In this document: piece by piece, positions 1-64,000 of the stretch | How positions within the stretch are numbered: position 1 is the first letter of the stretch | How the letters are laid out: each line of letters begins with the position of its first letter | Source of the DNA: Clostridia bacterium | GTDB lineage: Bacteria; Bacillota; Clostridia; Christensenellales; UBA1242 | Direction of reading: 5' to 3' | Assembly (NCBI GenBank): GCA_017467585.1 | Contig: JAFUSR010000004.1 | Coordinates: 77,918-141,917 of the forward strand | Length of the DNA stretch: 64,000 nt | The notes under the pieces: model-generated | What the model was told of the DNA's origin: nothing | Database searches by the model: none | Seen by the model: the letters and a program-made list of their open reading frames with translations, nothing else | Translations under genes and position numbers: made by a program

Positions 1-2
1 AC

Positions 3-3000
3 ACACTTGGCACTGTTAGATTCAGCTATGGTTCAGGTGCAAGCGCTGTTTCTAACACAGTTTCAATGAGTGCAACCACAGGCACATGCACAGGCGACTA
101 TCTTGTTACAACCGCCAACAATCATGTTCCTGCAACCGATGGCGCAACACTCACACTTTCTTATGCAATCACAGCAAACACTTATTCAATTGCATATAAC
201 ACATGGAACGGCACAAGCGTTGCAACAAGCAGCCACACAGTTAACGTTCCTAAAAACTTAACCGCATACGACACAGTTTATGTAAGCATGTCAGCTGCTC
301 AAAAGACAGCAGTTGCTGGCTGGACATTTGTTGGTTGGGACGAGACTGCTCATGGCACCACAAGACTTAGTGCACGCACACTTCTTGCTGACAAGGCGCA
401 AGTTCAAAACAAGAGTTACACCCAAGGTGCAACAGTTAACCTCTACGCAACATACACACCAAACACCTACACAATTTCTTATGTAATCAACGGCGGAACA
501 TTTGGCACAAGCCGTCCAACACAATACACCGTTAGCGAAAGCGCTCAAAACCTTGCAACAGCACTCTCTGCTCCAACAAAAACAGGTTACACCTTTGCTA
601 GTTGGACAAGTTCACTATCTGGCGTAACCGTTAGTGGAACAACAGTTAGTGTTGCGGCTCTTGCAAACGGAAATGTTACACTTTCTGCCAACTGGACAGA
701 AAACACTTATAGCATCACATTTGCCGATGTTTACAACGCATTCACAGTTAAAGTGGCACGCTTTGATGGTTCAAACGCAACAGAATATACTGTTGATAGT
801 TCTCACCTCACAATTTCTGGAATTAGATATACAGACATTGTTGTTGTAGGAACAGAAAGCGTAAACAAGAGAGTGGATGGTTCAACTACAATTAATCCAG
901 CACTCACCAGTACAACAAACCCAACTAGAATTGGTTATGATTGGGGATTTGGAGATAATGGTGGAGGTAAACCAAATGTATTTGATATTTCAAATTGTGG
1001 CAATGCGTATAGATACATGGATAATGTATGGGATGGACCAAGAAGTGTTCAATTAACTGGATATAAAGCTTTCTCAATGCTTAACAGCACCAACGGCGCA
1101 ACCGTTACATTCACTCTTCAATGGACTCCTCGCACAGACACACCATATAAGATTTTGACAAAACTAGAGAAGGTAGACGCAACTGCGGCTTACGACGAAC
1201 TTGCGCTCATCACCTCAACTGGCACAACCGACACAGCAGTTGACTTCAACACAGTTGTTTCGCTCATCAACAGCACTTATGCAAGCGAGCTCACCGGCTT
1301 TAAGATAAGCACAACAAAAGCTCAGTTCGATGCGCAAAACTATCGCATTACAGCGGGAACTGCAACAACCGTTGTTGTTAACTTCATCCGCGAGACCTAC
1401 ACCGCAACAATCACCAACACATATCTCGAACTCGACGGAACCTATTCAACAGGAACAACTGGTGGCGAGGTAACGTCTCCTCAACAATATCGTTATGGCG
1501 AAGCCATGACAGGCCTTGTTGCAAGCACAACCGCAACCGGCTTCTACCTCGACAGAATTGAAGAGGGCTCAACTCAGTTCACAACAAGTTCAACAATGCC
1601 AGCACGCAATGTCAATTTGACCGCACGCTTTGGCAGAAACCAAGCAAAACTCACCGTTGCTAACATTTATCAAGCAATCAACGCTTCTGGCGAACTCAGC
1701 TGGACAGTTGGCAATGTTGGTGGAACAGGCAAGGGCGGCGGAGACTATGCTTATGGCACAGTCATTGCAGAAAAAGTTGCCGTTAACACAACAGCAACAG
1801 GCTTCACATTTGCTGGCTTCTACACATCAACAACAATCACCGACGCAAACAAACTCTCTGCCAGCGACACACTTTTGACAGATAGAACTGTTTATGCAGC
1901 CTTCACAAGAAACAATGTTACAATCACATTTGTTTCAACCGACAAGATTTCAAGCATCACCGTTAACGGAAACGCTGTTAACAACCTTTCATATACGCTC
2001 AAATATGAGCAGGCATATTCGCTTGTTATCACAACCGTTAGCGGCTACACCGCAACAATCAAGAACGCGGCAAACAACTTGCCAGCAGCAACAACCAGAG
2101 CGCTTGCAGGAAATGTGACAGAATACACAATTTCAACAGCTCTTGCAACTGGTGTTACTGCCGAAACAATCACAATCACAACAGCAGCGGCTGATGTTAA
2201 CTACACAGTTTATGTTGTTTCTCAAAACCTCAGCAACGAATATGTTGCAGATTCTGGCACAGTTCGTCAGGCAAAAGCTGACGCAACTGTTGCAATTTCT
2301 GGCCTTGCAACCACAAGGGCACACTATGTGTTCATTGGCCACAAAGACTCTCTCAGCGCAACCGCCGCTGGCCTTTCAAACGCAGCCAACATAACAATTA
2401 ATGGCAACGGAACAACAAAGGTATATCTATATTACAGACTATATGCTTATAGCATTGCCGTTAACGCAACCGGAACAGTTGGCGAAACCAGCCATTCAAT
2501 TTCTGGCACGCTCAGCAACAGCACAACAGCATATTATGGCGACACTCTTGACATAACAATTGTTGTTAAAACAGGCTACACCCTTGGTGCAGTAACTGTT
2601 AATGGCCAAAACGTTTCTGCTGGTGGCGCAGGCACAGTAAACTTTAGCGCCGAACTCACCGGAAACAAAGCTCCTGCAGCCGATGGCGACACTCTTGCAA
2701 TTGCTTATGCAATAACAGCCGACACATTCACCATTGCTTATGCTGCAAACAAACCAGCAACAGCCACAAACGACGTTACTGGCTCAACCGCAAGTCAAAC
2801 AGCAACCTACAATGCCGCTCTCACAAGCCGCGCAAACGGCTTCAGCCTCAAGGGTTGGTCATTCACTGGCTGGAACACCGCCGCAAATGGCAGTGGAACA
2901 GCAGTTGGCGCAAACAGCAGCATTGCCATTTCAACAATCAACAGTTGGTATGGCGAAACTGGCGTTGGCAAAAACGGCACAAAGACACTCTATGCTCAAT

Positions 3001-6000
3001 GGACAGCAAAGAAATATAATATTACTGTTTATGCATATGACAAAACAACCATTGTTGAAACATATTCAAAAGTTCTTGAATTTGACACAAGTTACGAGGG
3101 TGTTAAACTTATCAACAACCTTTCTAAATATGCTAGAGTAGGTTACACCTTAGTTAAGTTCTATACCCATGAATCAGGTGCTAGATCAAAAGAAATGATT
3201 GATGCAAATGGTTATGCAATACCAAATGCAGTAAACGGCAATGGAACAACAATCTTTAACGCAAATAGTGTGTTCATTGTTGAAACAGATGTTATTGTTG
3301 ATGCAACTTACACTGCAAACAGTTACACACTCACTCTCGACGGAAACGGCGGAACAGTTGGCAGCAACACAACCTCAACAAAGAGTGTTGTTTATGGTCA
3401 AACTTACACCGACCTTCCAACACCAACCCGCACAGGTTACACCTTCGGCGGCTGGTATTACGACGTAACCGGCTCAAAATATATCAACCTTGGCCGTGAA
3501 TATATGTACACCAACAAACTCAGTGTACATGCAATGGCTTACAGCGAAAATTGGGCAAATTATGGTCCGTATACTTATTCTCGCATGCTTTCATCAACGG
3601 CTAGTGGTGGTTTCTCATTGGGTGGTGAAGACTCAGCAGGACGAATAATTTTTGAAATTTGTGCAAATGGAGGGTATAAGGCTTTTGCCTACGATGTAAC
3701 CAGCTTATCTGCTGGCTGGCACACATTTGACCTTGTTTATACTGGCTCAGTTCTCTATGGCTATGTTGACGGAGTGCAGGTTGGTTCAAGAAATGTTGGT
3801 TCATACCCAATTGTTTACAACGCAACCAACTCGATTTTTGTTGGCGCGGAAGCTAGCACCAGCCCAACTTCACCAGAATCAGTCGCTGAAAATAGTGGTT
3901 TTGTTGGAAATGTTATCATTTCAAACACAGACACAAGAATTGCTCACAACAACAACACAATCACTGCGCCTGCACAAAATGCTACACTTTATGCAAGATG
4001 GACAGCCGACACTTACACCGTTGCATACAACAGCAACAAGCCAGCGCAAGCCTTCACTTCTGTTAGCGGAACAGCCGCTAACCAAACAGCAACCTACGAC
4101 GCAGCACTCACAGCACGTGGTGCGCTTAGCCTCACAGGCTTCACTTTCGCCGGCTGGAACACAAAAGCCGACGGCACAGGCTCTAACTACGCCGCAGGCG
4201 GCACAATAACAGCTGCAACAATCAACAGCTGGTATGCAGAGTCTGGCGTGGGCAAGGGCGGCACAAAGACACTCTATGCTAAGTGGACAGAAAACACTTA
4301 TAACATTACATTTGCGAGCGTATATAATGCGTTCACCGTTAAAGTTGCTCGTTATGATGGTTCAAACCCAACAGAATATACTGTTGATAGTTCTCACTTG
4401 ACAATTTCTGGAATTAGATTTACAGACATTGTGGTTACGGGAACTGCAAACGTAAGCAAGAGAATAGACAACTCAACCGCAATTAGCCCAGCACTCACAA
4501 CCACAACTGCTCCAAGTAGAACAGGCTATAGACTTGGTAATAAAGACAATGAAAATGTAAGGTATGAACATACAAACTATAATCCAGAAACGAGAAGGTG
4601 GACTTGGCAAACTGATGCAGAATGGACAGTTAATGCTGCCAACTCTAATACAGGATGCATGGCATTTGTTGGATTATGTGTAAATAATGGAGATACAACT
4701 ACATTAACAATTAAATGGGCTCCAATCACCTACAACGTTGTGTTCAACAAGAACGCAGCTAGCGTTGGCCACACCGACAGTCAAGTTTCTGGCACAATGG
4801 CTAACCAAACCCACACTTACGACGCAAGCCTTGCACTTTCTGCAAACACTTATGCGCTTTCTGGCTACACATTTGTTGGTTGGAACACAGCAGCTAACGG
4901 CACAGGCACACACTATGCCGACAAAGCTTCTGTGAAGAACTTGTCTTCAACCAAAAATGCAAACTTCAACCTTTACGCAGAGTGGCGCGCTAACTATTAT
5001 GCAATTTCTGTTGTTGCAAACGGCGGAACACTCACATTCGCTCATGGCACAAGCAGCACATATTCTGTTAGCACAACAGGCACACTCTATGCAAAATTCG
5101 ACAGCACAAACTTATATTACGCAACAACCAAGCCAAACTATGTTGGCGACGGAACAACCGTTAGCCAAGTTTCTGGCTATACCTCAGCTAAAACAGGTTA
5201 TAGCTTTGTAACTCTTGGCAACGAAACCTATTATGTTGCTGCTGCAAGCGGCACAATTACAAATGCAAGCGGCGCAAGCAAGGCTTACACCACAGCTGGC
5301 GCAAGCACATTTGAAGCAAATTGGTCAATCAACCAATATACACTTTCAATTGTTAACCGCTATCAAACAACAACCTACACAAGCGGCGCACTCACCTGGG
5401 CAACCGGCGAAACCGGTGGCCACGGAACAGGCGCAGGAAAATATAACTATCACACAAAACTTTCAACAGTCATCGGAAACGTTACCGAAACAGGCTTCAC
5501 ATTTGCCGGATTCTACACCACAACAACCATCACCGACGCAAACAAACTCTCAGAAGACGCTGTTCTCGAAGACGCCGACCTGACTATCTATGCTGCGTTC
5601 TATCGCAACAGCTATTCTATTAGCGTTTCTGGCCTTAACGCAGTAACCACAACCGGAACAAGCAGCACAAGCCTTGTTGCTGCTGGCGGCTCGGCAAACG
5701 GCGCTCCAAACGGCGCAAAAGTTTATTACGGCGACACAGTAACCTTCACAATTGCAAGCAAAGAGGGTTATACCTTTGCTAGTGCAACCGTTAATGGCGT
5801 GGCTCTTACCATGTCTGCAGTAAGCGGACAAACCCGCACCCACAGCGGAAGCTTTGTTGTTAGCGGAAACAAGATTCCTGCTTCGGGCAACACAATCACC
5901 TTGACATATGTTGTAAACGCAAACCCATATAAGGTTGCTTACAACACATGGAACGGAACAAAGGTTGCCGAAAGCGATCATGTTGTGAACGTTCCTAAGA

Positions 6001-9000
6001 ATCTCACAACCTATGCCGCAATCAACGCCCTAAATAACAACGCAAACGTTCTTGTTGTTAATGGTTGGGACTTCGCTGGTTGGGCAACAACCGCTCACAA
6101 CTCTTCAAGAATGGGCACTGTTGTTTACACCGACGGAAAACAAGTTACCGACCTCACCAAAACAGCAAACGCAGTTGTTAACCTCTATGCAACCTACACA
6201 GCAAAATCTTATGCAATTAGCTATGCGCTCGCTGGCGGAACAGCCGGAACAACAGCTCCAACTTCTTACACAGTTAACGAGAGCTCAGCTCAAAACTTGA
6301 CTCTTAGCGAGCCAACCAGAACGGGTTACACCTTCACTGGCTGGACTTCTAGCAAGAACTCAAGCGGAATTGCAAACATTGCAAAGGGAGCAGGCAAGAT
6401 TGTTATTGCTGCGCTCACTTATGGCGACGTTACACTCACCGCAACTTGGGCTGCAAACTATTATGTTGTTAACATTGACCTTAACAGTGGCAACAGCATG
6501 ACATTTGCATATTCTGGCGGAAGCTACGCATTCGACGGCAGCGCCACAAGCAAGATTTACACCCGCTATGCAAGCAACAAGTTCTTCTATGCTGCAACAG
6601 CTCCAACATATGTTGGCGACGGCAAAACAGTTAACGAAATCACAAGCATCAGCGCTGCAAGAACTGGCTACACAGTTGTTGGAATGGCTCTTGGCTCAAC
6701 CAACGTAACATATTCTAGCGCAACACTTGCCAGCGCATTTGCAGCAACATCTTCTGCAACACTCAAACCAACCTGGGCTGCAAACTTCTATCACCTTGCA
6801 ATTGACCTTGCAAGCGGAAACAAACTTGTGTTTGCATTTGAAGGCGGCTCATATGAGCTCACCACTAACATTGCAGCCGCAAACAGCAAACTCTATGCTC
6901 TTTACGACAGCAACACACTTTATTATTCAGACACAGCGCTCAGCTATAACCTTGGCGTCAGCCCTAAGGCAATCAGCGGCATCAGCGGAACAAGAACAGG
7001 TTACACCCTCAGTGGTGCAAACGTTGGTTCAATTGCTGCCACTCTTGCAACAGGCAAGCTCGCAAGCGCATATAAAACCGCAGCTGCTGGTTCTGTTGCC
7101 GCAACATGGCAAATCAACAGCTACACACTCACCGTTAACAACCAATATATGAACCTTTCTGGCGCATATGTTAACGGAACAACCGGTGGTTATGTTGGAA
7201 GCAACGCAACCGCCCACAACAAAACACAATACACCGCTCAGGTTAACTACAACACAAGCCTTGAGTCTTATTTGACAGCACACGCTGCCACAGGCTTCTC
7301 TTTGGCTCAAATTGTAACAGCATCTGGAACAACTTACACAACAAGCAGCAAGATGCCAGCAAACGCTCTCACACTCTACGCTAAGTTCAGCAGAAATGTT
7401 TATACAGTTTCTGCAACTGGCTACACACAGAGCCTTGCAAACGCCGTTAACGGTGTTGCCACCTACGACGTTGCAACAACTGCAAGCATTGGTGGAACAT
7501 TTGCCCGCAACACAAGTGTTACTGCATATTATGGTCAGTCAATCGCAAACCTTTATAACGTAACTCCTGCCACCGGCTTTGACTATGCCGAGGTTGTTGG
7601 AAAGAGTGGTGTTACAAATGGCACAATCACTGGCAACGCAACACTCGAAATTCATTTCACAAGAAAGGTTGTCGAGGTTGACCTCAGCTATAACACAAAA
7701 TACATCAACGGAACAGGCGTAACGCTTGAAAACGACGGCGTTAAGGTTGTAACCGCAAACAAGAAATATCTCATCGCATTTGGCGCGAGAGCGCTCTTGA
7801 CCGTGGTAACTCAAAAGGGTTACGACGTTGAAGACGTCAAGTTCAACAACACAAGATATCAAGAAATGAGCAACTGGGTTCAAAGCGAATATAACCAGAC
7901 TTACGACAACTATATCTACACTTATGAAATTGTGTTCGACAGCGTTTATACAACTGTTCTTGCCATCGACATTTCAGGCAAGGCAAACAGCAACATGCCA
8001 TATCAAGTGTTCGCCGAATATCAAAACGTTGCGCAAAACGGCTTCGACGAAACAAGCGTGGGTTCGTTTACTGGTGCATCTGATCAAATAATCACAATTT
8101 CTAGCATCATTTCTGCAAGAAACCTTGCGCGCGAAGGCTTTACTTACGCCGGATTTAAAGAAAACAAAACAGCTTCTAGCTATTCTTCTGGCGAATCAAT
8201 AACAATTTCAAACCAAGGCGATTCAAAAGTATACATTTACTTCACACGCGACACTTATAACGTAACATTTACCAACTATGGCGTTGCAAACGACGGCTTA
8301 ACAAGTTACGAACTTAAAACTGTTGGCAGTGGCGTAATCTATAACAGCTCAACCGGCGCCTACAGCGTTGTGTTTGGCGCAAACGTTACATTTGCTGCTG
8401 TTATCAAAGCAGGTTACAACCTTGCCAAGATCACAGTGGACAGCACTGGCACAGCCCGTGATGTAACAAGCCCATTCACATTCAACGTAACTGTTCCAAC
8501 CGTTTCAAACAAGACCTACAAAATTGGCATCTACGTTTATGCAAACCCATACACAATCACACTCACTCAAGACGGAACTGGCGTTAAACCAAGCAACATG
8601 ACTGCTTCAATCACCAAGGGTGCCGAGACTCACAATGTTAACTTTAACGTTGTTGTTTCGAGCTTAGCTAGTGTTCCAACCGTTTCACCTGCTGGATGGG
8701 TGTTTGCCGGATATTATTCAGACAAACTTGGCGCAGGAACAAAAGTGTTCAACGCCGATGGCTCTGTTGTTGCAAACGCTTCGGGCTTCACCGCAAGCAG
8801 CAAGTGGGCAAAGGCCGGTGCAGCCACACTCTACGCTCACTACACACCAAAGACCTATTCGGTTGAATATTATGCATACAACGGCGGAAATGCCCTCAAG
8901 ACCGACACATTCACCTACGACGCTGGTGGAAACCTTTCTGCTGCAAGCACAATGAGTGCACTCACCATTGCAGGCTTCAACTTTAAGGGTTGGGCAACCG

Positions 9001-12000
9001 CAAGCGGAACAAGCCGCCTTGGCGACATTGTTTACACAAATGGTCAAGCCTTTGGCAACAAAACAACAACTCAAGGCCAAGTTTATAAACTATACGCTCG
9101 CTACACCGCAGCATCATATTCAATCACCTATGCTCTAAATGGTGGAACTCATGGCGCAACACACCCAGCAAGCTACACCGTTAGTGAGTCTGCTCAAGAA
9201 CTCACACTCAGTGCTCCAAGCAGAACAGGTTACACCTTTGCTGGCTGGTCTAGCGACAAGACAGGCAGCGGCGTTCCTAACATTTCTGCAAGCGCAGGAA
9301 AGATTTCTATTGCCGCACTCACTTCTGGCAACTTGACACTCTCTGCCAACTGGACAGCGAAAACATATAGGTTATATTGGAACGCAAATGGTGGAACATA
9401 TAACAACACCGGCTGGGGCTCTCAATGGAAAGCAGAAAACGGAGTATATTACTTGGCCGTAACATACGACGTTGTTACAACCAGCTATTTGAGTCTTAGT
9501 AGTAGTAATAATGTAACAAGAACAGGTTACACTGGCACAGGCTGGTTCACTGCAGCAAGTGGCGGAACAAAAATTCACAATGGTGCAACCACAGATGGTT
9601 ATGTTGCAAACACCATATTATTCGATGCAAACAAGAAGTGGATTTATGACGGCAACTACACAATCTATGCTCAATGGACTGCTAACACCTATACAATCAC
9701 ACTTGACGTAAATGGTGGAAATGCTCTTTCATCAAACACAAAGAGTGTAACATATGGACAAACATATACTGACCTTCCAACCCCAACCCGCACAGGCTAC
9801 ACCTTTGGCGGCTGGTATTACGACGTTTCAGATGCAACCAAATATGTCAACATGGGTCGTGAATATATGTATACAAACAAGATTAGTATACATGCAATGG
9901 CTTATAGTGATAACTGGGCAAACTATGGCCCAACTTACACCGATTCAACAGTGGTATCATGTACAGAAACAGGTGGCTTCACTATTGGTGGTGGTGGAAG
10001 CGCAAAGGGGAGAGTAATATTCTCGGTTTATGCAAATGGTTCTTATAGAACTTATACATACAATGCAAGCAGTTTATCTGCTGGTTGGCATACCTTTGAC
10101 CTTGTTTACACTGGTTCTGTTGTTTATGCATATGTAGATGGAACACAAGTTGGAACAGTAAATGTTGGCACATACCCAATTGTTTATAACGCAACCAACT
10201 CAATCTTTGTTGGTGCGGAAACAAGTTCAAGTGCAACGGGTGTTGAATCAGGCTGTGCAAATTCAGGCTTTGTTGGAAATGTTATCATTTCAAACACAGA
10301 CACAAGAATTGCTCACAACAACAATGCAATCACTGCTCCTGCACAAAATGCAACACTCAAAGCTCGTTGGATACCAAACCCATACACCTTGACTCTCACT
10401 CAAGACGGAACTGGCGTTAAACCAAGCAAGATGAGCAGCACAATTTCTGCCGGCACTGCAAGCGTTAACCAAACTTATGACGCAGACTTTGTTAAACCAA
10501 GCACTCTTCCTAGCGCAGCAGGTTGGAGCTTTGCTGGTTACTACACCGACAAACTCGGCGCAGGCACAAAAGTTCTTAACGCCGACGGAACACGCAACAC
10601 AGCCGTTACAACCTACATTAACGCATCTAACAAGTGGGTTTATGCAAACAACCTCACACTCTACGCTCACTACACTCAAAACAGCTATGGCGTTACATTT
10701 GTTGGCAACTTCACTGGTTCAACCAGTGCAACATTGCCAAGTCCAAACCCAGCAAGCTTAACCTTTGACAACGTTGTCAGCGGAACCTACACCGCATCTG
10801 CCAAGGGCTACACCTTTGGTGGTTGGTACGCCGAAGCCGGTTGCACAAACCAAATCTTTGGCGCAAACGGAAAGGTTATTGCCGGAAAGACCGTTTCTGG
10901 CACAAAATATACCGGAGCAAACGGCGAGTGGGTTAAGGCATCGGCTACAAACCTTTACGCTAAGTGGACAGCCAACACAATCACCATAACTCTAAACAAC
11001 GGCAGCCTTGCTTATGCAACACCAAGCGCAAACAGCACAACAACTGCCACATTTGACCAAGCCAAGAGCGTAACTCCACCAACAGTCAGCCCAGCAGGCT
11101 ACACCTTTGGCGGATATTACCTCGAAAGTGGCTTGTCAACACAACTCTTCACCGCAGCTGGCGCACTTGTTAAAAACGTTAGCAAGAGTGGAGTTGCTTA
11201 CACATCTAACACCGACACAGTTAAGTGGATTTTCGACAACACCGACCACGCACTGACTGTTTATGCTAAGTGGACAGCAAATTCTTACACAATCACCTTC
11301 AACACCAACTACGAAACCTACGAGGTTGTTGGCGTAACCACCGCAAGTCAAACAGTCAATTCAAAAGCCGTAACCTTTGGCACAACAGCCATAACCTTTG
11401 CAACAGCTCCTGTTGCAACCTGCGACGCAGTTGGTTATGACTTCCTTGGCTATTACACTCAAAAGACTCAAGGAATCAAGCTGTTCAACACCGACGGCTC
11501 AATGGTTACAACTGGCGACGCAGCCGCATATTTCGCAGCAAGCGGCAACAACGTTTATTACAAACACGCTGGCAACATAACCGTTTACGCTCATTGGAAC
11601 GTTAAGAGCTTTACTCTTACATACGCTTCTAACAAGCCAGCAAACGCTTCTGGCGGAATTGTTACCGTTGGCACAGCAAGTCAAACAATTTCGTTTGTCG
11701 ACACATTCACTGTGGCAAACGCAACCAACATGTTCACACTCACCGGTTGGAGACTAACCGGTTGGACAGCGAGCGACGGAAAGACCTATACATTTGGTCA
11801 ATCTGTTCAATATCTCGACCACAACTTAACCCTGACTGCTGTTTGGGCAGCCAACACCTACACAGTTGTGTTCAACTCAAACAAACCAAGCGACGCAAGC
11901 TCAGACGTTACCGGAACAATGGCAAACGAGAGCTTTACTTACGACGCTGGCGGAAAGGCGCTCACCGCAAACGCATTTGCCATCACAGGCTGGACGTTTG

Positions 12001-15000
12001 GTGGCTGGGCAACAACCGCAACCGGAACAAAGGTTTATAATGACAAACAAAGCGTTTCAAACCTCACAAGCACTCATGGAGCAACAATCAACCTCTATGC
12101 AATTTGGAGCGCAAATTCATACACAGTTAGCTTCGCAGCAAACGGCGGAACAATCACATGGCAAGACTCAACAAAAACCACAATAGCGGCAAAATATGAC
12201 GTCGTTTACCAAATTTCGACAATAGTTTCGTCAATTGCGCGCACTGGTTACACCTTCACCGGTTGGAAGATAACCGCCGGCCTAAACGCAGAAACAGCCA
12301 AGAGCGGAACAAGCGCAAGCGCAGTAACAACCGCAATTGCCGCAAGCACATTGCTTCCAACCGCAAGCTACTTCAAGAATATCACTCCAACAAATAGCAC
12401 AGCGGTTACATTCACCGCTCAGTGGAGCGCAAACTCTTACACAGTTAACTTCGCAGCAAACGGCGGAACAATTTCGTGGAAGACAAGTGGCGTAACCACA
12501 ATTTCGGCAAAATACGACACCGAATATCAAATTTCGGCATATGTTTCTGGAATTTCACGCACAGGCTACACCTTCCGCGGATTCAAGGTTACTGCAGGAC
12601 TCAACACCTCAACCGCTAAATATGGCACGGCATCTGGCAGCGTAACCACAGCAATTGCTGCAACAACCTTGCTTTCAACTTCACACTACATCAAAAATAT
12701 CAACCCAACAAATGGCGCAAGCGTAACCCTCACTGCAGAGTGGAGCGCAAACTATTACGCAATCACAATTGCCCTCAACAGCGGCAGCAAAATCGACTTT
12801 ACTTATGGCTCAAGCACCTACAGCGCAACCGCAAACGGCGTGAGCGACAGAATTTACGCAAAATATAACTCAACCGAGCTATACTTCTCGTCTGCTTCTC
12901 CAGTTTACGACGGCGACGGCAAGGCCGTAACCAAAGTAACCAAAATACTCGCAACACGCACGGGCTACACCAACACTGGCGCAAGCCTTGGCTCAATTGG
13001 TGTTAACATTTCAACCGGTGCTCTTGCTAGCGCCTACGCAACTGCCGGAACAAGCACACTCACACCAGCGTGGGCAGCAAAATATTATGCAATAACAGTG
13101 GACGCAAACGGCGGCTCATTGACCTTCTCTTATGGAACAAGCTCAACCTACACAGTAACCACCGCAAACGGCACAATTTATGCGCAATATAACAGCAACA
13201 AACTTTATTACGCCGCAGCAAACCCAGTTTATGCTGGCTATGCATCAAGCGGAAACGCAGTTGCTTACGAAATTTCGGGCATCACAAACTCAAGAACTGG
13301 CTACACCTTGACAAGCCTTAGCGGCACTGGCGCAACAGTTGACGTAACCACTGGCGCAGCCGCAAAAGTTCTTCACTCGGCTTACATAACCGATGGGGCA
13401 GGCAGCCTCACCGCCGGCTGGACAGCAAATGTCATCACCGTTACTCTCAACAACCAAAGTGCAACAAGTGCTGGCACAACAACTGTTTATTATCGTTATC
13501 AAACAGCCGAGTATTACACAACATACTCAAATGGCACACTTTCTAACAAGATAACCTCAATCACAAAGCCAACACGCAATGGCTATGCCTTTGGTGGTTA
13601 CTTTAAGTCAACTGGCGGCAGCGGAACACAATATATCGCAGCCGATGGCGGCTTCATGAACAACATGTATAGTTCAGAAAGCGCAAACCTCACACTTTAC
13701 GCTAAGTGGACACCATATAAGTTGACAATTCGTTATCACCTTAATGGTGGAACAGCAGTTACAGGAAATGATGGTGGATTCTCCAATAGCGACCCATCAG
13801 CGAGCGATGTTTATAACTATGGCGCATCTATGTATGACTATGGTTTAACTGATGCAAATTCTAGCAGAGTAACTCGCACTGGTTACACAATTAAATCTGG
13901 TGCAAACATGTATAACACCAAAGCTAATGGCAGTGGCGTTAACATTTCTTGCGACATTCAATACACAATCGGTGGAGCAAGCAACGACATTTTGGCACTC
14001 ACCGGAACAAACATGAACACCGGCAACGCAACTCTCGACATCTATGCTCAATGGACCGCAAACACTTACACTGTTACGGTTGATGCAAATGGCGGAACAA
14101 TTCCGGCAACCAGTGGCTGGACAGTGGCTTCTGGCAGCGCAACCGCAACCAAGAGCGTAACTTACGACGCAGCCTATGGCACTCTGCCTTCACCAACCCG
14201 CACAGGTTACACCTTCCTCGGCTGGCGCGGTAAGAACTTATTGAATATCAACGACATGTTGAATAGTGCTCTTGTTTCTAATGGGGACGGCACTTACACA
14301 ATCACAAAAGGTTCTGAACGAATTTCAGGCTCAACAGCTTATGATATACCAGGTGAAACACATATCGTTGTTTCATTGGTAATTGATGCACAGAATAATT
14401 CGCTTAGTACATATTGGCTTGATGCTGAAGGAAAAGACTATTATCCAGGTTTGTCTTGGACAATTCCTAGTGGCAAGACCATGAAAACTTTCAGAATATA
14501 TAAAGAAGCTTCATTTGCAGCAGGCTCATACACAACATTCCACAACTTGATGCTTGAAATTGGCGACACAGCAACTGCCTATGAACGTTATTACGTTCTT
14601 GGCACAGACCCTGTTCACCAGGCTAAAAACCACACACTCACTGCGGCATGGGCAGCAAACAAATATAGCGTTGTGTTTAACGCCAACAAGCCAGCACAAG
14701 CCTTCACTTCTGTTAGTGGAACAATGGCTAACCAAAGCTTCACTTACAACGAAGCCGCAAAGGCACTCACCGCAAATGCATATAGCCTCACAGGCTTCAC
14801 ATTTGCCGGTTGGAACACAGCAGCCAACGGCAGCGGCACAGCATATGCCGACAAGGCAAGCGTCCGCAACCTGACCGCCAGCGCAAACGGAACAGTTAAC
14901 CTCTACGCTCAGTGGACCGAAAACACCTATAACATAACCTTCGCCAGCGTTTATAACGAATTTAAGGTTGTTGTTGCAAGATATGACGGAACAAGTCCAA

Positions 15001-18000
15001 CAACCTACACAATCAAATCTGGCAGCTTAACAATAAGCGGCATTAGATATACCGATTTAATTCTAACAGGTGGAGGAACAATATTTAAGAGAGTAGATAA
15101 TTCAACAACAATTTCTCCTGCTGTTTCTGGAGCAACCGCTCCAAGTAGAACTGGTTATGACTGGGGCAAGTTGAATGGCAATAACATTAACGTTAAATGG
15201 GCACTATCTAACACCAATGGCGGTTATCGTGGTGGTGGTGGAAACTGGGGCAGCAACGGAACAGGCGTAAATACAACAAGTGACGTATGCTTTGTTGGTC
15301 TTAACTATACCAACGATGCAACCGTAACAATGACTCCACAATGGACAGCCAAATCTTACACCCTCACATTCAACGCTAACAAGTCTAGCTATTCAAGCAT
15401 GAGCGGAACTCCAACTCAAACCGCAACAAGCGCAACAGTAACCTACGACGCAACCACTTCTCTCACAGGCGCATATAAGGCCAGCGTAACCGGTTGGACC
15501 TTCGGCGGATATTACACCGCAGCCACCGGCGGAACACTTGTGTTCGACAGCAATGGCTATGTTCAAGCATCAGTTTCTGGCTTCACCAACGCAAGCAAGG
15601 CATGGATTGGCACCGAAAACAAAACCGTCTATGCCCACTACACCGCCAACACTTACACAATCACACTTGCTCCAAACGGCGGACAAGTAACAGGCCTTTC
15701 AGCAACAAGCGGTTGCAGCGTTGCAACAGCTAACAGCAAACTCACACTGACCTACGACACAGAGGCCAAGTTTGCCATAACCATCGTTCGTGTTGGTTAT
15801 GCCTTCACCGGCTGGACACAAAGCGGAACAGCAGGCACATTCACAAGTGGAACATATAACTTAGGTAACGACAAACACTCATATGTTGGAACAACAACCG
15901 CTAAGAATTTGGCTGCAAGCGGAAACATTACCATAACCGCTGGCTGGTCAATCCGCAGCTATACACTCACACTCAACGCAAACGGCGGAACAGTTGGTGG
16001 AAACACATCAACAACCAAGAGCGTAACTTATGGTCAAACCTACACCGACCTTCCAACACCAAGCCGCACAGGTTACACATTCGGTGGCTGGTATTACGAC
16101 ATCAGCGGAGCAGCCGCAAATGTTGTGAACTATGGTAGAATTTATAACTACGAAGACAAACTCAGTGTTCACATGATAGTTTACGGAAGCGGAGCAGGTA
16201 GATTTATTTCTAGCACCGAAGGTGGCGGCTGGCAACTTACACCAGGCGGAGTTCAATATGCCTTCGATAAGGGAGTAGGCTATAAAACAACAACCTTCAA
16301 CAATTTCCCAACAACATCTTGGTTCACCCTTGACATGATTTTTGATGGAACAAACATCAAGTATTATCTCAATGGAGTTCTTAAAGCAACATCTGAAAAC
16401 TTCACCAGCGGAAAGATTGGCTATCAAGCAACCAACTCATTGTTTGTTGGTGGCGAGCCAGGCACAAGCGCAACTGTTCTTGACTCAAGTTCTGGCTATT
16501 GGAGTGGCTACATTGGAAACCTTGTGATTTCTAACAACACAACACTTATAACAAGCGCAAACAACTCAATCACAGCGCCTGCGCAAGACGCAACACTCAA
16601 AGCACGTTGGACTCCAAACACCTACACACTTTCATTCAATGTTAATGCTCCAAGTCACAAACTTCCAAACACTTCTGCAACACAAACCGCAGCAAGCAAA
16701 ACAGTAACTTACGACTCAACAAGCAACTTAACAACTGCTTACACCGCAAGCCTGACAGGCTTCACATTCGGCGGATATTACACCGCTGCAACTGGCGGAA
16801 CACAAGTGTTCACCGCAGCCGGCGCCGTAAACGCATCAGTTTCTGGCTTCACCAACGCAAGCAAGCAATGGATTGGCACAGAAAACAAGACAGTTTATGC
16901 CCACTGGACAGAAAACACTTATAACATCACCTTCGCAAATGTTTATAACGATTTCACAGTGAAAGTGGCTCGTTACGACGGCACCGGCGCAACCGAATAC
17001 ACCATCAACTCAAGCAACAAGACAATCAGCGGAATTAGATTCACTGATATTGTGGTTATTGGTAATCTTGTGGCAGTAAGCACACGAGTAGATAACACAA
17101 CTGCAATTAGCCCTGCAATTTCTAGCACGACTAACCCAAGCAGAACAGGTTACACATGGGGTATACCAGATAGTCAAAATTATAATTGCCCTGTATATGT
17201 TTCTGGAGCAACTGCAACAGGATATAAGATTGGCGCTTATGGTGAAAACAACTGGATGACAACTGCTGACTGGGGAACTGGTTATAACACAGTTGCCACA
17301 GGCTTTAGTGGTCTTAACCATAACAATTCTTCAACAGTTACATTAACTATTCTATGGACCCCAATCTCTTACACCCTCACCTTTAGCGGCAATGCGCCAT
17401 ATTCTGGTGCAACCGTAACTCAAACCCAAGCAAGCAGAACCGTAACCTACGACTCAAACAACAACCTCACCACAAACTATGTTGCAAGCTCAGCGGGTTA
17501 CACCTTCTTGGGTTACACAACAACTCAAAATGGCGACACATTGTTCACCAATTCTTCTGGTGCAGTTCAAAAATCTGTTAGCGGCTTCACAGACGCCAGC
17601 GGAAACTGGATTGGCACAGCGAGCAAAACAGTCTACGCTAAGTGGCAAGCCAACTCATATACTCTCACAATCAAGTTTATTGGCGCCGGCTTTGACGGCT
17701 CAACCAAGCCAACACTCGGCTTCTCGGCAACCTATGGCGGAACAAGCGCCGTTGCCGGAAACGTTACCGCTCCAAACGGGCAGGTAACTGTTGCCTCTGG
17801 CACAGCACTCACCGCATCAACAGCCACAACAACCGGAAAATTCAGCGCAACAACCTTGCAATATAACGGTTCGGCTGGCAGTGCAGACGGAACAAGCACA
17901 ATCACCGTAACAAAAACTCACGCATTCAGCGGAAACGTTGTTGTTACCATTTCTCTTGCGGGCTATTATGTTAAAATTGGCGGTGTTCCAACGGTTAGCG

Positions 18001-21000
18001 ACAGCGTTGGTTCAACTTCGTACACCTGGAACGCACAAGCAAACGCTTCAGTCAACGTTTATGCTTACAAGCGTTACACAATTTCTTACGCTGCAAACAG
18101 CGCAGTTGCTTCTAGTGGCTCGTTTGACCCAACATACAAAATCTATGGCACAGCCGCAACCCTCAAAACCAACAACTGGACGGCAACAGGCTACAGCCCA
18201 GCTGGCTGGACAATCGAAGACGGCGTTTTGGTTGATTCAACCGACCCAAGATTCCGTGCAAACGGCTATTCTTACACCACAAACGCAGACTTAGAACTTT
18301 ATGCAAACTGGAGCAACAAAACGTTCACTCTTCTGTTTATGCAAGACAACGACGATCAAAACAACGGCATTAAGCCAACAGGCATGAGTGGCGCAATAAC
18401 CAAGGGCACAACCAGCATGACGGTTACCTTTGCTGGCGCAGTTGGCGCAATCGCCAGCCTTCCAAGCGTAACGGGCTGGACATTCCAAGGCTATTACACG
18501 GGAACTCTCGGCGCAGGTGCAAAAGTGTTTGACGCAAACGGCACACCAGTGACAAACGCAGGCCAAGGTCAATATATCACCTCAGACGGAGACTGGAATT
18601 ATGCGCTTCCAGAAGGCGTAAACCAACTCAAACTCTACGCATATTATAAGGCAAATACATATTTTGCAGAATATGAAGATTTGTATAAGAACTTTTCACT
18701 TGGTTCATATCAAATAAATGGAGGCGGTTCATGGGCAACTAGCACAACAGGTGGAGTAAAAACCATGACCTTTACTGCAGCTGGTGCTTCTACAAATCAA
18801 TGGAGTGGTCCAGTTATATCAGGCTTTGGTTCACTTCTTACCGTTGGACAAAAATATAGACTTTCGTTCACTGCAAAAACAAGCAAGAATATGACAATCA
18901 CTAATGCTGGTTTCGAAGGCGGACAAGTTAGTGCTTATGGTTCTTGGTTCTCATTAAGTACCACAACCACAAATCAAGATTTCCACGTAGACTTCACTTA
19001 TACGGCTAGCAATAATGGATCTGCAAACTTGGTATTCTATTGCAACAGTTGGGTGGCTGGTGATACACTTACTATCACGAACATTAGACTTTCTAAGATT
19101 GTTGAATATGATTCAGTTTATGGCGACCTGTTCACCCCAAGCAAAACGGGTTACACCTTCCTCGGCTGGCAAAACATTCCGCTCGACTATCAACCAGTTG
19201 AGTACATTCAATCAACCGGCACACAATGGATTGACACCGGATTTGTTGACACAGTAAACACAAAAGTTGAAATCGACATGCAATTCACAGACCTCACTGT
19301 TCAACAACGCTTGTTTGGTCATGGCTATGATGAAGACACCGGAACTAACGTTTCATTTGAATCTTACATAAATGGTTCAGGACAGTTTGCTTGGGCAACT
19401 AAAGATGGTATTGGACAATGGCAAGCATCAACCATGGCAGCCGACACAAACAGACACTTGTTTATGTTGACTAACAATATTTATGCAATAACCACAAATG
19501 GCACAACAAATTACTTAGGTGCAAGTGGTACTCATGTTACAAGAGCAAACACAGACAAGTTGACATTATTGCATAGAATTGGATCAGGTTCAAATCATAA
19601 TGCAAAAGCTAAACTTTATGGCTGCAAGATATTCGACAACGGAACAATTGTTCGTGACTTCGTTCCTTGCTATCGCAAGAGCGATGGCGTTGTCGGATTA
19701 TACGACACCGTTAACGGCACATTCTACACCAACGCCGGCACTGGCACATTTGCTAAGGGCGCAGACAAGTATGTTACCAAAGACACAATTGTTTCGTCTC
19801 TTGCCAACCACACACTCTATGCCCGCTGGCAAATTAACACTTACACACTCACAAACAACGAGGGCTATTGGGTAACTTGCCACGACACAGACGCAACTCT
19901 TCGCGTTAAAACAAACGACAGTTCAAGTGCAACAGTTACAACCTATAACTCAAGCAATGTTGCTCAAGCAACTCAAACAGGCGCAGATGTTTCAGTGACA
20001 CTCAAGAAGGGCGAATACTTTAAGATTACTCACACATATAGCACAACAACAACGGTAACTTGGACAATCACAAGAACAAACACCAACAGAAACTATATGG
20101 TTTGGGCTTATGACGGCGGCTCTGCTGCGGACAATGCCCACAGCGGAACATGGACTCCAACAGCCAATGCAACTCGTGAGCACTACATTCGTGAATATGT
20201 TAACTTCACTGCTGTTGCAAAAACAGGAATTCAATCTGCAACAAGAAATGTCGCTTATGCCCCAATGGATGTAACCTGGAGTGGTTGGCTTCCAACCTTC
20301 ATTGCAACCGCAAAAACTGGCTATACCTTTAAAGGTTGGTACACAACTAGCGATGGTTCTGGCACAGCAGTAAGCACAAGCACAACTTATGCACTTACAA
20401 GAACTCCTGCAAACGACTTGACACTCTATGCCTTTGCAACTGCAAACACCTACACAGTGGCTTACCACAAGTGGAGCGACGACAGCAGCGCAACCGCTGT
20501 TGCAACCAGCACCCACACTTACGACACTGCTAAGGCGCTGACCACCTATGCCGCAATCAACGCGCTCAACAATAGCGCAAACGTGCTTAAAGTCACTGGC
20601 TACACCTTTGCCGGTTGGGCAGAGGTTGCTCACACAAGCACAAAGACTGGCACAGTTAAATATTCTGACGGTCAATCTGTCAACAATCTGATGGCCAGCG
20701 GAACAAAACACCTGTTCGCAACCTACACAGCCGACACATTCACAATTGCATTCAACGGCAACAAGCCAAGCGGCGCATCTAACAATGTTGGCGGCTCAAC
20801 AGCTAGCGTAACAGCAACTTACGACAGCACTCGCAGCTTAACCGCAAACGGCTTCACCCTCACAGGTTGGACATTTGCTGGCTGGGCAACAAGCGCTAGC
20901 GGCAGCGCAACCTATGGCAACAGCGCAACGCTCACAGCCGCTCAAGTTAACAGTCACTACGACTCAGTTGGCAAGGGAGGAACACTTACACTCTACGCTA

Positions 21001-24000
21001 AGTGGACTCAAAACACTTATTCTGTTAAATTCAACAGCAACTACCCAACTTGGGCAGTTGGAACAAGTGGTTCAATGGCTAACCAAAGCTTTACTTACGA
21101 CGCCGCAGCAAAAGCCCTCACTGCAAACGCATTTAAAGCTGCAAACGCAACCTTCACTGGTTGGGCAACATCTGCTAGTGGCAACGTTGTTTACTCTGAC
21201 AAACAAGCAGTTCAAAACCTTGCAACTAGCGGAACATTTAACCTCTATGCGCAATGGGCAGCAGCAACCTATAAGGTTGAATATAGCATGGGCAGCTGGA
21301 CTCGCCAAAACACTGGCACTCTTGCAACAGGCTATACCTATAGCTCAACAAACAACCAAGAACTTAATGTTGGCTATGCAGTTAGAGCAGGCTACACCTT
21401 TACTGGTTGGTCAATCGCTTGGAGCGACGCCGCAAACAACACCGGCGCAACTGGCGCAATTTCTAGCACATACGCTTCTGTTTCGGGAACTGCTGGCTCT
21501 AACAACACACTTGTTGTCAACAAGCAGACCTACGGAAACATTGTGCTTTCTCCAACCGGAAACGCAAACAGCTACACCGTTGTGTTCAACGGCAACAAGC
21601 CAAGCACCGCTTCTAACAACGTTGGCGGCACAATGGCTAACCAAAGCTTTACTTACGACCAGTCTCAGGCTCTCACAGCAAATGCATTTAGCCTCACTGG
21701 TTGGACATTCACTGGCTGGGCAAGAAGCGCTGCTGGTGCTAAAGAATTCAACAACGAGCAAACTGTTTCTAATCTCACAACAACAGCAAGCGGAACTGTT
21801 AACCTTTATGCTGTTTGGTCAGAAAACACTTACATCGTTGAGTTCTACACATGGAACGGCACAAAGGTTGCTCACCAAGGCTATTCTTATGAAGAAAGTA
21901 AGAACCTCGCAACCTACGCTGAAATCAACAACAAAACAACATCTGTTGTAACCATGGACGTAACCACAAGCAACGTTCTTGTTGTAACTGGCTACACCTT
22001 TGCTGGTTGGGCAACAACTGCTCACACAAGCGCAAAGACAGGCACGGTTGTTCACACCGACGGCAAGTCTGTTTCTAAGCTCACAGCAACCAACGGCGGA
22101 ACAATTAAGCTTTATGCTACTTACACCGCCGACACTTACACAATTGCATTCAACGGCAACAAGCCAAGCGGCGCATCTAGCAACGTTGGCGGCTCAACAG
22201 CAAGCGTAACTGCAACTTACGACAGCACTCGCAGCTTAACCGCAAACGGCTTCAGCCTCACCGGTTGGAGATTTGCTGGCTGGGCAACAAGCGCTAGTGG
22301 CAGCGTTGTTTATGCAAACGGCGCAACACTCACAGCCGCTCAAGTTAACAGCCACTATACTTCAGTGGGCAAGGGCGGAACACTTACTCTCTACGCTCGT
22401 TGGAACGCAAACACTTACACCGTTGCCTTCTACACATGGAACGGCACAAAGGTTGCTTCACAAGGCTTTGTTTACGACACAGCTAAAAACCTTGCAACCT
22501 TTAATCAAATCAACAGCAAGGATACATCTGTTGTAACCATGGAATCTGGAATTGGCAATAACTCACTTGTTGTTAATGGCTGGAAGTTTACTGGTTGGGC
22601 AACAACCGCTCACAACTCAACAAAGACAGGCACAGTTGTTCACACAAACGGCAAATCTGTTTCAACATTAACTTCAACCCACGGAGCAACAGTTAACCTC
22701 TATGCAACATACACACCAAACACTTACACAATCGTAAACGAGATTGTTGCTTCTGGTCTTGCTGCTAGCGACTTTGCCGTTAGCGGAATGAAACCAATTC
22801 TCTCTAGCGGTCAACTTAACAAAGTTACCGACGCTTCTAACGTTGATTATCGCAATATCAACAACCTTGCAGTAACCTTAAAGCACAACAACGGCAGCGG
22901 AAACATGGCAACAACCACAAACAGAACCGTTAAAACAGGTTACAAAGTGGGCTATGACCTTGCTTCAGCTTCTAGCAACCTTTATTACGACGGCAACAAC
23001 TCACTTGCTAAACTTGTTATGGTTTACACCGTTGCAGGAACAAGCAATCTTGCATGTGTTGAAATTTCTAGCAACAACCTTCCAGATGTTAATGCAGCCG
23101 ATGGCAGCAACATTTACTTCATTGTTTGCGCAACACTCAAACAATACACACTTTCAATGAACATCAAAGACAAAGCTGGCTCATCGAATGCTCCTACTGA
23201 TTCTTATAGCTACACACTGAAATCTTCAACATATTCAGATCTCTACACCAGAAACGCAGGTTCTAGCGTAACAAAAAGAACTCTTGCCGCAAACAACAAG
23301 TTCTATGCTGGCGAAGCTGTTGAAGTTACTCTTTCTGCAGCAACAAGCAGTGGCTATTACATTTATAACCAGGTTATCGAAAGAACCGGCTCTAGCGACA
23401 CAAACCCAACAACAAGAGCAACTGGTCCTGCCGCTTCTGCAAGCTTCACAACAAATTCAAGAACAACCAACTTCGAAATTTATGCTCAAATTGCTGTTGC
23501 AACACTTACAATCAATGTGACCGATTCAGACAATTCAAACGCATATAGCAAAGAATATGGTTGGAACGACACTGTTGCCTTCACCGGAACATGGAAGAAG
23601 GGTTCAACAAACGACACAACATTTGGAACATACTTTGCTGCTCGTGACAGCCAAGCTAAAATTGTTGCGGCACTCACCGGAACAATGATTATTGGCAAAG
23701 TTAGCGGAAGCAAGAACTATGCAACTGCCTACGCAACCGCTCGTGCTGCTTCTAACAACTTGTGGACAAGCTTGAACAACCTTCCAAGTGGAAAGGTTAG
23801 CGAAATCTTCAGCTTTATTGGAACAAAGGTTAATGGTGGAACGGCTTACACAGCCGCCAACGGCACAATTGTTATGAACCTAACTGCAACCTTCTATCAC
23901 AAGATTTCTCTTGCAATCACTTATAACGTTCAAAGAGATGTCGTAAGCAAAGATAACGTTGCAAACATCTATACACAAACACTTTATTCAACAACCGAAA

Positions 24001-26588
24001 CAACCGCAAACAACTATCAAGGCGAAACATTTAACTATGCTGCAACAACAGCAGAACTTATCAACAACTCTGCAATTAATTCAGTTGTTAGCACATCTGT
24101 TTCTAGTGGTGCTTCAATTACTAAGGTTGATGCAAAAACCTTGAAGATTGTTTACACAACTTCAACAGCTAATGTAACCAGCGGTTCTGCAACGGTTAAA
24201 AACGACCCAATTTATTCAACAACAACGCTTGAACACTTAATCAGTGTAGATACTCAGGGTGCTGCAGAAGTTCACTTATACTTGCCAATCAAGAACGCAA
24301 GCGGAAAGATTCTCTATGTTCTTGACTTTTCAAACCAAGAGACTGGCGTTGACTATAACAGAACAGACTTTGCAACAAACACAAGCTCTTCAAATGGCAG
24401 CCTGGCTCTTTATAGCAGACAACAGAGCCACAAGACAACTCTTCGCTCAATCACAATTTTGGGCAAATCAATCACCAATTCAACCTATAGTTGCACAATT
24501 AATTCTGTTGTGTCTAAGATAGGTAATAAGAACGGTGGTAGTGGACTTACAAACTTCAGCTTTATCACTTATTGGGATAAAGACTATGCAGTTTCTGTCA
24601 ACTCATATTATTACTTCTATAATTTGGCATCTGTTAAACTTGGTGGCTCAGACATTGTTGGAGCAAGCAACAAGGGCATTTCAACCAACAAGCACAGATG
24701 GGGCAGTGGAACATCTGCTGTTGCATACACAACCAACAACGAATCTTCTAATGTCACAACCAACATCTATAACGCGGGAACTTACACCAACGGCAGTCTG
24801 ATGAACAAGACTCTTGCTGTAACAACCTCGTTCTCTACCTACGGAACAATTAAATATTCTGGTTATAACAGAACAACACAAACAACCGGTGTTGTTGCAA
24901 CAATCGAATATATTTCTAATGGTTCTAGCGGATTCTACAACAACGGAACATTCAACCTTTCTGCAATTTCAGATGACCTTTCTAGTCAAATGATCTTAAC
25001 TGGCTACACCAACTCTGCAACCGATGGACTTGGAGTTTGGAACTTGAACACAAACTACACAGTTTGGAGAATTCTCGCAGCAGTAATTGCAATCCAAGGC
25101 GACTATGACGTTGCAAAAGCAGATGCACAAATTCAACTCCGCGCTAACTACGAATTGTCTTCAGTATGGCTTTCATACTCAAATGGCAATGGTAAAGGCT
25201 TTGGTGAGATGGATACTTACGCATCTTCAAGCTCAAGCATAACAGTTAAGAGAAGCGCAACCGATTTGCAAGACGCAATCGACTTCTATCTTGCAAACCT
25301 TAACAGCTCAGATTGGGGCAAGGTTGCAACCCTCACAATCTATAACAGTGGTGTTGCTCTCTCTGGTGGCTTCACATTGTCTAAAGCTCTAGTTATGACA
25401 AGCGGAATGCAACTCACAATCACAACCAGACACGGCAAGGTTGTTGGCACAGGCACAGGCAAAACAACAACAATCGATGGCGGAACTCCAGCAAGAGAAA
25501 CAATCAAAATTGCTGGCTCAATCAGCATGACAGGTGCTGCTGGATTCTTCGATGTTAAGAGTGGCGCAACTCTTGCATTCACCAACATCGACTTTGATGT
25601 TGCATCATTTGCCGCAGGAACAGCAACCAAGATGTTCAACATTGGCGGAACTCTGAACATCAACAAGTCAACCAGCGGAACCGACGCAAACATCTCTAAC
25701 GACGGTGCAACTGGAACATCAACAACAGCCTACAGAACAAAAGTTACTGGTGCAACACCAGGCGGCTCAGGAATTGTTCTGTTCTATGCAAGTGGCGATG
25801 CCGCAAAGATTAACGCAGTTAACATCAACATTTCAAATCTCAAACCTGGCAATACATCTAGCACAGATGTTCTCAGAAGCATATTCGTTATCGATGGTGG
25901 TGCTCACACATTCAAGAATATCAGAATCGCTGGCGCAAGCTATGTTGGCCCAGCAATTGCAGTCAACAACACCTCAACCGGAACCGACAAAACTGTTACA
26001 TTCGAAAATGTTGTGTTTGCACCTAGTGGATACACGGAGCTCTCGTATATCGAGAGCACCGGCACCCAGTATATTAATACCGGCATAACTTCAATACCTG
26101 CTCCGTTTTCTATAGAAATCACATATCTGAAATCTAACACTAATACAAACGATCAATGTTTGTTTGGAAGCAGGCAACTTGGTAAATTTGTGAACATATA
26201 TGGTAATTATTATGAAACAGCTTTTGGTAATACTGCCTCAAATACAGCTAATGGAGATAATAACACACATACTATTTTATGTGACAGTACATCTGGGTTC
26301 TATAAGGATGGGACAAAACTAGCTACATCTTACAGCACATTAGCTAGTCGCAGTTCAACACAACCAGGGCTAATTTGCGCATTCACCGAAGAGGAATCGT
26401 TTTCGCCAAAATGGTTTTTCGTAGGAAAGATATACTATGTGAGAATAATTGTAGATGGGAAAATGTTCCACGACTTTATTCCTATGAAGCGCAATAGCGA
26501 TGGCGCAATTGGCCTCTACGACGCCGTAACCGGCACATTCTACACCAACGCTGGCACGGGCACATTCATCGCCGGCCCCGAAGTGTAA
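3..26588 (+). CDS. Giant surface-type repeat protein, 5-prime partial (more than 8,861 codons in the window). Mostly Listeria-Bacteroides (InlB B-repeat / Flg_new-type) repeats with nested accessory domains.
   Basis: One stop-free frame runs from window position 3 to TAA at 26586-26588. The ORF-track Met at 66 is internal: the same frame reads ...[22 protein letters not shown]... upstream with no stop. Many tens of roughly 65-75 aa units carry the signature Y-x-[IV]-x-[FY]-x-x-N-G-G ... P-[ST]-R-x-G-Y-T-F-x-G-W ... L-Y-A-x-W. The C-terminus (...[18 protein letters not shown]) has no LPXTG or hydrophobic anchor. Confidence 0.9.
   Translation, partial: [8861 protein letters not shown]
696..1130 (+). 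repeat. Intragenic module M, copy 1 ([50 protein letters not shown]...)
   Basis: One of four copies of a roughly 145-aa module. The first roughly 85 aa are conserved and the last roughly 55-60 aa are unrelated between copies. Confidence 0.8.
3315..4010 (+). other. LamG/concanavalin-like domain nested inside a Listeria-Bacteroides repeat, copy 1
   Basis: The host repeat opens [47 protein letters not shown] and closes [15 protein letters not shown] about 190 aa later. The insert (...[16 protein letters not shown]...[25 protein letters not shown]...[10 protein letters not shown]...[10 protein letters not shown]) has the pattern of LamG-type lectin-fold domains. The fold is assigned by pattern recognition only. 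Confidence 0.6.
4287..4725 (+). repeat. Intragenic module M, copy 2
   Basis: [52 protein letters not shown]..., followed by a copy-specific segment. Confidence 0.8.
9681..10375 (+). other. LamG/concanavalin-like nested domain, copy 2
   Basis: Paralogous to 3315-4010. It shares a 56-nt perfect match (3900-3955 = 10269-10324). The host repeat opens [45 protein letters not shown] and closes [14 protein letters not shown]. Confidence 0.6.
14227..14625 (+). other. Roughly 130-aa beta-sandwich-like insert nested in a repeat ([36 protein letters not shown]...[19 protein letters not shown]...HTLTAAW)
   Basis: It interrupts a host repeat at the same place as the LamG-like inserts, between GYTFxGW and the closing xLxAxW strand. 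I do not recognise the family and the fold is a guess. Confidence 0.4.
14916..15350 (+). repeat. Intragenic module M, copy 3
   Basis: [52 protein letters not shown]..., followed by a copy-specific segment. Confidence 0.8.
15950..16620 (+). other. LamG/concanavalin-like nested domain, copy 3 (divergent)
   Basis: The host repeat is [47 protein letters not shown] ... [15 protein letters not shown]. The insert is ...[26 protein letters not shown]...[25 protein letters not shown]...[10 protein letters not shown]...[10 protein letters not shown]. Confidence 0.55.
16908..17360 (+). repeat. Intragenic module M, copy 4
   Basis: [52 protein letters not shown]..., followed by a copy-specific segment. 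Confidence 0.8.
18655..19100 (+). other. CBM / galactose-binding-like domain candidate
   Basis: The segment [88 protein letters not shown]...[25 protein letters not shown] resembles CBM4/9-type sugar-binding modules. This is a pattern-level call only. Confidence 0.4.
19185..19760 (+). other. 'YIxSTGTQ ... [19 protein letters not shown]' domain, internal copy A, nested in a repeat
   Basis: ...[32 protein letters not shown]...[34 protein letters not shown]...HTLYARW. It is flanked by the two halves of a host Listeria-Bacteroides repeat. Confidence 0.7.
22740..26020 (+). other. Non-repetitive roughly 1,100-aa region of the giant protein, including a probable right-handed beta-helix-like stretch near 25400-26000
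   Basis: No GYTFxGW/LYAxW periodicity is visible after about 22740. The segment ...[23 protein letters not shown]...[31 protein letters not shown]...GGTLNINKS...[10 protein letters not shown]...[10 protein letters not shown]...VTFENVVF has the short alternating-strand look of parallel beta-helices. Confidence 0.45.
26025..26585 (+). other. 'YIxSTGTQ ... [10 protein letters not shown]' domain, terminal copy B
   Basis: [21 protein letters not shown]...[37 protein letters not shown]. It shares both terminal motifs with copy A, but the core is diverged. Confidence 0.7.
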
Positions 26589-26590
26589 AA

Positions 26591-26630
26591 CTTTAACAAA
26601 AAAGCATAACCAACAACGGCTATGCTTTTT
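26591..26630 (+). repeat. Direct repeat DR1 (terminator-hairpin copy) on the left flank of the GIY-YIG cassette
   Basis: ctttaacaaaaaagcataaccaacaacggctatgcttttt, compared with DR2 ctttaacaaaaaggcataaccaaatcagttatgccttttt at 27251-27290. The first 23 nt match 22/23, the loops differ, and the stems are preserved. Confidence 0.75.
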
Positions 26631-26633
26631 TTT
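26598..26633 (+). terminator. Rho-independent terminator of the giant gene
   Basis: The sequence is aaaaAGCATAaCCaacaacGGcTATGCTtttttttt, 10 nt after the stop codon. It has a stem with one internal mismatch and a T8 run. Confidence 0.7.
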
Positions 26634-26635
26634 GC

Positions 26636-26680
26636 GTCATGCTAACCGAAGTGCCAGCGGCACGGAGTGGAGAGCATCTC
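26636..26680 (+). repeat. GC-rich GTCAT...ATCTC unit, copy A
   Basis: GTCATGCTAACCGAAGTGCCAGCGGCACGGAGTGGAGAGCATCTC. The closing stem is ATGCT/AGCAT and there is an inner hairpin GTGCC-agc-GGCAC. Confidence 0.7.
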
Positions 26681-26725
26681 ATCAATCCCTTTACTTTTCT
26701 TTTGTTTATGTGCTAAACTTTTTGT

Positions 26726-27010
26726 ATGAAAAATTATTATGTGTATATCCTTACGAATAAAAATAATAGTGTTCTATATGTGGGCATAACAAACAACATA
26801 GAACGCAGAACAATGGCACATGTGTTTTTTGAAGAGAATTCTTTCTGCGCGAAATATAATATAAATAAACTTGTTTATGTTGAACAATATTTGTCTTCGT
26901 ATGATGCTATATCTCGTGAAAAACAACTTAAACATTGGGGAAGAAAAGCCAAAGAAAAGTTAATAAATTCAATTAATCCAGAGTGGAGAGATTTGTTGAA
27001 AAATGACTAA
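26726..27010 (+). CDS. GIY-YIG nuclease family protein (small stand-alone URI-domain type, COG2827-like), 94 aa
   Basis: The protein reads MKNYYVYILTNKNNSVLYVGITNNIERRTMAH...REKQLKHW. The GIY (YVY), YIG (YVG), Arg and Glu motif positions are all present. There is no Shine-Dalgarno sequence, and an extended -10 (TGcTAAACT, 26711-26719) lies 6 nt upstream of the ATG. Confidence 0.85.
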   Translation: MKNYYVYILTNKNNSVLYVGITNNIERRTMAHVFFEENSFCAKYNINKLVYVEQYLSSYDAISREKQLKHWGRKAKEKLINSINPEWRDLLKND

Positions 27011-27031
27011 TGTGTTAGAGGTTTCAGCCCC

Positions 27032-27079
27032 GTCATTCTAAGCGAAGCGACCGAACGGGAGCGTAGTCGAGAGGATCTC
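27032..27079 (+). repeat. GC-rich GTCAT...ATCTC unit, copy B
   Basis: GTCATTCTAAGCGAAGCGACCGAACGGGAGCGTAGTCGAGAGGATCTC. The closing stem is ATTCT/AGGAT, with one G-T wobble. Confidence 0.7.
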
Positions 27080-27094
27080 GTGTGTAAAGCGGCT

Positions 27095-27141
27095 GAGATT
27101 GCCACGACTACACACGCACAGCGTGTTCCGCTCGCAATGAC
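27095..27141 (-). repeat. GC-rich GTCAT...ATCTC unit, copy C (inverted orientation)
   Basis: The reverse complement reads GTCATTGCGAGCGGAACACGCTGTGCGTGTGTAGTCGTGGCAATCTC. The closing stem is ATTGC/GCAAT and there is an inner hairpin ACACGC-tgt-GCGTGT. Confidence 0.7.
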
Positions 27142-27162
27142 AATTTTTATCCTCTGCCCGCC

Positions 27163-27209
27163 GTCATTGTAAACGTCAGGAACAAAGCGACCAAAGTCGA
27201 AACAATCTC
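27163..27209 (+). repeat. GC-rich GTCAT...ATCTC unit, copy D
   Basis: GTCATTGTAAACGTCAGGAACAAAGCGACCAAAGTCGAAACAATCTC. The closing stem is ATTGT/ACAAT. The unit is itself enclosed by a 12-nt inverted repeat with one mismatch: atcctctgcccg (27149-27160) and cggacagaggat (27209-27220). Confidence 0.7.
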
Positions 27210-27220
27210 GGACAGAGGAT

Positions 27221-27240
27221 CACGCAGTCGAGAGGGTTTC
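27221..27240 (+). repeat. Partial (3-prime half) GC-rich unit, copy E
   Basis: cacgcAGTCGAGAGGgtttc matches the 3-prime half of copy B (gcgtAGTCGAGAGGatctc). Confidence 0.45.
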
Positions 27241-27250
27241 ATTCACCAAC

Positions 27251-27290
27251 CTTTAACAAAAAGGCATAACCAAATCAGTTATGCCTTTTT
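27251..27290 (+). repeat. Direct repeat DR2 (terminator-hairpin copy) on the right flank of the GIY-YIG cassette
   Basis: The sequence is ctttaacaaaaaGGCATAACcaaatcaGTTATGCCttttt. It has a perfect 8-bp stem plus a T run and probably also works as a terminator ahead of leuS. Confidence 0.75.
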
Positions 27291-27302
27291 CTTCTCAAAC
27301 AA

Positions 27303-27331
27303 TAGACAACTTTCGGCTTTTGTGTTAAACT
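27303..27331 (+). promoter_or_regulatory. Candidate sigma-A promoter for leuS
   Basis: TAGACA, 17 nt, TAAACT. An RBS (AAGAGG) lies at about 27342-27347 and the ATG is at 27356. Confidence 0.35.
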
Positions 27332-27355
27332 CTTTTTGTAAAAGAGGAAACAAAA

Positions 27356-29761
27356 ATGAAACAATACAATCCCGCCGAAATTGAGCCAAAATGGCAACAG
27401 AAATGGGAAGAAGAGCACAGGTTCGAAGTAAAAAACCACGAGCCAGGAAAAGAAAACAGATATGTTTTAATTGAATTTCCATATCCAAGTGGAAAAGGTC
27501 TTCACACTGGTCACGTTCGCAGTTATGCCGCAATGGATGCCGTTGCACGCAAACTGCGCATGCAGGGCTATAACGTGCTATTCCCTATGGGCTGTGATGC
27601 CTTTGGTCTTGAGGCAGAGAGAACAGCCATTCGCGAACACAAACTCCCACAAGAAATTGTTGCAAGAAACATTGCCATGTTCAAAAAACAACTAAAATCT
27701 GTTGGTCTTTCTGTCGATTGGAGCAGAGAGGTTAACACCAGCGACCCAAACTATTACAAATGGACACAATGGCTGTTTTTGCAGTTCTATAAGCATGGCC
27801 TTGCCGAAAAGCGTGCCATGATGGTTAACTATTGCCCAAACTGTGGCGTTCTTGCCAACGAAGAGGTTGAAGACGGAAAGTGTCTGCAATGTGGCGCTCA
27901 AACAGAACAAAGGGCAAAAAACCAGTGGATTTTAAAAATTACCAAATATGCCGAGCGCCTTGCTGACGACCTTGTTGAAACAAAATATATGCAACACATC
28001 AAAACCAGCCAAATTAATTGGATTGGCAAGAGTGAAGGCGTTGAGGTTGATTTCAAAACAACCGCAGGCGTCAATTTTTCAATTTTCACCACCTGCATCG
28101 AAACAATTTTTGGAATCACCTTTATGGTTGTTGCTCCAGAGAGCAAAATTGTTGATGACTTAAAACCATACATAACCAACTGGAACGAGGTTGAAGCTTA
28201 CCGCAAAGAAACCGCAAAAAAGAGCGAATTTGTGCGTAGCGAACTCAACAAAGACAAGTCTGGCGTTGAACTTAAGGGCGTGCTTGCCATCAACCCAGCA
28301 AATGGAAAAAAAGTTCCAATTTATGCTGGCGACTTTGTTATTGCAAGCTACGGAACTGGCGCAGTTATGGCTGTTCCAACTCACGACCAACGCGACTTTG
28401 AGTTTGCCGATAAATATGGCATTAACAAAATTCAAGTAATCAGTGGCGCAGACGTTTCTGAAAAAGCCTTCGAAAAGGGCGAATATCTCGGAAAAGGTTG
28501 CAAACTGATAAACTCTGAGGAATTTTCTGGTTTGACCGTTGAAGAGGCAAAAATTGCCATCACAGACAAACTTTCAAAGGCTGGTGTTACTCGCAAACGC
28601 CTAAACTTTAAGCTTGCCGATTGGGTGTTCTCGCGCCAACGTTATTGGGGCGAGCCAATTCCTATGATTTATTGTGAAAAATGCGGTTGGCAACCTGTTG
28701 ACGAAAAAGATTTGCCAATTGTTCTTCCAAAAACAGATAACTACGAGGCCAACAAAGAAGGCGAAAGCCCACTTGCGGAAATAAAAGACTGGGTAAACAC
28801 AACTTGTCCAAAATGTGGTGGAAAAGCCAAGCGCGAAACCGACACAATGCCTGGTTGGGCAGGAAGTTCGTGGTATTATTTGCGTTATTGCGACGCCCAC
28901 AACGACAAAGAGTTTGCAAACTTTGACGCTCTTAAGGCATGGCTTCCGGTTGGACTATATAACGGTGGAAACGAGCACACAGTTCGCCACCTTCTGTTTG
29001 CAAGATTTTGGAACAAATTTTTGTATGATATCGGTCTCAGCCCAGTGAACGAGCCATTTGAGAGCCGCGTTTCTCAAGGAATTATTCTTGGTTCAAACGG
29101 CGTTAAAATGAGCAAAAGCCTAGGCAATGTTGTTGACCCACTAGATGTTATTAAAGAATATGGTGCGGACGCACTAAGACTTTGGGAAGCATTTATTGGC
29201 GACTATTTTGAAACTGTTAGCTGGTCAGACGACGGCGTTAAATCTTGCTATAGACTTCTTAACAGAATTTGGAACATGCAACAGATGTTAACAGAAGAAA
29301 ACGTGAAAGAACTTAACTATGCCATCAACCATGCAATTGCAAAAGTTACTGACGACATCGACAACATAAAATTTAACACTGCAATTGCAGAAATAATGAC
29401 ATGCACCAACGAAATTTATAAAGTTGGAAAAATTTCAAAAGAGCAATATAAAACACTTATAACATTAATTAGCCCTTTTGCACCTCATATTGCAGAAGAA
29501 TTGTTCGTTCTTTGCGGTTTTGGCGAATTTAAAAATGCAACCTGGCCAAAGGCAGATCAAAATGCGCTTGTTTTAAACACCATTGAATTGCCAGTTCAGG
29601 TTAACGGCAAAATGAGAGGAGTGATAACTGTTTCAGCAACAGCTTCTCAAGACGAAGTTGTTGAACTTGCAAAAGCAAATTCAGAACTTTCAAGATATAT
29701 TCAAGGAACAATTCGCAAGGTTATTTATGTTCCTAAAAAGATTTTGAACATTATTGTTTAA
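27356..29761 (+). CDS. leuS: Leucine--tRNA ligase
   Basis: 801 aa. The N-terminus is YNPAEIEPKWQQKWEE...FPYPSGKGLHTGHVRSY (HIGH-type motif), followed by ...VKMSKSLGNVVDP (KMSKS), giving typical bacterial LeuRS layout. Confidence 0.97.
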   Translation: MKQYNPAEIEPKWQQKWEEEHRFEVKNHEPGKENRYVLIEFPYPSGKGLHTGHVRSYAAMDAVARKLRMQGYNVLFPMGCDAFGLEAERTAIREHKLPQEIVARNIAMFKKQLKSVGLSVDWSREVNTSDPNYYKWTQWLFLQFYKHGLAEKRAMMVNYCPNCGVLANEEVEDGKCLQCGAQTEQRAKNQWILKITKYAERLADDLVETKYMQHIKTSQINWIGKSEGVEVDFKTTAGVNFSIFTTCIETIFGITFMVVAPESKIVDDLKPYITNWNEVEAYRKETAKKSEFVRSELNKDKSGVELKGVLAINPANGKKVPIYAGDFVIASYGTGAVMAVPTHDQRDFEFADKYGINKIQVISGADVSEKAFEKGEYLGKGCKLINSEEFSGLTVEEAKIAITDKLSKAGVTRKRLNFKLADWVFSRQRYWGEPIPMIYCEKCGWQPVDEKDLPIVLPKTDNYEANKEGESPLAEIKDWVNTTCPKCGGKAKRETDTMPGWAGSSWYYLRYCDAHNDKEFANFDALKAWLPVGLYNGGNEHTVRHLLFARFWNKFLYDIGLSPVNEPFESRVSQGIILGSNGVKMSKSLGNVVDPLDVIKEYGADALRLWEAFIGDYFETVSWSDDGVKSCYRLLNRIWNMQQMLTEENVKELNYAINHAIAKVTDDIDNIKFNTAIAEIMTCTNEIYKVGKISKEQYKTLITLISPFAPHIAEELFVLCGFGEFKNATWPKADQNALVLNTIELPVQVNGKMRGVITVSATASQDEVVELAKANSELSRYIQGTIRKVIYVPKKILNIIV

Positions 29762-29784
29762 AAAATTAATTAAAAATGTAAAAA

Positions 29785-29820
29785 ATGGTGTAAATATTCG
29801 TTATTTACACCATTTATATA
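29785..29820 (+). terminator. Rho-independent terminator after leuS
   Basis: A perfect 12-bp stem, ATGGTGTAAATA-ttcgt-TATTTACACCAT, is followed by a T/A-rich tract. Confidence 0.7.
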
Positions 29821-29859
29821 TTAAAAAAACGCAAAAAATAAACAAAGGGTGATAAAAAA

Positions 29860-30357
29860 ATGATTAACATAGTTTTAATAGAACCAGAGATTCCGCAAAA
29901 TGCAGGAAACATAATCAGAACCTGTGCAGTTACTGGTGCAAAACTCTATATGGTTCGTCCGCTCGGATTTTCGCTCGACGACAAACATTACAAACGCGCT
30001 GGCCTTGATTATTTTGACAAATCTAACATAACAATTGTAAACACTTTTGATGAGATTAAAGAAATTTTCAAAGATATTCCAATTTATTATGCTTCCACAA
30101 AAGGCCAAAGGCGATATAGTGATGTTGACTACACTGATGGAGATTGTGCAATTTGTTTCGGCAGAGAAAGTTATGGAATTCGCGAAGACATTTTAAAAGA
30201 AAATTATCAAAATTGCATAAGAATTCCAATGAAAGAGAACCTCCGAAGTTTGAATTTGTCTAACAGTGTGGCGATCGTTCTCTATGAAGCCCTTAGACAA
30301 AACGATTTTGCTGGCTTAGAAACAAAAGGGCGCTTGACTGGCAGAAAAGAAGGGTAA
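29860..30357 (+). CDS. trmL: tRNA (cytidine/uridine-34 2-prime-O)-methyltransferase, SpoU/TrmL family
   Basis: 165 aa. MINIVLIEPEIPQNAGNIIRTCAVTGAKLYMVRPLGFSLDDKHYKRAGLDY...RSLNLSNSVAIVLYEALRQ aligns along its full length with E. coli TrmL (YibK) as I remember it. Confidence 0.9.
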   Translation: MINIVLIEPEIPQNAGNIIRTCAVTGAKLYMVRPLGFSLDDKHYKRAGLDYFDKSNITIVNTFDEIKEIFKDIPIYYASTKGQRRYSDVDYTDGDCAICFGRESYGIREDILKENYQNCIRIPMKENLRSLNLSNSVAIVLYEALRQNDFAGLETKGRLTGRKEG

Positions 30358-30411
30358 CTAAAGCATGCTTCAAAAACATGTTAAAAATATTAAAAAATAG
30401 TGGCAAATGAT

Positions 30412-30440
30412 TTGTAAAATTGTCATATTGAGAGTATAAT
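30412..30440 (+). promoter_or_regulatory. Candidate sigma-A promoter
   Basis: TTGTAA, 17 nt, TATAAT, upstream of the 73-aa ORF. A GGAGG RBS lies at about 30459. Confidence 0.45.
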
Positions 30441-30473
30441 GTTAGTATAAATATTTATGGAGGTAAATGTTTC

Positions 30474-30695
30474 ATGGCAGCTAAATCAGATTATTTTGGT
30501 CTTGGTTATGTTGTAAGCCTTATTCTTGCAATCATCCCTGTTACATCTTGGATTTGCGGCGTAGTAACACGTTTCCAAGAAGGAAAACTTGTTGCTGGTC
30601 TTATTAGACTTTTCTTCGGCTTTACAATCGTTTGGGTTTGCGACCTTGTTCTCATGATCGTTAGCAAACACATTCTTAGACTACTTAATGTATAG
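30474..30695 (+). CDS. Small hydrophobic protein (73 aa, two predicted TM helices), function unknown
   Basis: The gene has its own promoter, RBS and terminator. The sequence ...LGYVVSLILAIIPVTSWICGVV...LIRLFFGFTIVWVCDLVLMIV is strongly hydrophobic. Confidence 0.6.
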   Translation: MAAKSDYFGLGYVVSLILAIIPVTSWICGVVTRFQEGKLVAGLIRLFFGFTIVWVCDLVLMIVSKHILRLLNV

Positions 30696-30704
30696 TTAAA
30701 GAAA

Positions 30705-30732
30705 GAAAACACTCAAAAATTGAGTGTTTTTC
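30705..30732. terminator. Bidirectional terminator between convergent genes
   Basis: The sequence is gAAAACACTCAaaaatTGAGTGTTTTtc, with A and T runs on both sides. Confidence 0.75.
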
Positions 30733-30741
30733 TTTTGCAAA

Positions 30742-31932
30742 TTATCTGAATTTATCAAATTCAACAGAGATGTCAATTGAAACATTTTCAAGCAACTTGC
30801 TTTTGCCGTCGAGTTTTTGAATATAGTTATTCCACTCGTCTAAATTAAACATGGAGGCCAGATTTTCTACTCCAAAAATATCATAGTTTATTGATTTTGT
30901 GTAGTTAAATAATTCATAAATTCCGTTTGTGATTTTTTCTTGTGCGGCGTTGATTATTGCCTGCTGCAAATCTTTTTGAATTACTGAGCGATAAAGATTT
31001 TTATTCATTCCCTTGGTTGAAATTTCATCTATGCTTGCTTCGACTATCTTAATGTCCACGTGAAGTGTTGGGTTGTCGCCAAAGGTGACATATTTTTTTG
31101 TTTTAATATTATCAATTCTGAGGTTTATGTTTGCATTAATGGCGTCGCCAAAAGAGAAGTTTTTTAGTTGAATATTGCCTGATCTGCTTTTTTTGTTACA
31201 TAAATAAAACGCATTTATCATCTCTTTGTCTTCAATTTTGCTTGTAAAAACGCCATTTTTAAACAATTTTATTGGTGTGTTTAATTTTAGTTTTGCTTTT
31301 GATTGTTTTTCTTTGCTCTCGTTTTCTTCAGTATCTTCAAACTCAAGAGTGTCTATTTGACTAGTTGCGGATGGTTTAAAACTGTCAATTACAAATTCAA
31401 CATATGATTTATTGAGTGAGTGCATATTTTCTTCTTCTGAAATAAAAATTTTTTGCAAGCTAAGGGCAACGCCCATGTCTAACTTTCCGATTTTTTCGAT
31501 TGTTTCTTTTGCGGATTTTTCGCAAGTCAAAAGCATAATACTGTTTTTCAGTTTAAAGTTTCGAAAAAAGAAATCAAGTTCACCAACAATATTTTTGTTT
31601 TCTATTTGATTTCCAAGGAGAATAAATTCGGTGTGAGAAAGCTCGGCGTTTTTTCCAAACTTGTTGGAAATTTCGCTCATTGCCTGACTTATGGTTTCTG
31701 CGCTTGCTGAAACATGGTCAACCTGGGCATTTATTCCGCTTTCTTTTGAATTACTAGATGGAAGAACGGCTTGAGCAGTAATTTGGTAATTAGTGCCATC
31801 GAAATCGATGCCAATTCCAGAAATAATCATTCTCGTGTTTAATTCTGCTTGCGTCGATAAACTTTGAGGAAATAGTATTGCTAGGGAAATTATCAAAAAA
31901 ATCCATATATTTTTCCTTAAAAATTGCTTCAT
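30742..31932 (-). CDS. Spore germination protein, Ger(x)C family
   Basis: 396 aa and last gene of a gerA-type operon. It has a 4-nt ATGA overlap with the upstream gene and the motif ...RMIISGIGIDFDG... typical of GerAC/GerKC. No lipobox Cys is present in the N-terminal hydrophobic segment. Confidence 0.8.
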   Translation of the reverse strand: MKQFLRKNIWIFLIISLAILFPQSLSTQAELNTRMIISGIGIDFDGTNYQITAQAVLPSSNSKESGINAQVDHVSASAETISQAMSEISNKFGKNAELSHTEFILLGNQIENKNIVGELDFFFRNFKLKNSIMLLTCEKSAKETIEKIGKLDMGVALSLQKIFISEEENMHSLNKSYVEFVIDSFKPSATSQIDTLEFEDTEENESKEKQSKAKLKLNTPIKLFKNGVFTSKIEDKEMINAFYLCNKKSRSGNIQLKNFSFGDAINANINLRIDNIKTKKYVTFGDNPTLHVDIKIVEASIDEISTKGMNKNLYRSVIQKDLQQAIINAAQEKITNGIYELFNYTKSINYDIFGVENLASMFNLDEWNNYIQKLDGKSKLLENVSIDISVEFDKFR

Positions 31933-33038
31933 TTGCGCTCCTTTGTGTGTTTTTTATTCTTTAACGTGGCCAAAACGGCGCAAAAAACGCAAAATACGGG
32001 CAAAATAAGCTGTATACATAGTGAAATTACGCCAGAAATGTGCATATACCCCATGTAACTTACGCCACTGTGACTAAACAGCAAAAAATCTAAAAGATAG
32101 AGAATGACAACACTTATGATCGAGCATATGGCATAATGTTTTTTACCAAAAATGTTGTTGAGAGAATCGCTCACACAATATAGGTATGTTGAAAGCGATA
32201 ATACACTTGCTATTTGTGACAATAAAACTAAAAACCAATCTGGCCTGCCAACAGACAGGTTTAAAAGAGAAAAGGCGGATATGCTGCTAATTAAACTGGT
32301 TTGGCTGCTGGCCAGAACCGTATAAAGACAATAAAACACAATATATCCAAAAGCATAAAAAATCATCAGCCAAGCATAAATTAAAACATCAATTTGTTTT
32401 AATGCTCGTTTTGATGTGTCAATTCTGCCGAGAAGACACAAAAATATCATATAATCGCCAAACCAAATGCTGTGATTTACATAAGTTTTGCTGATTTCTG
32501 CAAAATTTGTGTTGAAAACCGGCAAAATGTTGCCAAAATCTGCAGAAAATGCACCCAAAACAACTAAAATTCCTACTGAAGCAACAATAATCACTAGGTA
32601 TAGTTCAGAACTTCTTCCTATTGTTTTCAATCCCGAAAAAGCTAAATATCCAACTGCAAAAATTAAAAATATTGAAAAAGTTTGCCAAGGAAGTGTGTCA
32701 AAAAGGTTGTTTGCAAACACATTTCTGACAGCTTCATATGGCATAAGTGCCGTAAACAAAAAATATAAAATAAGTACAAAACAAACTAATTTTGCTACAA
32801 CTTTTCCGAGTGTTTGCGATATCAAATCATAAATTGTTAAGTTTGGGCATAGATGATTTATTAAAATTGTCAGCGAAAAAAATATAATGTCAATTGCTGC
32901 TCCAAACAGCAAAACAAGCCATAGATTGTTTCCAACGTCCTCGGAAAACATGCATGGAAGTGTTTGAAGTTTGCTGCTGATTGTGCAAATTATAAACAAA
33001 AACAGAGCTTGACGTCTGGTTATGCTGAATCTATTCAT
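31929..33038 (-). CDS. Spore germination protein, GerAB/GerKB family (APC-superfamily permease-like)
   Basis: A polytopic membrane protein. I prefer the ATG at 33038 (MNRFSITRRQ...), which has GGAGG 8 nt upstream, over the TTG at 33053 given by the ORF track. Confidence 0.8.
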   Translation of the reverse strand: MNRFSITRRQALFLFIICTISSKLQTLPCMFSEDVGNNLWLVLLFGAAIDIIFFSLTILINHLCPNLTIYDLISQTLGKVVAKLVCFVLILYFLFTALMPYEAVRNVFANNLFDTLPWQTFSIFLIFAVGYLAFSGLKTIGRSSELYLVIIVASVGILVVLGAFSADFGNILPVFNTNFAEISKTYVNHSIWFGDYMIFLCLLGRIDTSKRALKQIDVLIYAWLMIFYAFGYIVFYCLYTVLASSQTSLISSISAFSLLNLSVGRPDWFLVLLSQIASVLSLSTYLYCVSDSLNNIFGKKHYAICSIISVVILYLLDFLLFSHSGVSYMGYMHISGVISLCIQLILPVFCVFCAVLATLKNKKHTKERK

Positions 33039-34458
33039 GTTTTTTGCCTCCAATGCGAGTTATGTTCTTTTTTTGAAAAACAGTTGGTCTTGTCTTTAAA
33101 TCAAGCAGTGGCTTTTTAATAATGGCATCGTGCTTATCTATTTTATTTGTTGGTGCATATGGCGACAGAAGTGGAACACCATATCCATCGGCAGAAACCA
33201 AATATGTGCTTGCCATAATAAAACTCATGAGCATGCCATAAAACCCTGCAACTCCACCAACAATAGTAAACAGAATTCTGAGCAGACTAACCTGTGGAAC
33301 GTCGTCTGGAATAATAAAGAGCATTATGCTGCTTATTGCCACAACAACAATGCTAGGTGGGCTAATTATGCCTGCTTGAACAGTGGTTTCTCCAAGAACG
33401 AGCGCGCCAATAATTGAAAGAGCCATCCCCAAAAGTTTTGGCATTCTTGCGCTTGCCTCAGCCAAAATATCAAACAAAAAAAGTACAAACAGAATTTCCA
33501 AAATTGGGGGCAAGCTAATTCCTTCAATATTGCTTAAAAGGGTCACCAAAAACACCATTGGCAAAACGCGATATTGATAGCTCTGAAGCGCCACATAAAT
33601 TCCCGGCAACAAAACACCAAGAATCAGCCCGATAAGCCTTACTATTCTTAAGAATGTCGTTCTTGCTGAAATTTGATAATAATCTTCAGGGCTTTGCAGG
33701 TCTTCAATAAGCAAAAAGGGCAGGGTTAACACAATTGGTGAGCCGTCAACGAAAATTGCAATACGCCCCTCTAGCAGTCTGCTTGAAATAACGTCTGGTT
33801 TTTCACTGTTGCCAATTCTGCGCAAAAACTTAAGTTTTCCTTCTTCTAGAATGGTCTCAATATAGTAACTATCAATAATTCCGTCTATATCTATTTTTGA
33901 AATTTTATCCTGCAAAACTTTAACAAGTTTTTTGTCGGCAATGTTGTCGAGATAAACAACACAAACGTTTGTTTTTGTGTGTCTGCCAACAACAAGTTTT
34001 TTGACGGCCAAATTTGGCGATTTAAGTCGTCTTCGAACCATGCTTAAATTAGTGTTCAAATCTTCAACAAAGCCCTCTCTAGGGCCTTTTGTGACTTGGC
34101 TTGTTGGAGGTTCTGTTATGGAGCGCACATTAAAGTCTGCAAGATTGATGCTTATGGCTTTTTTGGAGTTGTTTACAAACACAAGCGCGCTGCCAGACAG
34201 CAGCGAAGAAATAAAGTCTTTTTTGTTTTCAATGTCGCTTATTTCTGGACAAAAAATCGCTTGTTTAATATTTTTAAAAGATGCACTTTTTAAATCTGAA
34301 ATTGGTTTTAACACTGTTTGAGCAAGCAAGCTTTTATCTATCATGGAGCTCACAAAAAACACGCACACAGTTTTAGCCCCGCATGTGATTTCTCTGCAGA
34401 CAACATCATCATTATTTTTAAACCAGCTCGTTGCTAAATATTTTGAAAACACCATCAA
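33031..34458 (-). CDS. Spore germination protein, GerA/GerKA family
   Basis: 475 aa. The soluble N-domain (...ITEPPTSQVTKGPREGFVEDLNTNLSMVRRRL...) is followed by a C-terminal membrane domain, which is the classic GerAA architecture. Confidence 0.88.
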   Translation of the reverse strand: MMVFSKYLATSWFKNNDDVVCREITCGAKTVCVFFVSSMIDKSLLAQTVLKPISDLKSASFKNIKQAIFCPEISDIENKKDFISSLLSGSALVFVNNSKKAISINLADFNVRSITEPPTSQVTKGPREGFVEDLNTNLSMVRRRLKSPNLAVKKLVVGRHTKTNVCVVYLDNIADKKLVKVLQDKISKIDIDGIIDSYYIETILEEGKLKFLRRIGNSEKPDVISSRLLEGRIAIFVDGSPIVLTLPFLLIEDLQSPEDYYQISARTTFLRIVRLIGLILGVLLPGIYVALQSYQYRVLPMVFLVTLLSNIEGISLPPILEILFVLFLFDILAEASARMPKLLGMALSIIGALVLGETTVQAGIISPPSIVVVAISSIMLFIIPDDVPQVSLLRILFTIVGGVAGFYGMLMSFIMASTYLVSADGYGVPLLSPYAPTNKIDKHDAIIKKPLLDLKTRPTVFQKKNITRIGGKKHE

Positions 34459-34501
34459 CTTTAGTGTTTTGTTTGTTGCGTGTTTTTATGTAAAATGGCA
34501 T

Positions 34502-34535
34502 AAAAAAAACACCCACAAGTTGTGAGTGTTTTTTG
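34502..34535 (-). terminator. Rho-independent terminator of the P-type ATPase gene
   Basis: The minus-strand RNA reads aaaaaACACTCACaactGTGGGTGTtttttttt. The only non-Watson-Crick pair is a G-U wobble on the minus strand and a C-A mismatch on the plus strand, so the hairpin is oriented for the minus-strand transcript. Confidence 0.75.
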
Positions 34536-34536
34536 T

Positions 34537-37149
34537 CTAATCTTTAAATTTGATTTTTTCTGTTATTGCAAACATTGCGTTAATTAGGGTTGGTGAAAGC
34601 AATATTAAAATAACAACAAACAGACTGTGAGCAAGGTCGATTGCGGCAAGACCAAAGAACGCAGGCATTGCGATTATCAAAACAAGGCAGATGACATACA
34701 TAGCAATGCATAAAACTGTTTTAAATGTGTTAAATGGTTTGCATAATCTAATGAGCATTGTAAGACCAGTGAATGTTATGGTTAGGGTGAGCATTGTTGT
34801 GATAACAGGGGCAATAGCGTCAGACACAACTGTTCCATCTACCGCAAGGCAGAACACATAAACGGCAATTGTGTTAAAGATGAATGATAGTGCACCAGGC
34901 AGTGCGTTTTTAACAAGGTTTAAAAGGAATCTTCCTTTAACAGGCGTGTCGTTTGGAAGGAACGCCAAGAAGAACGATGGAATTCCAATTACAAACATTT
35001 CAAGCATTAACATGTTGATTGTTCTCAGAGGATAAGAGAATCCTAAAATCAACACCATCACAGAAAGGAAAATTGTGAACAGCGTTTTCATAAAGAATAG
35101 GGCGCTGGCTTTTTGCATGTTGTTAATAACTCGTCTTCCTTCGATAACCGTTGCAGGCATACTAGAGAAGTTACTGTCGAGCAAAACCATGTGAGAAACG
35201 CTTCTAACAGCTTCGTTACCACTGGCCATAGCAATAGAGCAGTCGGCCTCTTTAAGGGCCAAAATGTCGTTTACACCATCACCTGTCATAGCAACTGTGT
35301 TTCCGGTTGCTTTAAGTGCCTTAACCAAAATAGCTTTTTGTTCTGGAGTGACTCTTCCAAAAACAGTATATTTGTTTGCGGCAGCAATTACTTGCTTTTC
35401 GTTAAGGCCTTCAAGGCTGATTAAATTTTGTGTTCCAGTAACACCAACACGTTTTGCGATTTCAGCAACAGTGAGTGGGTTATCACCAGAAATAATTTTA
35501 ATGTTAACACCATTGTTTTTAAACCACTTGATGGTTTCAACGGCGTCGTCACGAATTCTGTCTTCCAAAATGAGAAGGGCAACAGGCTTGCGAGTTCCGG
35601 TTATGTTGTCTTTCGAAATTGTTCCATCGGTGTGGGCTAAAAGCATAACACGATATCCATCTTTAGAGTATTGTTCAATCATGCTTTCAAGCTTTTCGTC
35701 CTTGTTATTTGGAATAACAAATTCTGGGGCGCCCATAACATAAGTTCCGCCACTTTCAAATGTAACGGCACTAAGTTTTCTTGCTGATGAAAATGGTAAT
35801 GTTTCAACAGCCTTAAGCTCTTTATTATATCCAAAATAGTTGATAAGGGCTTGGCTGGTTTGGTTGTTGTCGCCGAGGGCAGAGAGCATGCTTCCCATAA
35901 TACGTTTTAGTGTAAACTCTGTATCATTGAGTTGCAAACAGTTATAAACTTTCATTGTTCCATCAGTGATTGTTCCGGTCTTGTCGAGGCAAAGGGTGTT
36001 GACTCTTGCGAGCATTTCAACGCAATAAAGGTCTTGAACAAGAGCCTTTTTTCTAGACAATTTAATAACAGAAAGACTGAGCGAAACACTACAGAGAAGG
36101 AACATTCCAGAAGGAATCATTCCCATAAGGCTTCCTGCCGTGTTTGTTATGGTTGCTGTAATGCTTCCGTCAGAACGAATAAAATTGTTCACATACATCA
36201 AAATTCCAACGGGAATAATGATGAAACCAATAACACGAATAATGTTATTGAGAGAACTAAATAGTTCAGATTTTGGTCTTTTATATTTTTTTGCTTTTGC
36301 AGCAAGTTGTTGAATATAGTTTGCTTTTCCAACCTTTTCTGCGCGCACATATGCGTGACCAGAAACAACAAAGCTGCCAGCGAGAACTGTGTCGCCAACC
36401 TTTTTCTTAATTGCTTGACTTTCGCCGGTAAGCATGCTCTCGTTAACTTCGATGTTTCCTTCAATAATCACACTGTCTGCGACAATTTGCTTTCCTGTTG
36501 AAAGCAAAATAATGTCGTCGATAACAACTTCATTTGTAGAAATTGTTATCTCAACGCCGTCCCTCACAACCTTAACGGCGGGAGCTGTTAGCAGACTCAG
36601 TTTTTCGATTGTGAGTTTTGCGCGGATTTCTTGAACGATACCAATTGTGATGTTTACAAGAATAATTACAATTCCAAGACAATCGCTAAATGCACCAACA
36701 CACATAAGTGAAATGGCAATTGCAAAACACAAGACGTTCAAAAAGGTAAATATGTTTTCAATAAAAATGCTGCGATATGTCTTTACGTTTTGGTTAGGGG
36801 TGAAATTTGTTTGGTTTTTGTTGATTCTTTCTTGAACCTGGTCAGAGGTTAAGCCAGTTTTGTAGTCGGCCTTAACACGTTTAACGCGCTTAGGAACAAC
36901 TTCTGGTTCTTGTTTTTTGCCAAAAGAAAACAGCTTTTTCTTTTCTGGCTGAGCATCTTTAGACGCAGCAGCTTTTATAGAAGAAGCGGGTTTGGTGTTT
37001 TTTGTTGCTTTTGTTTCGGCTGAAGAAGCAACTTTTTTTGCCTCTTTTGTCTTTTTAGATTTTGCTGTTTTTGTTTTTGCTGTGCTTTGAGTTGCAGCAT
37101 CGGCCAATTGCAAATTTTCAGTTGTTTCTTGAGTTTTCTTTTTAGGCAT
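34537..37149 (-). CDS. Cation-translocating P-type ATPase (HAD-IC), specificity unknown, with a Lys/Ala/Thr/Ser-rich N-terminal extension
   Basis: Motifs present are TGES (LTGESQAI), DKTGTIT and MTGDGVNDILALKEADCSIAM. I prefer the ATG at 37149 (MPKKKTQ...), which has AGGGGA 8 nt upstream, over the TTG at 37167. Confidence 0.9.
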   Translation of the reverse strand: MPKKKTQETTENLQLADAATQSTAKTKTAKSKKTKEAKKVASSAETKATKNTKPASSIKAAASKDAQPEKKKLFSFGKKQEPEVVPKRVKRVKADYKTGLTSDQVQERINKNQTNFTPNQNVKTYRSIFIENIFTFLNVLCFAIAISLMCVGAFSDCLGIVIILVNITIGIVQEIRAKLTIEKLSLLTAPAVKVVRDGVEITISTNEVVIDDIILLSTGKQIVADSVIIEGNIEVNESMLTGESQAIKKKVGDTVLAGSFVVSGHAYVRAEKVGKANYIQQLAAKAKKYKRPKSELFSSLNNIIRVIGFIIIPVGILMYVNNFIRSDGSITATITNTAGSLMGMIPSGMFLLCSVSLSLSVIKLSRKKALVQDLYCVEMLARVNTLCLDKTGTITDGTMKVYNCLQLNDTEFTLKRIMGSMLSALGDNNQTSQALINYFGYNKELKAVETLPFSSARKLSAVTFESGGTYVMGAPEFVIPNNKDEKLESMIEQYSKDGYRVMLLAHTDGTISKDNITGTRKPVALLILEDRIRDDAVETIKWFKNNGVNIKIISGDNPLTVAEIAKRVGVTGTQNLISLEGLNEKQVIAAANKYTVFGRVTPEQKAILVKALKATGNTVAMTGDGVNDILALKEADCSIAMASGNEAVRSVSHMVLLDSNFSSMPATVIEGRRVINNMQKASALFFMKTLFTIFLSVMVLILGFSYPLRTINMLMLEMFVIGIPSFFLAFLPNDTPVKGRFLLNLVKNALPGALSFIFNTIAVYVFCLAVDGTVVSDAIAPVITTMLTLTITFTGLTMLIRLCKPFNTFKTVLCIAMYVICLVLIIAMPAFFGLAAIDLAHSLFVVILILLSPTLINAMFAITEKIKFKD

Positions 37150-37277
37150 AATTTGTTCCCCTGACAAAAATTTCTACATAGATACTACACAAAAATCGTG
37201 CAAAAGTCAACAACAATAATTTAGTTTATAATTATTCAAACAATTCTATTATACTAAAAAATAGTTGGAAATAATAC

Positions 37278-37306
37278 TTGCAAAATCAACTTACTCATGT
37301 TATAAT
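37278..37306 (+). promoter_or_regulatory. Candidate sigma-A promoter of rpsF-ssb-rpsR
   Basis: TTGCAA, 17 nt, TATAAT. Confidence 0.55.
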
Positions 37307-37323
37307 TGCCGTAGCAATTCCTT

Positions 37324-37344
37324 GTTAGCGAGCTTTTCGCTAAC
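37324..37344 (+). promoter_or_regulatory. Hairpin in the rpsF 5-prime leader (possible S6:S18 autoregulatory element)
   Basis: GTTAGCGA-gcttt-TCGCTAAC is a perfect 8-bp stem about 30 nt upstream of the rpsF ATG. Its function is inferred only from position. Confidence 0.3.
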
Positions 37345-37375
37345 CGAATGAGTCCATAAGGGAGGTAAAAATCTA

Positions 37376-37657
37376 ATGAAATCTTACGAATTACTTTACA
37401 TCATCGACAATTCACTTTCTGAAGAACAAAAAGGTGCATTAGTAGAAAAGGTTAGTTCAATCATTACTGCCAATGGCGGAACAGAACTTAACGTTGACAA
37501 ATGGGGCGAACGCAAATATGCTTACCCAATCAACTACAAAACCGAAGGTTATTATTGCTTAGTTACTTTCAAAGCAGAAGTAAATGCAGTTAAACCAATT
37601 TCAGACCTATTAAACATCACAGAAAATGTTGTTAGACACATGATAGTTACAAAATAA
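37376..37657 (+). CDS. rpsF: 30S ribosomal protein S6
   Basis: 93 aa. The sequence MKSYELLYIIDNSLSEEQ...KWGERKYAYPINYKTEGYY is typical of S6, and the gene lies in rpsF-ssb-rpsR synteny. Confidence 0.95.
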   Translation: MKSYELLYIIDNSLSEEQKGALVEKVSSIITANGGTELNVDKWGERKYAYPINYKTEGYYCLVTFKAEVNAVKPISDLLNITENVVRHMIVTK

Positions 37658-37683
37658 CCTATCACTAATCAAGGAGAAAATTT

Positions 37684-38100
37684 ATGAACAAAGTTTTTCT
37701 AATCGGAAATCTTACCAAAGATCCAGAACTTAGCACAACAACAAACGGAGTATCTCTCTGCAAATTCACACTTGCTGTTCCAAGAAAATATACATCAAGC
37801 AACGGCGAACGCGAAGCAGATTTCTTGCCAGTTGTTGTTTGGAGAGGCCTTGCAGACAACTGCTATAAATTTTTAAAGAAAGGCAGCAAAATTAGTCTTA
37901 GTGGCGCAATTCAAACACGTGTTTATGACACACCAGATGGCAACCGCAGATATATGACCGAAATTGTTGCAGACGACGTTGAGTTTATTTCAACCAAGAG
38001 CACAACTGGAGACGACGAAGATGGCGAATCAGAAAAGAAGCCAGATTCAGAAGTAGTAAACAAATTTGAACCTATCGATGACGACAACCTACCATTTTAA
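37684..38100 (+). CDS. ssb: Single-stranded DNA-binding protein
   Basis: 138 aa. It has an OB-fold N-terminus (MNKVFLIGNLTKDPEL...) and an acidic C-terminal tip ...DDDNLPF. Confidence 0.95.
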   Translation: MNKVFLIGNLTKDPELSTTTNGVSLCKFTLAVPRKYTSSNGEREADFLPVVVWRGLADNCYKFLKKGSKISLSGAIQTRVYDTPDGNRRYMTEIVADDVEFISTKSTTGDDEDGESEKKPDSEVVNKFEPIDDDNLPF

Positions 38101-38118
38101 TAACAGAAGGAGAATATC

Positions 38119-38382
38119 ATGAATAAGAAAATCGTAAAAAACGATGTTGATGATAAAAACCCTAAAAAAGTTCGCAAAACTGTAAAGAAAACATGTGCTT
38201 TCTGCACAGAGAAAGGTGAAATCGACTATAAAGACACTGCAAAACTTCGCAGATATATGACCGAAAAAGGTAAAATTATTCCAAGAAGAACAACAGGTCT
38301 TTGCGCAAAACACCAAAGAGAACTTCAAAACGCAATCAAACGCGCAAGGGTTATGGCATTGTTACCATACAAAACATTGTAA
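38119..38382 (+). CDS. rpsR: 30S ribosomal protein S18
   Basis: 87 aa. ...[59 protein letters not shown]. Confidence 0.95.
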
Positions 38383-38394
38383 TTCAATTAAAAC

Positions 38395-38426
38395 AAAATC
38401 TCACCGAGTTGGTGAGATTTTTTTGT
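38395..38426 (+). terminator. Rho-independent terminator after rpsR
   Basis: The sequence is AATCTCACC-gagtt-GGTGAGATT followed by ttttttg. Confidence 0.8.
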
Positions 38427-38626
38427 TACAAAAAACATTTATAGTGTTTTTAATGTGTTAATGTTAATATTTGCGAAAAACTGCTGAAATATAGATTATT
38501 TATGTTCAGAAATTGGGTAAAAACCGCAAAAAGTGAAATATTACCATTAAAAATTGGTGAATTTTGTGGCTACTTGGCACAAATGTGTTGGCTGATGGAG
38601 TTTTTCAACTGAAAAAGCGAAAAATC

Positions 38627-38655
38627 TTGACATAACTTATGCTTTTGCTTATACT
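38627..38655 (+). promoter_or_regulatory. Candidate sigma-A promoter of dnaB
   Basis: TTGACA, 17 nt, TATACT. An AGGAGG RBS lies 8 nt upstream of the ATG at 38680. Confidence 0.55.
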
Positions 38656-38679
38656 TAAATTATATTTAGGAGGCACTTT

Positions 38680-40245
38680 ATGGCAAACAAGAAAGACTCA
38701 ACAAAAACCGCTGCAAGCGCAAGAGTTATGCCAAACAATCTCGAGGCAGAGCAGGCTGTTCTTTGCAGCGCAATGATAGATCCTCTTGCAGCAGAGAGCA
38801 TTGTAGGTTCTCTTTCGGTTGCAGACTTTTACAGCGAGTCACACAAGAGAATATTTGACGTAATGAAACAACTCTACAAATCAAACAAGCCAATCGACTT
38901 TGTTTCAGTTGTAGATTTGCTCGAAAAAAAAGAACAACTAGAATCTGTTGGTGGAATAAACTATATCACAAGTCTTTCAAACGCAGTGCCTAGCAGTGCC
39001 TATCACGCACATTACACAGAAATTGTCAGACGTGATGGAACGCTTCGCCAACTTATTGAAACATGTTCAGAAGTTATCAACAAAGCATATGAGGCCGATA
39101 GCACCGACATTTTGGGAGTGGCAGAAAAGAAGTTGTATGAAATTGGAGAATATGGCACACCTAGCACACTTGTTAAAATGACCGACAGCCTAAACGAGGC
39201 CATGAGCACCTTTGAAGAAATCAACAAAACTGGTGGCGAATCAATTGGAATCAAAACAGGGTTTATTGCGCTAGACAAAAAACTTGGTGGTCTTCAAAAG
39301 TCAGATGTAATCATTTTGGCTGCACGCCCAGGTATTGGTAAAACAACACTTGCCATGAACATTGTAACAAACGCAGCAATTGAATATGGTGCAAAATGTG
39401 CCGTGTTCAACCTTGAAATGAGTGGGGCACAGCTTGCTCAAAGAATGCTTTGCTCTGTTGCTGGTGTCGACATGACAAAAGCAAGAAATGCAGAACTTGT
39501 AGATTCAGACTGGGTTAAACTGTGGAATGCACATCAAAAACTTGTTGATGCAAACATTTATTGCGATGATAACACTCTTAACACACCATCACAAATTTTG
39601 CAGAAATGCCGCAAATTAAAACGTGAACGCGGACTCGACCTTATTGTTATCGACTATCTCCAACTTATGGAAGCCGACGACAGAGAAGAGAACAAACAGG
39701 GTCAACAGTTTAAAATTGCTGCAATCAGCCGCAGACTTAAGGTTCTTGCCAAAGAATTAAATGTTCCTGTTTTGGTTCTTTCGCAGATGTCCCGTGACAT
39801 AACTAAACAGGTTGGCGACAAAAAGATTCCAAGAAAGCCACAACTCAGTGACCTTCGTGACTCAGGTGCCATCGAACAAGACGCCGACATCGTAATCTTT
39901 ATCGACAGAAAAAATGATGACCAAGAAGTTGATGAAAATGGTGAGGAAGTTAAGTTTGATATTCACAAGAGTTATGTTGCAAACTTAATTATTGCAAAAT
40001 TCCGTAATGGTGCACCAGGAAGAGTAAGCATTGGTTGGGATGGTAACAGAATTAGATTTGTTAACCTTTCTGAAGATGCAAACCAAAAGAGTTTGGAAAA
40101 AGCTTATGAAGAATCACACGGAATTCGTGAGGTAGATGGCGATGCTGACATATTTGCCGACATTCCAGTTAGCGAGCTCGAGGCTCCACCAGAAGAGTTT
40201 AACATGCCGGCAGAAATGCCACCAATGGACGACTTTGTTGTATAA
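38680..40245 (+). CDS. dnaB: Replicative DNA helicase (DnaB family) with a roughly 58-aa acidic C-terminal extension
   Basis: 521 aa. It has the N-terminal domain (PNNLEAEQAVLCSAM...), Walker A (ARPGIGKTTLAMN) and ...LSDLRDSGAIEQDADIV...AKFRNGAPG. The usual C-terminal end (...RFVNL) is followed by SEDANQKSLEKAYEESHGIREVDGDADIFADIPVSELEAPPEEFNMPAEMPPMDDFVV. Confidence 0.95.
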   Translation: MANKKDSTKTAASARVMPNNLEAEQAVLCSAMIDPLAAESIVGSLSVADFYSESHKRIFDVMKQLYKSNKPIDFVSVVDLLEKKEQLESVGGINYITSLSNAVPSSAYHAHYTEIVRRDGTLRQLIETCSEVINKAYEADSTDILGVAEKKLYEIGEYGTPSTLVKMTDSLNEAMSTFEEINKTGGESIGIKTGFIALDKKLGGLQKSDVIILAARPGIGKTTLAMNIVTNAAIEYGAKCAVFNLEMSGAQLAQRMLCSVAGVDMTKARNAELVDSDWVKLWNAHQKLVDANIYCDDNTLNTPSQILQKCRKLKRERGLDLIVIDYLQLMEADDREENKQGQQFKIAAISRRLKVLAKELNVPVLVLSQMSRDITKQVGDKKIPRKPQLSDLRDSGAIEQDADIVIFIDRKNDDQEVDENGEEVKFDIHKSYVANLIIAKFRNGAPGRVSIGWDGNRIRFVNLSEDANQKSLEKAYEESHGIREVDGDADIFADIPVSELEAPPEEFNMPAEMPPMDDFVV

Positions 40246-40258
40246 AAAGAGGCAAAAA

Positions 40259-42091
40259 ATGAAAATACAATCACAAAAACTTAGAGATACATGGCTTAAA
40301 TATTACGAAGAAAAAGGACACCTAAACATTGGCGCTGTTTCACTTATTGGTGACGGTTCAACTGGTGTTATGTTTAACGTTGCCGGAATGCAACCTTTAA
40401 TGCCATATTTGCTTGGTGCAAAACACCCAAGCGGAAAAACCAGACTTTGCAATGTTCAAGGTTGCGTTCGCACAATCGATATTGAATCAGTTGGCGACCA
40501 AACTCACCTAACATTTTTTGAAATGATGGGAAATTGGAGTCTTGGAGACTACTTTAAAAAAGAAAAAACTAAATGGACCTATGACCTTTTGACAAAGGTC
40601 TTTGGACTTGATGGAAATAAAATTTGTGCTACAGTCTTTGCTGGCGACAATAGTGCCCCAAGAGATGAAGAAACGGCAGGATTGTTAAAAGACCTTGGAA
40701 TTAAACCAGAGAACATCTATTATCTTCCAAAAGAAGACAACTGGTGGGAACTCGAGGGAACAGTGGGCACTCCATGTGGTCCAGACAACGAATGGTTTTA
40801 TCCCCTTCATGACAAGCCTTGTGGTCCGCACTGCGACATCAACTGCAAATGCGGAAGATATGTTGAGGTTGGAAACGACGTATACATGCAATACAAAAAA
40901 CTAGAAAATGGTTATGAGCCACTCTCTAACAAAAACGTAGACACGGGTTTTGGTTTTGAACGTGTTTTAATGTTCTTAAATGGTTTAACAGATGTCTACA
41001 AAACCGACCTTTTTGAAGAGGTTGTTGCCTATGCAGAAAACAAAGCAGGCAAGAAATATGGAACTGACGAAGAAACAACCAAAGCCATTCGAATTGTTGC
41101 TGACCACATGAGAACAACCGTAATGCTTATTGGCGACCCAAACGGAATTGTTCCAAGCAACACAGGAAGTGGTTATGTTCTTCGCAGACTTATGAGAAGG
41201 GCAATTAGATTTGCTCGTTCAATCAATCTTTCTGCAGAAGATCTTTGCGAAATTGCAAAAATTTATATCGAAAAAGTCTACAACCACGCATATCCTTTGC
41301 TTGTTGAAAAAGAAGACTACATTTTGGCTGAACTGACAAAAGAAATCAACAAGTTTGAGGCCATGCTTGTTCAGGGAACAAAAGAGTTCGAAAAAGTGGT
41401 AAGCGGAATTGCTCGCAAAAACGAATTTATGTCAAAGAGCAACCCAAATTATAAGCCAGAAACTCAAATTTCAGGAAAATCTGCATTTAGACTTTACGAA
41501 ACCTATGGCTTTCCTGTTGAAATGACAATAGAGATGGCGGCAGAAAAGGGTCTTTCTGTCGACATGGATGGCTACAAACAGGCCTTTGAAGAACACCAAG
41601 AGCTTGCGCGCACTGCAAGGGCTGGCGAAAACAAAGGTGGCCTTGCCGGACAGGGCGAACTTGAAACACAATATCACACAGCAACACACTTAACTCTCGC
41701 AGGGCTTAGAAAACTGTTTGGAACACAAACTGTTCAACATGGCAGCAACATAACAAGCGAAAGAATGCGTTTTGACTTTAACTTAGACCGCAAAATGACT
41801 GACGAAGAAATTAAGTGGCTCGAAGACTTTGTAAACGATGCAATTGCAAGAAAAATTGATGTTGTCAGAAAGGAAATGCCATATTCAAAAGCACTAGAAA
41901 GTGGTGCGTATGGAATTTATAATGGAAAGCCAGACGAGGTTGTAAGTGTTTATGTTATCGGTGATGTAGACAACCAAATTTGTGGTGGCCCACACGTTAA
42001 AAACACAAGTGAACTAGGACACTATAAAATAGTTAAAGAACAATCTAGCAGCAGCGGAATTCGCAGAATTAAGGCAGTTCTCACACACTAA
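40259..42091 (+). CDS. alaS: Alanine--tRNA ligase, short form (610 aa): catalytic and tRNA-recognition domains plus an editing core, with no C-Ala domain
   Basis: The start is taken at the ATG at 40259 (MKIQSQKLRDTWLKYYEEKGH...), with AAGAGG upstream. The ORF-track start at 40136 overlaps dnaB. Motifs present are ...FNVAGMQPL..., CVRT...FFEMMGNWSLGDYFK, ...SGYVLRRLMRRA..., and the editing HxxxH (HTATH) and CxxxH (CGGPH). The protein ends right after ...GIRRIKAVLTH. Confidence 0.9.
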   Translation: MKIQSQKLRDTWLKYYEEKGHLNIGAVSLIGDGSTGVMFNVAGMQPLMPYLLGAKHPSGKTRLCNVQGCVRTIDIESVGDQTHLTFFEMMGNWSLGDYFKKEKTKWTYDLLTKVFGLDGNKICATVFAGDNSAPRDEETAGLLKDLGIKPENIYYLPKEDNWWELEGTVGTPCGPDNEWFYPLHDKPCGPHCDINCKCGRYVEVGNDVYMQYKKLENGYEPLSNKNVDTGFGFERVLMFLNGLTDVYKTDLFEEVVAYAENKAGKKYGTDEETTKAIRIVADHMRTTVMLIGDPNGIVPSNTGSGYVLRRLMRRAIRFARSINLSAEDLCEIAKIYIEKVYNHAYPLLVEKEDYILAELTKEINKFEAMLVQGTKEFEKVVSGIARKNEFMSKSNPNYKPETQISGKSAFRLYETYGFPVEMTIEMAAEKGLSVDMDGYKQAFEEHQELARTARAGENKGGLAGQGELETQYHTATHLTLAGLRKLFGTQTVQHGSNITSERMRFDFNLDRKMTDEEIKWLEDFVNDAIARKIDVVRKEMPYSKALESGAYGIYNGKPDEVVSVYVIGDVDNQICGGPHVKNTSELGHYKIVKEQSSSSGIRRIKAVLTH

Positions 42092-42144
42092 TTTTACTTT
42101 CTCGCATGTGTGTGCGTAAATAAAAAGGATAAAGGAAGAAAATT

Positions 42145-44250
42145 ATGAGCATAGGAAAAAAGGTTTTAATTTGGATAATCATTGCAATTGCAACTGTTGC
42201 ATTTTTGTTTGTTGGATTGGTTGTTGCAATGATGCTCGCCCCAGGAATGGAAGTTTTTGGAGTGAGATATGTTTCTGCTCAAATAGGAAAGTTTAAAGAA
42301 AGTCGAAACATAGCATTGTCCGGAACAAATATAGTTCTTAACACTCACGATGTTCCAATAGAGATTGTCTTTGGCGGTTCAGGAGAAGTCTTGCAATATG
42401 TTCAAGAATTTCAGGGATTCACAAAATCTAGCGATAAGGCAAGCGTTAATGTGAAGACAGAAGGCGGAACAACCACAATAGATATCGGTGAATACAAGAA
42501 GTTCATCTGGTCAAACAGAATGACAAATTTTTCTTTAAAACTTAATTTGCCACTTTCACTTTCTTCTAACTCACTTACAATAAATTCAGACTCAAGCACA
42601 ATCAATTTGACCGCTGGTGCAACAACATCAATGCGAGATCTCTCAATTAAAACAACCGGCAAAGTTAATTTTAATGACGTTGATGGTGCATCAGACACAT
42701 TTACAATAACAAACAACTTAGCTATTTCCACAAGAAGCAATATCGCCCTTGGCTCAAACGTAAACATTGGCGGAAGCGTTACTGCAAATGTTGGAAATGA
42801 AGACTTGACAATTACAAACGCAATTTCAGGAGACATTAATTTTACAAGTGGTTCAGGAGATTTAAACTTTTACACTTGCAGAAATTTGACCGCAACAACA
42901 GGGTCGGGAGACATCAACCAACCACAATTAAAATTAATCAGTGGAAACTTAATTTTTAAAACAACTTCTGGAGACGTCACCATTGACACAGTTAATGGAG
43001 GCGCAACAATTGGAGCAAGCGGAAACGAAACAAGCTCAGGAGTGTTCACTCTTGGCAAAGTTGTTGGAGCAACTCAAATTTATACAAGACGTGGCGAAAG
43101 CAGACTTGGAATTGTTGGAAGTTTGCTTGTTAGAACCTCAACTGGTGATATAAGTGTTGACCAAGTTTTAGGCAAGCTAGATGTGATTTCAGTTGCAAAT
43201 GGAAAACTTGCTTGCGGAAAAGATAACAACACAACATGTGTTGGTGGTTCAGCAGTTGTTTACACAAAGAATGGCGAAGCAAAATTTATTGGTTCAATCT
43301 ACGGAAATCTTGAATTTTGTTCTTCAAATGCAACCCTATTATTTAAGTCTTGCAACAACTTAATTATTAACAAACCAACCGATACACAAGCAGCAAACGC
43401 CATTGGAGAACTGGGCAATGGAAGTGTTAACACCAGTTATTCTTCTGGGGCAACCGTTGCTGGAACAGTAAATGCATATCTTTCTAATGGTTCACTTACC
43501 CTCGCATCAGTTGGTGGATCAACAAACACAATCAACAGCAAATATGGAAATGTTTCAATTGCTACAATTAGTGGAAACTTAACGGTTTCAAAAGACAATA
43601 GTTATAACGCAAGATACACAATCGGAAGTGTTCAAAACCTAGTGTTCCGTTCAACTTATGGCGCAATAACTGTTGGCAGCGTAACATCTGCTGACATTCA
43701 AACAAACGCAAGAGTTTCTGTTGGCGATGCTGAGTCTGCAACAGTTGGAAACGTGACTGTTGCTGCAATATCTGGTGATGTTGTTCTTAAAAACACAACG
43801 GGCACAGTTAACGTTGTTTCTAACGGAAGCATAACAATTGAAAACAAATCTGGAACAGAGTTTAATATCAACAGAAAATATGTTGATGGCAAATATAAAA
43901 ACCTTGCTTCTGGCGCAGTAACAGCAACAGGATTACAAGGAAATGTAATTGTTTATTCAGAAAAAAAGGTAGATCTTGGCTTTGCTCAAATTTCAGGAAA
44001 TGTTGATGTTTTAACAACTGGCGTTAACCCTGTTAAAATTGACGCAAAAAACACCCCATATAACTCAATCAACTATCATTTGCAATGTCAATACGGACCT
44101 AATGTCTGCACTGTTAATTGGGGAAACACTCCAGCCGACAACAGTGGTAGAAAGACAGTTGGAACAGATCCAGACAATGACTCTTTTTACACAATAAAAG
44201 TTCTTACAACAAATGCAGCAATAACACTCAATTTGAAAGAGGCTGCCTAA
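42145..44250 (+). CDS. Membrane-anchored protein with DUF4097-like ('putative adhesin', SGD-motif beta-helix) repeats
   Basis: 701 aa. An N-terminal TM helix (VLIWIIIAIATVAFLFVGLVVAMML) is followed by recurring ...SGDI/SGDV... strand motifs (SGDINFTSGSGDLNF...TTGSGDINQP...TTSGDVTIDT...STGDISVDQ...ISGDVVLKN). The family is assigned by pattern only. Confidence 0.55.
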   Translation: MSIGKKVLIWIIIAIATVAFLFVGLVVAMMLAPGMEVFGVRYVSAQIGKFKESRNIALSGTNIVLNTHDVPIEIVFGGSGEVLQYVQEFQGFTKSSDKASVNVKTEGGTTTIDIGEYKKFIWSNRMTNFSLKLNLPLSLSSNSLTINSDSSTINLTAGATTSMRDLSIKTTGKVNFNDVDGASDTFTITNNLAISTRSNIALGSNVNIGGSVTANVGNEDLTITNAISGDINFTSGSGDLNFYTCRNLTATTGSGDINQPQLKLISGNLIFKTTSGDVTIDTVNGGATIGASGNETSSGVFTLGKVVGATQIYTRRGESRLGIVGSLLVRTSTGDISVDQVLGKLDVISVANGKLACGKDNNTTCVGGSAVVYTKNGEAKFIGSIYGNLEFCSSNATLLFKSCNNLIINKPTDTQAANAIGELGNGSVNTSYSSGATVAGTVNAYLSNGSLTLASVGGSTNTINSKYGNVSIATISGNLTVSKDNSYNARYTIGSVQNLVFRSTYGAITVGSVTSADIQTNARVSVGDAESATVGNVTVAAISGDVVLKNTTGTVNVVSNGSITIENKSGTEFNINRKYVDGKYKNLASGAVTATGLQGNVIVYSEKKVDLGFAQISGNVDVLTTGVNPVKIDAKNTPYNSINYHLQCQYGPNVCTVNWGNTPADNSGRKTVGTDPDNDSFYTIKVLTTNAAITLNLKEAA

Positions 44251-44260
44251 CTTAAAAATT

Positions 44261-44292
44261 AAAAAAGCAACAATAAAAACGTTGCTTTTTTT
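44261..44292 (+). terminator. Rho-independent terminator
   Basis: The sequence is aaaaAAGCAACaataaaaacGTTGCTTttttt. Confidence 0.7.
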
Positions 44293-44318
44293 GTTGCCCA
44301 AATTTTTAAAAAGATATA

Positions 44319-44347
44319 TTTACAAAACAAATGTTCAATGATATAAT
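44319..44347 (+). promoter_or_regulatory. Candidate sigma-A promoter of the HicB-like three-gene operon
   Basis: TTTACA, 17 nt, TATAAT, leaving a leader of roughly 95 nt before the ATG at 44444. Confidence 0.5.
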
Positions 44348-44443
44348 CTATTTAGTCAGTAAGAAAAAGACTAAAATCATTTTACATTTGAAGTTTGACC
44401 GTGATATTATTATTTTGAATAATTATCAAACAGGGGAACAACA

Positions 44444-44776
44444 ATGAACAAATGTATCTATCCATTGGTTATATATGCTGATAAAGAGGAACAAATGTAT
44501 TTATCTCTATTTCCAGATTTAGACTTATCTGCGTCTGGCGACACAATAGAAGAGGTATATTTAGATGCCCTTGAAAATCTTCAAACATATTTGACTCTTG
44601 CAAAGAAGTTTGATTCAGAAATTCCAACAGCGAGCACTTTTGAAGAGATGTCAACAATGAACCCAAAACGCGTTGTCCTTTTGGCTATGGTAGAGATAGA
44701 TTTAGATAATTTAGCACTTACTGATTCTGAACAACAATACAAAAACTTTTTACAGAAATTAATCGTGGAGGGCTAA
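44444..44776 (+). CDS. HicB-like (UPF0150 / HicB_lk_antitox-type) domain protein, 110 aa, with no recognisable DNA-binding domain
   Basis: YPLVIYADKEEQMYLSLFPDLDLSASGDTIEEVYLDALENLQTYL...EIPTAST matches the HicB N-domain pattern (YP.v...e.dg.y.v.fPDlpg..t.GdT.eEa...a.eaL.l.l......iP.p). Confidence 0.55.
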   Translation: MNKCIYPLVIYADKEEQMYLSLFPDLDLSASGDTIEEVYLDALENLQTYLTLAKKFDSEIPTASTFEEMSTMNPKRVVLLAMVEIDLDNLALTDSEQQYKNFLQKLIVEG

Positions 44777-44780
44777 AATA

Positions 44781-45146
44781 ATGGAAAACACACAAAACTT
44801 ATCTAAAACAAAGGCTGAAGTTATCAATCGTGCAATAGAAAAAGGCTTTGGAGTAGATATTACAGAAAACAAAGTAACATTATTTACGGTCGATACAACA
44901 ACAAACAAATTGTTTCAATATAGCATTAAATCTGGCCGAATGGACGAAAAAGATCTAATGGGTTTTAAAAATTATTTGAATTCTTATAACCTCACAGCCG
45001 GTCCAGAACTTGCAGAATATTCACAAGCAATCAGAGAAACTTTAATTCAAAACTTAACAAACAATCCTAATTTTCAAGATGTTGTAGAAATTCTAAAAAC
45101 AGCATCAAAAGCCGACGAAACTAGCGAGTTTGGTGCCGAGGCGTAA
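44781..45146 (+). CDS. Hypothetical protein, 121 aa
   Basis: It starts 4 nt after the stop of the preceding gene (GGAGGG RBS inside that gene's 3-prime end). I recognise no motif. Confidence 0.6.
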   Translation: MENTQNLSKTKAEVINRAIEKGFGVDITENKVTLFTVDTTTNKLFQYSIKSGRMDEKDLMGFKNYLNSYNLTAGPELAEYSQAIRETLIQNLTNNPNFQDVVEILKTASKADETSEFGAEA

Positions 45147-45149
45147 TCT

Positions 45150-45677
45150 ATGCACGATAACATAGACTTACACAAGCTGGCAGAAACTGTTGGTTGGCAA
45201 GCAACCTACGTTGACGAAGGTTACACAGGATATGAATATACCGAAAACGTAAAAAACATTGAAAGTTTGTGTCATGTTCTCAAACTATACGACGATTTGG
45301 TTTATGAAAACTACAAACAGACCTTCGATGCAATCATAGAAGTTTTGCCTAAAAAGCTTGTTAAAAAAATAAAAAAGCTCACAAAAAAATGCGACCCAAA
45401 CAACATCAACAACGTGCTGGATCTTGCTTGTTATGAGGTTCAAGAATACAGGCTTCAAACAACCTACAACAAATTGTTCAACTATGGTTGCATGGTTGGA
45501 ATCGATATTTCAGATCATGGTTATTTGTTTCAGTACGAAATGACAAAAAAACAAAAGAGAAAAATATTGTCTTTCATTGAGAGCAAGCTTCCAATTGATG
45601 TTGCTCCAAAGCTTGGCAAAATCAAAAAAATAGACTACAAAATTGCATATGCAAAACAAAATTCAATAAAGATTTAA
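45150..45677 (+). CDS. Hypothetical protein, 175 aa
   Basis: It starts 3 nt after the stop of the preceding gene. It has a Lys-rich central segment (KKLVKKIKKLTKK), and I recognise no motif. Confidence 0.6.
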   Translation: MHDNIDLHKLAETVGWQATYVDEGYTGYEYTENVKNIESLCHVLKLYDDLVYENYKQTFDAIIEVLPKKLVKKIKKLTKKCDPNNINNVLDLACYEVQEYRLQTTYNKLFNYGCMVGIDISDHGYLFQYEMTKKQKRKILSFIESKLPIDVAPKLGKIKKIDYKIAYAKQNSIKI

Positions 45678-45710
45678 AAGCTCAGTTTGTTCTGGGCTTT
45701 TAATTTTTAT
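45678..45710 (+). terminator. Rho-independent terminator of the three-gene operon
   Basis: The sequence is aAGCTCAG-tttgtt-CTGGGCTttt, with one G-U pair, then a T-rich tract. Confidence 0.6.
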
Positions 45711-45739
45711 TAAAAAGTTTAAAAAAATCAAAAATTATA

Positions 45740-45768
45740 TTGACTTATTGAGTTTTGTTTGATAGAAT
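45740..45768 (+). promoter_or_regulatory. Candidate sigma-A promoter of rpsL-rpsG
   Basis: TTGACT, 17 nt, TAGAAT, leaving a roughly 130-nt leader before rpsL. Confidence 0.55.
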
Positions 45769-45898
45769 AACAACGCATGAAAATTCGTGCTTAGTATTTT
45801 TTGTGAGCATTTTTATAGGTGTGTAGAAAGGTTCACGGGCATGCTAAGAATTTCTCCATGGGGCTGGAGGGTTCACTATTTTTATAGGAGGTAGAACT

Positions 45899-46276
45899 AT
45901 GCCAACCGTAGCTCAATTAATCCGTCATGGCAAAGGCAGAAAGGATAAAGTTGCAAAACCAAAATCACCAATTTTGGAACAATGCCCTCAAAAGAGAGGC
46001 GTTTGTCTTTCTGTTTCAACCACTTCTCCAAAGAAACCTAACTCTGCGCTTAGAAAAATCGCAAGAGTAAGACTTTCAAACAAGCAAGAAGGAACGGTTT
46101 ATATTCCAGGTATTGGCCACAATCTTCAAGAGCACAGTGTTGTTCTTATTCGTGGCGGTCGTGTTAAAGACCTTCCTGGTGTTCGTTACCATATTGTTCG
46201 CGGAACACTTGATACAGCCGGTGTTAAAGACCGCAAACAAGCAAGAAGCAAATATGGTGCTAAACGCCCTAAATAG
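45899..46276 (+). CDS. rpsL: 30S ribosomal protein S12
   Basis: 125 aa. MPTVAQLIR...[10 protein letters not shown]...[17 protein letters not shown]. Confidence 0.97.
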
Positions 46277-46322
46277 AATTAGCGTTTAGATTTTTTTAAT
46301 TAATTTTAATGGAGGAAATATC

Positions 46323-46793
46323 ATGTCAAGAAGAAATGCTGCCGAAGTAAGAGATGTCCTTCCAGATCCAGTTTATAACAGAAAAGATATAACAAAACTT
46401 ATAAACCAAGTTATGGAAGATGGCAAACGTACAATCGCTCAAAAGATTGTTTATGGCGCACTAGAGACAAGTTCAAGCAAGCTTGGTGTAGCACCAATGG
46501 ATTTGTGGGACAAAGCTCTTGAGAATATCAAACCTGTTCTCGAAGTTAAAGCTCGCCGTGTTGGTGGTGCAACATACCAAGTTCCAATGGAAATCAGACC
46601 AGTCCGTCGTCAAACTCTTGCAATTCGTTGGATTGTAGAATCAGCAAGAAAACGTAGCGAAAGAGGAATGGACGCAAGACTCGCTGGAGAACTTATGGAC
46701 GCATATAACCAAGCTGGTGGTGCATTCAAACGCAAAGAAGAAATGCACAGAATGGCAGAAGCTAACAAGGCTTTCGCATCATACCGCTGGTAA
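46323..46793 (+). CDS. rpsG: 30S ribosomal protein S7
   Basis: 156 aa. [19 protein letters not shown]...[13 protein letters not shown]...[13 protein letters not shown]. Confidence 0.97.
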
Positions 46794-46868
46794 AATCAAA
46801 CACGCAACTTAAACAGGCAATCTTTGTCTGTTTAATTTGTATTTTAGCAGATGAATTTTTTGCTAAAG

Positions 46869-46908
46869 TTTTGACAAAAATCATAGCAAATTAGAAATTT
46901 TGTCAAAA
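46869..46908. repeat. 11-bp perfect inverted repeat in the rpsG-fusA spacer
   Basis: TTTTGACAAAA (46869-46879) and TTTTGTCAAAA (46898-46908) are separated by an 18-nt spacer. The left arm contains a TTGACA hexamer. Confidence 0.5.
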
Positions 46909-46965
46909 ACATAAATAGAATTAATTAATTTATAGATGTTTTTTATAAAAAATAACTGAAATCAT

Positions 46966-46994
46966 TTGGCTTTTTTATAAAAATATTTTATAAT
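46966..46994 (+). promoter_or_regulatory. Candidate internal promoter for fusA-tuf
   Basis: TTGGCT, 17 nt, TATAAT, followed by the hairpin GTGGAA-ta-TTCCAC in the leader. Confidence 0.35.
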
Positions 46995-47060
46995 GTTATG
47001 GTAGATTTGTGTGGAATATTTCCACTCAAGTCGCGCTAGATGTAGGAGAAAAAACATATT

Positions 47061-49139
47061 ATGCCAAGAGATTACGCATTAGAAAAAATTAGAAACATTG
47101 GTATTATGGCCCACATTGATGCCGGAAAGACTACAACTACAGAACGTATTTTGTATTACACCGGAAAATCTCACAAGATTGGTGAAGTTCACGACGGACA
47201 GGCCACTATGGACTGGATGGCGCAAGAACAAGAACGTGGTATCACTATCACTTCTGCTGCAACAACTTGTATGTGGAAAAATCATAAAATCAACATTATC
47301 GACACCCCAGGACACGTAGACTTCACTGTTGAAGTTGAACGTAGCTTGAAGGTTCTTGATGGTGCTATCGAACTCTTTACTGCTAAAGAAGGTGTTCAAG
47401 CACAATCTATCAAAGTTTGGAAACAAGCCGATAAATATCATGTTCCAAGAATTGCTTATGTTAACAAAATGGATATCTTGGGCGCTGACTTCTTTGCAGC
47501 CGTTCAAGCCATGAGAGAGCAACTTGGTGCAAATGCTGTTCCTCTTCAAATTCCAATCGGAAAAGAAGACACATTCAGAGGAATTGTAGACCTTGTTGAA
47601 ATGAAAGCTGAAATCTACAAAGATGACGAAGGCAAAGTAATCGAAACAGTTGAAATTCCTGAAGACTTAAAAGGCACAGCTCAAAAATATCATGACGAAC
47701 TCATTGAAAAAGTTGCTGAACTTGATGATGAGCTTTTGGAAAAATATTTCAACGGAGAAGAACTTACAGTTCCTGAAATCAAAAGAGCAATCAGAAAGGG
47801 CACAATTGATTTGGCTATCACACCAGTTCTTTGTGGTTCATCATACAAAAACAAGGGAACACAACTTTTGCTTGATGCAGTTGTAGACTACTTCCCAAGC
47901 CCAGTGGACATTCCACCAGTTGAAGGCGTAGACCCAGACACAAACCAAAAGATAGTAAGAAAAGCTAGCGATAGCGAACCACTCAGCGGTCTTGCATTTA
48001 AAATTGCAAAAGACCAATTCGGAACACTTACATTCTTTAGAATTTATTCTGGAAAAATCACTTCAGGAAGCTATGTTTACAATAGCAACAAAGGAACAAA
48101 AGAGAGAATCGGTCGTCTTGTTCGTATGCACGCTAACAGCAGAACAGAAGAAACTGAAGCATATGCTGGTGATATCGTTGCTCTTGTTGGTCTTAAGGAC
48201 ACAACAACTGGTGAAACACTCTGCGACGAAAACCACCCAATCATTCTCGACCCAATGGAATTCCCAGAACCAGTTATTAGCCTAGCAGTTGAGCCAAAAA
48301 CAAAGGCCGACCAAGAAAAAATGGCTAACGCACTTAAAAAACTTTCAGAAGAAGACCCATCATTCCGTCGACACACAGACCAAGAAACAGGTCAAACAAT
48401 CATCGAAGGAATGGGAGAACTTCACCTTGATATCATCGTTGACCGTATGCGCAGAGAATACCACGTTGAATGTAATGTTGGTGCTCCTCAAGTTGCATAT
48501 CGTGAAACCATTAAAACACCAGTATCAGTTGAAGGAAAATATATCCGTCAATCTGGTGGTAAAGGTCAATATGGACACTGCTTGGTTCGCTTCGAACCAT
48601 TGCCTGCCGGAAGTGGTTACCAATTTGTTGATGAAACAGTTGGTGGTTCAATTCCAAAGGAATATATTCCAGCAGTAGACAAGGGTATTCAAGAAGCAAA
48701 GATGAGCGGTGTGCTTGCCGGATACGAAACAGTTGACTTCAAAGCAACAGTTTATGACGGAAGCTACCACGAAGTCGACTCTTCAGAAATGGCCTTCAAG
48801 ATTGCCGCATCAATGGCATTCAAAGATGGCATGAAGAAGGGCAATCCAGTTATCCTCGAGCCAATCATGAGCGTCGAAATCGAAGTTCCTGATCAATACC
48901 TCGGAGATGTTATGGGCGACGTAAGCAAACGTCGTGGAAACGTAACAGGAACAAGTTCTAAAAACGGAATGCAAACAATCAGAGCAGAAATTCCACTTGC
49001 AGAAATGTTTGGTTATGTTAGTGACCTTAGAAGCAACACTCAAGGTCGCGGAAACTACACAATGGAACCTTCACACTATGCAGAAGTTCCACGCAATGTT
49101 GCAGAAAAAATAATTGGTGACAATGCTAAAAAAGCATAA
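47061..49139 (+). CDS. fusA: Elongation factor G
   Basis: 692 aa. ...[26 protein letters not shown]... with full-length EF-G architecture. Confidence 0.98.
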
Positions 49140-49171
49140 AAATAAATCACAAAAAAATAAGGAGAAAAATA

Positions 49172-50389
49172 ATGGCAAAAGCAAAATTTGACAACACAAA
49201 ACCTCACGTTAACGTCGGAACAATCGGCCACGTTGACCACGGTAAAACAACTCTTTCTGCTGCAATTTCTTTCATCATGGCTCATGATTATGATCCAAAC
49301 AGCAAAGAAGTAAAAGACTACGATCAAATCGACTCTGCTCCAGAAGAGAAGGCAAGAGGTATTACAATTAACACAGCTCACATTGAATACCAAACAGCAA
49401 ACAGACACTATGCACACGTTGACTGCCCAGGACACGCTGACTATGTTAAAAACATGATCACCGGTGCTGCACAAATGGACGGTGCAATCCTTGTTGTTGC
49501 TGCAACTGATGGCGTTATGCCACAAACAAGAGAACACATTCTTCTTGCTCGTCAGGTTGGCGTTCCAAAAATTGTTGTATTTATGAACAAAATGGACCAA
49601 CTTGGTGGCGACGAAGAACTTGCTGACCTTGTAGATATGGAAGTAAGAGAACTTCTTACACAATACGGATTCGACGGAGACAACACTCCAATCATCCGTG
49701 GTTCTGCTTTCCAAGCTCTTGAAGATGCAAAAGCAGGCAAATGGGATAGTCCATGGGTTAACGGCGTAAGAGAACTTATGGAAGCTGTTGACAAATACAT
49801 CCCAACACCAGCCCGTGACAATGACAAACCATTCTTGATGCCAATCGAAGACGTTTTCACAATCACAGGTCGTGGAACAGTAGTTACTGGTCGTGTAGAA
49901 CGTGGTGTTCTTAAACTTAACGACACAGTAGAAATCGTTGGTTTGAAACAAGAAAAAATGTCAACAGTAGTAACTGGCATCGAAATGTTCCGTAAACTTC
50001 TTGACGAAGCTGTTGCTGGTTATAACATTGGTGTTCTGCTTCGTGGTATCCAAAGAACAGACGTAGAACGCGGACAAGTTCTTTGCAAACCAGGCACAAT
50101 TCATCCACACACAGACTTCACAGCAGAAGTTTATGTTCTTACAAAAGACGAAGGTGGTCGTCACACACCATTCTTCAACAACTATCGTCCACAATTCTAC
50201 TTCAGAACAACAGACGTTACAGGTTCAATTGAACTTCCACAAGGCACCGAAATGGTTATGCCTGGCGATAACACAGGAATGACAGTTCGTCTTATCACTC
50301 CAGTAGCTATCGAAGAGGGAATGCGTTTCGCTATTCGTGAAGGTGGCAGAACAGTTGGTTCTGGTGTTGTATCTAAAATTCTTAAATAA
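49172..50389 (+). CDS. tuf: Elongation factor Tu
   Basis: 405 aa. ...[17 protein letters not shown]...[26 protein letters not shown]... Confidence 0.98.
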
Positions 50390-50410
50390 TTTTAGAAATA
50401 ATTCACTATA

Positions 50411-50443
50411 ACACAAAAAGGGAGCAATTTGCTTCCTTTTTTG
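50411..50443 (+). terminator. tuf terminator, which is copy 1 of a perfect 33-bp direct repeat
   Basis: The sequence is acacaaaaaGGGAGCAattTGCTTCCttttttg, identical to 52030-52062. Confidence 0.85.
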
Positions 50444-50491
50444 TTTCACAAAACATATAGATTTATATTTAAAATTGCAATTTGCAAAAAG

Positions 50492-50521
50492 TTGACAACA
50501 CGCTTTAAATTTTATTATCAT
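50492..50521 (+). promoter_or_regulatory. Candidate promoter of the repeat-lipoprotein gene
   Basis: TTGACA, 18 nt, TATCAT. Confidence 0.4.
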
Positions 50522-50552
50522 AATATTGAGAGAAAATGTTTGGAGAAAATTT

Positions 50553-51950
50553 GTGAAGAAATTGATTTACACCTTGCTCACAATGCTTTTCTTAATTCCT
50601 ATTGGAATGGCTTTTTCAGGCTGCACAAATGCATATTGTGTTAACTTTATGGTTAATGGAAGGATATACAAGTCAGTGCAAGTGCAACCAGGTGAGTCAA
50701 TAGGAAGAATCGATGACCCAGAAAAAGATGGTTATGTTTTTGAGGGATGGTATTTTTCTGAAAGTCAAGATGCACAAAAGTTTAATTTTGAGGCTTCTCA
50801 AATAAACTCAAATGTTACACTTTATGCAAAATGGAGTAAAAACAACTATACAATTGTATACAAAAATATGGAGGACGCAACAAATCACCCAAACAATCCA
50901 ACATCTTATTCTGTTGAAACTCCAACCTTTTCACTCAACAATCCAACAAAAGACAACTTTGTTTTTGAGGGATGGCATCTTAAGCAAGATTTTTCTGATG
51001 AAAAAGTAACAACAATTTATGCGGGAACAACGGGCGACCTTTTGTTATATGCAAATTGGCTTCCTGTTTCATATAACATAACATATGTGTTAAATGGTGG
51101 CTACAACGATGAGAAAAACCCATCTAATTATAATCCCGAAAGCATAATTCGCCTTGCTCCGCCTGTAAGAGATTTTTATAATTTTGAGGGGTGGTATTTA
51201 GATAGTGAATTTTCTAATGGCCCAGTGAACACAATAACTCTAGGGTCGAGTGGAGATAAGACATTTTATGCCAAGTGGTCAATAATTGAATACACAATTA
51301 CTTATAACCTAAATAATGGAACAAATGACTTGAGAAACCCATCATCCTACACGAACAAAAGTTTAGATATAACCATTTATGATGCAGAAAAAGCCAACTA
51401 TGAGTTTTTGGGTTGGTATAATGAAGAAGGCGAAAAAATAACAGAAATTCCAGAGGGTTCATCCGGCAACTTAGTGTTAGAGGCTGTTTTTGAACCAATT
51501 TTATATTCAATTGTTTATCATAACACAGAAGGTGCAACCATTCCATCAACAAACCCAATTCATTACACCGTGGAATCTCCAACATTAACACTTGCAAATC
51601 CAACTAGAACCGCATATATTTTTCAAGGCTGGTATACAAATGAACAAATGACTGGTCAAAAAATTACACAAATTGTTGCAGGCTCAAGTGGCAAAATAGA
51701 TTTGTTTGCCAAGTGGGATGCCTACAACTATAGCATAAACTATGTCTTAAATGGAGGAATAAACAACGAATATAACCCTGCAACATTCACTGTGGTAGAT
51801 GTGGTTCCGCTTTTAGCCCCAACAAAAGAAGGTTATTCGTTTGATGGGTGGTACTTGCGTTCAGATTTTGTTGGTGATCCAATTGATAAAATTGCGTATG
51901 GCACACACGAGGCAATCACAATTTACGCAAAGTGGAGCATAAACAGCTAA
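50553..51950 (+). CDS. Lipoprotein with six Listeria-Bacteroides (InlB B-repeat-type) repeats
   Basis: I prefer the GTG at 50553 (VKKLIYTLLTMLFLIPIGMAFSGC, giving a signal peptide plus lipobox), with GGAGA 7 nt upstream. Six units carry ...GY/NxFEGWY...LYAKW... signatures. Confidence 0.85.
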   Translation: MKKLIYTLLTMLFLIPIGMAFSGCTNAYCVNFMVNGRIYKSVQVQPGESIGRIDDPEKDGYVFEGWYFSESQDAQKFNFEASQINSNVTLYAKWSKNNYTIVYKNMEDATNHPNNPTSYSVETPTFSLNNPTKDNFVFEGWHLKQDFSDEKVTTIYAGTTGDLLLYANWLPVSYNITYVLNGGYNDEKNPSNYNPESIIRLAPPVRDFYNFEGWYLDSEFSNGPVNTITLGSSGDKTFYAKWSIIEYTITYNLNNGTNDLRNPSSYTNKSLDITIYDAEKANYEFLGWYNEEGEKITEIPEGSSGNLVLEAVFEPILYSIVYHNTEGATIPSTNPIHYTVESPTLTLANPTRTAYIFQGWYTNEQMTGQKITQIVAGSSGKIDLFAKWDAYNYSINYVLNGGINNEYNPATFTVVDVVPLLAPTKEGYSFDGWYLRSDFVGDPIDKIAYGTHEAITIYAKWSINS

Positions 51951-52029
51951 ACAATTAGTTTTAAACCAAATGGTGGAAGCGAAGTAGACATCATAACACA
52001 AAATTGTGGAACAGCAGTTCATAATTTTC

Positions 52030-52062
52030 ACACAAAAAGGGAGCAATTTGCTTCCTTTTTTG
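52030..52062 (+). terminator. Copy 2 of the 33-bp tuf-terminator repeat, terminating the lipoprotein cassette
   Basis: A perfect match to 50411-50443. Confidence 0.85.
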
Positions 52063-52077
52063 ATTCCATTTTAAATA

Positions 52078-52106
52078 TTGACGACTTGCTGCTTGAATGA
52101 TATAAT
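52078..52106 (+). promoter_or_regulatory. Candidate sigma-A promoter
   Basis: TTGACG, 17 nt, TATAAT. The RBS is GGGGGA and the ATG is at 52139. Confidence 0.5.
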
Positions 52107-52138
52107 ATTTATAATAAAAAATATGGGGGAATAAAGCA

Positions 52139-52942
52139 ATGTCAAAACGATTTATGTTAGACGAACTGAACAGTCTTTATGGTGTTGATGTTTCAGACTG
52201 CACCACCCCAGATGAAAAGCTTGAAAAACTTTATGCAACATTTCGTCAGCAACAGAGAGAATATACTGAGAAATATGGCGAAATGGGAGAGGAAGAAGCC
52301 AGACAATTGCTTTATAAGGCTGTTAGCACAAAGGCAAAAAGAATAGAAGATCCTAAAATTAGAGAAGAGTTAAAAATTCACGTAATTAATGCCGTAAAAG
52401 TTTTAACTTGTGCTCAAATGGGCATTGATCCATCGAAAGTTGGTCTCTCAATTATTGACAAAAAAGATGATTTTGAAAGTGAAAACTATGCTCTTGCTGC
52501 CCCAGCACATATTGTAGATTTTAAGCGTAAGTTTGAAGAAGACAATCCCGACAATATGCTTGCTTCTATTGTTGTTTACAAGGATTTATTAAAAATGTTT
52601 CCCGTTCCGGAATTAATGCCTCTATTGTTTCATGAATGTAGACATATTCAACAAATAGAGTTAGAAAAACAAGGCGAAACTTTTGGCAGGGGAACATCAA
52701 AATTTTACGCATTCAGATGGCTAACCGACGGAAGAGAGGCAGATGCAGATAGTTATGCTTACGCACAAACTATGAATATTTATTCTGAGGCTGCACAGGC
52801 AGGTTATGATACAAATTATTTAAAAACCCACAAACGAATTGCCAAATTTGTTCTTGGAGCATACAACAAAGCGCATGATATGTTTGCGGTCTACAGACAA
52901 CCAAGACAAGCTTTGTCGTCAGATACAGAATTATCAAAATAA
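52139..52942 (+). CDS. Hypothetical protein with an HExxH motif (possible zinc metallopeptidase-like fold), 267 aa
   Basis: ...ELMPLLFHECRHIQQIE... is the only recognisable motif. The rest is helical and acidic, and there is no signal peptide. Confidence 0.6.
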   Translation: MSKRFMLDELNSLYGVDVSDCTTPDEKLEKLYATFRQQQREYTEKYGEMGEEEARQLLYKAVSTKAKRIEDPKIREELKIHVINAVKVLTCAQMGIDPSKVGLSIIDKKDDFESENYALAAPAHIVDFKRKFEEDNPDNMLASIVVYKDLLKMFPVPELMPLLFHECRHIQQIELEKQGETFGRGTSKFYAFRWLTDGREADADSYAYAQTMNIYSEAAQAGYDTNYLKTHKRIAKFVLGAYNKAHDMFAVYRQPRQALSSDTELSK

Positions 52943-53082
52943 TCAGTTCACAAATCCCTTATTACGTTGCTCAGAGATGTGAATTCCAATACACTTAAAT
53001 TATAATTTGCAACAAAGAACGCAAAACAGATGTTTAACATATAAAACAACATAAAAAAACGCAAAAAGTGTCAAAACGCAAT

Positions 53083-53112
53083 AAAAAACTTACCAAATTT
53101 GGTAAGTTTTTT
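53083..53112. terminator. Bidirectional terminator
   Basis: aaaaaaCTTACCAAATTTGGTAAGtttttt is a perfect 18-nt palindrome flanked by A6 and T6. Confidence 0.8.
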
Positions 53113-53115
53113 ATT

Positions 53116-53721
53116 TTAAATCTTTAAAATTTTATCAAAAGTGTTTTCTTCAAGAACTTTTTTGTTTTCTTCGAAGTCTGCTTTTATTTCATCGGCTCTT
53201 CTAAAATATTCTTGCTGGGTGTCGACGGTTTCTTTAACCGATAGGGCAGTTTCTTTAATTCTAACCCATTCACATTTGCAATAAACACAAGAGATTGTTT
53301 GATAATAATCACAGCCTCTTCTTAAAACTTCAAACAGTTTTGTTTTTTGTTCTTTGGAAAGGGTTTCTTTGTTTGCAATGTAGTTAACAACCAAGTCTTC
53401 AATTTTTGTCAGAGCATTTCTCAAGTCTTTTTCTGCTGCAGCTTTATAGTTAGTGTCATAAAAAATTTGTGACTTGTTTTCAACAAATGTTTGAAGAAGT
53501 GTGTTGTCGTCAAGTTTTTGTGTAATGATTCCATAAACAGCTTTAATACAAGAGCTTGAACAATCAATAATGTGTTGAAATGTGTTAAGTCTTCTTTGAG
53601 TGATGAGTTCAGTATATCTTTTCTTTTTGTTGTTTTGTGCTGTGAAAATAATGTTCACCATAACGCCACAAAGTGATAATATTCCAACCACAAAAGTAGC
53701 TAAGTTAAAATCTAATTTCAT
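53116..53721 (-). CDS. Hypothetical N-terminally membrane-anchored protein, 201 aa
   Basis: I prefer the ATG at 53721 (MKLDFNLATFVVGILSLCGVMVNIIF...), with GGAGA 8 nt upstream. It has one TM helix followed by a helical soluble part with a Cys cluster (CVYCKCEW). Confidence 0.6.
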   Translation of the reverse strand: MKLDFNLATFVVGILSLCGVMVNIIFTAQNNKKKRYTELITQRRLNTFQHIIDCSSSCIKAVYGIITQKLDDNTLLQTFVENKSQIFYDTNYKAAAEKDLRNALTKIEDLVVNYIANKETLSKEQKTKLFEVLRRGCDYYQTISCVYCKCEWVRIKETALSVKETVDTQQEYFRRADEIKADFEENKKVLEENTFDKILKI

Positions 53722-53818
53722 ATTTATGTCTCCAAAAACATTATAACACAAATAAATTTAATGGCAATAATTGTTGAAAAATTTTACGGGCGATAGTTAA
53801 AGTTTTAAATTCAAGAGT

Positions 53819-53848
53819 TTGCCAATCACTATTAGTTAGTGTTATACT
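53819..53848 (+). promoter_or_regulatory. Candidate promoter with an extended -10, only 8 nt upstream of the ATG
   Basis: TTGCCA, 18 nt (with TGt), TATACT. The ATG is at 53857 and no Shine-Dalgarno sequence lies between. Confidence 0.4.
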
Positions 53849-53856
53849 AACCATAT

Positions 53857-55182
53857 ATGGCAGACAAAGAAAACAAAAGTGAACAATTACACTTAGAGGG
53901 CACCAACCCCCAGTTTTCTGACGAACAAAAAATAGAAATGGTTGAAGAGCAGACCGAACTTGCCATGCAGATAGATGAAAATCAAACCTCAATAAACGAT
54001 TTTGACGACGGAATTTTAGAAGGTCACGTCGTTGCCGGGCTCATTAAAGAGGCAGAAGAAACAGAGCAAAAATCAAAAAAGAAAAAGACGGCAATAACAA
54101 GCATAATCTTTTTTGCAATCAACATTTTGCTTATGATTTTCATTGTGCGCAACTTGTTAAATTCAGCAAGTGTTGCAAATTTCAACAACGTTGCGCAGGC
54201 GCAAACAACCAGGTTGTGGTGGATTGCCGGCGGCTTTGGTTTTTTGGTTTTGTTTTTTGCGTGCGAAACATTGCTGTTTTATTTTTTAATTAAAAAAATA
54301 ACTGGCAAGCGCAGACTCTGGCTGTCATATAGAATTGCTGCTGTTGGCAAATATTACGACTTTATCACGCCAACACAGCTTGGTGGCCAACCATCGCAAA
54401 TACTTAGGCTCACAAAAAGTGGTCTTTCTGGTGGACAGGCAACAAGCATACCAATTATCAAACTAATTGTTTATAGTTTTGTTTATACAGTTATTTCAAT
54501 CTTTCTATATTTTTATGGCCTTCCTATGGTCACAACAGCAGGAAGCCTTCAAGGATTTTTGATGGCACTAGTTAAAATTCTTGGTGGTATTGGTCTTGTT
54601 GTAACCGTAATCATGACATTTTTATATTTCATTATCGGAAACGGAAAGCTAATAGGTCGTTCTTTCATCACATGGCTAGTTAGGGTAGGGTTCAAACTTC
54701 ATATCGTCAAAAACTACCGCAAGGCGTTAGACAGGTTGATGACCCAAGTTCAAGAATATCAAAGTTCAATTAAATACCTCAACAAAAACAAGGGAACACT
54801 TGTTATAACGGTGTTGTTGTGTTTGGTTGAATGCGTGGCCTTTGCTTTAATTCCGTTTGCTATGGTCATGGCGTTTGGTTCAACAACGTTTTCTGGTGTT
54901 TCAGACGCATTATTTTGCATGCTTGTCACCATGAGCTCATATTATTTGTGTTTGATGGTGTCAACCATAATTCCGCTCCCTGGTGGAACAGGAACAATGG
55001 AAGTATGCTTCATTTTTCTGTTTTCAATTGGCACATTTTCGGTTGGAGACAACATCGGTTGGGCGCTCATTTTCTTTAGGCTAATCACATATTATGCGGT
55101 CATCGCCCATGGTTTTTTGCACATTGTGTTTGAAAACATAATTCGAATTGCTAAGAGCAAAAAACAAGGAGTGAACAAATAA
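53857..55182 (+). CDS. Flippase-like / lysylphosphatidylglycerol-synthase TM-region family (UPF0104-type) membrane protein with an acidic N-terminal extension
   Basis: 441 aa and polytopic. ...YRIAAVGKYYDFITPTQLGGQPSQILRLTKSG... resembles the conserved loop of the LPG_synthase_TM/UPF0104 family. This is a pattern-level call. Confidence 0.55.
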   Translation: MADKENKSEQLHLEGTNPQFSDEQKIEMVEEQTELAMQIDENQTSINDFDDGILEGHVVAGLIKEAEETEQKSKKKKTAITSIIFFAINILLMIFIVRNLLNSASVANFNNVAQAQTTRLWWIAGGFGFLVLFFACETLLFYFLIKKITGKRRLWLSYRIAAVGKYYDFITPTQLGGQPSQILRLTKSGLSGGQATSIPIIKLIVYSFVYTVISIFLYFYGLPMVTTAGSLQGFLMALVKILGGIGLVVTVIMTFLYFIIGNGKLIGRSFITWLVRVGFKLHIVKNYRKALDRLMTQVQEYQSSIKYLNKNKGTLVITVLLCLVECVAFALIPFAMVMAFGSTTFSGVSDALFCMLVTMSSYYLCLMVSTIIPLPGGTGTMEVCFIFLFSIGTFSVGDNIGWALIFFRLITYYAVIAHGFLHIVFENIIRIAKSKKQGVNK

Positions 55183-55190
55183 AACATACA

Positions 55191-55226
55191 AAAAAAGTCA
55201 AATAAAAAAAGATTTGGCTTTTTTGT
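55191..55226 (+). terminator. Rho-independent terminator
   Basis: The sequence is AGTCAAAT-aaaaaaag-ATTTGGCT (one G-U pair) followed by tttttg. Confidence 0.55.
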
Positions 55227-55245
55227 TTTCGCGGGCATTTTTTGC

Positions 55246-55275
55246 TTGACTCAACAAAAAATTTGGTGGTATTTT
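55246..55275 (+). promoter_or_regulatory. Candidate promoter of the tandem lipoprotein pair
   Basis: TTGACT, 18 nt (with TGg), TATTTT. An AGAGGAGAG RBS lies ahead of the ATG at 55306. Confidence 0.35.
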
Positions 55276-55305
55276 GGATAAGATAAAACAAAGAGGAGAG
55301 AACAG

Positions 55306-57105
55306 ATGAAAAGATTAAAACAATTAATTGTGTCAATTGCTTTGGTGTTTGCATTGGCAATTCCAGCCTTTGCGCTTGTTGGATGCAACATGCTTAAGTC
55401 AAACAAAAACAACAATTCAGATCAACAAGACGAACAACAACAATCACAGGCCCTGACAATCTCTCAGGTTCTAAATGATTTTGGAACTCACTTGCTTGCC
55501 ACAGACGAATTGGTTCCAGAAAAATTAAATGTGCTGCTCAGAGATAAGGGTGAGCATGAGGCAATTACAAACGAATTAAAAAGCTTCGATATTCCTTATG
55601 ATGATTATGAAGGTGAACTAAACGCAGACCAACAGGCTGAACGTGTTGCTGCAATAAACAGAAAAGCCGCATTAGAAGAAAGACAACAACAGCTCGAAGA
55701 ACTCTATGACGTTGATAATGTCGCAGATTTTGAAGATAAAATGAATGATCTTTTGGACGAGAATGTTTATGCAATGGCATATTTCAATGTTGGAATTCCA
55801 TCAGAATCAGGCACCGATTATCCAGGTCAAGATCAATATGGTGAGTTACTAAATCAATATCATCAATGGCTTGGTCAAAACTTTACGGCAGTTGGTCAAT
55901 TAGCTGTTGTTAATGCAAAAGAAAACACACCATACATGGATAGCAATCAAGAACTTGTATTCCAATATTCAATTTCAGACAACATGTTAACAATGCTAAT
56001 TAATTCTCGTGATGATGTATTTGCTGTTAACTATGTTTATGACAATTCTAAACTTGTTGCAATAACAAGTGAAAGTTATTATGCCGAAAAGTCTGTTGAA
56101 GAATTTTCTGAGCCTCAAGAATCAGGCCCAGATGTTGAATATACTTTAAACAACTCAACCACAAATTTACAAACAGCTTATTATGATGTTGAAAACAACA
56201 TGTGGTATCAAGTTTCTTTGCATGAAGAATATAGCATTGATTCTCGCAACACCAACAAATATGTTCCAGCTTTGGAAGATTTTGTTGCCGCATACAACGC
56301 TGGCAAAATGACATCAGCTGTTATGAACAAATTCTTTAATTCTGACATCGATTACACATTTATGGCATTTGACGTGCTTTCAGGAAAAAATGAGTTGTCG
56401 ACTAACCACTCATTACATATCGAAAGTTCAGACCCAATAAAGGCTCTCAAAGCAGTTAAGTCTAAGATTAACACTCTTCCAACAGAGACTGTTGAATTTG
56501 ATATTAACTTGTTTGATATTGAAGAACTTGAGTATCCTGAAGAAATTCCAGAAGAGATGGAAGAATTAGAAAAGTATTTCGTCGAGAGAAGAGAACTTTT
56601 AAACATTTCTAAATATGATGAAAACTTAGAGCTTGTTTACAAATATGACAGACTAGATTTTCCACCAAAGACAACACTTGCAAAAGGTCAAGCAATTTTA
56701 GTGTTGACTAAAATGGTTAAAGCTTTGCAAGAAAAAGATTACAACCAAGAAGCAGAAAGATTTAATGCTTATTTTGGAGGCTATTATTATATAGATGCAG
56801 AAACTGAGGGGCAAACATTTGAGCGCATTGTCAGTGGCTTAAACAATGCCAAGAGAAACCTTCAAGAGACAACTGATTGGGATGGCGAAACTCTTGACCA
56901 AGTTTATGTTGCACCAGGTGAAGAAGAGCCAGGAAATTATTCAACTTGGAAAATACGAGAACACGTTGTGACAGATTCTTCTGTTGTCTATAGAATTGAC
57001 ACAGATTTTGGTTATAATAGCAATGGAGTTAACATCTTTTTTGAACTTTCAAATAGTGGGGAATTGCTTAATGTTGCAATACTCATGCAATATATCGGAG
57101 AATAA
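55306..57105 (+). CDS. Lipoprotein of unknown function, paralog 1 (599 aa)
   Basis: The signal peptide plus lipobox is MKRLKQLIVSIALVFALAIPAFALVGC. The mature part is acidic and Gln-rich and is collinear with the next gene. Confidence 0.8.
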   Translation: MKRLKQLIVSIALVFALAIPAFALVGCNMLKSNKNNNSDQQDEQQQSQALTISQVLNDFGTHLLATDELVPEKLNVLLRDKGEHEAITNELKSFDIPYDDYEGELNADQQAERVAAINRKAALEERQQQLEELYDVDNVADFEDKMNDLLDENVYAMAYFNVGIPSESGTDYPGQDQYGELLNQYHQWLGQNFTAVGQLAVVNAKENTPYMDSNQELVFQYSISDNMLTMLINSRDDVFAVNYVYDNSKLVAITSESYYAEKSVEEFSEPQESGPDVEYTLNNSTTNLQTAYYDVENNMWYQVSLHEEYSIDSRNTNKYVPALEDFVAAYNAGKMTSAVMNKFFNSDIDYTFMAFDVLSGKNELSTNHSLHIESSDPIKALKAVKSKINTLPTETVEFDINLFDIEELEYPEEIPEEMEELEKYFVERRELLNISKYDENLELVYKYDRLDFPPKTTLAKGQAILVLTKMVKALQEKDYNQEAERFNAYFGGYYYIDAETEGQTFERIVSGLNNAKRNLQETTDWDGETLDQVYVAPGEEEPGNYSTWKIREHVVTDSSVVYRIDTDFGYNSNGVNIFFELSNSGELLNVAILMQYIGE

Positions 57106-57149
57106 CAACTAACCCATATAACACACTTAAATCATCAAAGGAGAAAATA

Positions 57150-58916
57150 ATGAAAAAATTAAAACAGTTTATCATTTCAATTGCCTTGGTGTTTGCATTG
57201 GCAATTCCAGCCTTTGCGCTTGTTGGATGCAACATGCTTAAGTCAAACAAAAACAATTCTTCAAGTGATCAACAACAAGAACAATCTGGTGGAGAAGAGC
57301 AATCTCAACCACTCACACTTTCAAGGGCGGTTTCAGATTGTGAAACAGCGCTAGTAAACGCAGATTCTGAGTTAAAAGAAGATTATAACAAAAAATCAAA
57401 AGACTTTTCAGAATATAATGCTATTCAAGAAAAGTTAAAGAATTTTACAATCCCATATCTTCCAGACAATCCAACTGACGAGCAGGTTAAAGCTTATGAT
57501 GCAGCAATGGCTCAAAAAGAAATGTTAGAAAGAAGACTTGCACAAATTCAAACCAGTTATGGTGCTGCAGATGCTGAAGCGTTTAAAGATGTTTTAAGCG
57601 ATTGGCGCACAACTGCTTCTGAAATTGAAAATCATTATGGCGTTAATGAAGAATCACAAGAGGTACCATTTTATAAGCAAGATTATCAACAATTTGTTAT
57701 GCAAAGTGTGTCAATTTTGGCTTATTTAAATGCAGCTCAAGCAAAAGAAAACACACCATATTCTTTCGAAGATGGCCCCGGTTTAACTGTTGCTCAATAC
57801 TCAGTTTCAGACAACAAGGTTGATTTGCTTGTAGAGCATAATGGCATGGCTTCTTTGGCGCAATTTGTTTACAATGGTTCGCACCTTCAAACAGTTTCAC
57901 TTGCTTTGTACGGCGAAAATATCCGCACCAAAGAATATGATGAAAATCCAAATTTGAATTTAGGCACAACAATTGAAGAGCCGGGCGTTTCAAGCCTTGC
58001 TTCATACATCATCACAAATACAGAGAAATATCTGGAAGCTTGCTTATTGGATTTTTCAACCAACAATTTTTATGAAATTAATTTATCTGAGAGATATAGT
58101 TCAGAAGATGACTACACCCCAGTGTTAACAGATTTTGTCAATGCTTACAACACAGGAAAAATCACTTATGACCTTATTGACAGACTTTATTCAGGTTCAA
58201 AACATATAGATAGTTATTTTGTGATTTATGACATTGCAACAAACAATGCAAAATATGCAGGCACGAATGGAGATTCAAACGCAGACATTGTTACACTTTT
58301 AAGACCACTCAAGAGCAAAATTTCTGAACTTCCAGCAGAAGCTACTGAACTGGATATCAACTGGTTTGATGTTGAAGAAATAAGTTTTGAAGTTCTTGAA
58401 GAGGCACAAAACCAACTTGAAAACATGTTTGGCTCACTAGAGCTTTTGTCTATGTCTAACTACAATGAGCAAATTCAATTTGCTTTCACTTATAAGTATA
58501 TTGGTGTTGAACAAAAATTACAAAAAGCTTTGATGGTATCAGCTTTGGATCAATTAATTGATATGTTGAGCGATGAAGAATATGTGTGTTCAGATACTTT
58601 TGTTGACATGGTGCACACGATTGATGGTCGCTCATCGTGTTCGACAAGTGATATTACTGAAAGTTTCATTAGCCAATTAAGCCAAGCTAAACAAAACTTA
58701 GAAGATTGTGATGATTGGGACGGAAGAACTTTAGTCTATTTCGACCCATCGCAAACATATGAAGATGTAATGGAACCATGGGAAATACACTTATATTGCA
58801 ATGTAAGTAATGGTGATGTCATTTATATAATTGACGATGTAAATTTCTATTTCTCTCTCGATAGCGAAAATCAAGTTATAGATGCGGCTAGAATTTATTT
58901 ACATGAGCCTAAATAA
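57150..58916 (+). CDS. Lipoprotein of unknown function, paralog 2 (588 aa)
   Basis: The N-terminus is MKKLKQFIISIALVFALAIPAFALVGC. Motif islands shared with paralog 1 include KENTPY, QYS[IV]SDN, FV.AYN.GK[MI]T, LKSKI..LP.E..E.DIN.FD.EE and Q.K.NL.....DWDG.TL. Confidence 0.8.
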   Translation: MKKLKQFIISIALVFALAIPAFALVGCNMLKSNKNNSSSDQQQEQSGGEEQSQPLTLSRAVSDCETALVNADSELKEDYNKKSKDFSEYNAIQEKLKNFTIPYLPDNPTDEQVKAYDAAMAQKEMLERRLAQIQTSYGAADAEAFKDVLSDWRTTASEIENHYGVNEESQEVPFYKQDYQQFVMQSVSILAYLNAAQAKENTPYSFEDGPGLTVAQYSVSDNKVDLLVEHNGMASLAQFVYNGSHLQTVSLALYGENIRTKEYDENPNLNLGTTIEEPGVSSLASYIITNTEKYLEACLLDFSTNNFYEINLSERYSSEDDYTPVLTDFVNAYNTGKITYDLIDRLYSGSKHIDSYFVIYDIATNNAKYAGTNGDSNADIVTLLRPLKSKISELPAEATELDINWFDVEEISFEVLEEAQNQLENMFGSLELLSMSNYNEQIQFAFTYKYIGVEQKLQKALMVSALDQLIDMLSDEEYVCSDTFVDMVHTIDGRSSCSTSDITESFISQLSQAKQNLEDCDDWDGRTLVYFDPSQTYEDVMEPWEIHLYCNVSNGDVIYIIDDVNFYFSLDSENQVIDAARIYLHEPK

Positions 58917-58926
58917 AAAAACAACT

Positions 58927-58958
58927 TAAAAACCACTCAAAACACGAGTGGTTTTTTT
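58927..58958 (+). terminator. Rho-independent terminator
   Basis: The sequence is aaaaaCCACTCaaaacacGAGTGGttttttt. Confidence 0.8.
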
Positions 58959-58994
58959 GTTTGCAAGAAAATTATATTTTTTAGCAAAAAGATA

Positions 58995-59024
58995 TTGACT
59001 TTTCTCTTGCTCCTGTGATAGTAT
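58995..59024 (+). promoter_or_regulatory. Candidate promoter of rpoB-rpoC with an extended -10
   Basis: TTGACT, 18 nt (with TGa), TAGTAT, leaving a roughly 165-nt leader before rpoB. Confidence 0.45.
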
Positions 59025-59188
59025 ATTGTAGTTACTATGAGTTATTGTCAAAATTTTGGCAAAAAACTCGAAAAAACTTAATATTTTTTATATAATTTCT
59101 GTCTGTTTTTCTTCTAATTTAAAGGCGAGGATACTTTTGAAGATGAAGGTTAAGCAAATAAAATTATTTTTTACCTAGGGAGGGTAGA

Positions 59189-62100
59189 ATGGGTAAAGTT
59201 GACGTAAAATTAAAAAAAGTCAAATACGGAAAAACAGAGAGGTATAAGTTTGGAAAGATAGACGAAATTCTTGACATCCCATATCTTGTAGAAGTTCAGA
59301 AAAAGAGTTACCAAAATTTCATAACAAAAGGAATCCGTGATGTTCTCAGGGATTTTTCTCCTATTACTGATGCTGACAACTTAAACCGCTCAGACATGCG
59401 TGAAGACAACACAGATTGTCGTGTTGAATTGCACTTCATCGGTCACAGCCTCAGCGGCGAACCAAAATACACAGAAGCTGAGTGCAAAAGCAGAGACGCT
59501 ACTTATAGCGTTCCACTTAAAGTAAAAGTCAGACTCGTTTATAAAGAAACAGGCGAAGTTGTTGAGCAAGAAGTTTTCATGGGCGATATTCCACTCATGA
59601 CAGACAATGGCTCATTTATTATCAATGGTGCAGAGCGTGCCGTTGTTAGCCAACTTGTTAGAAGCCCTGGTGTTTATTGCAGTCAAGGCGTAAACAAAAC
59701 AGGAAACTTTGTCACAGAAACAGACATTATGCCAAACCGTGGTGCTTGGCTGGAATTTGAGGAAGACCAAAATGGTCTTCTTTGGGTTCACGTTGACCGT
59801 TCAAGAAAAATGGTTGCAACAATCTTCTTGCGTGCAATGGGCTTGTCAACCGATGAGCAACTTCTTGAAGTGTTCGATCATCACCCAATTATTGTTAAAT
59901 CAATCGAAAAAGATCACACCAAGAGCGAAGAAGAAGCCCTTGTTGAAATTTCTAAGCGTCTTCGTCCTGGCGAAGTTCTTAACTACAAGGCCATCAAAAA
60001 AGACCTTGAAAAACGCTTCTATTCAACCAGAAGATACGACATTACAAATGTTGGTCGTTACAAATTTAACCAAAAACTTTCTCTTGCAAACAGAATCACA
60101 GGAAAGGTTTTGGCAGAAGATGTTATTGTTAAAAACAAACCACTATTTGTTGCTGGTGAACTTCTTTCAAGCGAACAAGCATGGAAAATTCAAAATGCCG
60201 GCGTAAACAAAGTTGCCATTGAAGGCAAAAACGGAAAAGTTTATGTTCTTGGCAACAACACTGTTAACCTCAAGGCATACACAGGTGTTAACCCAGACGA
60301 TGTTGAACTTGACGAACTCGTTCACTTGCCAACACTTTTAGAGGTTATTAAAGGTGCAAAAACAATCGAACAAAAGAAACAAGCAATCTTAGACAATTAC
60401 GACTTGCTTGTTGGCCGTCACCTTATGTTTGACGACATTATTTCTTCAGTTAACTATCACTTGGGCCTTTCAGACGGAATTGGTCACTTAGACGACGTTG
60501 ACCACCTTGGCAACAGAAGAATCAAAACAGTTGGTGAACAACTTCAAAACCAATTCTTTGTTGGAATGGCTCGTCTTGAAAGAGTTATCTCAGAAAGAAT
60601 GCAAGTTCAAAATGTTGCAGAAATCAGCCCAAGCACTCTTATTAACACTCGTCCGGTAAGTGCCGCAATTAGAGAATTCTTTGGCAGCAGCCAAATGTCT
60701 CAGTTCATGGAACAAACAAACCCAATTGCATCACTTACTCACAAACGTAAAGTTTCATCTCTCGGACCAGGAGCCCTCACTCGTGAACGTGCAGGCTTTG
60801 ATGTTCGTGACGTGCACTACACACACTATGGCCGTCTTTGCCCTAACGAAACCCCAGAAGGACAAAACATTGGTCTTATTAACTCATTTGCAACTTATGC
60901 AAGACTAAATAAATATGGCTTTGTTGAAGCGCCATATAGAAAGTTTGATAAAACAACTGGCAGAGTTACAAACGAGGTTGTTTACATGACAGCCGACGTC
61001 GAAGAACAATATGTTATTGCTCAAGCCAACGAACTTTTAAACGAAAACGGTGAACTCATTAATAACACAGTTATTTGTAGAAAAGCTGGCGAAATTTTGG
61101 AATTCCCAAAGAGCGCAGTAGATTTCATCGACGTTAGCCCAAAGGAACTTGTTTCAATTGCGACAACACTTGTTCCATTCCTAGAAAGCGACGACGCAAC
61201 TCGTGCCATGATTGCTTCAAACCAACAACGTCAGGCCGTTCCACTTTTAAAAACAGAAGCTCCAATTGTTGCAACTGGTGTTGAACACAAGATTGCAGTA
61301 GATAGTGGAGTTATGCAAATTGCAAAATCAAACGGAACAGTTAAATATGTTTCTGGCGACAAGATTGTTCTCGACACCGACCACGGCGACGAAGAATATA
61401 TCTTAACCGGATTTGTTCGTAGCAACTCAGGAACATGCATGCGTCAACACCCAATTGTTAACCATGGCGACAAGGTTAAAGCTGGTGATGTTCTTGCTGA
61501 TGGTCCATCAACCGACCAAGGCGAACTTTCAATCGGAAAGAACATTCTCATTGCATATATGCCTTGGGAAGGTTACAACTTCGAAGACGCTATCCTTATT
61601 AGTGATGAACTTGTTCGTGACGATGTTTTAACATCTGTTCACATTGAAGAATATGAGCACGACGCTCGCGACACAAAACTCGGACCAGAAGAAATCACTC
61701 GCGATATTCCAAACATCGGTGACGAAGCTCTTCGCAACCTCGATGAAAACGGAATAATCAGAGTTGGTGCCGAAGTTACAACAGGCGACATTTTGGTCGG
61801 AAAAGTTACTCCAAAAGGAGAGACAGAACTCACCCCAGAAGAAAGACTTCTTCGCGCAATCTTTGGCGAAAAAGCTAGAGAAGTTAGAGACACATCTCTT
61901 CGTGTTCAACACGGTGAAGGTGGTGTAGTCGTAGATGTTAAAGTGTTCACACGTGAAAACAAAGATGAACTTCCAACCGGAGTTAACAAACTTGTTCGTG
62001 TTTACATTGCTCAAAAACGTAAAATGAGCGTGGGTGACAAAATGTCAGGACGTCACGGAAACAAGGGCGTTGTTTCAAGAGTATTGCCTCAAGCAGACAT

Positions 62101-62923
62101 GCCATTCCTTCCAGACGGAACACCTGTTCAAATTGTTTTAAACCCACTTGGCGTTCCTTCTCGTATGAACATTGGTCAGCTTCTTGAATGTCACTTAGGC
62201 TGGGCAGCAAAAGCCCTTGGCTGGAAGGTGGCAACACCAGTATTCGATGGTGCAAAAGAAGAAGAAATCCGCGAACTCTTGGTAGAAAACGGATTTGATG
62301 CTGACGGAAAAATGCAACTTTATGATGGCCGCACAGGCGAACCATTCGAAAACAGAGCAACAGTTGGTTACAGCTATATGCTTAAACTCCATCACCTTGT
62401 TGATGATAAGATGCACGCACGTAGCATCGGACCATACAGCTTGGTAACACAACAACCTCTCGGAGGAAAAGCTCAGCTTGGTGGACAACGTTTCGGAGAA
62501 ATGGAAGTTTGGGCACTCGAAGCTTATGGTGCTGCAAACACACTTCAAGAAATGCTCACAGTTAAGTCAGACGACATTGTTGGCCGTCAAAAGACCTATG
62601 AGAGCATCGTAAGAAACGAAAATGTTGCCGAACCAGGAATTCCAGAATCATTTAAGGTTCTTATTAAAGAACTTCAAGGTCTTGGCCTAGATATCAAAGT
62701 TCTCACCGAAGACAAGCAAGAAATTGGCTTGAAAGATTTGGTTGAAGACGACAGAGATATGATGGACACAAGAAATGCCAACAAGAAAAAACCAGAACAA
62801 GAAGAAGTCGAAGTAGACCTTGGTGGCGATGAAGATATTAGCGATATGTTTGAATCAGTCTTTGATGCAAACGAAGGCAACGAAAGCGATTTGTTCGATT
62901 TCGATGATTCAAATTTTGAATAA
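59189..62923 (+). CDS. rpoB: DNA-directed RNA polymerase subunit beta
   Basis: 1244 aa with full-length RpoB motifs (...[14 protein letters not shown]..., ...[10 protein letters not shown]-like [11 protein letters not shown]..., ...[15 protein letters not shown]...). Confidence 0.98.
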
Positions 62924-62945
62924 TACGGCATCAGCCATAACATAA

Positions 62946-64000
<1,055 letters not shown>

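Follow-up and report, generated by a model that had tools for sequence, protein, structure and literature searches.

The stretch of DNA analyzed here (64,000 nucleotides of a Clostridia contig, hereafter the window) begins inside a reading frame that runs on for more than 26 kb, which raises the question of whether such a frame is a genuine gene and, if so, what kind of protein it encodes and how this protein would be exported and held. Frame +3 was free of stop codons from window position 3 to 26585 (8,861 codons) and ended with a TAA at 26586-26588, as the original prediction had it. With stops expected at 5.2% of codons from base composition, the chance of an open run of this length was about 1e-205. 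The first in-frame ATG (position 66) had been considered internal to a larger protein, in agreement with a public contig (ENA ERZ28654714 scaffold_13, 443,582 bp) on which the same gene was called with a product of 18,679 residues. This contig was 100% identical to the window over the compared stretch (17505-27143), and both assemblies may derive from the same reads or the same sample. According to this call, which places the gene at about 358,822-414,861 of scaffold_13, the gene starts about 29.45 kb before window position 1, and the segment at 3..26588 on the forward strand (8,861 codons and the TAA) is its 3' part, 47% of the gene. The N-terminal 9,818 residues fall outside the window, and the analysis covers the C-terminal 8,861 aa. 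The visible stretch probably represents the C-terminal, distal half of a single intact gene whose product, about 18,700 residues long, would be a fibrillar surface protein of an uncultured gut Clostridia bacterium, with a ruminant gut as the probable source habitat. At this size, with 56 kb taking up several per cent of a small genome in the Clostridia, the product is among the largest predicted proteins of the Bacillota.

The giant gene was chromosomal, with housekeeping genes on its flanks, and its codon preferences agreed with those of the neighboring housekeeping genes. A hairpin resembling an intrinsic terminator and followed by a U8 run was recognized by eye and by folding at 26598..26633 on the forward strand, 10 nt past the stop codon (-13.2 kcal/mol, z=-3.3); it was not picked up by a consensus terminator scan. 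The Rfam scan of the window displayed no RNA family, and no T-box upstream of leuS. As first described from the translation, the visible protein was rich in Thr, Ala, Ser, Gly, Asn, Val and Tyr (15.8, 11.4, 9.8, 9.6, 8.1, 6.9 and 6.9%, respectively) and poor in charged residues (11.3% for Asp, Glu, Lys and Arg together). This composition had also been thought to make the other frames poor in stops, but these frames contained 2.7 to 7.4 stops per 100 codons, in the same range as leuS, rpoB and fusA, and the long shadow ORFs are explained by the length of the gene.

The visible protein was found to be a long string of beta-rich modules of the InlB B type (Flg_new). The repeat body extended over 174..22613 (forward strand, as for all protein features below), as delimited by Pfam, TIGR02543, an iterated HMM and a boundary scan, and within it, from aa 58 to 7537, the iterated HMM counted no fewer than 35 repeats of the Listeria-Bacteroides (InlB B-type) family. 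A profile search had been proposed as a check on this repeat family, which was strongly recovered by PF09479 (Flg_new; 242 and 148 bits for a cut-off of 27, with 15 passing stretches) and also by TIGR02543 (74 and 45 bits for a cut-off of 20.95), with multiple copies above the curated cut-off as in Listeria-Bacteroides repeat proteins. The boundary scan displayed 46 'LYAxW-xNxYxI' module boundaries, the last one at aa 7566, with a spacing of mostly 85-110 aa instead of the repeat unit of about 70 aa first proposed. Super-repeats recurring along the gene were indeed present, in diverged form, and TRF detected no tandem arrays of repeat units in the gene because the repeats are too diverged. The idea of a hierarchical repeat organization was right as to the repeat family and overstated as to its share, since recognizable B-repeats accounted for only about a third of the visible residues, the remainder consisting of other modules and a 1,300-aa non-repeat C-terminus.

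Two kinds of jelly roll were inserted in B-repeat modules, one of LamG_3 type (three copies) and one ConA-like, belonging to a phage-tail-associated family (two copies, internal and terminal). The first LamG_3 (concanavalin-A-like) domain (3471..3932) was nested in a B-repeat after GYTFGGW and passed the PF13385 cut-off (E=2.9e-8, 34.4 bits for a cut-off of 27.6). The two others were recognized by paralogy, the copy at 9837..10298 sharing 60-70% amino acid identity with the first (75% DNA identity over 717 bp) and the copy at 16107..16568 about 45%. The internal ConA-like copy (19203..19766) was likewise nested in a B-repeat, after GYTFLGW, and was recognized by homology to the terminal copy (31% identity, E=1e-21), displaying the motif 'YIxSTGTQxIxTG ... 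GLYDxVxGTFYTNAGTGTF'. The hhalign comparison between the LamG_3 insert and the ConA-like family was not significant. The lectin-type folds of both kinds of domain, for which fold scores were modest, are candidate adhesive regions.

LamG and CBM families had both been expected along the protein; LamG was found, while no CBM family passed any threshold in Pfam and PDB sequence searches of the visible protein. A beta-rich module without Pfam match (aa 6215-6365, 18645..19097) weakly resembled CBM4 of CenC in the PDB sequence search (1gu3/1ulo, E=0.23), and its possible CBM4-type nature is a lead and not an assignment. A further module without Pfam family, 'module A' (WTENTYNITFAsVYNaFtVKVARYDG...), occurred in four copies (666..1127, 4257-4727, 14913-15377 and 16905-17387; the last three 50-58% identical). 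Unassigned segments yielded no significant match with Pfam (to E<=1), PHROGs or PDB sequences, and several stretches of 200-700 aa, besides the C-terminal orphan region, matched no family.

The giant protein ended in a lineage-specific region of 1,100 aa followed by one ConA-like domain. The non-repeat orphan region (aa 7570-8681, 22710..26045) matched nothing in Pfam, PHROGs or the PDB sequences, and its sole homologue among 1.84 billion representative proteins was the orthologue P0001 (62% identity), in searches limited to matches no longer than about 1.75 times the query, a limit that kept the giant itself out of the results. When the last 1,200 aa were modeled with AF2 from an alignment of two sequences, the outcome was uninformative (pLDDT 34), and the orphan region could carry a different activity. 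The terminal 180-aa ConA/LamG-like beta-sandwich domain (26046..26585) was delimited by homology, AF2, Foldseek and BFVD. It had 329 homologues at E<=1e-3 (best E 2.4e-28), with conserved motifs in the alignment, and its AF2 model (pLDDT 85.9) was matched by Foldseek to PDB 4dqa, LamG and CBM40 (best PDB E=3e-4, TM 0.62) and to a Siphoviridae protein of BFVD (A0A8S5P150; E=4.7e-12, TM 0.81). The domain thus models as a ConA/LamG/CBM40-like fold, with a putative lectin role. No PHROG or Pfam model matched this family, and only the two ConA-like domains of the giant combined 'YIESTGTQYIDTG...GxYDxVxxxFYxNxGxGxF' homology with a beta-sandwich fold. Stand-alone relatives of the terminal domain were located in phage tail modules in the three cases examined, where their genes adjoined Phage_tail_C, Sipho_tail and Dit genes and preceded holin and endolysin genes. 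Proteins at this receptor-binding position next to tail genes bind bacterial wall glycans. The stand-alone siphophage proteins (P0051, P0098, P0012 and A0A8S5P150), homologous to the 180-190-aa domains of the giant, are 200-315 aa long and encoded in phage tail clusters, whereas in the present case the domain forms a fused part of a giant gene on the chromosome.

How such a protein is held is not apparent from its C-terminus. As originally observed, the visible 8,861 aa displayed no LPxT[GAN] motif, which sets them apart from sortase LPXTG proteins, and no membrane segment, hydrophobic tail, SLH or choline-binding match; the maximum 19-residue Kyte-Doolittle hydropathy was 1.51, and the protein ended with ...GTGTFIAGPEV. 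This absence had been taken to leave export and retention unexplained, but, judging from homologues, it is normal for large Flg_new proteins. A set of 117 large Flg_new homologues comprised at least 66 with signal-like N-termini and 11 with a C-terminal hydrophobic tail; none had an LPXTG-like signal. Fibrillar adhesins, among whose stalk domains Flg_new is counted, were found to have anchors in only about half of the cases (Monzon and Bateman, 10.1101/2021.12.07.471604). A small Flg_new protein encoded in the same window (50526-51950) harbored a signal peptide with a lipobox.

We read the giant protein, with reasonable confidence, as a fibrillar adhesin that is exported by Sec, binds glycans at multiple sites and is probably held by its N-terminus. 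An N-terminal signal located outside the window would direct the unfolded protein through Sec, and folding outside the cell would give a beads-on-a-string fiber several hundred nanometers long. Attachment would be at or near the N-terminus, where a lipobox or a signal anchor could act as in the small Flg_new lipoprotein, and the many lectin-like modules of the fiber may provide multivalent binding of glycans on plant fiber, mucus or other microbial cells.

Export without any N-terminal anchor, with the C-terminal ConA-like domain binding the cell's own wall polysaccharide or the protein being released as a matrix or coat, appeared rather unlikely. This reading is consistent with the lack of a covalent or membrane anchor in the visible part, with the phage receptor-binding position of the stand-alone members of the terminal-domain family, and with the prediction that certain other Clostridia giants that lack membrane anchors are extracellular (West-Roberts et al., 10.1101/2023.11.21.568195). 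However, a syntenic orthologue (L005; LeuRS 91.6% identical) lacked both ConA-like copies, the internal one according to motif and junction comparison, while the rest of the protein was kept. In addition, the second copy, being internal and nested in a repeat, looks less like an anchor than like a ligand-binding module, and the 9,818 residues upstream leave room for an N-terminal anchor. More doubtful again is a scenario in which the ConA-like jelly rolls were captured from siphophage receptor-binding proteins and give the fiber bacterial wall-glycan specificity, the fiber then being an inter-bacterial tether or C-terminally anchored to the wall, and the orphan region a new distal head.

The N-terminally held adhesin that we favor does not define a new category, since giant proteins of the Flg_new kind have been reported from gut Clostridia before. 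Giants of 10,000-30,000 aa with Listeria-Bacteroides repeats were briefly described in gut Clostridia (West-Roberts et al. 2023, 10.1101/2023.11.21.568195), and the present protein resembles them in organism class, animal-gut metagenome origin (here presumably ruminant), size range, dominant repeat and proposed role in surface-glycan binding. Compared with that description, the phage-tail-type ConA-like domains, the nesting in B-repeats, the orphan C-terminus and the comparison with a syntenic orthologue are specific to this locus. The rod-like stalk of repeated domains agrees with the definition of a fibrillar adhesin (Monzon and Bateman), the jelly rolls being candidates for the adhesive region, and the protein shares with Flg_new-stalk fibrillar adhesins (10.1101/2021.12.07.471604) the repeated beta-domain stalk, biased composition, rapid evolution, putative binding modules and an anchor that often goes undetected. 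It is, however, about ten times longer than typical members, displayed neither anchor nor signal in its visible part, and has its putative binding modules nested at several points of the stalk instead of gathered in one terminal head. The PF09479 B-repeat fold unit is that of Listeria InlB, the founding B-repeat protein, which has a single B-repeat where the giant has at least 35 in half its length; no LRR, inter-repeat or GW module match placed the visible part among the internalins. Apilactobacillus kunkeei Giant1-5 (PMC12863079), Ebh and SasG-type proteins are also very large repeat-built extracellular proteins of Bacillota, with a role thought to lie in aggregation or adhesion, but, as far as their descriptions go and compared by description only, they are built of other repeat families and span 3,000-10,000 aa.

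An enzymatic or toxic role, in which the giant would serve as a scaffold or a delivery device (a scaffoldin as in cellulosomes, a polymorphic toxin, or a giant that degrades walls as in the Omnitrophota), is improbable. A catalytic domain could hide in the 1,100-aa orphan region, the stretches of 200-700 aa or the N-terminal half, but the visible 8,861 aa had no match to glycoside hydrolases, peptidases or toxins, none in Pfam to the cohesin or dockerin of cellulosomal scaffoldins, and neither the many transmembrane regions nor the divergent SecA DEAD helicase of Omnitrophota-type giants. The extreme C-terminus, moreover, is modeled as a lectin-like fold and not as a toxin domain.

At the protein level, the giant diverged at about six times the rate of leuS, while still under purifying selection. 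In the orthologue, the frame was open over 16.5 kb except for one TAA. About 5,000 aligned codons gave a dN/dS of 0.20-0.29 with an unsaturated dS of 1.1-1.3, comparable to that of leuS in the same comparison (dS 0.99, dN/dS 0.056), and the gaps between more than 100 aligned blocks were all in frame. One in-frame stop was found in each of two relatives (L005 and L002), a TAA inside a module and a TGA where GYTFTGW has its conserved Trp, a single change away from TGG. Both look like single nonsense changes, and giant genes of this kind may often be inactive. Recoding of these stops was rejected, given a single stop per thousands of codons and the replacement of a conserved Trp by TGA. An origin of the long frame in misassembly (through chimeric or collapsed repeats), named by the original prediction as a possible refutation, is barely credible, and so is a decaying, unexpressed pseudogene: although the giant gene is known from metagenome assembly alone, from two compared contigs that may share one sample, and relatives carry stops, the longest exact internal DNA repeat was 56 bp and paralogous modules were at most 85% identical in DNA, making repeat collapse unlikely, Pfam domains were detected along the whole frame, and the stop-free 8,861 codons, the frame kept in the orthologue, the in-frame indels and the low dN/dS argue against both.

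The locus showed a narrow distribution. A scan with module A had no match in GTDB r232 representative genomes, from which the gene is thus absent, and a metagenome scan with the same module returned only distant relatives. Module A relatives were present in giant ORFs of two other metagenomes; on two other metagenome contigs, related giant frames of 3,807 and 5,393 codons were open at both ends of the examined stretch. A genome scan based on leuS reached a best identity of 69%, and none of its 80 loci had a giant ORF ending upstream of leuS, so that the locus is lineage-specific.

For an uncultured anaerobe of the gut, carrying a gene of 56 kb would be costly. The orthologue comparison displays, at this one locus, purifying selection together with fast divergence and the gain or loss of whole domains. 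In this protein, an adhesin of giant size and cellular origin shares a domain family known otherwise from phage tails, which gives concrete, testable candidates for the ligands of the fiber. If the capture of phage jelly rolls were true, a tether would give a means of co-aggregation or epibiotic attachment in the gut, while C-terminal attachment would represent a previously unrecognized non-covalent wall anchor of phage origin.

The giant gene (positions 3 to 26588, forward strand) is genuine and intact, and its size is very large. Its frame (+3) was free of stop codons from position 3 to 26585 (8,861 codons), with the earliest in-frame ATG at position 66, and was closed by a TAA at 26586-26588. 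Stops are expected at 5.2% of codons for the base composition of the window, and a run of 8,861 codons would occur by chance with a probability of about 1e-205. The original prediction that the frame extends past the window edge was borne out by ENA contig ERZ28654714 scaffold_13 (443,582 bp), on which the gene upstream of leuS was called at 18,679 residues, entirely within the contig. This contig was 100% identical to positions 17505-27143 and 99.99% identical to 27025-39761, except for one additional 149-bp tandem unit before leuS (27025-27143; one copy in the window, two in the otherwise identical contig). Given this identity, the window holds the 3' 47% of a gene of 56 kb starting about 29.45 kb upstream. 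The biased composition described from the sequence was also found (T, A, S, G, N, V and Y, 68.5% of residues; D+E+K+R, 11.3%), but not the stop-poor composition invoked for the shadow ORFs. The other five frames contained 2.7 to 7.4 stops per 100 codons, within the off-frame range of leuS, rpoB and fusA, so that the shadow ORFs are a by-product of length rather than of unusual composition.

Around the giant gene lay chromosomal genes of housekeeping and sporulation function (leuS, spoU, gerAC/AB/AA, a P-type ATPase gene, rpsF-ssb-rpsR, dnaB, alaS, rpsG, fusA, tuf and rpoB). The nearby downstream leuS (27356-29761) was encoded identically on several public contigs, and NCBI lists identical LeuRS, EF-G, RpoB and GIY-YIG proteins (among them MBQ8468399.1 and MBQ8468398.1) under 'MAG: Clostridia bacterium', on a 721-kb contig. 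The naming (sample label XIEF21 and accession series) suggests a MAG study of ruminant gut. The closest LeuRS among 185,579 GTDB species representatives shared 69% identity, the top matches coming from gut MAGs of humans and rabbits (uncultured Clostridiales, 'Christensenella' and Clostridia). In none of the 80 fetched LeuRS-matched loci did a giant ORF terminate upstream of leuS.

Folding and sequence placed an intrinsic-terminator-like hairpin followed by U8 10 nt after the giant gene's stop. A GIY-YIG nuclease-family ORF (94 aa, 26726-27010) lay on a segment of about 660 bp (window 26588-27273; L001 9521-9788), between the two copies of a direct repeat (26 nt, 92% identity) containing a terminator hairpin. 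At L005, the syntenic orthologue locus, just 178 bp without this ORF separated the giant gene from leuS, so the segment resembles a small insertion. A strong terminator-like hairpin was predicted roughly 60 nt ahead of leuS (-15.1 kcal/mol, z=-7; region 27150-27355). An Rfam scan of all 64 kb yielded no RNA family and no T-box upstream of leuS. The alanyl-tRNA synthetase ORF (40136-42091) encoded only 651 aa, with the catalytic core and SAD domain and without the C-terminal part; the ORF in its listed extent shares about 110 nt with the end of dnaB, and its true start is therefore probably further downstream. Downstream of alaS, the 701-aa product of positions 42145-44250 combined a membrane segment at its N-terminus with beta-helix-like repeats of the DUF4097 'toastrack' type.

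The Listeria-Bacteroides repeats expected in the giant protein were recovered with Pfam (PF09479, Flg_new; 242 and 148 bits, 15 stretches), and further matches were obtained to PF18998 (Pfam) and TIGR02543 (NCBIfam). Iterating an HMM on the giant protein delimited 35 repeats (aa 58 to 7537), recognisable B-repeats covering about a third of the residues. The proposed unit length of about 70 aa did not hold, as 46 'LYAxW-xNxYxI' boundaries (the last at aa 7566) were mostly 85-110 aa apart, with wider spacing at sites of inserted domains. Super-repeats did recur along the gene, but they are old (45-70% aa identity). Three LamG_3 jelly rolls, a family also anticipated (PF13385, E=2.9e-8), were nested in the repeats behind a GYTFGGW motif. 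The protein also contained four copies of an unassigned module (module A) and one module with only a weak likeness to CBM4 (E=0.23). The giant protein classified as a Flg_new repeat protein and as having a fibrillar-adhesin stalk; Flg_new is listed among the stalk domains of fibrillar adhesins (Monzon and Bateman, 10.1101/2021.12.07.471604).

The repeats were followed by a non-repeat orphan region (aa 7570-8681) without a match in Pfam, PHROGs or PDB sequences, and whose sole match among 1.84 billion representative proteins was the orthologue P0001. An AF2 model of it, made with two aligned sequences, was unusable (pLDDT 34).

A ConA-like domain of 180-190 aa (motifs YIxSTGTQxIxTG and GLYDxVxGTFYTNAGTGTF) occurred in two copies, one internal and one terminal, which shared 31% identity (E=1e-21). 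It had 329 homologues, mostly 200-315-aa proteins without Pfam assignment. The model built from 83 sequences was confident (pLDDT 85.9) and all-beta; it matched PDB folds with modest scores (4dqa, a putative carbohydrate-binding protein; LamG; pentraxin; CBM40) and, strongly, a Siphoviridae protein in BFVD (E=4.7e-12, TM 0.81). Stand-alone homologues (L086 8001-8681, L088 8001-8657 and L090 8001-8603, from gut metagenomes) were encoded by the final genes of phage tail modules on all three contigs inspected. P0051 adjoined Phage_tail_C, Prophage_tail, Sipho_tail and tape-measure genes, P0098 came after Dit_N and Phage_tail_C and before holin and endolysin genes, and P0012 followed a collagen-like fibre gene. 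This stand-alone family of 200-315 aa, for which no Pfam or PHROG model was found, occupied the last position in siphophage tail modules, at two of the three loci adjacent to Phage_tail_C (PF24243). Its members are candidate receptor-binding or fibre-tip proteins. Both copies were absent from L005, where an ordinary B-repeat stood at the internal site and the giant protein stopped just short of the starting point of the terminal copy; each domain was therefore acquired or lost whole after the two lineages diverged.

In agreement with the original prediction, the visible 8,861 aa contained no recognisable anchor (no LPXTG-type motif, membrane-like segment, or SLH or choline-binding match), with a maximum 19-residue hydropathy of 1.51, and GW modules gave no match. 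The missing C-terminal anchor is not anomalous. A crude scan of 117 large Flg_new homologues found a Met start in 115, signal-like N-termini in at least 66, a hydrophobic C-terminal tail in 11 and an LPXTG-like signal in none, and an anchor was detected in only about half of known fibrillar adhesins (Monzon and Bateman, 10.1101/2021.12.07.471604). In the simplest model, the giant protein would be exported via Sec by an N-terminal signal beyond the window and retained at its N-terminal end, which would place the orphan region and the lectin domain at its far tip. The main rival is that the C-terminal phage-type lectin domain would itself provide retention, or that the protein is not retained.

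Just after tuf, positions 50526-51950 encoded a protein of about 470 aa with six Flg_new repeats (E=7.6e-69) and an N-terminal signal peptide with a lipobox (…GMAFSGC), a precedent from the same genome for anchoring this repeat family as a lipoprotein. Two tandem paralogous predicted lipoproteins (55306-57105 and 57150-58916), acidic and Q/E-rich, likewise had a signal peptide with a lipobox (ALVGC) and gave no Pfam match.

Four lines (repeats, orthologue, selection and local signals) argue against reading the giant frame as an assembly artefact or pseudogene. The longest exact repeat within the visible gene was 56 bp, paralogous modules reached at most 85% DNA identity, and TRF found no tandem arrays of repeat units; with repeats this short and diverged, short reads can be placed unambiguously. 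On the 24-kb L005 contig, from a different sample, the order giant gene, leuS, spoU, gerAC, gerAB, gerAA was the same, and LeuRS was 91.6% identical. Its giant frame was open over 16.5 kb apart from one TAA (9944-9946, within a CBM-like module), and was collinear with aa 2760-8672 at 52-72% identity. Over about 5,000 aligned codons, dN/dS was 0.20-0.29 (dS 1.1-1.3), compared to 0.056 for leuS (dS 0.99), and the gaps between the more than 100 aligned blocks were in frame. The giant gene is protein-coding and under purifying selection, its protein-level evolution being about 6x faster than that of leuS, and its codon preferences agreed with those of neighbouring genes. The hairpin with U8 after its stop is the second of the local signals. 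Two other metagenome contigs carried distant relatives (module A at 41-43% identity), with frames of 3,807 and 5,393 codons that were still open at either end of the sequence retrieved and held 13 and 17 Flg_new stretches. On one of these contigs (L002), a single TGA (5696-5698) occupied precisely the conserved Trp codon of GYTFTGW. The stops in L002 and L005 resemble nonsense point mutations or consensus errors, the gene being a very large target for mutation.

In its visible part, the giant protein did not qualify as an LPXTG protein, an internalin, a scaffoldin or an Omnitrophota-type giant. Listeria-Bacteroides repeats were described in predicted proteins of 10,000-30,000 aa from Clostridia in mammalian gut metagenomes, with surface-glycoprotein binding suggested (West-Roberts et al., 10.1101/2023.11.21.568195). 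Giant Flg_new proteins from gut Clostridia are already known, and the notable features of this one are its size, its C-terminal region with a single homologue, and the lectin domains of phage-tail type that are nested in its repeats.

Follow-up and report, generated by a model that had tools for sequence, protein, structure and literature searches.

A conserved B-repeat-like frame with a hypervariable, apparently replaceable segment in a giant protein of uncultured gut Clostridia

Locus and host protein

The window (the whole stretch of 64,000 nt that was analysed) begins inside a single ORF of 18,684 aa, the complete gene being located at G000:C2:48451-104505, where G000 denotes the genome of the window. 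This ORF takes up 5.8% of the 0.97-Mb genome of an uncultured gut/rumen Clostridia bacterium. A membrane anchor is found at the N-terminus of the encoded protein, which further contains BspA-type LRR, several dozen Flg_new/Flg_new_2 repeats and nested ConA/LamG-like domains. The protein also carries four modules of 145-151 aa each, all in frame and starting at positions 696, 4287, 14916 and 16908. Each consists of a scaffold of 84-85 aa, a variable segment of 40-46 aa and a closing tail of 21 aa. The four copies had been predicted at these positions, which was confirmed by three approaches in agreement. BLASTP of the least alike pair (copies 1 and 3, c1 and c3) gave an E of 5e-39, repeat-finding independently recovered the scaffolds as families D2 and D5, and an HMM search returned exactly four copies in the 18,684-aa protein and likewise in the whole genome. 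The variable stretch, originally estimated at 55-60 aa, was shortened by the alignment to the 40-46 aa given above. The features are as follows:

3-26588, forward strand: C-terminal 8,861 codons of the 18,684-aa ORF
696-947, forward strand: copy 1 scaffold, 84 aa, TENTYSITF...TRIGYDWG
948-1067, forward strand: copy 1 variable segment (putative hairpin), 40 aa; invariant Trp codon at 1029-1031
1068-1130, forward strand: copy 1 closing tail, AFSMLNSTNGATVTFTLQWTP
about 3320-4000: sister B-repeat with nested ConA/LamG-like domain, first copy
4287-4538, forward strand: copy 2 scaffold
4539-4661, forward strand: copy 2 variable segment (putative hairpin), 41 aa; invariant Trp codon at 4623-4625
4662-4724, forward strand: copy 2 closing tail
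9678-10370, forward strand: sister B-repeat whose post-GYTFGGW loop contains a nested ConA/LamG-like domain (families D9, D10, D13), comparator for the insertion site
12108-12425, forward strand: bona fide "long-loop" Flg_new repeat (residues 13859-13964 of the full protein), the link between the module and Flg_new
14916-15167, forward strand: copy 3 scaffold
15168-15287, forward strand: copy 3 variable segment (putative hairpin), 40 aa, GGYR-x4-NWGSNG type; Trp codon at 15246-15248
15288-15350, forward strand: copy 3 closing tail
15948-16610: sister B-repeat with nested ConA/LamG-like domain, further example
16908-17162, forward strand: copy 4 scaffold, 85 aa
17163-17300, forward strand: copy 4 variable segment (putative hairpin), 46 aa; Trp codon at 17253-17255
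17301-17363, forward strand: copy 4 closing tail

Clostridia proteins of 10,000-30,000 aa with Listeria-Bacteroides repeats and LRRs were described from mammalian gut metagenomes (West-Roberts et al., bioRxiv 10.1101/2023.11.21.568195). As far as this class is set out in the accessible part of the preprint, the 18,684-aa protein with its LRR_5 and Flg_new in gut/rumen Clostridia fits into it, while the same part contains no description of the present module, of the nested-insertion loop or of a hairpin replacement.

Scaffold and variable segment

Amino acid identity among the four copies amounted to 62-77% in the scaffold and 42-57% in the tail, compared to 15-33% in the variable segment. Smith-Waterman z-scores of the segment pairs ranged from -1.0 to 1.8 and were not significant. 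To say that the copies diverge completely after the scaffold is nevertheless too strong, as a core remains: one Trp is invariant in all 13 aligned module copies, with a consensus of G-Y-R-Y, and the motif [GA][YF][RKG]-x(3-14)-W was kept in 13 of 16 segments (16 copies from eight sequence sources). Since this G-Y-R...W core is kept together with its Trp, the segments are diverged homologues and not unrelated sequence. The predicted reconvergence after the variable part was found at F129, L132, N136 and W146.

In the segment, the residues G, N, S, W, Y and R are overrepresented. Of the two residues pointed out in the original prediction, Trp is in fact enriched (4.7% compared to 1.7%), while Cys is rare and shows no positional conservation. 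The variable stretches had also appeared more AT-rich than the scaffold, which turned out to be inconsistent: the GC content of segment and scaffold was lower for the segment in copy 1 (0.33/0.39), copy 2 (0.37/0.40) and copy 4 (0.41/0.44), and higher in copy 3 (0.45/0.41). An AT-rich foreign origin of the segments was rejected by the same values.

The contrast between frame and loop is specific to this module within the 18,684-aa protein. The loop identity of the module was 21% compared to 69% before the loop; in four further repeat subfamilies that occur in several copies in this protein, it was 44-65% compared to 56-77%. In five of the six copy pairs the synonymous codons were at chance identity, with an amino acid identity still at 62-74%, and the scaffold is by this measure kept by purifying selection. 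Recent gene conversion as the cause of the scaffold conservation was rejected for these five pairs, since their synonymous sites are at chance, and is retained for copies 1 and 2 (c1-c2) only. These two share a tract of about 87% nucleotide identity over the first 150 nt, which begins exactly at the first codon of the module, is confined to the scaffold and fades before the variable segment. Over 13 copies, identity in the scaffold was correlated with that in the tail (rho 0.42, p 1e-4) and uncorrelated with that in the segment (rho 0.09); the missing correlation with the segment could be explained by saturation alone.

The best AlphaFold2 model reached a pLDDT of 88.6 and a pTM of 0.85 and is all-beta with 14 strands; it was the one confident model out of five, the others showing a pLDDT of 53-63, and an earlier input of 8 sequences had given 53.5. 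In this model, the segment is predicted to form three strands (pLDDT 76-79), which for copy 2 comprise residues 96-99, 107-111 and 115-119. A Foldseek comparison of this best model, four of the five models being of low confidence, with PDB and BFVD returned no match at E < 0.001, the InlB B-repeat included.

Relationship to the InlB B-repeat

A direct family assignment of the module by Pfam, NCBIfam and PDB sequence search was rejected, with zero matches: there was no NCBIfam and no PDB sequence match, and none of the four modules matched PF09479 or PF18998 even at E <= 10. A profile comparison with hhalign, using the 13-copy alignment, matched the long-loop B-repeat subfamily of the same protein with a probability of 97.1% and an E of 7.6e-11 (residues 1-152 against 1-110), compared to only 44% and an E of 2e-4 for generic repeats. 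A member of this long-loop subfamily passes Pfam Flg_new (PF09479) with 30.4 bits at a cut-off of 27. The module edges coincide with the repeat lattice (..LYAxW|TENTY.ITF ... TLTIxW|TP), each module carrying Y-x-I-T-F, P-x-R-x-G-Y-x-W-G and a closing T-L-T-x-x-W, and the preceding repeat ending in ..LYAxW. Altogether, these alignments show the module to be, at the level of profiles and motifs, a larger form of the InlB B-repeat (Flg_new), a subtype that had not been classified before.

With the InlB B-repeat (PF09479 Flg_new, PF18998 Flg_new_2, TIGR02543) the module shares the lattice, the boundary motifs x-Y-x-I-x-F and P-x-R-x-G-Y-x-F/W-x-G, the final W strand and the occurrence in a large surface protein of host-associated Firmicutes. 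Unlike the B-repeat of about 70 aa, it is about twice as big (145-175 aa), its N-terminal half holds a conserved beta insertion of about 60 aa, and its post-GW loop would be a hypervariable hairpin of 37-57 aa. Judging from the alignment, the variable segment is located in an insertion-tolerant loop after the G-Y-x-F/W-G motif, the same loop at which Laminin_G_3 domains are nested in three sister repeats.

Apparent exchange of the segment in a sister genus

The segment appeared to be swapped when the same gene was compared among relatives in a sister genus, a comparison that the original prediction had put forward as a check. L101 and G359 showed 95.7% identity over 972 nt on one flank and 95.0% over 343 nt on the other, while the 150 nt in between contained 10-13 identities per 30 nt, which is the random level. 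Expressed by region, identity was 0.97 upstream, 0.98 in the scaffold, 0.40 in the cassette and 0.95 downstream. The breakpoints are located at the G of GYVFG and at Y-A-F, and the 90 nt ahead of the left break are 100% identical. The differences between both alleles include indels, involve all bases and are not limited to adenines. In a third allele the cassette is similar to that of one member of the pair, but the flanks are not. For P0004 and G517, identity was 0.82 in the scaffold, 0.53 in the cassette and 0.80 downstream; the cassette z-scores were 10-11.5 for P0004-G517 and 3.1-3.4 for P0004-G359. A search for more P0004 alleles found none. The evidence for replacement comprises one close pair and one incongruent third allele, all from the sister genus. 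L101 comes from a Logan contig of 1.46 kb, in which the conserved flanks might in principle have led to a chimeric assembly.

The sharp-edged island of 150 nt in near-identical flanks, together with the incongruent third allele, points to a recombinational replacement. As read from these alignments, the putative hairpin is shown to diversify much faster than the frame, and between the two members of the one close pair it has been replaced completely, the breaks at the borders to scaffold and tail being sharp. Since it is replaced as a whole between near-identical genes, it behaves like an exchangeable surface loop. Of the proposed specificity-determining cassette on a constant frame, the frame with an exchangeable, copy-specific segment at an insertion-tolerant loop was found, while a role in specificity is what we infer from it.

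Origin of the variation

The variation could also have arisen by ordinary divergence of paralogues, i.e. the intragenic duplications would be old, and a surface loop under little constraint would since have accumulated point mutations and small indels up to saturation, without exchange and without a role in specificity. The homologous core kept in the segments and the post-GW loop length, which varies across B-repeats generally, would be in line with this, as would the synonymous sites, whose saturation in most copy pairs indicates that the duplications are old. However, a nucleotide difference of about 60% within 150 nt between flanks that differ by 2-5% cannot come from point mutation, and cassette similarity is incongruent with flank similarity. 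Moreover, repeat subfamilies of similar age in the same protein keep the loop identity of 44-65% mentioned above, and the segments of copies 1 and 2 show no similarity although the synonymous sites of their scaffolds are unsaturated. We therefore consider this explanation rather unlikely.

Mutual gene conversion, in which the four modules serve as donors for each other and hairpins are shuffled between positions with no silent locus, is still less probable. It would account for the sharp edges of the conversion-like c1-c2 tract, and scaffold and tail offer conserved arms. In addition, P0003 has two modules with homologous flanks where the window protein has copy 4 alone, which suggests an unequal exchange. 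Nevertheless, the c1-c2 tract spans the scaffold and not the hairpin, all four hairpins of the genome differ with none duplicated, G359 with its single module still has a distinct allele, and the arms (scaffold and tail) are only 62-80% identical among the copies at the nucleotide level.

Neither a reverse transcriptase nor silent donor cassettes, for which a search had been suggested, were found. RVT_1 (PF00078) was absent from G000 (93% complete) and from two relatives carrying the module, G004 and G359 (the latter 99% complete), while the positive controls matched. By blastn and tblastn in the genome each variable segment matched only itself, with no partial copies, and the alternative allele was absent from G359. 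A diversity-generating retroelement (DGR) was rejected accordingly, there being also no near-identical template repeat and no adenine-specific pattern. Silent-cassette antigenic variation of the pilE/pilS, vlsE or MgPa type was rejected as well, since only four copies exist, all in frame and with no donors, and so was invertible or shufflon-type switching, with one chance-level inverted repeat in 27 kb. Since these genomes contained neither a reverse transcriptase nor a silent donor copy, mechanisms of the DGR and pilS type are ruled out, and a programmed rewriting of the segment within the lineage, by DGR or by conversion from silent cassettes, is largely refuted already and very improbable, even though the targets of such systems are surface proteins built in just this way, with conserved sequence framing a hypervariable segment.

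Proposed role of the module

The reading favoured here, which we hold to be fairly probable, is that of a B-repeat subtype whose hairpin evolves faster than its frame, is replaced by recombination and serves as contact or antigenic surface in a giant anchored protein. The module would be placed in the repeat lattice of an N-terminally anchored surface protein and would consist of an 84-aa beta scaffold, a beta-hairpin of 40-46 aa held by the G-Y-R...W core and a closing strand of 21 aa. The hairpin would occupy the "display" loop of the B-repeat, a site that in sister repeats accommodates entire lectin-like domains of the ConA/LamG type. Homologous recombination would replace it with scaffold and tail as arms, drawing on paralogous modules or on different alleles that circulate in the population, with no need for a dedicated diversity generator. 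Four copies would provide four different tips on one adhesin, and ligands, host IgA or phages may exert the diversifying pressure.

Comparable systems are the central domain of flagellin, HV1/HV2 of Neisseria Opa and the VR loops of PorA, in which hypervariable regions are recombined between conserved flanks. As in these, a discrete block is replaced between near-identical flanks and the phylogenies of segment and flank disagree; unlike in these, the putative hairpin is part of a repeat domain present four times in one giant protein, and the host is an uncultured gut Clostridia lineage with a genome of about 1 Mb. The DGR targets Mtd of Bordetella phage and TvpA of Treponema consist of a conserved scaffold which displays a short hypervariable ligand-contact segment. 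The module resembles them in displaying such a segment on a conserved scaffold, its ligand contact being presumed, and differs from them by the lack of reverse transcriptase, template repeat and adenine-specific pattern and by differences that include indels.

More tentatively, and with considerable doubt, the hairpins may be drawn from a stock of old trans-specific alleles, which homologous recombination would move between strains and paralogous module positions and which would act as CDR-like determinants of specificity. The GGYR-x4-NWGSNG type, common to copy 3 of the window and G517 (genus g53), whose scaffolds have diverged, points that way. If true, the lineage would re-target a single giant adhesin without dedicated diversification machinery. 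The ultra-small gut Clostridia lineage is probably host- or partner-dependent, and since about 6% of its genome of about 1 Mb is spent on a single gene, surface biology probably plays a central part in the way it lives.

Few building blocks are as common as B-repeats (Flg_new) in the surface proteins of gut Firmicutes, Bacteroidota and methanogens. At this locus, one loop of the repeat appears to serve as a general display site: it may be short, may be extended into a hypervariable hairpin or may accommodate an entire lectin-like domain, and at least the hairpin version appears to be exchanged as a block between close relatives. For giant adhesins, this would give a concrete starting point, open to testing, for locating binding specificity or antigenicity.

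A pattern scan of genome contigs found the module nowhere outside its own genome, and same-species fragment searches with queries of 841 aa and 255 aa returned generic B-repeat proteins only, or nothing. With three matches among 1.84 billion representative proteins, the module defines a rare domain subtype and is a candidate addition to domain databases.

Constant frame and variable segment of the module

All four copies of the module are encoded in one giant open reading frame, which extends a further 29.4 kb upstream of the window:

3-26588, part of the giant ORF within the window, a single open reading frame holding all four modules
G000:C2:48451-104505, whole giant ORF in the window's own genome (G000), 18,684 codons
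696, 4287, 14916 and 16908, starts of module copies 1 to 4, each in frame with the giant ORF
948-1067, 4539-4661, 15168-15287 and 17163-17300, variable segments of copies 1 to 4

Each copy comprises a scaffold of 84-85 aa, a variable segment (or cassette) of 40-46 aa and a tail of 21 aa. Exactly four copies were found by HMM search, in the 18,684-aa protein as well as in the whole genome, and the scaffolds were recovered independently by a repeat search (families D2 and D5). The original prediction of a four-copy module with a conserved scaffold and a copy-specific segment is confirmed with corrections: the amino acid identity amounts to 62-77% in the scaffold versus 15-33% in the segment, with 42-57% in the tail. 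Even the least similar pair of modules as a whole showed a BLASTP E of 5e-39. As a control, four other multi-copy repeat subfamilies of the same protein were compared, whose loops are 44-65% identical and whose pre-loop regions are 56-77% identical, while the corresponding values for the module are 21% and 69%. The contrast between frame and segment is genuine and peculiar to this module. AT-richer codons in the variable segments, which had also been proposed, did not hold across the copies.

The claim that the segments diverge completely is overstated. Among the four copies of the window, pairwise z values of -1.0 to 1.8 denote no significant similarity. In an alignment of 13 copies, however, one tryptophan within the segment is invariant, the consensus reads G-Y-R-Y...W, and the pattern [GA][YF][RKG]-x(3-14)-W occurs in 13 of 16 segments. 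Furthermore, 14% of the segment pairs exceed a z of 3, tying copies 1, 2 and 3 to others: copy 1 to the copy of G004, a genome of the same genus (4.7), copy 2 to P3A (3.5), and copy 3 to both G004 (6.3) and G517, a genome of the sister genus g53 (7.3). The segment of copy 4 showed no link apart from the tryptophan. Taken together, the invariant tryptophan, the consensus and the linked pairs rule out that the segments are unrelated sequences. The amino acids G, N, S, W, Y and R are overrepresented in the segments, and V, I and T underrepresented; exposed contact loops would typically have such a composition. Any function of the module is predicted from its location, its composition and its context.

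The module as a probable enlarged B-repeat

The module alone gave no match against Pfam, NCBIfam or PDB sequences. Its first residues directly follow the ..LYAxW at the end of the repeat before it, and its last strand ends with its own ..TLTIxW; it therefore forms one unit of the repeat lattice. An hhalign comparison with generic InlB B-repeats (Listeria-Bacteroides repeats; Pfam Flg_new and Flg_new_2) of the same protein resulted in a probability of only 44%. A comparison with a "long-loop" subfamily, consisting of the window repeats at residues 13859 and 13965 of the full protein, one repeat of the related protein P0003 and one of another genome (G053), resulted in 97.1% (E 7.6e-11) from end to end. 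One member of this subfamily passes Pfam Flg_new with 30.4 bits (cut-off 27). As far as the alignment shows, the module would be a B-repeat with two elaborations, namely a conserved beta insertion of about 60 aa following the first strand, and a long segment reaching from the motif P-x-R-T-G-Y-x-W-G to the closing strand.

Three sister repeats comprise Flg_new profile positions 1-45, then a ConA/LamG-like domain, then a closing ..ATLKARW strand, the nested domain being located between GYTFGGW and the closing strand:

3320-4000, B-repeat with nested ConA/LamG-like domain
9678-10370, B-repeat with nested ConA/LamG-like domain
15948-16610, B-repeat with nested ConA/LamG-like domain

The Laminin_G_3 scores of the nested domains (26-27.5 bits; E 4e-6 and 1e-5) lie slightly below the cut-off. 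Judged from these repeats, the position between P-x-R-T-G-Y-x-W-G and the closing strand is an insertion hot spot. A fourth B-repeat unit (14055-14651) carries an insert of about 120 aa without family assignment at the same place.

AlphaFold2 with the 13-sequence alignment yielded one good model out of five (pLDDT 88.6, pTM 0.85), which is all-beta with 14 strands, the other four being poor. The variable segment forms three strands in this model, with a pLDDT of 76-79. A Foldseek search with the model against PDB and BFVD gave no significant neighbour.

Age and selection of the copies

In five of the six scaffold pairs, synonymous codons are identical at chance level (copies 1 and 3: 23 of 52 matching, 23.1 expected). 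These duplications are therefore old, and purifying selection maintains the scaffold. The scaffolds of copies 1 and 2 share 46 of 66 codons versus 29 expected. Between these two copies (696-945 and 4287-4536), the nucleotide identity is random right up to the first module codon, where it climbs to 27/30; it remains at about 87% for 150 nt, has faded by nt 240 and is random again within the segment. This tract looks like the footprint of a gene conversion or (partial) duplication limited to the scaffold. Across the 13 copies, scaffold identity follows tail identity (rho 0.42, p 1e-4) and not segment identity (rho 0.09).

Probable block replacement of the segment in genus g53

A comparison of the same gene in relatives had been suggested, and a probably swapped segment was found in one pair from g53. 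G359, a 99% complete genome of this genus, holds a near-orthologue of P0004, a protein matching the module profile. The DNA of L101, the 1.46-kb Logan contig of P0004 from run ERR4832230, aligns to G359 with 95.7% identity over 972 nt and 95.0% over 343 nt, while about 150 nt in between are unalignable. Directly ahead of the left break, 90 nt show no difference. The identity drops to 10-13 per 30 nt as soon as the Gly codon of T-G-Y-V-F-G is passed, and it recovers at Y-A-F of the tail. Broken down by region, the identity amounts to 0.97 (upstream), 0.98 (scaffold), 0.40 (cassette) and 0.95 (downstream); the baseline between unrelated cassettes is 0.34-0.42. G517 represents a third allele: its flanks are more distant (0.82 and 0.80), while its cassette is clearly related to that of P0004 (nucleotide identity 0.53, z 10-11.5, compared to a z of 3.1-3.4 between P0004 and G359).

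Point mutation is insufficient as an explanation, since 150 nt are erased while the flanks differ by 2-5%. Being a short Logan contig, L101 could be chimeric through the conserved flanks; however, its divergence of 4-5% from G359 throughout means that it is more than G359 carrying a foreign insert. For this one close pair of the sister genus, the 150-nt island and the incongruence of G517 indicate recombinational block replacement of the cassette. Protein searches found no near-identical fragments from the window's own species.

The proposed search for silent donor cassettes or a reverse transcriptase revealed neither in the window's genome. A DGR is not supported, since no reverse transcriptase is present in G000, G004 or G359. 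The same holds true for a silent-cassette mechanism, as no second copy of any variable segment exists in the own genome, the P0004 cassette is absent from G359 and G359 has only one module, and for an invertible switch, as no inverted repeats are present. The proposed interpretation is supported in part: a constant frame with an exchangeable segment, a predicted hairpin, is a fair description, but a dedicated diversification system is not. The exchange would be ordinary recombination acting at a loop that tolerates insertions in an enlarged B-repeat.

Distribution of the module

Copies of the module are very rare. When 1.84 billion representative proteins were searched with its profile, three matched: P0003 (4,843 aa, two module copies) and the fragments P0004 (398 aa) and P0005 (51 aa). 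Of 100 relatives G004 alone carries the module, and the 400 genomes of the order contributed a single carrier, G359; a DNA search in the genus of the latter added G517 and G565, and a metagenome scan five further copies (two long contigs). None of the 120 generic B-repeat proteins checked contains it. Altogether, 16 copies from eight sequence sources were collected, each within a long open frame. In the window's genus, the module is absent from three of the other four genomes (G001-G003), and G004 has a single divergent copy (scaffold 34-40% identical). Either this gene family changes its content very readily, or it went missing in fragmented MAGs.

Like the giant gene of the window, the gene of P0003 (locus L098, ENA ERZ28653713 scaffold_982) lies ahead of a large tRNA synthetase gene. 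Over most of its length, P0003 shares only 28-45% identity with the window protein, and its module scaffolds share 49-69% with those of the window. Based on this comparison, the giant protein overall appears to evolve fast, with the module frame among its better-conserved parts. Between homologous flanks, two modules of P0003 take the place of a single one (copy 4) in the window protein. A B-repeat type ..SVSGFTNASK.WIGTENKTVYAH[WY] with 74-86% nucleotide identity is found after copy 3, before copy 4 and after copy 4 (15409-15664, 16675-16930 and 17571-17668). The two-for-one arrangement together with these flanking repeats hints at unequal exchange.

A second length-variable site was observed in the scaffold of relatives (L013, L014, L016 and P0004), where columns 35-58 of the 13-copy alignment contain insertions of 2-24 aa that follow the conserved D-G and separate the second strand from the third. 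Copies 1 to 4 show no length variation there.

The giant gene and its genome

The giant ORF starts with an ATG preceded by a Shine-Dalgarno sequence and encodes a hydrophobic N-terminal anchor, RRTRLLLIIFSSIFFLAAVIVPIVIF. Pfam assigns BspA-type LRR_5 near the N-terminus, numerous Flg_new and Flg_new_2 units and weak Laminin_G signals. Giant Clostridia proteins of like composition from mammalian gut metagenomes appear in West-Roberts et al. (bioRxiv 10.1101/2023.11.21.568195). The host genome comprises 973,583 bp in four contigs (37% GC, estimated completeness 93%), the giant gene accounting for 5.8% of this 0.97-Mb genome. By RpoB, the closest matches (about 80% identity) are uncultured Clostridia MAGs that were sampled from human gut, sheep colon and roe-deer caecum.

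The GC content of the giant ORF, 42-48%, exceeds the 37% of the genome. Its GC skew is strongly negative and its AT skew positive, and these values are probably caused by a protein rich in Thr, Ala, Gly and Asn. A domain of about 190 aa starting with ..Y[IV][EQ]STGTQ[WY]I[DN]TG occurs twice (19185-19760 and 26025-26585); the second copy forms the C-terminus of the protein, and the stretch before it lacks the B-repeat periodicity. An antisense ORF of 103 codons (17010-17321, minus strand) overlaps copy 4, probably by chance, since about a dozen antisense ORFs of similar size are scattered along the giant gene.

Follow-up and report, generated by a model that had tools for sequence, protein, structure and literature searches.

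Five Flg_new repeats in the distal stalk of a giant protein are very probably 'split' repeats, whose inserts would be binding heads displayed laterally at a plug-in loop. The window, i.e. the whole stretch of 64,000 nucleotides that was analysed, carries at positions 3..26588 (+ strand) the 3' part (8,861 codons) of a single ORF of 18,684 codons (G000:C2:48451-104505) whose reading frame is uninterrupted over 56 kb, and hence the last 8,861 residues of one 18,684-aa protein. This protein has an N-terminal transmembrane (TM) anchor, BspA-type leucine-rich repeats (LRRs) and about 80 Flg_new repeats, the Listeria-Bacteroides repeats of PF09479 and TIGR02543, which are of the InlB B-repeat type with a β-grasp fold. 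Few building blocks are as common as Flg_new repeats in the large surface proteins of gut Bacillota, Bacteroidota and archaea, where annotation usually treats them as inert spacers. PF09479 scored 242 bits against the protein (cut-off 27), the best stretch being the N-terminal half of the second nested unit, and TIGR02543 scored 24.6 on that unit (cut-off 20.95). The protein ends in a YIxSTGTQ domain, and its C-terminal non-repeat region of 1,093 aa had no match in Pfam.

The nested units, all on the + strand, span 3312-4001, 9678-10370, 14055-14651, 15951-16610 and 18648-19829 (units 1 to 5), within 15 nt of five places picked out by the initial annotation, whose LamG ranges comprised host and insert together. 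Each unit consists of a Flg_new N-terminal half ending in P-[ST]-[RK]-T-G-Y-T-F-x-G-W, then 123-197 extra residues, close to the predicted 130-200, and finally a normal closing strand (TLYARW, TLKARW, TLTAAW, TLKARW and TLYARW, respectively), which adjoins the start of the following repeat. GW and the closing W lie 142-220 aa apart in the five units versus 26-53 aa in the remaining repeats, and a survey of 151 proteins with about 2,000 repeats in total had none with a distance of 60-79 aa. Five or more such places had been announced; the five are there but no more, the whole 18,684-aa protein having exactly five units with an insert after the GW, none of them in its N-terminal half and all confined to the distal 40% of this N-terminally anchored chain. 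A possible further unit upstream of the window (residues 1891-2164 of the full protein) was rejected, as it consists of divergent tandem repeats.

In unit 1, the host N-terminal half (residues 1104-1151, from β1 to GYTFGGW; 3312..3455) is followed by a LamG (Laminin_G_3) insert (3456..3950) and by the closing segment NNTITAPAQNATLYARW (3951..4001; 24.8 bits with the position matrix described below). Unit 2 comprises residues 3226-3271 of the host (9678..9815), a LamG insert recognised by Pfam PF13385, AF2 and Foldseek (9816..10319) and a closing segment ending in ATLKARW (10320..10370; 18.1 bits), predicted as a strand with pLDDT >93. The host half of unit 3 (residues 4685-4741; 14055..14225) precedes an orphan 123-aa insert (RGKNLL...ATAYERYY; 14226..14594) and a closing segment ending in NHTLTAAW (14595..14651), whose 11.3 bits are the lowest of the five. 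Unit 4, as a whole 48-49% identical to unit 2, has its host half at residues 5317-5363 (15951..16091), a LamG insert (16092..16559) and a closing segment ending in ATLKARW (16560..16610; 18.1 bits). In unit 5, a YIxSTGTQ insert (19170..19760) is closed by ADKYVTKDTIVSSLANHTLYARW (19761..19829; 29.1 bits).

The inserts thus comprise LamG three times (units 1, 2 and 4) and the orphan and YIxSTGTQ domains once each (units 3 and 5). PF13385 matched the insert of unit 2 with E = 1.1e-6 and 29.3 bits (cut-off 27.6), and the top Foldseek matches of the LamG model were laminin LG4-5, C-reactive protein (a pentraxin) and neurexin, with probability 1.00; the three inserts called LamG-like from the outset are therefore confirmed by Pfam Laminin_G_3 and by Foldseek, and match the LamG/concanavalin-like lectin domains (laminin LG, neurexin LNS, pentraxins) in sequence and in predicted fold. 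Such domains commonly stand in line, unlike the inserts described here, which are nested in a β-grasp repeat. With identities of 75% and 48-49%, the three LamG units are paralogous, so that the five places represent three insert families and not five independent events. The YIxSTGTQ domain appears from its model to be a LamG/pentraxin-like jelly roll related to the same lectin domains; it constitutes an uncurated yet widespread family and forms autonomous tandem arrays elsewhere without any Flg_new. A phage link of this domain was sought with tblastn in 50,697 phage records, which gave 0 matches, and in PHROGs, which gave no significant one. For the orphan insert, no match was found in Pfam, PHROGs, NCBIfam, PDB sequences or INPHARED phages, nor in a 5.8-billion-protein set covering the length range of 935-2,975 aa. 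Pfam and Foldseek for LamG, and the autonomous arrays for YIxSTGTQ, support the view that whole domains were inserted, which also occur by themselves. Their fold class suggests that they act as ligand-binding heads, most likely glycan-binding ones; LamG, CBM and pentraxin-like folds have structural or protein-protein roles too.

The same insertion site was found in unrelated genomes, as a survey of homologous proteins proposed in the initial annotation was expected to reveal. A search of 1.84 billion proteins with the LamG unit was dominated by multi-repeat Flg_new proteins, and 150 returned proteins were re-scanned with an HMM of the insert only. Such nesting occurs also in Eggerthellaceae L001 and Clostridiales L009; P0018 contains nested LamG four times and P0052 twice, and the same nesting is present in P0270. 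YIxSTGTQ domains are nested in P0158, P0176, P0237 and others, and nine consecutive nested units are found in P0152. With the further insert types present after the GW in P0135 and P0018, at least five unrelated insert families share this site (LamG, YIxSTGTQ, the orphan insert, the P0135 type and the P0018-5441 type). The LamG composite was found in 0 of 150 sampled genomes of the same order and is therefore not a lineage trait. Apparent inserts of 90-120 aa, considered as a separate class of nesting, were rejected, these sequences being two adjacent repeats of which the first has a weak closing strand.

This distribution could also arise if a few ancient insertions had produced fixed Flg_new+LamG and Flg_new+YIxSTGTQ composites that then spread by duplication or shuffling, the loop not being specially permissive. 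The paralogy of the three LamG units fits such an inheritance, as do the LamG composites of other phyla, which are joined at identical points and conserve the host N-terminal half, the array of similar composites in P0152 and even the double-insert arrangement of unit 5, which is common to P0231 (35% identity). We nevertheless hold it to be an unlikely account, because unrelated families inserted within the same 1-5 residues after the GW imply a separate insertion event for each family, and the YIxSTGTQ domain occurs autonomously and in another loop too. It complements the split-repeat reading and does not exclude it: that a permissive loop is used repeatedly follows from the comparison of families, and this gene does not by itself show five such events.

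The split-repeat reading supposes that the two flanks of each insert belong together. The alternative is an in-line architecture, in which a C-truncated repeat is followed by a tandem accessory domain and TLxAxW occurs by chance or as part of that domain. Two observations pointed that way: with the repeat HMM, the match of the N-terminal half ran on over the insert's first 30 residues and reached column 80, and the Pfam match likewise extended to profile position 63 of 65, as if the repeat nearly closed before the insert. However, this extension corresponds to the first LamG strand, with its typical DG..YV..G start, and a profile search of the PDB assigned the N-terminal half to the InlB B-repeat 2Y5P and residues 50-210 to LamG chains. 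The initial annotation, which regarded the flanks as two halves of one repeat, had named profile-profile alignment after removal of the insert and AlphaFold modelling as ways to check this. With the insert removed, hhalign aligned the LamG hosts over columns 1-89 of the canonical repeat (98.2%, score 68.6), whereas unspliced LamG units ended at column 61; the YIxSTGTQ hosts were covered over columns 29-89 (97.0%, score 51.3) compared to columns 29-60 (score 35.4) when left unspliced. Local HMM scoring of the spliced sequences did not discriminate, owing to deletion penalties, and hhalign was used instead. The single-sequence alignment of the orphan-insert unit 3 ended at column 70, and its support comes from the closing-strand matrix. 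The closing strands of other proteins, 977 in total, served to build this end-anchored position matrix, which replaced a window-based score of the C-terminal part, which failed to discriminate with real closings lying inside background windows. The five nested closings scored 11.3-29.1 bits, as do canonical closings in the same protein (9.6-25.5), and all exceeded the maximum of 2.9 reached over 2,128 composition-matched background positions. Among 365 YIxSTGTQ domains in 114 other proteins, 24 are preceded by a GW strand and followed by a closing strand, 4 have the GW alone, 1 the closing alone and 336 neither (Fisher p = 2e-32): a closing strand follows almost only where a GW strand precedes. 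The closing segment of the LamG unit is moreover conserved across 11 homologues, A229 and W231 being invariant. AF2 modelled the LamG unit 2 (pLDDT 90.7, pTM 0.89) and unit 5 (pLDDT 84.6, pTM 0.80) confidently, and in both the closing segment is a confident strand by DSSP, pLDDT and pTM (E225-230 of the LamG unit with pLDDT >93; pLDDT 84-91 in unit 5); judged from these models, it would pair with β1 and β3 of the host, as the last strand does in 2Y5P. Matrix, hhalign and co-occurrence together support the conclusion that the two flanks form one Flg_new repeat, and an in-line arrangement appears highly improbable. An assembly artefact, in which a highly repetitive MAG gene acquired apparent inserts through collapsed or chimeric joins, is hardly credible given identical junctions in independent assemblies of other taxa, a frame open over 56 kb and inserts that are whole domains with exact boundaries.

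In a split repeat, the chain would leave the host within 1-5 residues of the GYTFxGW strand, build a whole autonomous jelly-roll domain (LamG three times, orphan and YIxSTGTQ once each) and re-enter the host, whose fold would be completed by a final stretch of 17-23 residues that contains the TLxAxW strand. Because the N- and C-termini of the insert folds are adjacent, the stalk would remain continuous while the inserted domain projects sideways. Heads would in this manner be spread along the distal stalk, with the post-GW loop, and less so the β1-β2 turn, serving as a general plug-in site.

The RTX adhesins AhLap (Aeromonas hydrophila), FrhA (Vibrio cholerae) and MpIBP (Marinomonas primoryensis) are reported to contain 'split domains' with budding ligand-binding domains, and 'split' status serves there as a criterion for spotting such domains (PMC12077191, PMC10865825, PMC5550230). 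By these accounts the design is alike: a stalk or extender domain is broken by a complete domain with adjacent termini, the host fold is then finished, and the heads stand out laterally, or here would do so, close to the distal end of a giant fibrillar protein. The RTX inserts are described as CBM, lectin or other binding domains whose ligand binding is experimentally established, whereas for the present ones binding is suggested by fold class. The host described there is an Ig-like β-sandwich or an RTX β-roll and here a Flg_new β-grasp repeat; RTX adhesins, according to the same sources, are type-I-secreted with the N-terminus held in the outer membrane, whereas our protein is of Bacillota type with its TM anchor and BspA LRRs. 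They also possess a C-terminal RTX region and type I secretion signal, whereas we noticed no RTX repeats here and the C-terminus is the YIxSTGTQ domain. From this parallel it seems that Gram-negative and Gram-positive-type fibres have arrived at such a solution by convergence. The solved form of the InlB B-repeat (2Y5P, 7NMS) is an uninterrupted 70-aa β-grasp domain; it has been regarded as a spacer or 'periscope' domain in which β2 may offer a binding groove. Our host repeats belong to the same family (PF09479/TIGR02543) and, for LamG hosts, align over its full length once the insert is removed, but unlike the solved form they are interrupted by nested domains. The literature naming the family, covered mostly by title and abstract, yielded no description of nested domains in Flg_new/Listeria-Bacteroides repeats. 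Nested display is known from other adhesins and, as far as found, likely new for a Flg_new host; the initial annotation likewise knew of no such description for the repeat family, and a parallel design exists in the split domains of RTX adhesins.

If Flg_new repeats do mount lectin-like heads sideways, the functional parts would also include whatever interrupts a repeat and not the tip alone, which would shift where function is sought in otherwise unreadable giant proteins. We give slightly less than an even chance to the broader idea that the post-GW loop, and secondarily the β1-β2 turn, is a general socket for swapping unrelated binding heads in gut and environmental bacteria, and that the 'split Flg_new repeat' offers a rule for finding uncurated ligand-binding families such as YIxSTGTQ and the orphan insert. 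The split-repeat reading sets domain boundaries for expression constructs, in which both host halves are required, and the analysis brought to light several widespread domain families absent from curated libraries.

Unit 5 departs from the picture of repeats that open normally and are always interrupted right after GYTFxGW. In this unit about 136 additional residues separate the first strand from the rest of the host, and the word 'always' had to be given up. The putative first strand KANTYFAEYEDLY (18648..18686), which AF2 left unplaced (pLDDT 41), is followed by a putative CBM4/CBM22-like β-sandwich (18687..19094) and by the host from β2 to GYTFLGW (KIVEYDSVYGDLFTPSKTGYTFLGW; 19095..19169). 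This first insert had no match in Pfam, and the two-insert model as a whole matched CBM22 tandem and CBM4 chains in Foldseek (TMt 0.55-0.63). Unit 5 most likely carries a second, CBM4-like insert in the β1-β2 (NGG) turn. The YIxSTGTQ domain is found in the same turn four times in P0177 and, together with unit 5, this points to two permissive loops in the Flg_new repeat.

Whole domains are enclosed by split repeats in a giant protein whose single open frame occupies positions 3-26588 (+) of the window. The complete ORF in the genome spans 56 kb (G000:C2:48451-104505) and encodes 18,684 residues, which amounts to 5.8% of a genome of 0.97 Mb and 37% GC. Its N-terminus comprises a TM helix followed by BspA-type leucine-rich repeats (PF13306), while the rest contains some 80 repeats of the Listeria-Bacteroides type (Pfam Flg_new, PF09479); the first and second halves of the window protein score 242 and 148 bits, respectively, against PF09479. 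A non-repeat C-terminal region of 1,093 residues (window 22740-26020) had no Pfam match at E ≤ 1. The Flg_new repeat is the InlB B-repeat, a 70-residue beta-grasp fold without the usual beta2-beta3 helix (PMC8900821), viewed as a spacer or 'periscope' domain.

Repeats were delimited with an HMM built from the canonical repeats of the giant protein itself. The distance from the GYTFxGW strand (GW) to the closing tryptophan was 26-53 residues in ordinary repeats versus 142-220 residues in five repeats, located at window-protein residues 1104-1333 (unit 1), 3226-3456 (unit 2), 4685-4883 (unit 3), 5317-5536 (unit 4) and 6216-6609 (unit 5). The five places noticed in the initial annotation are thus real, and their coordinates agree with ours to within 15 nt. 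In full-protein numbering the five units fall between residues 10927 and 16432, in the membrane-distal part, and no sixth post-GW unit was found across the entire 18,684-residue protein. Among about 2,000 repeats from 151 proteins, the GW-to-closing distance showed a maximum at 20-40 residues and no case at 60-79 residues. An apparent class at 90-120 residues was rejected as nesting, being made of adjacent repeats taken in pairs.

Four lines of evidence indicate that the flanks of an insert are the two halves of a single repeat. With a position matrix trained on 977 closing strands from other proteins, the closings after the five inserts scored 11.3-29.1 bits, canonical closings within the giant protein 9.6-25.5 bits, and the background, sampled at 2,128 positions within the inserts and the C-terminal region outside the repeats, at most 2.9 bits. 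Once the insert was cut out, profile-profile alignment (the check proposed with the original observation) brought both the LamG and the YIxSTGTQ hosts to canonical column 89. Spliced LamG hosts (11 sequences) aligned over columns 1-89 (98.2%, score 68.6), whereas the alignment of their N-terminal half with the directly following residues ended at column 61; spliced YIxSTGTQ hosts (17 sequences) aligned over columns 29-89 (score 51.3) versus 29-60 (score 35.4) unspliced. The spliced unit 3, a single sequence, aligned up to column 70, and its putative closure is indicated by the position matrix alone. Of 365 YIxSTGTQ domains collected from 114 proteins by homology search, 24 had both a GW strand in front and a closing strand behind, 4 had only the GW strand, 1 had only the closing strand, and 336 lacked both (Fisher p = 2e-32). 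Finally, AlphaFold2 modelled the LamG unit with a mean pLDDT of 90.7 and a pTM of 0.89, its closing segment forming a strand at 225-230 (pLDDT >93), and unit 5 with a pLDDT of 84.6 and a pTM of 0.80 (closing segment 84-91); these models suggest that the closing segment is a host strand, as judged from confidence and predicted strand rather than from strand contacts.

Units 1, 2 and 4 match Pfam Laminin_G_3 above cut-off and are paralogues, so that the five places represent three insert families. The N-terminal half of the LamG unit profile matches the InlB B-repeat 2Y5P and its residues 50-210 match LamG chains; the best PDB matches of the model are laminin LG domains, C-reactive protein and neurexin LNS domains. 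The HMM seemed to carry the repeat on past its junction with the insert, but this proved spurious because the LamG domain begins about 4 residues past GW, with its usual D-G-x-x-Y-V motif. The YIxSTGTQ domain (~185 residues) is widespread (proteins P0152-P0269 of our homology searches), with no family in Pfam, NCBIfam or PHROG and no tblastn match among 50,697 phage records, where a phage association thus found no support. It folds independently, since proteins devoid of Flg_new carry it in self-standing tandem arrays, with copy numbers reaching eight or more, and its model matches the jelly-rolls of pentraxin, neurexin and agrin. The giant protein contains two copies, one nested (window 19170-19760) and one C-terminal (25959-26585); the latter is not nested, the closing strand being absent and the protein ending in ...GTFIAGPEV. 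The 123-residue insert of unit 3 (window 14226-14594) had no relative in any library searched. It ends in ...LMLEIGDTATAYERYY, which resembles a motif at the C-terminus of certain jelly-roll modules of receptor-binding or CBM-like type.

The interpretation in the initial annotation was largely right, but its proposal that insertion always occurs in the same loop, after GYTFxGW, was over-generalised. Unit 5 reads KANTYFAEYEDLY, a 136-residue sandwich, KIVEYDSVYGDLFTPSKTGYTFLGW, the YIxSTGTQ domain and the closing segment. Because KANTYFAEYEDLY resembles beta1 and KIVEYDSVYGDLFTPSKTGYTFLGW resembles beta2 to beta3, the sandwich, a putative CBM4/22-like domain, appears to sit in the turn between beta1 and beta2 ('NGG'). 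As AlphaFold2 left beta1 of unit 5 unplaced (pLDDT 41), such a second insertion site is probable rather than proven. The same double-insert unit occurs in P0231 (35% identity), and P0177 (residues 700-2000) carries the YIxSTGTQ domain four times in the NGG turn of Flg_new repeats, directly past a canonical beta1.

The post-GW site was also found in other proteins. The LamG-in-Flg_new composite occurs with identical junctions in one Eggerthellaceae genome and one Clostridiales MAG, in four copies in P0018, in two in P0052 and also in P0270; it was absent from 150 genomes of the same order. Post-GW nested YIxSTGTQ domains are present in at least 10 proteins, among them P0152 (2,513 residues), in which each of nine successive Flg_new repeats holds one, and P0135 and P0018 have two more unrelated inserts there. 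In all, at least five unrelated domain families enter 1-5 residues after GW, which requires several independent insertions and supports the view that this loop is permissive.

In RTX adhesins, ligand-binding domains bud off Ig-like extender domains, and splitness serves as the recognition criterion (PMC12077191; PMC10865825). The nested Flg_new units share this 'split domain' logic, but their beta-grasp host, N-terminal TM anchor and lineage all differ; they would therefore work like RTX-adhesin split domains by analogy, outside that system. In the papers searched that name the Flg_new family, titles and abstracts mentioned no nested domains; other reports are possible. Anchored at its N-terminus, the fibre bears the inserted domains within its distal 40%, and these heads are probably of lectin-like fold classes. 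The adjacent termini of jelly-roll domains would keep the stalk continuous, with the heads pointing out laterally, and from their position and fold class the inserts most likely serve in multivalent ligand (glycan) binding.

A module of about 145 residues is present in four copies, at residues 232-375, 1429-1571, 4972-5114 and 5636-5785 (approximately window 696-1130, 4287-4715, 14916-15344 and 16908-17357). It resembles a Flg_new repeat enlarged at the two loops that take inserts elsewhere, with about 45 residues added after the first strand and 40-55 copy-specific residues between a degenerate P-[ST]-R-[IT]-G-Y motif and a closing T-x-[QKL]-W strand.

Follow-up and report, generated by a model that had tools for sequence, protein, structure and literature searches.

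The Ssn nucleases are biochemically characterised, site-specific, ssDNA-specific nucleases, reported in 2025 as the first site-specific endonucleases restricted to single-stranded DNA (ssDNA) and proposed as ssDNA tools (PMC11893778). SsnA is a single-domain GIY-YIG protein, in which residues Y6, Y17 and E64 were mutated by Chenal et al. 2025 (PMC11893778). Its gene is flanked by hairpin repeats, NTS or SRM, with a (C/T)GTC tag and a palindrome whose stem opens with AT and which is followed by a C. Both this C and the GTC that precedes the palindrome are critical for cleavage and binding (Chenal et al., Nat Commun 2025, PMC11893778). The repeat-gene-repeat layout was likened to an insertion sequence (IS), and mobility was hypothesised only, without evidence (PMC11893778). 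The homologues are mostly Gram-negative (PMC11893778).

CGTC-tagged REPs, which include dRS3 of Neisseria and RPE-4 and RPE-6 of Rickettsia, are hairpins with an unpaired CGTC or TGTC tag, a stem that nearly always starts with A-T and T-A, and a short tail, and they form head-to-head dimers (Di Nocera et al., BMC Genomics 2013, PMC3733652). They have stems of 8-9 bp and loops of 4-5 nt and occur in tens to thousands of copies, and the absence of a dedicated transposase was remarked upon (PMC3733652). In the REP/REPIN-RAYT (Y1 HUH) and IS200/IS605 systems, a single-copy nuclease gene lies between inverted hairpin repeats that are recognised in ssDNA and cut alongside, and doublets and arrays occur. 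The REP tag is GTAG, and IS200/IS605 elements insert without target duplication. A small stand-alone GIY-YIG domain is also found in the UPF0213/YhbQ-type proteins (COG2827; BH0048, PDB 1ZG2), for which we know of no association with hairpin repeats.

Here we describe a locus in a 64-kb stretch of DNA (the window) from a metagenome-assembled genome (MAG) of Clostridia, to which the Ssn family is extended. The Ssn/SRM system is already known, and what is added here is its insertion footprint. The literature that we searched held no insertion footprint of an Ssn gene and no follow-up on Ssn mobility, and nothing on GIY-YIG together with COG2827, YhbQ or REP, nor on the repeat sequence itself. 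Unlike the published work, which only hypothesised mobility (PMC11893778), the window offers a clean pair of filled and empty sites, with a precise insertion point at the expected cut and a duplication of exactly one host terminator hairpin. This turns the question of Ssn mobility into a concrete, testable model.

The ssn gene, its promoter and the hairpin repeats

The ssn gene (26726..27010, + strand) encodes a 94-aa protein with a single GIY-YIG domain (PF01541, E 5e-15, residues 3-76), and neither a second domain nor an extra DNA-binding domain was found in it. It aligns without gaps to the SsnA orthologue of N. gonorrhoeae (34/85 identical, 40%, E 2e-21), whose gene is itself bracketed by canonical NTS repeats. 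Its residues Y7, Y18 and E65 correspond to Y6, Y17 and E64 of SsnA, and these positions are invariant across 31 homologues. UPF0213 matches only weakly (E 1e-5, 28.6 bits) and SsnA is much closer; the CDD model listed for the Ssn family is cd10448 (GIY-YIG_unchar_3). The sequence-only reading had taken the protein for a COG2827-like orphan without a function. By homology it belongs instead to the characterised Ssn family (PMC11893778), and it is predicted to be an active nuclease. Its biological role may be to restrict or modulate ssDNA that enters the cell or arises in replication, as in Neisseria.

A putative promoter (26690..26719, +) precedes the gene, with a -35-like TTTACT at 26690-26695 and an extended -10 element, TGcTAAACT, at 26711-26719. 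Since only 6 nt separate the -10 box from the ATG, and a Shine-Dalgarno sequence is lacking, the ssn transcript is predicted to be leaderless, unlike that of SsnA. The window shares the collinear order SRM(+), ~45-57 nt, TTTAC, TGnTAnAnT, 6 nt, ATG with two homologous loci, L087 (76% identical, the closest homologue, in an unrelated genomic context) and L180 (73%, on a 604-nt contig). The promoter of leuS (27303..27331, +; TAGACA, 17 nt, TGtTAAACT), identified by a promoter scan, is host sequence. A promoter-like segment at 26702-26725 resembles 27314-27343 (local score 14, shuffle maximum 12), and a duplication of ~97 nt comprising terminator and promoter was considered. It was rejected in favour of a promoter belonging to the cassette, because the 76% and 73% homologues share the SRM/-35/-10/ATG layout in other contexts. 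Some doubt is left, since the exact promoter 11-mer occurs at just those two sites in the window.

The repeats comprise one unit before the gene and an array behind it. U1 (26634..26683, +; GCGTC-AT-GCT...AGC-AT-CTC) has its CGTC tag at 26635-26638. The array begins with U2 (27030..27080, +; CCGTC-AT-TCT...AGG-AT-CTC), which has one G.T pair in its stem; strain L001 carries an extra U2 copy with a perfect ATCCT/AGGAT stem. U2 forms a head-to-head doublet (DNA fold -21.6 kcal/mol, z -1.8) with the inverted U3 (27095..27143, -; TTGTC-AT-TGC...GCA-AT-CTC). The core of U4 (27149..27220, +; core 27161-27210, CCGTC-AT-TGT...ACA-AT-CTC) lies inside an outer 12-bp stem (27149-27160 / 27209-27220; DNA fold -10.7 kcal/mol, z -2.3). 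The last recognisable repeat ahead of the right junction at ~27247|27248 is a half unit, an SRM 3' half (27223..27240, +; CGCAGTCGAGAGGGTTTC) that is 83% identical to the 3' half of U2. Folded singly, U1-U4 are no better than shuffles (z -0.4 to -2.3). The sequence-only reading had described the inserted DNA as GC-rich and foreign. This was borne out for the repeats (GC content 0.60 in U1 and 0.52 in the array, against 0.41 in the window), but the ssn ORF is AT-rich (0.29).

The tags GCGTC-AT, CCGTC-AT, TTGTC-AT and CCGTC-AT and the 3' ends ...AT-CTC are those of CGTC-tagged REPs. The window differs from these REPs in its composite stems and in having only 4-5 copies in 64 kb, all beside the nuclease gene. 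Judged from these sequence features, the GC-rich "satellites" of the sequence-only reading are the cognate hairpin motifs (SRM/NTS, "CGTC-tagged REPs") of the Ssn nuclease. They also differ from published SRMs, being 45-48 nt long with a 5-bp outer stem, an internal loop, tandem G.A pairs and a variable inner hairpin. The published degenerate search pattern, HGTCWYN(0-2)YYVSBRHN(0-5)WNVSBRGN(0-2)RNCYNB, spans at most ~35 nt. It was unmatched in the window, L001, L087 and L180, and was matched in only 4 of 80 homologue loci. The pattern is a search heuristic and not a definition of the Ssn family. Surveys that use it probably undercount the motifs, because the motif here is longer and structurally more complex than the pattern captures.

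A simpler signature, GTC-AT-xyz...x'y'z'-AT-C, gave 430 matches in 313 kb around 93 ssn loci, of which 86 had at least one, compared with 33 matches in 757 kb of control loci. At 80 independent loci, the units within 200 nt upstream of ssn were mostly on the + strand (77 against 18 on -), and those within 200 nt downstream were mostly on the - strand (78 against 42 on +). The SRM signature is thus strongly associated with ssn genes, mostly in inverted orientation. The upstream and downstream orientation of the motifs and the IS-like layout NTS-ssnA-NTS are likewise features of the published system (PMC11893778). In 277 of 500 unbiased GTCAT...ATCT pairs the adjacent triplet was Watson-Crick at 3/3 positions (expected 1.6%), and the pair types covary. 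The invariant GTC on the 5' side and C on the 3' side of the palindrome agree with the published critical positions.

Filled and empty sites between the giant gene and leuS

A stem-loop resembling an intrinsic terminator, copy A (26588..26633, +), lies directly 3' of the stop of the giant gene, and a second, copy B (27248..27293, +), lies ahead of leuS, now positioned to terminate the ssn transcript. A recount confirmed the 40-nt repeat of the sequence-only reading, in which 26591-26613 and 27251-27273 are identical at 22/23 positions with a spacing of 660 nt. The repeat can be extended to 26588-26613 / 27248-27273 (24/26), and over the whole hairpin 39 of 47 aligned columns are identical, with a 1-nt indel in the loop. 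With up to 3 mismatches, the 23-mer is confined to these two sites within the 64 kb and had no match in 100 shuffles, which argues against a generic terminator family. An A-tract, a stem-loop and a T-run make up the fold of each copy, and the stem and T run are retained in each, as had been claimed (copy A, -12.8 kcal/mol, z -4.9; copy B, -15.1 kcal/mol, z -6.5; 0/200 shuffles equal). In copy B an A>G change in the 5' arm is offset by a compensatory T>C in the 3' arm, and the A.C mismatch of copy A is repaired. A simple terminator scan called neither copy. The DNA between the copies consists solely of one repeat unit, a promoter spacer (42 nt, AT-rich), the GIY-YIG ORF and the repeat array. 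The same arrangement was found on 5 contigs from independent assemblies, and therefore a misassembly can be ruled out.

The window and strain L001 differ by 1 SNP in 20 kb, and their SRM arrays are set apart by an indel of 149 nt. The length of the array therefore varies between near-identical strains, although the 149-nt difference could be a tandem repeat that collapsed in short-read assembly.

The cassette is absent from five related lineages, whose LeuS proteins are 92, 88, 87, 86 and 83% identical to that of the window. In each of them the giant gene is followed by a single hairpin, the leuS promoter, leuS, SpoU and the genes beyond, which supplies the empty site that the sequence-only reading had proposed to look for. 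The giant gene/leuS intergenic regions of these lineages are 120-178 nt long and contain no ssn, and matches to the SRM pattern occur only outside these regions and at chance level. The TAGACA...TTTTGTG(C/A)TAA block of the leuS promoter is kept in 5/5 of them. When contigs with identical LeuS or SpoU proteins were searched for the empty site, every one carried the cassette. Among GTDB species representatives LeuS identity reached no more than 69%, and synteny was not preserved.

Copy A matches the single hairpin of the closest lineage, L182 (there at 4892-4937), and that of L183, at 44/44 positions, and the homology of copy A to the empty site stops at 26631. Copy B matches the L182 hairpin in 38/47 columns, comparable to its flanks (52/65 and 31/41). 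It opens a 78%-identical block (27248-33995) that is collinear with the empty site through the spacer, leuS promoter, Shine-Dalgarno sequence and leuS. The duplicated target is 44-46 nt long. Alignment to the empty site places the left junction at 26631|26632, 3 nt 5' of the CGTC tag of U1, and this coincides with the cut predicted for Ssn at U1, a position derived from the oligonucleotide lengths in PMC11893778. The right end of the cassette is formed by the + half unit, and the nearest inverted SRM lies 100 nt inside. The ends of the cassette are therefore asymmetric, unlike those of an IS. The filled and empty sites and the extent of the duplication are direct observations from these alignments.

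Against an insertion stands the identity of copy A to the L182 hairpin, which includes the loop though the flanking DNA is only ~78% identical, and which needs either strong constraint or recent exchange.

Origin of the duplicated hairpin

The homology to SsnA, the five relatives with empty sites and the position of the left junction at the Ssn cut together indicate that an Ssn/SRM cassette was probably inserted in this lineage, with duplication of the whole terminator hairpin. This agrees with the sequence-only proposal of an insertion at the giant-gene/leuS terminator. The cassette would be ~616 nt long (26632-27247) and consist of an SRM (+), the promoter, a probably leaderless 94-aa GIY-YIG gene and an SRM array in the order +, -, + and half unit. 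By homology to SsnA, the protein would bind the SRM hairpin only in ssDNA and cut ~3 nt 5' of the (C/T)GTC tag, and this cut may have defined the left end. The entry point would have been directly after the T-run of the intrinsic terminator of the giant gene, so that a complete 44-46 nt hairpin ended up on each side. Copy A would continue to terminate the giant gene, and copy B would have drifted behind ssn with its stem kept and even improved. The duplication may have come from staggered breaks, one at either foot of an extruded hairpin, with subsequent fill-in.

The second hairpin could also have arisen by local duplication or slippage, or have been brought by recombination with a cassette-bearing relative, and it would then be uninformative on the target. 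This origin is possible, if doubtful. With SRMs masked, direct repeats above the null maximum flank ssn at 16 of 55 loci, whole-gene ssn copies stand in tandem at L117 and L158, and half-unit arrays and the 149-nt module vary in copy number between strains. Copy B is moreover similar to the hairpin (GGCAT...ATGCC, loop CAAAT) of L186, the 88% relative, and copy A equals that of L182, which different origins would explain. However, the segment duplicated in the window is exactly the host terminator hairpin and free of SRMs, the copies abut both ends of the inserted DNA, the left junction is the predicted Ssn cut, and the empty site has exactly one hairpin copy.

Hairpins may be a general target of Ssn insertion, and the sequence-only reading had suggested this for terminator hairpins, but the direct repeats at the other ssn loci are mostly repeat-plus-spacer modules and do not bear it out. 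When target duplications were sought outside the outermost repeats at 43 loci, 3-4 positives were obtained, two of which are such modules. Rhizobium plasmids were considered as a second filled/empty pair and rejected, their left flank being an IS4 element.

A broader form of the insertion reading is that Ssn cassettes are autonomous mobile elements with a new mechanism, which we hold to be rather unlikely. The nuclease would cut 3 nt 5' of a terminal SRM and so free the cassette as a single strand. Host DNA in single-stranded form would then receive this copy at the foot of an extruded hairpin, for example an intrinsic terminator, and repair would duplicate the whole hairpin. If true, terminator hairpins would be preferred landing sites of Ssn cassettes, and the element would gain a terminator behind itself and leave that of the host gene undisturbed. 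Against insertion in either form, GIY-YIG enzymes are to our knowledge hydrolases that lack a strand-joining activity, and therefore the integration step would have no known catalyst. The target duplications of transposases known to us are also far shorter than 44-46 nt. RAYT and IS200/IS605 enzymes differ from this GIY-YIG hydrolase in their HUH tyrosine fold and covalent intermediate; the tag here is CGTC, not GTAG, and the 44-46 nt duplication has no counterpart in IS200/IS605 insertion. Filled and empty sites with a target duplication of atypical length, five lineages being empty, are as for an IS or transposon, but matching terminal inverted repeats and multiple copies are not, with one copy in 64 kb. 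Nor does the window show the motif expansion of the SsnA system. Its 4-5 SRM copies are all at the ssn locus, the other pattern matches in the 64 kb (24) are below the shuffle expectation (32.5), and no second ssn gene or paralogue lies within the 64 kb. The sequence-only reading had proposed to look for further paralogues, and with none in the 64 kb ongoing mobility in this genome is unsupported.

Loss of an ancestral cassette from the relatives by recombination between the hairpin copies, as a precise excision, appears improbable. Direct repeats of 44-46 nt could mediate such a scarless deletion, and copy B has diverged as much as its unconstrained flanks, so that the duplication is not recent. 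Yet losses in 5/5 lineages, or a gain on the window/L182 branch followed by a loss, would be needed in place of one gain. In addition, the L182 hairpin is wholly A-type, which would confine the crossover to the last few T residues, and the more distant relatives have unrelated terminators without repeat remnants.

There is only a slight chance that the GC-rich units are mainly RNA elements, such as 3'-UTR stabilisers or attenuators of ssn or leuS, unrelated to the GIY-YIG protein. The units do lie inside the predicted ssn transcript and have covarying stems with tandem G.A pairs, and REP-type elements are known as RNA stabilisers and terminators (PMC3733652). On the other hand, SsnA of Neisseria meningitidis leaves the RNA form of its motif unbound (PMC11893778), the units occur on both strands around the gene, and a strand test on the stems gave no bias of G.T (G.U in RNA) over A.C (9 vs 8). 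No relevant Rfam family was matched, either by the locus at a permissive threshold or by 20 homologue loci at the gathering threshold.

A classical free-standing GIY-YIG homing endonuclease, which cuts the double-stranded DNA of an intron-less or empty allele and is copied in by repair, would share the GIY-YIG domain and the presence/absence polymorphism between lineages, but it is scarcely credible here, since the 94-aa protein has no linked DNA-binding domain of the I-TevI type, its context is chromosomal and intergenic and not an intron or phage, target duplication is not a feature of homing, and the best NCBIfam group I intron endonuclease match (TIGR01453) reaches 19.5 bits against a cut-off of 56, where the homology to SsnA is clear.

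A duplicated hairpin between the giant gene and leuS

The 8840-aa ORF of the giant gene (66-26588), built of Flg_new (Listeria-Bacteroides repeat)-type modules, is followed after its stop codon by a hairpin with an A-tract, stem, loop, stem and T-run (copy A, 26588-26633). A second copy (copy B, 27248-27293) lies 660 nt downstream, some 60 nt upstream of leuS (27356-29761). The sequence-only reading had described this hairpin as present twice, 660 nt apart, and the description was borne out. The 23-mer CTTTAACAAAAARGCATAACCAA has only two sites in 64 kb with 3 mismatches permitted, which are the hairpin copies, and no match in shuffled sequence. The copies are identical at 24/26 positions at the 5' end and in 39/47 columns overall. 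Both fold far beyond shuffles (z -4.9 for copy A and -6.5 for copy B), and in copy B an A>G substitution in the 5' arm is matched by a compensatory one in the 3' arm. A simple terminator scan called neither copy; the label 'terminator' is therefore based on fold, T-run and position. The two copies enclose a GC-rich unit, an AT-rich spacer of 42 nt, a GIY-YIG ORF (94 aa; PF01541, E 5e-15) and a GC-rich array of 237 nt. GC content is 0.60 and 0.52 in the repeats, 0.29 in the ORF and 0.41 in the window. The same arrangement recurs on five contigs from independent assemblies.

GTDB species representatives provided no usable empty site, with LeuS at most 69% identical and synteny absent. Relatives with a closer LeuS (92-83% identical) came from a protein search, and contigs of five lineages were fetched. 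In all five, the giant gene is followed in the same order by leuS, a SpoU methylase, a 73-aa gene, GerAC and the genes beyond. In each of them the region between the giant gene and leuS is 120-178 nt long, has one terminator hairpin and keeps the leuS promoter (TAGACA, 17 nt, TTTTGTG(C/A)TAA). The GIY-YIG gene is absent from all five loci, and matches to the SRM pattern (the hairpin recognition motif of Ssn nucleases) occur there at chance level, all outside the intergenic region. The empty site predicted from the sequence was thus found, and the filled and empty sites uphold the proposal of an insertion with a duplicated hairpin. Copy A (26588-26631) and the hairpin of the closest empty-site lineage (L182, 4892-4935) are the same at 44/44 positions, including the loop. 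Homology to this lineage (L182/L183) stops after the sixth T (26631) and restarts with copy B, collinear with the spacer, promoter, SD and leuS of that lineage. Compared directly with the empty site, the window has about 616 extra nt (26632-27247) and a second hairpin of 44-46 nt. One gain in the lineage of the window is more parsimonious than losses elsewhere.

DNA neighbouring copy A is only 76-80% identical to L182, although copy A itself matches completely, and copy B is 81% identical to the L182 hairpin. Copy B and the hairpin of an 88% LeuS relative (L186, about 2878-2912) share GGCAT...ATGCC and a CAAAT loop. These likenesses could reflect strong constraint, parallel change or exchange between lineages.

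An Ssn family nuclease and its recognition motifs

SsnA of Neisseria is a 94-aa single-domain GIY-YIG protein, which binds the NTS (CGTCATTCCCGCGMAVGCGGGAATCYRG) as single-stranded DNA only and reduces transformation with DNA that carries the NTS (Chenal et al. 2025, PMC11893778). Cleavage depends on the GTC before the palindrome and binding on the C after it. SRM occur near 71% of homologue genes, and on both sides in 42% (PMC11893778). A gonococcal orthologue, taken from a plasmid-collection record, has 94 aa, Y6 and Y17, and NTS copies directly up- and downstream. The window protein aligns with it gap-free over 85 residues (40% identity, E 2e-21), and Y7, Y18 and E65 align with the residues mutated by Chenal et al. 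The window protein matches the UPF0213/YhbQ-type structure 1ZG2 far less well (E 1e-5). Therefore, by direct sequence comparison, the window gene (26726-27010, +) is a member of the Ssn family and its 'satellites' are its SRMs. The earlier view of a family without established function is superseded by the characterisation of SsnA (PMC11893778). The Ssn/SRM system is of a known kind, to which the window adds a new member, from a Clostridia MAG.

One structured unit, (C/T)GTC-AT-xyz...x'y'z'-AT-CTC, accounts for the GC-rich repeats: U1 (26634-26683, +), U2 (27030-27080, +), U3 (27095-27143, -), U4 (27161-27210, +) and a 3' half (27223-27240). The (C/T)GTC tag, AT-first stem and tail are hallmarks of the 'CGTC-tagged REPs', for which no dedicated enzyme was found (Di Nocera et al. 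2013, PMC3733652); the NTS is the Neisseria member of this class (PMC11893778). Loci encoding homologues of the protein were fetched, with LeuS loci as controls. The signature had 430 matches across 93 homologue loci totalling 313 kb (86/93 positive) versus 33 in 757 kb of controls, a directly observed association. In 80 independent metagenomic loci, units within 200 nt upstream of the gene were mostly on the + strand (77 versus 18) and those within 200 nt downstream mostly on the - strand (78 versus 42); units are thus typically inverted, their GTC tags facing outward. The published degenerate SRM pattern did not match the longer window units and was rare among the 80 homologue loci; it is narrower than the family.

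In the window units, the three stem positions beside the invariant AT vary with complementarity kept. Among GTCAT...ATCT pairs found with no pairing imposed, 277/500 formed Watson-Crick pairs at all three positions of the adjacent triplet, against an expected 1.6%. This triplet shows covarying pair types and is followed by tandem G.A/A.G pairs. Folded one at a time, the window units did no better than shuffles; it is the covariation across loci, and not the folding energy, that supports the structure. No Rfam family matches the units. In a candidate-phyla-radiation homologue (P0007; L098, 3001-3060), the annotated N-terminal extension (MPTSVIASPPTGGRSNL...) is a translated SRM unit, and SRM units have probably seeded many spurious or extended metagenome ORF calls.

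Cassette junctions and local duplication

The closest ssn homologues, 76% and 73% identical, are on short contigs, and the 76% homologue has an upstream gene with no relation to the giant gene. The three cassettes share an upstream layout of SRM(+), an AT-rich spacer of about 45-57 nt with TTTAC, TGnTAnAnT, 6 nt and ATG (-10 box to ATG: window 26709-26726; 76% homologue, L087, about 975-994; 73% homologue, L180, about 60-80). Therefore, U1 and the promoter belong to the cassette. None of the three has a Shine-Dalgarno sequence before the ATG. Since the -10 box ends 6 nt short of the ATG and a ribosome-binding site is lacking, the ssn mRNA is predicted to be leaderless, and probably is.

In this single case, the left junction (26631|26632) coincides with the SsnA-type cut position, exactly 3 nt 5' to the CGTC tag of U1. 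Oligonucleotide lengths in Chenal et al. place the SsnA cut 3 nt 5' of the motif, and cut positions among homologues differ by a nucleotide or so (PMC11893778). By analogy with the Neisseria work, the window protein would bind its SRMs in single-stranded DNA and would nick 3 nt 5' of the tag, on transforming or replicative DNA. The junctions suggest that an Ssn-type cut set the left end, that the cassette may have integrated at the foot of the extruded terminator hairpin, and that breaks on either side of the hairpin, with fill-in, would have duplicated it. A literature search found no report of such an insertion footprint or of its coincidence with the expected cut site; together they make the question of mobility testable.

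Copy number varies around ssn genes. A near-identical contig with the cassette (L001) differs from the window by one substitution in 20 kb and has an additional 149-nt copy of the U2-U3 module, possibly caused by a collapsed repeat in one assembly. In an unrelated, GC-richer organism, a SelU-ssn-acetyltransferase locus conserved across many assemblies (L088-L097) has tandem half-SRM arrays flanking ssn (e.g. L088 2130-2380 and 2860-3400). The period is 18 nt downstream (about 30 copies) and 25 nt upstream (about 9 copies), and assemblies differ by hundreds of nt in half-unit number. These arrays look as if breakage and re-priming had occurred repeatedly at the motif. Two metagenomic loci have tandem ssn copies about 560-600 nt apart (L117 2001-2866; L158 2001-2822). 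With SRMs masked, 16/55 loci had direct repeats flanking the gene on either side that exceeded the null maximum; on inspection these were mostly repeat-plus-spacer modules. At two loci (L171 1864-2371; L149 1815-2445) composite modules of an SRM and a spacer of 42-66 nt, some of them including a second SRM in inverted orientation, recur on both sides of ssn and resemble REPIN/BIME-like units under local copying. Thus, local duplication is common around ssn genes. Because of this, copy B might instead be a by-product of local duplication, or have arrived with the cassette, which we regard as rather unlikely. A simple transposon fits poorly: the right end of the cassette is a + strand half unit and not an inverted SRM, GIY-YIG enzymes lack DNA-joining activity, the hairpin duplication far exceeds known target-duplication lengths, and there is a single cassette copy within 64 kb.

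The giant gene in related contigs

The giant gene is called at 18,679 aa on L001. Its nucleotide identity to the L182 relative is only 64-67%, compared with 78% for leuS. In L182/L183 (4820-4892) it ends earlier, and a remnant 'LSYIESTGTFIAGSKV*' lies beyond its stop. This remnant derives from the C-terminal domain of the window giant gene, of about 190 aa (SYIESTGTQYINTG...GTGTFIAGPEV), and indicates an internal deletion between short repeats.

Follow-up and report, generated by a model that had tools for sequence, protein, structure and literature searches.

Long-looped, probably hairpin-forming repeats around a predicted SsnA-family GIY-YIG nuclease gene in a Clostridia bacterium

The ssnA locus and its repeat units

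Between a giant open reading frame (ORF) and leuS, the window (the whole 64-kb stretch of DNA analysed here) carries a homologue of ssnA, the gene of a small GIY-YIG nuclease. The 94-aa gene is surrounded by four oriented units of 45-48 nt, each of the form GTC-AT(N3)...(N3′)AT-CTC, and by one degenerate 3′ half. Unit A lies upstream of the gene and units B, C and D lie downstream. We designate the units as candidate SRMs (Ssn-related motifs), a class whose Neisseria form is the NTS/dRS3 repeat, and list the features of the locus below.

26588-26633 (+): terminator-like hairpin with T-run behind the giant ORF, the left one of two copies of a duplicated intergenic segment; inverted repeat 26598-26611/26618-26631, 93% complementary
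26636-26680 (+): candidate SRM unit A, 45 nt; closing stem ATGCT/AGCAT, inner hairpin GTGCC/GGCAC
26706-26725 (+): leuS promoter -10 region in a diverged copy, TGTGCTAAACT, immediately 5′ of ssnA; matches 27318-27343 as a 77% direct repeat, aligned with empty sites
26726-27010 (+): ssnA homologue, predicted 94-aa single-domain GIY-YIG nuclease; PF01541, E=5e-15
26985-27010 (-): weak mini-unit GTCATTTTTCAACAAATCTC, lying over the final 8 codons and the stop codon of ssnA; 13.2 bits, E=0.5
27032-27079 (+): candidate SRM unit B, 48 nt; closing stem ATTCT/AGGAT with one T.G, GCGAAGC inside
27095-27141 (-): candidate SRM unit C, 47 nt, inverted; closing stem ATTGC/GCAAT, inner hairpin ACACGC/GCGTGT
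27149-27220 (+): outer inverted repeat (12 nt) ATCCTCTGCCCG / CGGACAGAGGAT on either side of unit D, 92% complementary
27163-27209 (+): candidate SRM unit D, 47 nt; closing stem ATTGT/ACAAT, inner hairpin CGAC/GTCG
27215-27241 (+): degenerate 3′ half unit GCAGTCGAGAGGGTTTC, 63% identical to the 3′ 27-mer of B; 3′ block at 27226-27240 with 2 mismatches
27248-27343 (+): right copy of the duplicated intergenic segment; diverged terminator-like hairpin at 27255-27293, then a native-like leuS promoter

Scanning the window for GTCAT-N(30-42)-ATCTC gave five matches where 0.75 were expected, a count reached in none of 100 shuffles. Four of these are A, B, C and D, which recovers the four full copies around the GIY-YIG gene, one of them inverted, and the shared GTCAT and ATCTC ends described in the initial annotation. 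The fifth match (42635-42678, minus strand) is AT-rich and lies inside an ORF, and is therefore probably due to chance. Further pattern or model matches (56273-56315 and others) fall within ORFs at chance-level scores, and neither the pattern scan nor the covariance model described below found copies in the 64-kb window beyond the local cluster.

All four units retain H-GTC (as cGTCAT or tGTCAT), a palindrome that starts and ends with AT, and ATCTC with its 3′ C. The 3′ block AGTCGNGNNNATCTC is perfect in units B and C; it carries one mismatch each in A and D, the two units in which parts of the GAGCG/AGTCG blocks are gone. The inner hairpins first noted in A, C and D were borne out on folding. 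Unit A ends 45 nt upstream of the ssnA ATG, in the usual upstream (+) position, and unit C is likely its partner, the two bracketing the gene. The half copy reported alongside the full ones carries no significance on its own: with the 3′ block at two mismatches, about six such matches are expected per window, and the copy is credible only because it lies 17 nt from unit D. The outer inverted repeat looks like an older unit of the ATCCT/AGGAT type with unit D nested in its loop. The mini-unit at the end of ssnA occupies the place of the usual downstream (-) unit in other loci. It has no stable fold and is doubtful as a real unit, as the conserved WRDL codons may alone account for it.

In the predicted protein, PF01541 spans residues 3-76 and there is no second domain. 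The gene has a GC content of 0.28-0.31 against ~0.45 in its flanks, and no obvious ribosome-binding site is visible before it. The protein shares 40% identity over 85 aa (pairwise E=2e-21) with the NTS-flanked 94-aa ORF of N. gonorrhoeae (L088:1513-1797). A tblastn search of a 7.3-Gb database gives E=2e-12 to gonococcal ssnA, below the E<1e-10 used for homologues by Chenal et al. 2025, a cut-off defined with the meningococcal protein where we used the gonococcal orthologue. Residues Y7, Y18 and E65 align with gonococcal Y6, Y17 and E64 and are invariant in a 34-sequence alignment; the ORF is intact and keeps 17 of the 17 columns invariant across those 34 homologues. Searches of NCBIfam and PADLOC returned only generic GIY-YIG matches below threshold and no assignment to a known defence system, and a PDB search returned only a distant UPF0213 structure (1ZG2, E=1e-5). 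A phage origin of the gene finds no support, as 50,697 phage records contained no homologue.

Stem covariation and folding

The five-base closing stems had been described as pairing in every copy while differing in sequence, and the stems are as described. In a local set of 11 units (this locus plus two related ones), pairing reaches 94% of stem cells against 75.9% in shuffles (0 of 500 reach 94%); changes on both sides occur at four of the five pairs, and slid controls gave 26-58%. When near-gene units were sampled by their anchors only, stem positions 3-5 were Watson-Crick in 70-79% of cases against 24-27% in shuffles, over 17 distinct stems. Across A to D the constant parts are GTC, the AT...AT stem base and the 3′ C; the stem interior covaries, while the loops are long and unrelated. 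The single T.G in the closing stem of unit B is a mismatch in DNA.

DNA folding z-scores for the four units were -0.36, +0.36, -0.77 and -0.38, no stabler than shuffled sequence, against -4.07 for a gonococcal NTS; the energy model gives no credit to conserved G.A-type mismatches. Because thermodynamics gives no support, the case for a hairpin rests on covariation and on family membership. For the latter, a covariance model of the kind proposed in the initial annotation was built exclusively from 92 units of other genomes (model R1). Its top four matches in the 64-kb window are C (28.0 bits, E=1.3e-4), D (19.0 bits, E=0.019), A (18.7 bits, E=0.023) and B (16.1 bits, E~0.1), with the E-values of A, B and D individually marginal (0.02-0.1).

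The Ssn system and competing readings of the units

The implied novelty of the locus falls away, as the system was already described in 2025 (Chenal et al. 2025, Nat Commun 16:2388; PMC11893778). In that work SsnA was characterised from Neisseria meningitidis, N. elongata, N. wadsworthii and Wolbachia pipientis. It binds NTS/SRM hairpins as ssDNA only and on the GTC...C strand only, and has no action on duplex DNA, RNA or the complementary strand, the RNA version not being bound (PMC11893778). Once the GTC-palindrome-C strand is single-stranded the palindrome folds, the enzyme contacts the base of the stem and the flanking C, and cleavage falls 5′ of GTC, at a distance of a few nucleotides. 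Cutting requires the GTC that precedes the palindrome, and binding the C that follows it, whereas loop identity and length are irrelevant, a loop extension being tolerated in vitro by one homologue (PMC11893778). Neisseria SsnA loses activity on an altered palindrome sequence with the structure preserved, and mutation of any of the three catalytic residues Y6, Y17 and E64 abolishes cleavage (PMC11893778). SRMs were described as 20-50 nt inverted repeats, ssnA was present in 81% of genomes with >200 SRMs, and most homologues came from Gram-negatives (PMC11893778).

The present locus shares with this family a 94-aa single-domain GIY-YIG protein with the identical catalytic Tyr/Tyr/Glu, and a gene bracketed by oriented hairpin repeats with GTC 5′ and C 3′ of an AT-starting palindrome. 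The repeats stand on both sides and in both orientations, in a repeat-gene-repeat layout like that of an insertion sequence. It differs in that the units are 45-48 nt, with a closing stem of just 5 bp, where NTS are ~28 nt, and in that they carry inner blocks that are conserved, (R)AGCG...AGTCGNG, along with a distal hairpin that varies. Instead of hundreds of dispersed copies, only a local cluster is seen in the 64-kb window, and unlike the mostly Gram-negative hosts of the family, the host here is an uncultured Clostridia bacterium of a Gram-positive lineage with spore (germination) genes nearby. These genes and the relatives of LeuS indicate Clostridia and overturn a candidate-phyla-radiation host, to which the giant ORF and the first ssnA hits had seemed to point. 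The published SRM search pattern, HGTCWYN(0-2)YYVSBRHN(0-5)WNVSBRGN(0-2)RNCYNB, a 26-35 nt heuristic tuned to NTS-like stems, has no match in the window, including A to D, and matches only 16 sites across 80 homologue loci. Because this pattern misses them, the membership of A to D among SRMs rests on shared invariants and context. Literature searches with literal repeat sequences such as GTCATTGCGAG, with GIY-YIG plus repeat or hairpin, and with COG2827 returned nothing relevant.

The association extends well beyond this locus. A strict structural motif, applied to 80 ssnA loci spread over many phyla, found 373 units against ~13 (12.9) in shuffles, and 204 of them (55%) lie within 250 bp of ssnA, in 5.6% of the sequence, a ~20-fold enrichment in density. 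This strongly bears out the co-occurrence with GIY-YIG genes that the initial annotation had expected. An upstream unit is present in 60 of the 80 loci, a downstream unit in 53 and both in 45, with upstream units mostly (+) and downstream units mostly (-). Most relatives' units also fall outside the published pattern, having long loops and different stems. The GTCATTGCGAGC...GCAATCTC units that the initial annotation had described as neighbours or translated tails of small GIY-YIG ORFs were found: they adjoin such ORFs or are translated as extensions of them, although in both translated examples the extension is N-terminal and not a tail. Some arrays consist of alternating (+)/(-) units of two types.

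Taken with the published biochemistry, we consider it highly probable that A to D are SRMs, that is, oriented hairpin-forming ssDNA recognition sites of the SsnA-family GIY-YIG nuclease encoded among them. By analogy with the homologues, units A, B and D would be bound and cut on the top strand and unit C on the bottom strand. Two of the earlier proposals, selection on a hairpin in single-stranded DNA and a role of the element as recognition substrate of the adjacent nuclease, match what the homologues do in vitro (PMC11893778), the second by analogy. With hairpins this weak (a 5-bp stem around an interior of 30+ nt) and with Neisseria SsnA sensitive to palindrome sequence, it is not a given that the window enzyme binds A to D, and a part of the copies may be relics in decay.

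The covarying stem with its variable inner hairpins, and the position of the units in untranslated regions beside promoter-like and terminator-like elements, would also suit a structured RNA, such as hairpins that serve RNA processing or stability, attenuators, or a family of small RNAs co-transcribed with the GIY-YIG gene. We regard this alternative, which the initial annotation had also offered, as very unlikely. One of the four copies is inverted, and since unit orientation differs between upstream and downstream positions across the family, the conserved GTC...C would read differently in the transcript. No Rfam match was found for the region at E up to 10, for the whole window or for 14 typical related loci, the folding energies are unremarkable, the characterised SsnA does not bind the RNA version (PMC11893778), and dispersed arrays exist on both strands far from any ssnA.

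In another reading the units are REP/BIME- or MITE-type repeats that happen to lie beside the GIY-YIG gene and are moved by a transposase encoded elsewhere, for instance a Y1 enzyme of the RAYT/IS200-IS605 kind. Arrays alternating in orientation with two unit types do resemble BIMEs, and of 81 long-type copies found by DNA pattern in other metagenomic contigs only 5 adjoin ssnA and 76 do not. Against this stand the ~20-fold enrichment around ssnA across phyla, units without the REP GTAG/GTGG-type 5′ motif, the lack of a Y1 transposase in the window region, and the direct biochemical pairing of SsnA with NTS/SRM repeats (PMC11893778), which together leave it extremely improbable. SRM-rich genomes with a RAYT and no ssnA would fit this reading, and the 81% of such genomes that do have ssnA run the other way (PMC11893778). 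In other respects the locus resembles REP/REPIN/BIME elements and their RAYT enzymes: both involve short extragenic palindromes with a conserved 5′ flanking motif (the REP type being read as ssDNA hairpins), a single-copy enzyme gene flanked by repeats in inverted orientation, and mosaic arrays of alternating orientation. RAYT, however, is an HUH/Y1 transesterase whereas the enzyme here is predicted to be a GIY-YIG hydrolytic nuclease, the motif is GTC...C instead of the GTAG type, and the adjacent gene is GIY-YIG with no RAYT beside it.

Two further groups of GIY-YIG proteins invite comparison. Homing endonucleases such as I-TevI and I-BmoI also have a GIY-YIG core in a selfish-looking, horizontally moving small gene, but they carry C-terminal DNA-binding modules and cut duplexes at long, asymmetric sites of alleles that lack the intron or intein; the window protein has no NUMOD/HTH module and no intron or intein context, and scores 19.5 bits against TIGR01453, where the cut-off is 56. 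UPF0213/YhbQ-type and prokaryotic 'Slx1-like' proteins share a minimal GIY-YIG domain of ~100 aa, and Dunin-Horkawicz 2006 assigned the prokaryotic stand-alone (minimal) GIY-YIG proteins to the Slx1 cluster (PMC1564403). The similarity to UPF0213/YhbQ is only distant (1ZG2, as above), and that group is not known to be associated with repeats.

Insertion history and meaning of the cassette

In close relatives (L089/L090, L091, L092/L093) the site between the giant ORF and leuS is empty. The left segment, 26588-26633, matches without difference the one terminator present where L089 has its empty site, and in the right copy the diverged hairpin is followed by a predicted leuS promoter, TAGACA-17-TAAACT with TG, at 27303-27331. 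A simple terminator scan called neither the left nor the right terminator-like hairpin. The flanks of the cassette thus form a mosaic duplication, ~100 nt long, of the terminator-promoter segment, and the TGTGCTAAACT segment presumably acts as promoter for ssnA. A 76%-identical ssnA occurs in a different genomic context in L086, beside a C-type unit with a shorter loop. Strains otherwise identical over 6.1 kb differ solely by the indel of a 149-bp B′-C′ repeat pair, and strains L001/L004 carry a second copy, B′, with a perfect ATCCT/AGGAT stem. On this indirect evidence (absence from the same site in relatives, AT-richness, flank duplication and strain-level instability), the A-ssnA-B-C-D-fragment segment is a recent insertion. 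The units may also be a transposition substrate, as the initial annotation suggested. No short target-site duplications were found at the repeat ends. Flanking direct repeats of at least 20 nt occur in 13 of 75 loci and two more loci have repeats of 17-18 nt, where the control maximum is 14; these mostly stem from array structure.

The same locus bears on whether the units are non-functional relics, decayed SRMs of an old insertion that are recognised by no enzyme, with ssnA possibly silent. Folding z-scores near 0, the T.G mismatch in B, the missing parts of the GAGCG/AGTCG blocks in A and D, the fragments and nested pieces, the lack of a ribosome-binding site before ssnA and the divergence of the flanking duplication all fit such decay. 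Nevertheless the ORF is intact with all 17 invariant columns, GTC, AT...AT and C are intact in the four units, whose stems still pair, and the B′ of sister strains has a perfect stem. The 149-bp indel is recent, so the array is still dynamic, and a homologue tolerates loop extension in vitro (PMC11893778). We therefore judge wholesale decay improbable.

The likeness of NTS-ssnA-NTS to an insertion sequence is speculation only in the published work (PMC11893778). One tentative and rather unlikely scenario is that the ssnA-SRM cassette is an autonomous mobile element that enters intergenic sites by terminator hairpins with a ~100-nt target duplication, its units nesting into each other's loops and its arrays shrinking by recombination between copies. 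Entry could proceed through a circle that bears a diverged version of the site and integrates in Campbell fashion, or by widely staggered nicks, and nesting would account for the long 45-48-nt units. The filled versus empty site, the mosaic of native and diverged flanks and the strain-level indel seen here go beyond that speculation. For the Clostridia host, the likeliest roles are that of a selfish cassette resembling IS or REP elements, or a restriction function against ssDNA, incoming or exposed, that bears the motif.

The locus is most probably another member of the already described Ssn/SRM system, an unusually long-looped variant. Beyond the 2025 paper it offers off-pattern units, an empty site in relatives, a ~100-nt mosaic duplication and a 149-bp strain indel. 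For annotation, GC-rich units of this kind, often mistranslated as peptide extensions (e.g. CHCERSEAIS), can be labelled as Ssn target repeats. For the Ssn field there are three modest points. Repeat diversity exceeds the published pattern, which misses long-looped units with a 4-5-bp closing stem and widespread CCTGAGCGAAGCGAAGG-type units; because these escape it, the published prevalence of SRMs is probably underestimated. The comparison with relatives that have an empty site gives direct evidence of the recent insertion of an ssnA cassette. Finally, this natural set of loop-extended sites could show what stem an Ssn enzyme requires, which bears on its proposed use as a programmable ssDNA cutter.

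The repeat units and their neighbours

In the window, a small GIY-YIG nuclease gene homologous to ssnA lies between a giant ORF and leuS and is surrounded by GC-rich repeat units, A to D, which were located by scanning for GTCAT-N(30-42)-ATCTC.

Features of the ssnA locus in the window
Window start (runs off) to 26588, + strand: giant ORF, of which the window holds at least 8,860 codons
26636-26680, + strand: unit A, closing stem ATGCT/AGCAT
26726-27010, + strand: ssnA homologue, 94-aa ORF, PF01541 GIY-YIG catalytic domain (E=5e-15)
27032-27079, + strand: unit B, closing stem ATTCT/AGGAT
27095-27141, - strand: unit C, closing stem ATTGC/GCAAT
27163-27209, + strand: unit D, closing stem ATTGT/ACAAT
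27215-27241: 'half copy', two mismatches to the 3′ block
From 27356: leuS

The scan returned five matches in the 64-kb window against 0.75 expected, four of them clustered at the ssnA ORF; the fifth (42635-42678), AT-rich and within a gene, is probably a chance match. The initial annotation had described four units with paired 5-bp ends and a half copy, and this was correct as written: in all of A-D the 5-nt stretch that follows GTC pairs with the one that precedes CTC, with one T.G pair in B. B and C match the 3′ block AGTCGNGNNNATCTC exactly, A and D with one mismatch each, and the inner hairpins found in A, C and D are mutually unrelated. Because about six matches of half-copy grade (two mismatches to the 3′ block) are expected per window, the half copy counts only through its location.

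On near-identical contigs the gene call for the giant ORF is 18,679 aa long (16,547 aa in L004), and in relatives 7,636-10,560 aa; the ORF is composed of repeated TGYTFxGW-type modules. A fragment from one relative matches PF09479 (Flg_new, Listeria-Bacteroides repeat), and a Pfam search with the last 862 aa gave no match.

Evidence for membership in the Ssn family

The 94-aa GIY-YIG nuclease SsnA of N. meningitidis binds the NTS (CGTCATTCCCGCGMAVGCGGGAATCYRG, an extended dRS3), the Neisseria form of the Ssn-related motif (SRM), only as ssDNA and on one strand only; its cut site is a few nucleotides 5′ of the motif (Chenal et al. 2025, Nat Commun 16:2388, PMC11893778). Cleavage is governed by GTC, the three bases 5′ of the palindrome, and the most important base for binding is the C just 3′ of it; removal or extension of the loop is tolerated, and cutting is abolished by Y6A, Y17A and E64A (PMC11893778). 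SRMs are described as 20-50-nt inverted repeats that flank thousands of SsnA homologues across phyla, with at least one nearby in 71% and on both sides in 42% (PMC11893778).

For comparison, the gonococcal ssnA was taken from L088 (NZ_CP119140.1), where a 94-aa ORF is flanked by NTS; this 2.17-Mb Neisseria gonorrhoeae chromosome and NZ_CP119142.1 are entered as plasmids in PLSDB. The window protein matches the gonococcal ORF by tblastn (E=2e-12) and in pairwise alignment (40% identity, E=2e-21), and its Y7, Y18 and E65 align with the catalytic Y6, Y17 and E64. With a covariance model built from 92 units, all from other genomes, the best four matches in the whole window are C (28.0 bits, E=1.3e-4), D (19.0), A (18.7) and B (16.1). 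None of A-D fits the published degenerate SRM sequence, which has just 16 matches in 80 homologue loci. This sequence is a search heuristic of 26-35 nt, adjusted to NTS-like stems, and we read the mismatch as a pattern that is too narrow rather than as units of another kind; membership therefore stands on the invariants (H-GTC, AT...AT, C), the context and the protein homology.

Of the readings initially proposed, a recognition or transposition substrate of the adjacent nuclease or a structured RNA, the recognition substrate holds and matches the recognition of such hairpins in ssDNA by SsnA homologues (PMC11893778). The RNA alternative is not supported: no Rfam family covers the units of the window or of related loci, and the published SsnA substrates exclude RNA as well as duplex DNA (PMC11893778).

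Distribution and pairing of the units

The window ORF has more than 900 homologues, some with N-terminal extensions that are straight translations of the repeat (CHCERSEAIS twice in P0067, SVIASPPTGGRSNL in P0007). Across 80 ssnA-homologue loci from many phyla, a search for GTCAT + 3 nt + 6-45 nt + the complement of those 3 nt + ATC found 373 non-overlapping units, compared with 12.9 (maximum 21) after block shuffling, bearing out the proposed co-occurrence with GIY-YIG genes. The 5.6% of sequence lying within 250 bp of the gene holds 204 of the 373. Units stand upstream in 60 loci, downstream in 53 and on both sides in 45; the nearest is on the + strand in 47/60 upstream cases and on the - strand in 39/53 downstream cases, where it frequently begins 0-8 nt past the stop. 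The usual length is 25-26 nt, the window's 45-48 nt belonging to a long tail. A second GIY-YIG gene is present in only 4/80 loci, so distal arrays are dispersed copies. In L014, L036, L040 and L046 the nuclease ORF runs through the downstream inverted repeat, whose terminal ATGAC thus provides the TGA stop; in L086, one of the closest homologous loci, the TAG stop of the ssnA homologue overlaps the repeat's first bases.

When units were picked by GTCAT and ATC alone, without bias to pairing, stem positions 3-5 were Watson-Crick in 70-79% near the gene against 24-27% in shuffles, with 17 distinct closing stems. Positions 6-7 pair below chance because the commonest unit type retains G.A/A.G there. 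Among 11 units from the window locus, sister strains (L001) and the two closest homologous loci (L086, L087), 94% of stem cells are paired against 75.9% with 3′ partners shuffled (0/500 shuffles reach 94%), and both sides have changed in 4/5 stem pairs, in agreement with the compensatory change initially noted. Sliding the partner by 1-3 columns lowers pairing to 26-58%, and the otherwise constant second pair turns from T-A to C-G in one orthologous unit (L087). DNA folding z-scores of A-D (-0.77 to +0.36) give no thermodynamic support; the gonococcal NTS folded as DNA has z = -4.07. The case for the hairpin depends on covariation and family membership, not on stability.

The local units have GTCAT-N3-(R)AGCG...AGTCGNG-N3-ATCTC in common and vary in their distal hairpin. 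A metagenome scan with this long-loop pattern, complementarity not demanded, found 78 loci with 55 distinct sequences, Watson-Crick at stem positions 3 and 4 in 42/55 each (3-4 pair types) and paired at position 5 in only 10/55. An ssnA homologue lies within 500 bp of only 5/81 matches, and the subtype is therefore mostly dispersed. Many metagenome contigs (L097, L100, L103, L107, L108, L114 and others, one titled human gut) carry a very uniform 37-39-nt repeat, GTCATACCGAGCG...AGTCGAG(C/T)GTATCTC, with a closing stem of just 4 bp plus a C.C or C.T mismatch and usually no adjacent ssnA gene.

Insertion, rearrangement and predicted cleavage

Synteny from the giant ORF to leuS is kept in relatives whose LeuS is 92%, 87% and 83% identical, and there the intergenic region of 120-178 nt lacks both ssnA and repeat. 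The ssnA-repeat cassette is thus an insertion with an empty site in relatives; the GC content of ssnA is 28-31%, that of its surroundings about 45%, and in L086 a 76%-identical ssnA sits behind an unrelated gene. A terminator-plus-promoter segment is duplicated as a mosaic on either side (26588-26731 vs 27248-27343). The left copy at 26588-26633 is identical to the single terminator-like hairpin of L089, a relative's locus, and the right copy matches the leuS promoter of L089; the left promoter copy, now before ssnA, and the right terminator copy, with changes in both stem arms, have diverged. Read from left to right, the arrangement is native terminator, A, diverged promoter, ssnA, B, C, D, diverged terminator, native promoter. 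This would be the product of a circle that bore a diverged copy of the site and integrated by a single crossover; alternatively, a long stretch of target may have been duplicated and then have diverged. In the more distant L094 (LeuS 81%), a reverse-transcriptase gene (RVT_1, 783-1802) stands upstream of leuS in place of the giant ORF. The intergenic neighbourhood upstream of leuS seems to draw different insertions.

Contigs L002 and L003 are identical to the window across 6,285 nt, and the sister-strain contigs L001 and L004 carry an extra 149-bp segment (3418-3566 in both) between identical flanks (100% over 6.1 kb). It comprises a linker of 39 nt that the window lacks, B′, whose stem is perfect (ATCCT/AGGAT, against the T.G in window B), the 15-nt spacer and another copy of C. 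As this linker is unique, a deletion between direct repeats is the simplest account of the short form. Repeat collapse during assembly could leave such a difference and is unlikely: both forms are represented by two or more assemblies, and L002, a short-form assembly, has 'k141' in its name, indicating a k=141 that exceeds the roughly 110 nt of repeated sequence. Unit D is enclosed by an outer inverted repeat of 12 nt that is of the ATCCT/AGGAT type. Elsewhere (L024 4777-4833, L032, L041, L073, L017) truncated 5′ halves are stacked head-to-tail before a complete unit, for example GTCATCCTGAGCCCAT, then GTCATCCTGCGTCCAT, then the full unit, which points to one site in the hairpin as a recurrent target of insertion, or of cleavage and repair. 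Together with the nesting of D, these stacks hint at an origin of long units through insertion into loops.

This system has been described before (Chenal et al. 2025), with a few useful additions from this locus, and our literature search found no later paper on Ssn/SRM. That the hairpin is recognised in ssDNA, that GTC and the 3′ C are needed, that the cut falls 5′ of the motif and that loop changes are tolerated is known from homologues (PMC11893778); the invariants, covarying stem, cross-phyla association, protein homology with catalytic residues, insertion status and indel come from the window locus or the family. The duplicated TGTGCTAAACT promoter may drive ssnA as a leaderless message, and the enzyme is predicted to cut on the 5′ side of each unit, in the top strand at A, B and D and in the bottom strand at C, when these strands are exposed, as might happen in replication, DNA uptake or repair. 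In Neisseria the Ssn system lowers transformation by NTS-bearing DNA, and the authors remarked on its likeness to insertion sequences and REP/RAYT/BIME (PMC11893778). The ssnA cassette of the window may spread or persist selfishly.
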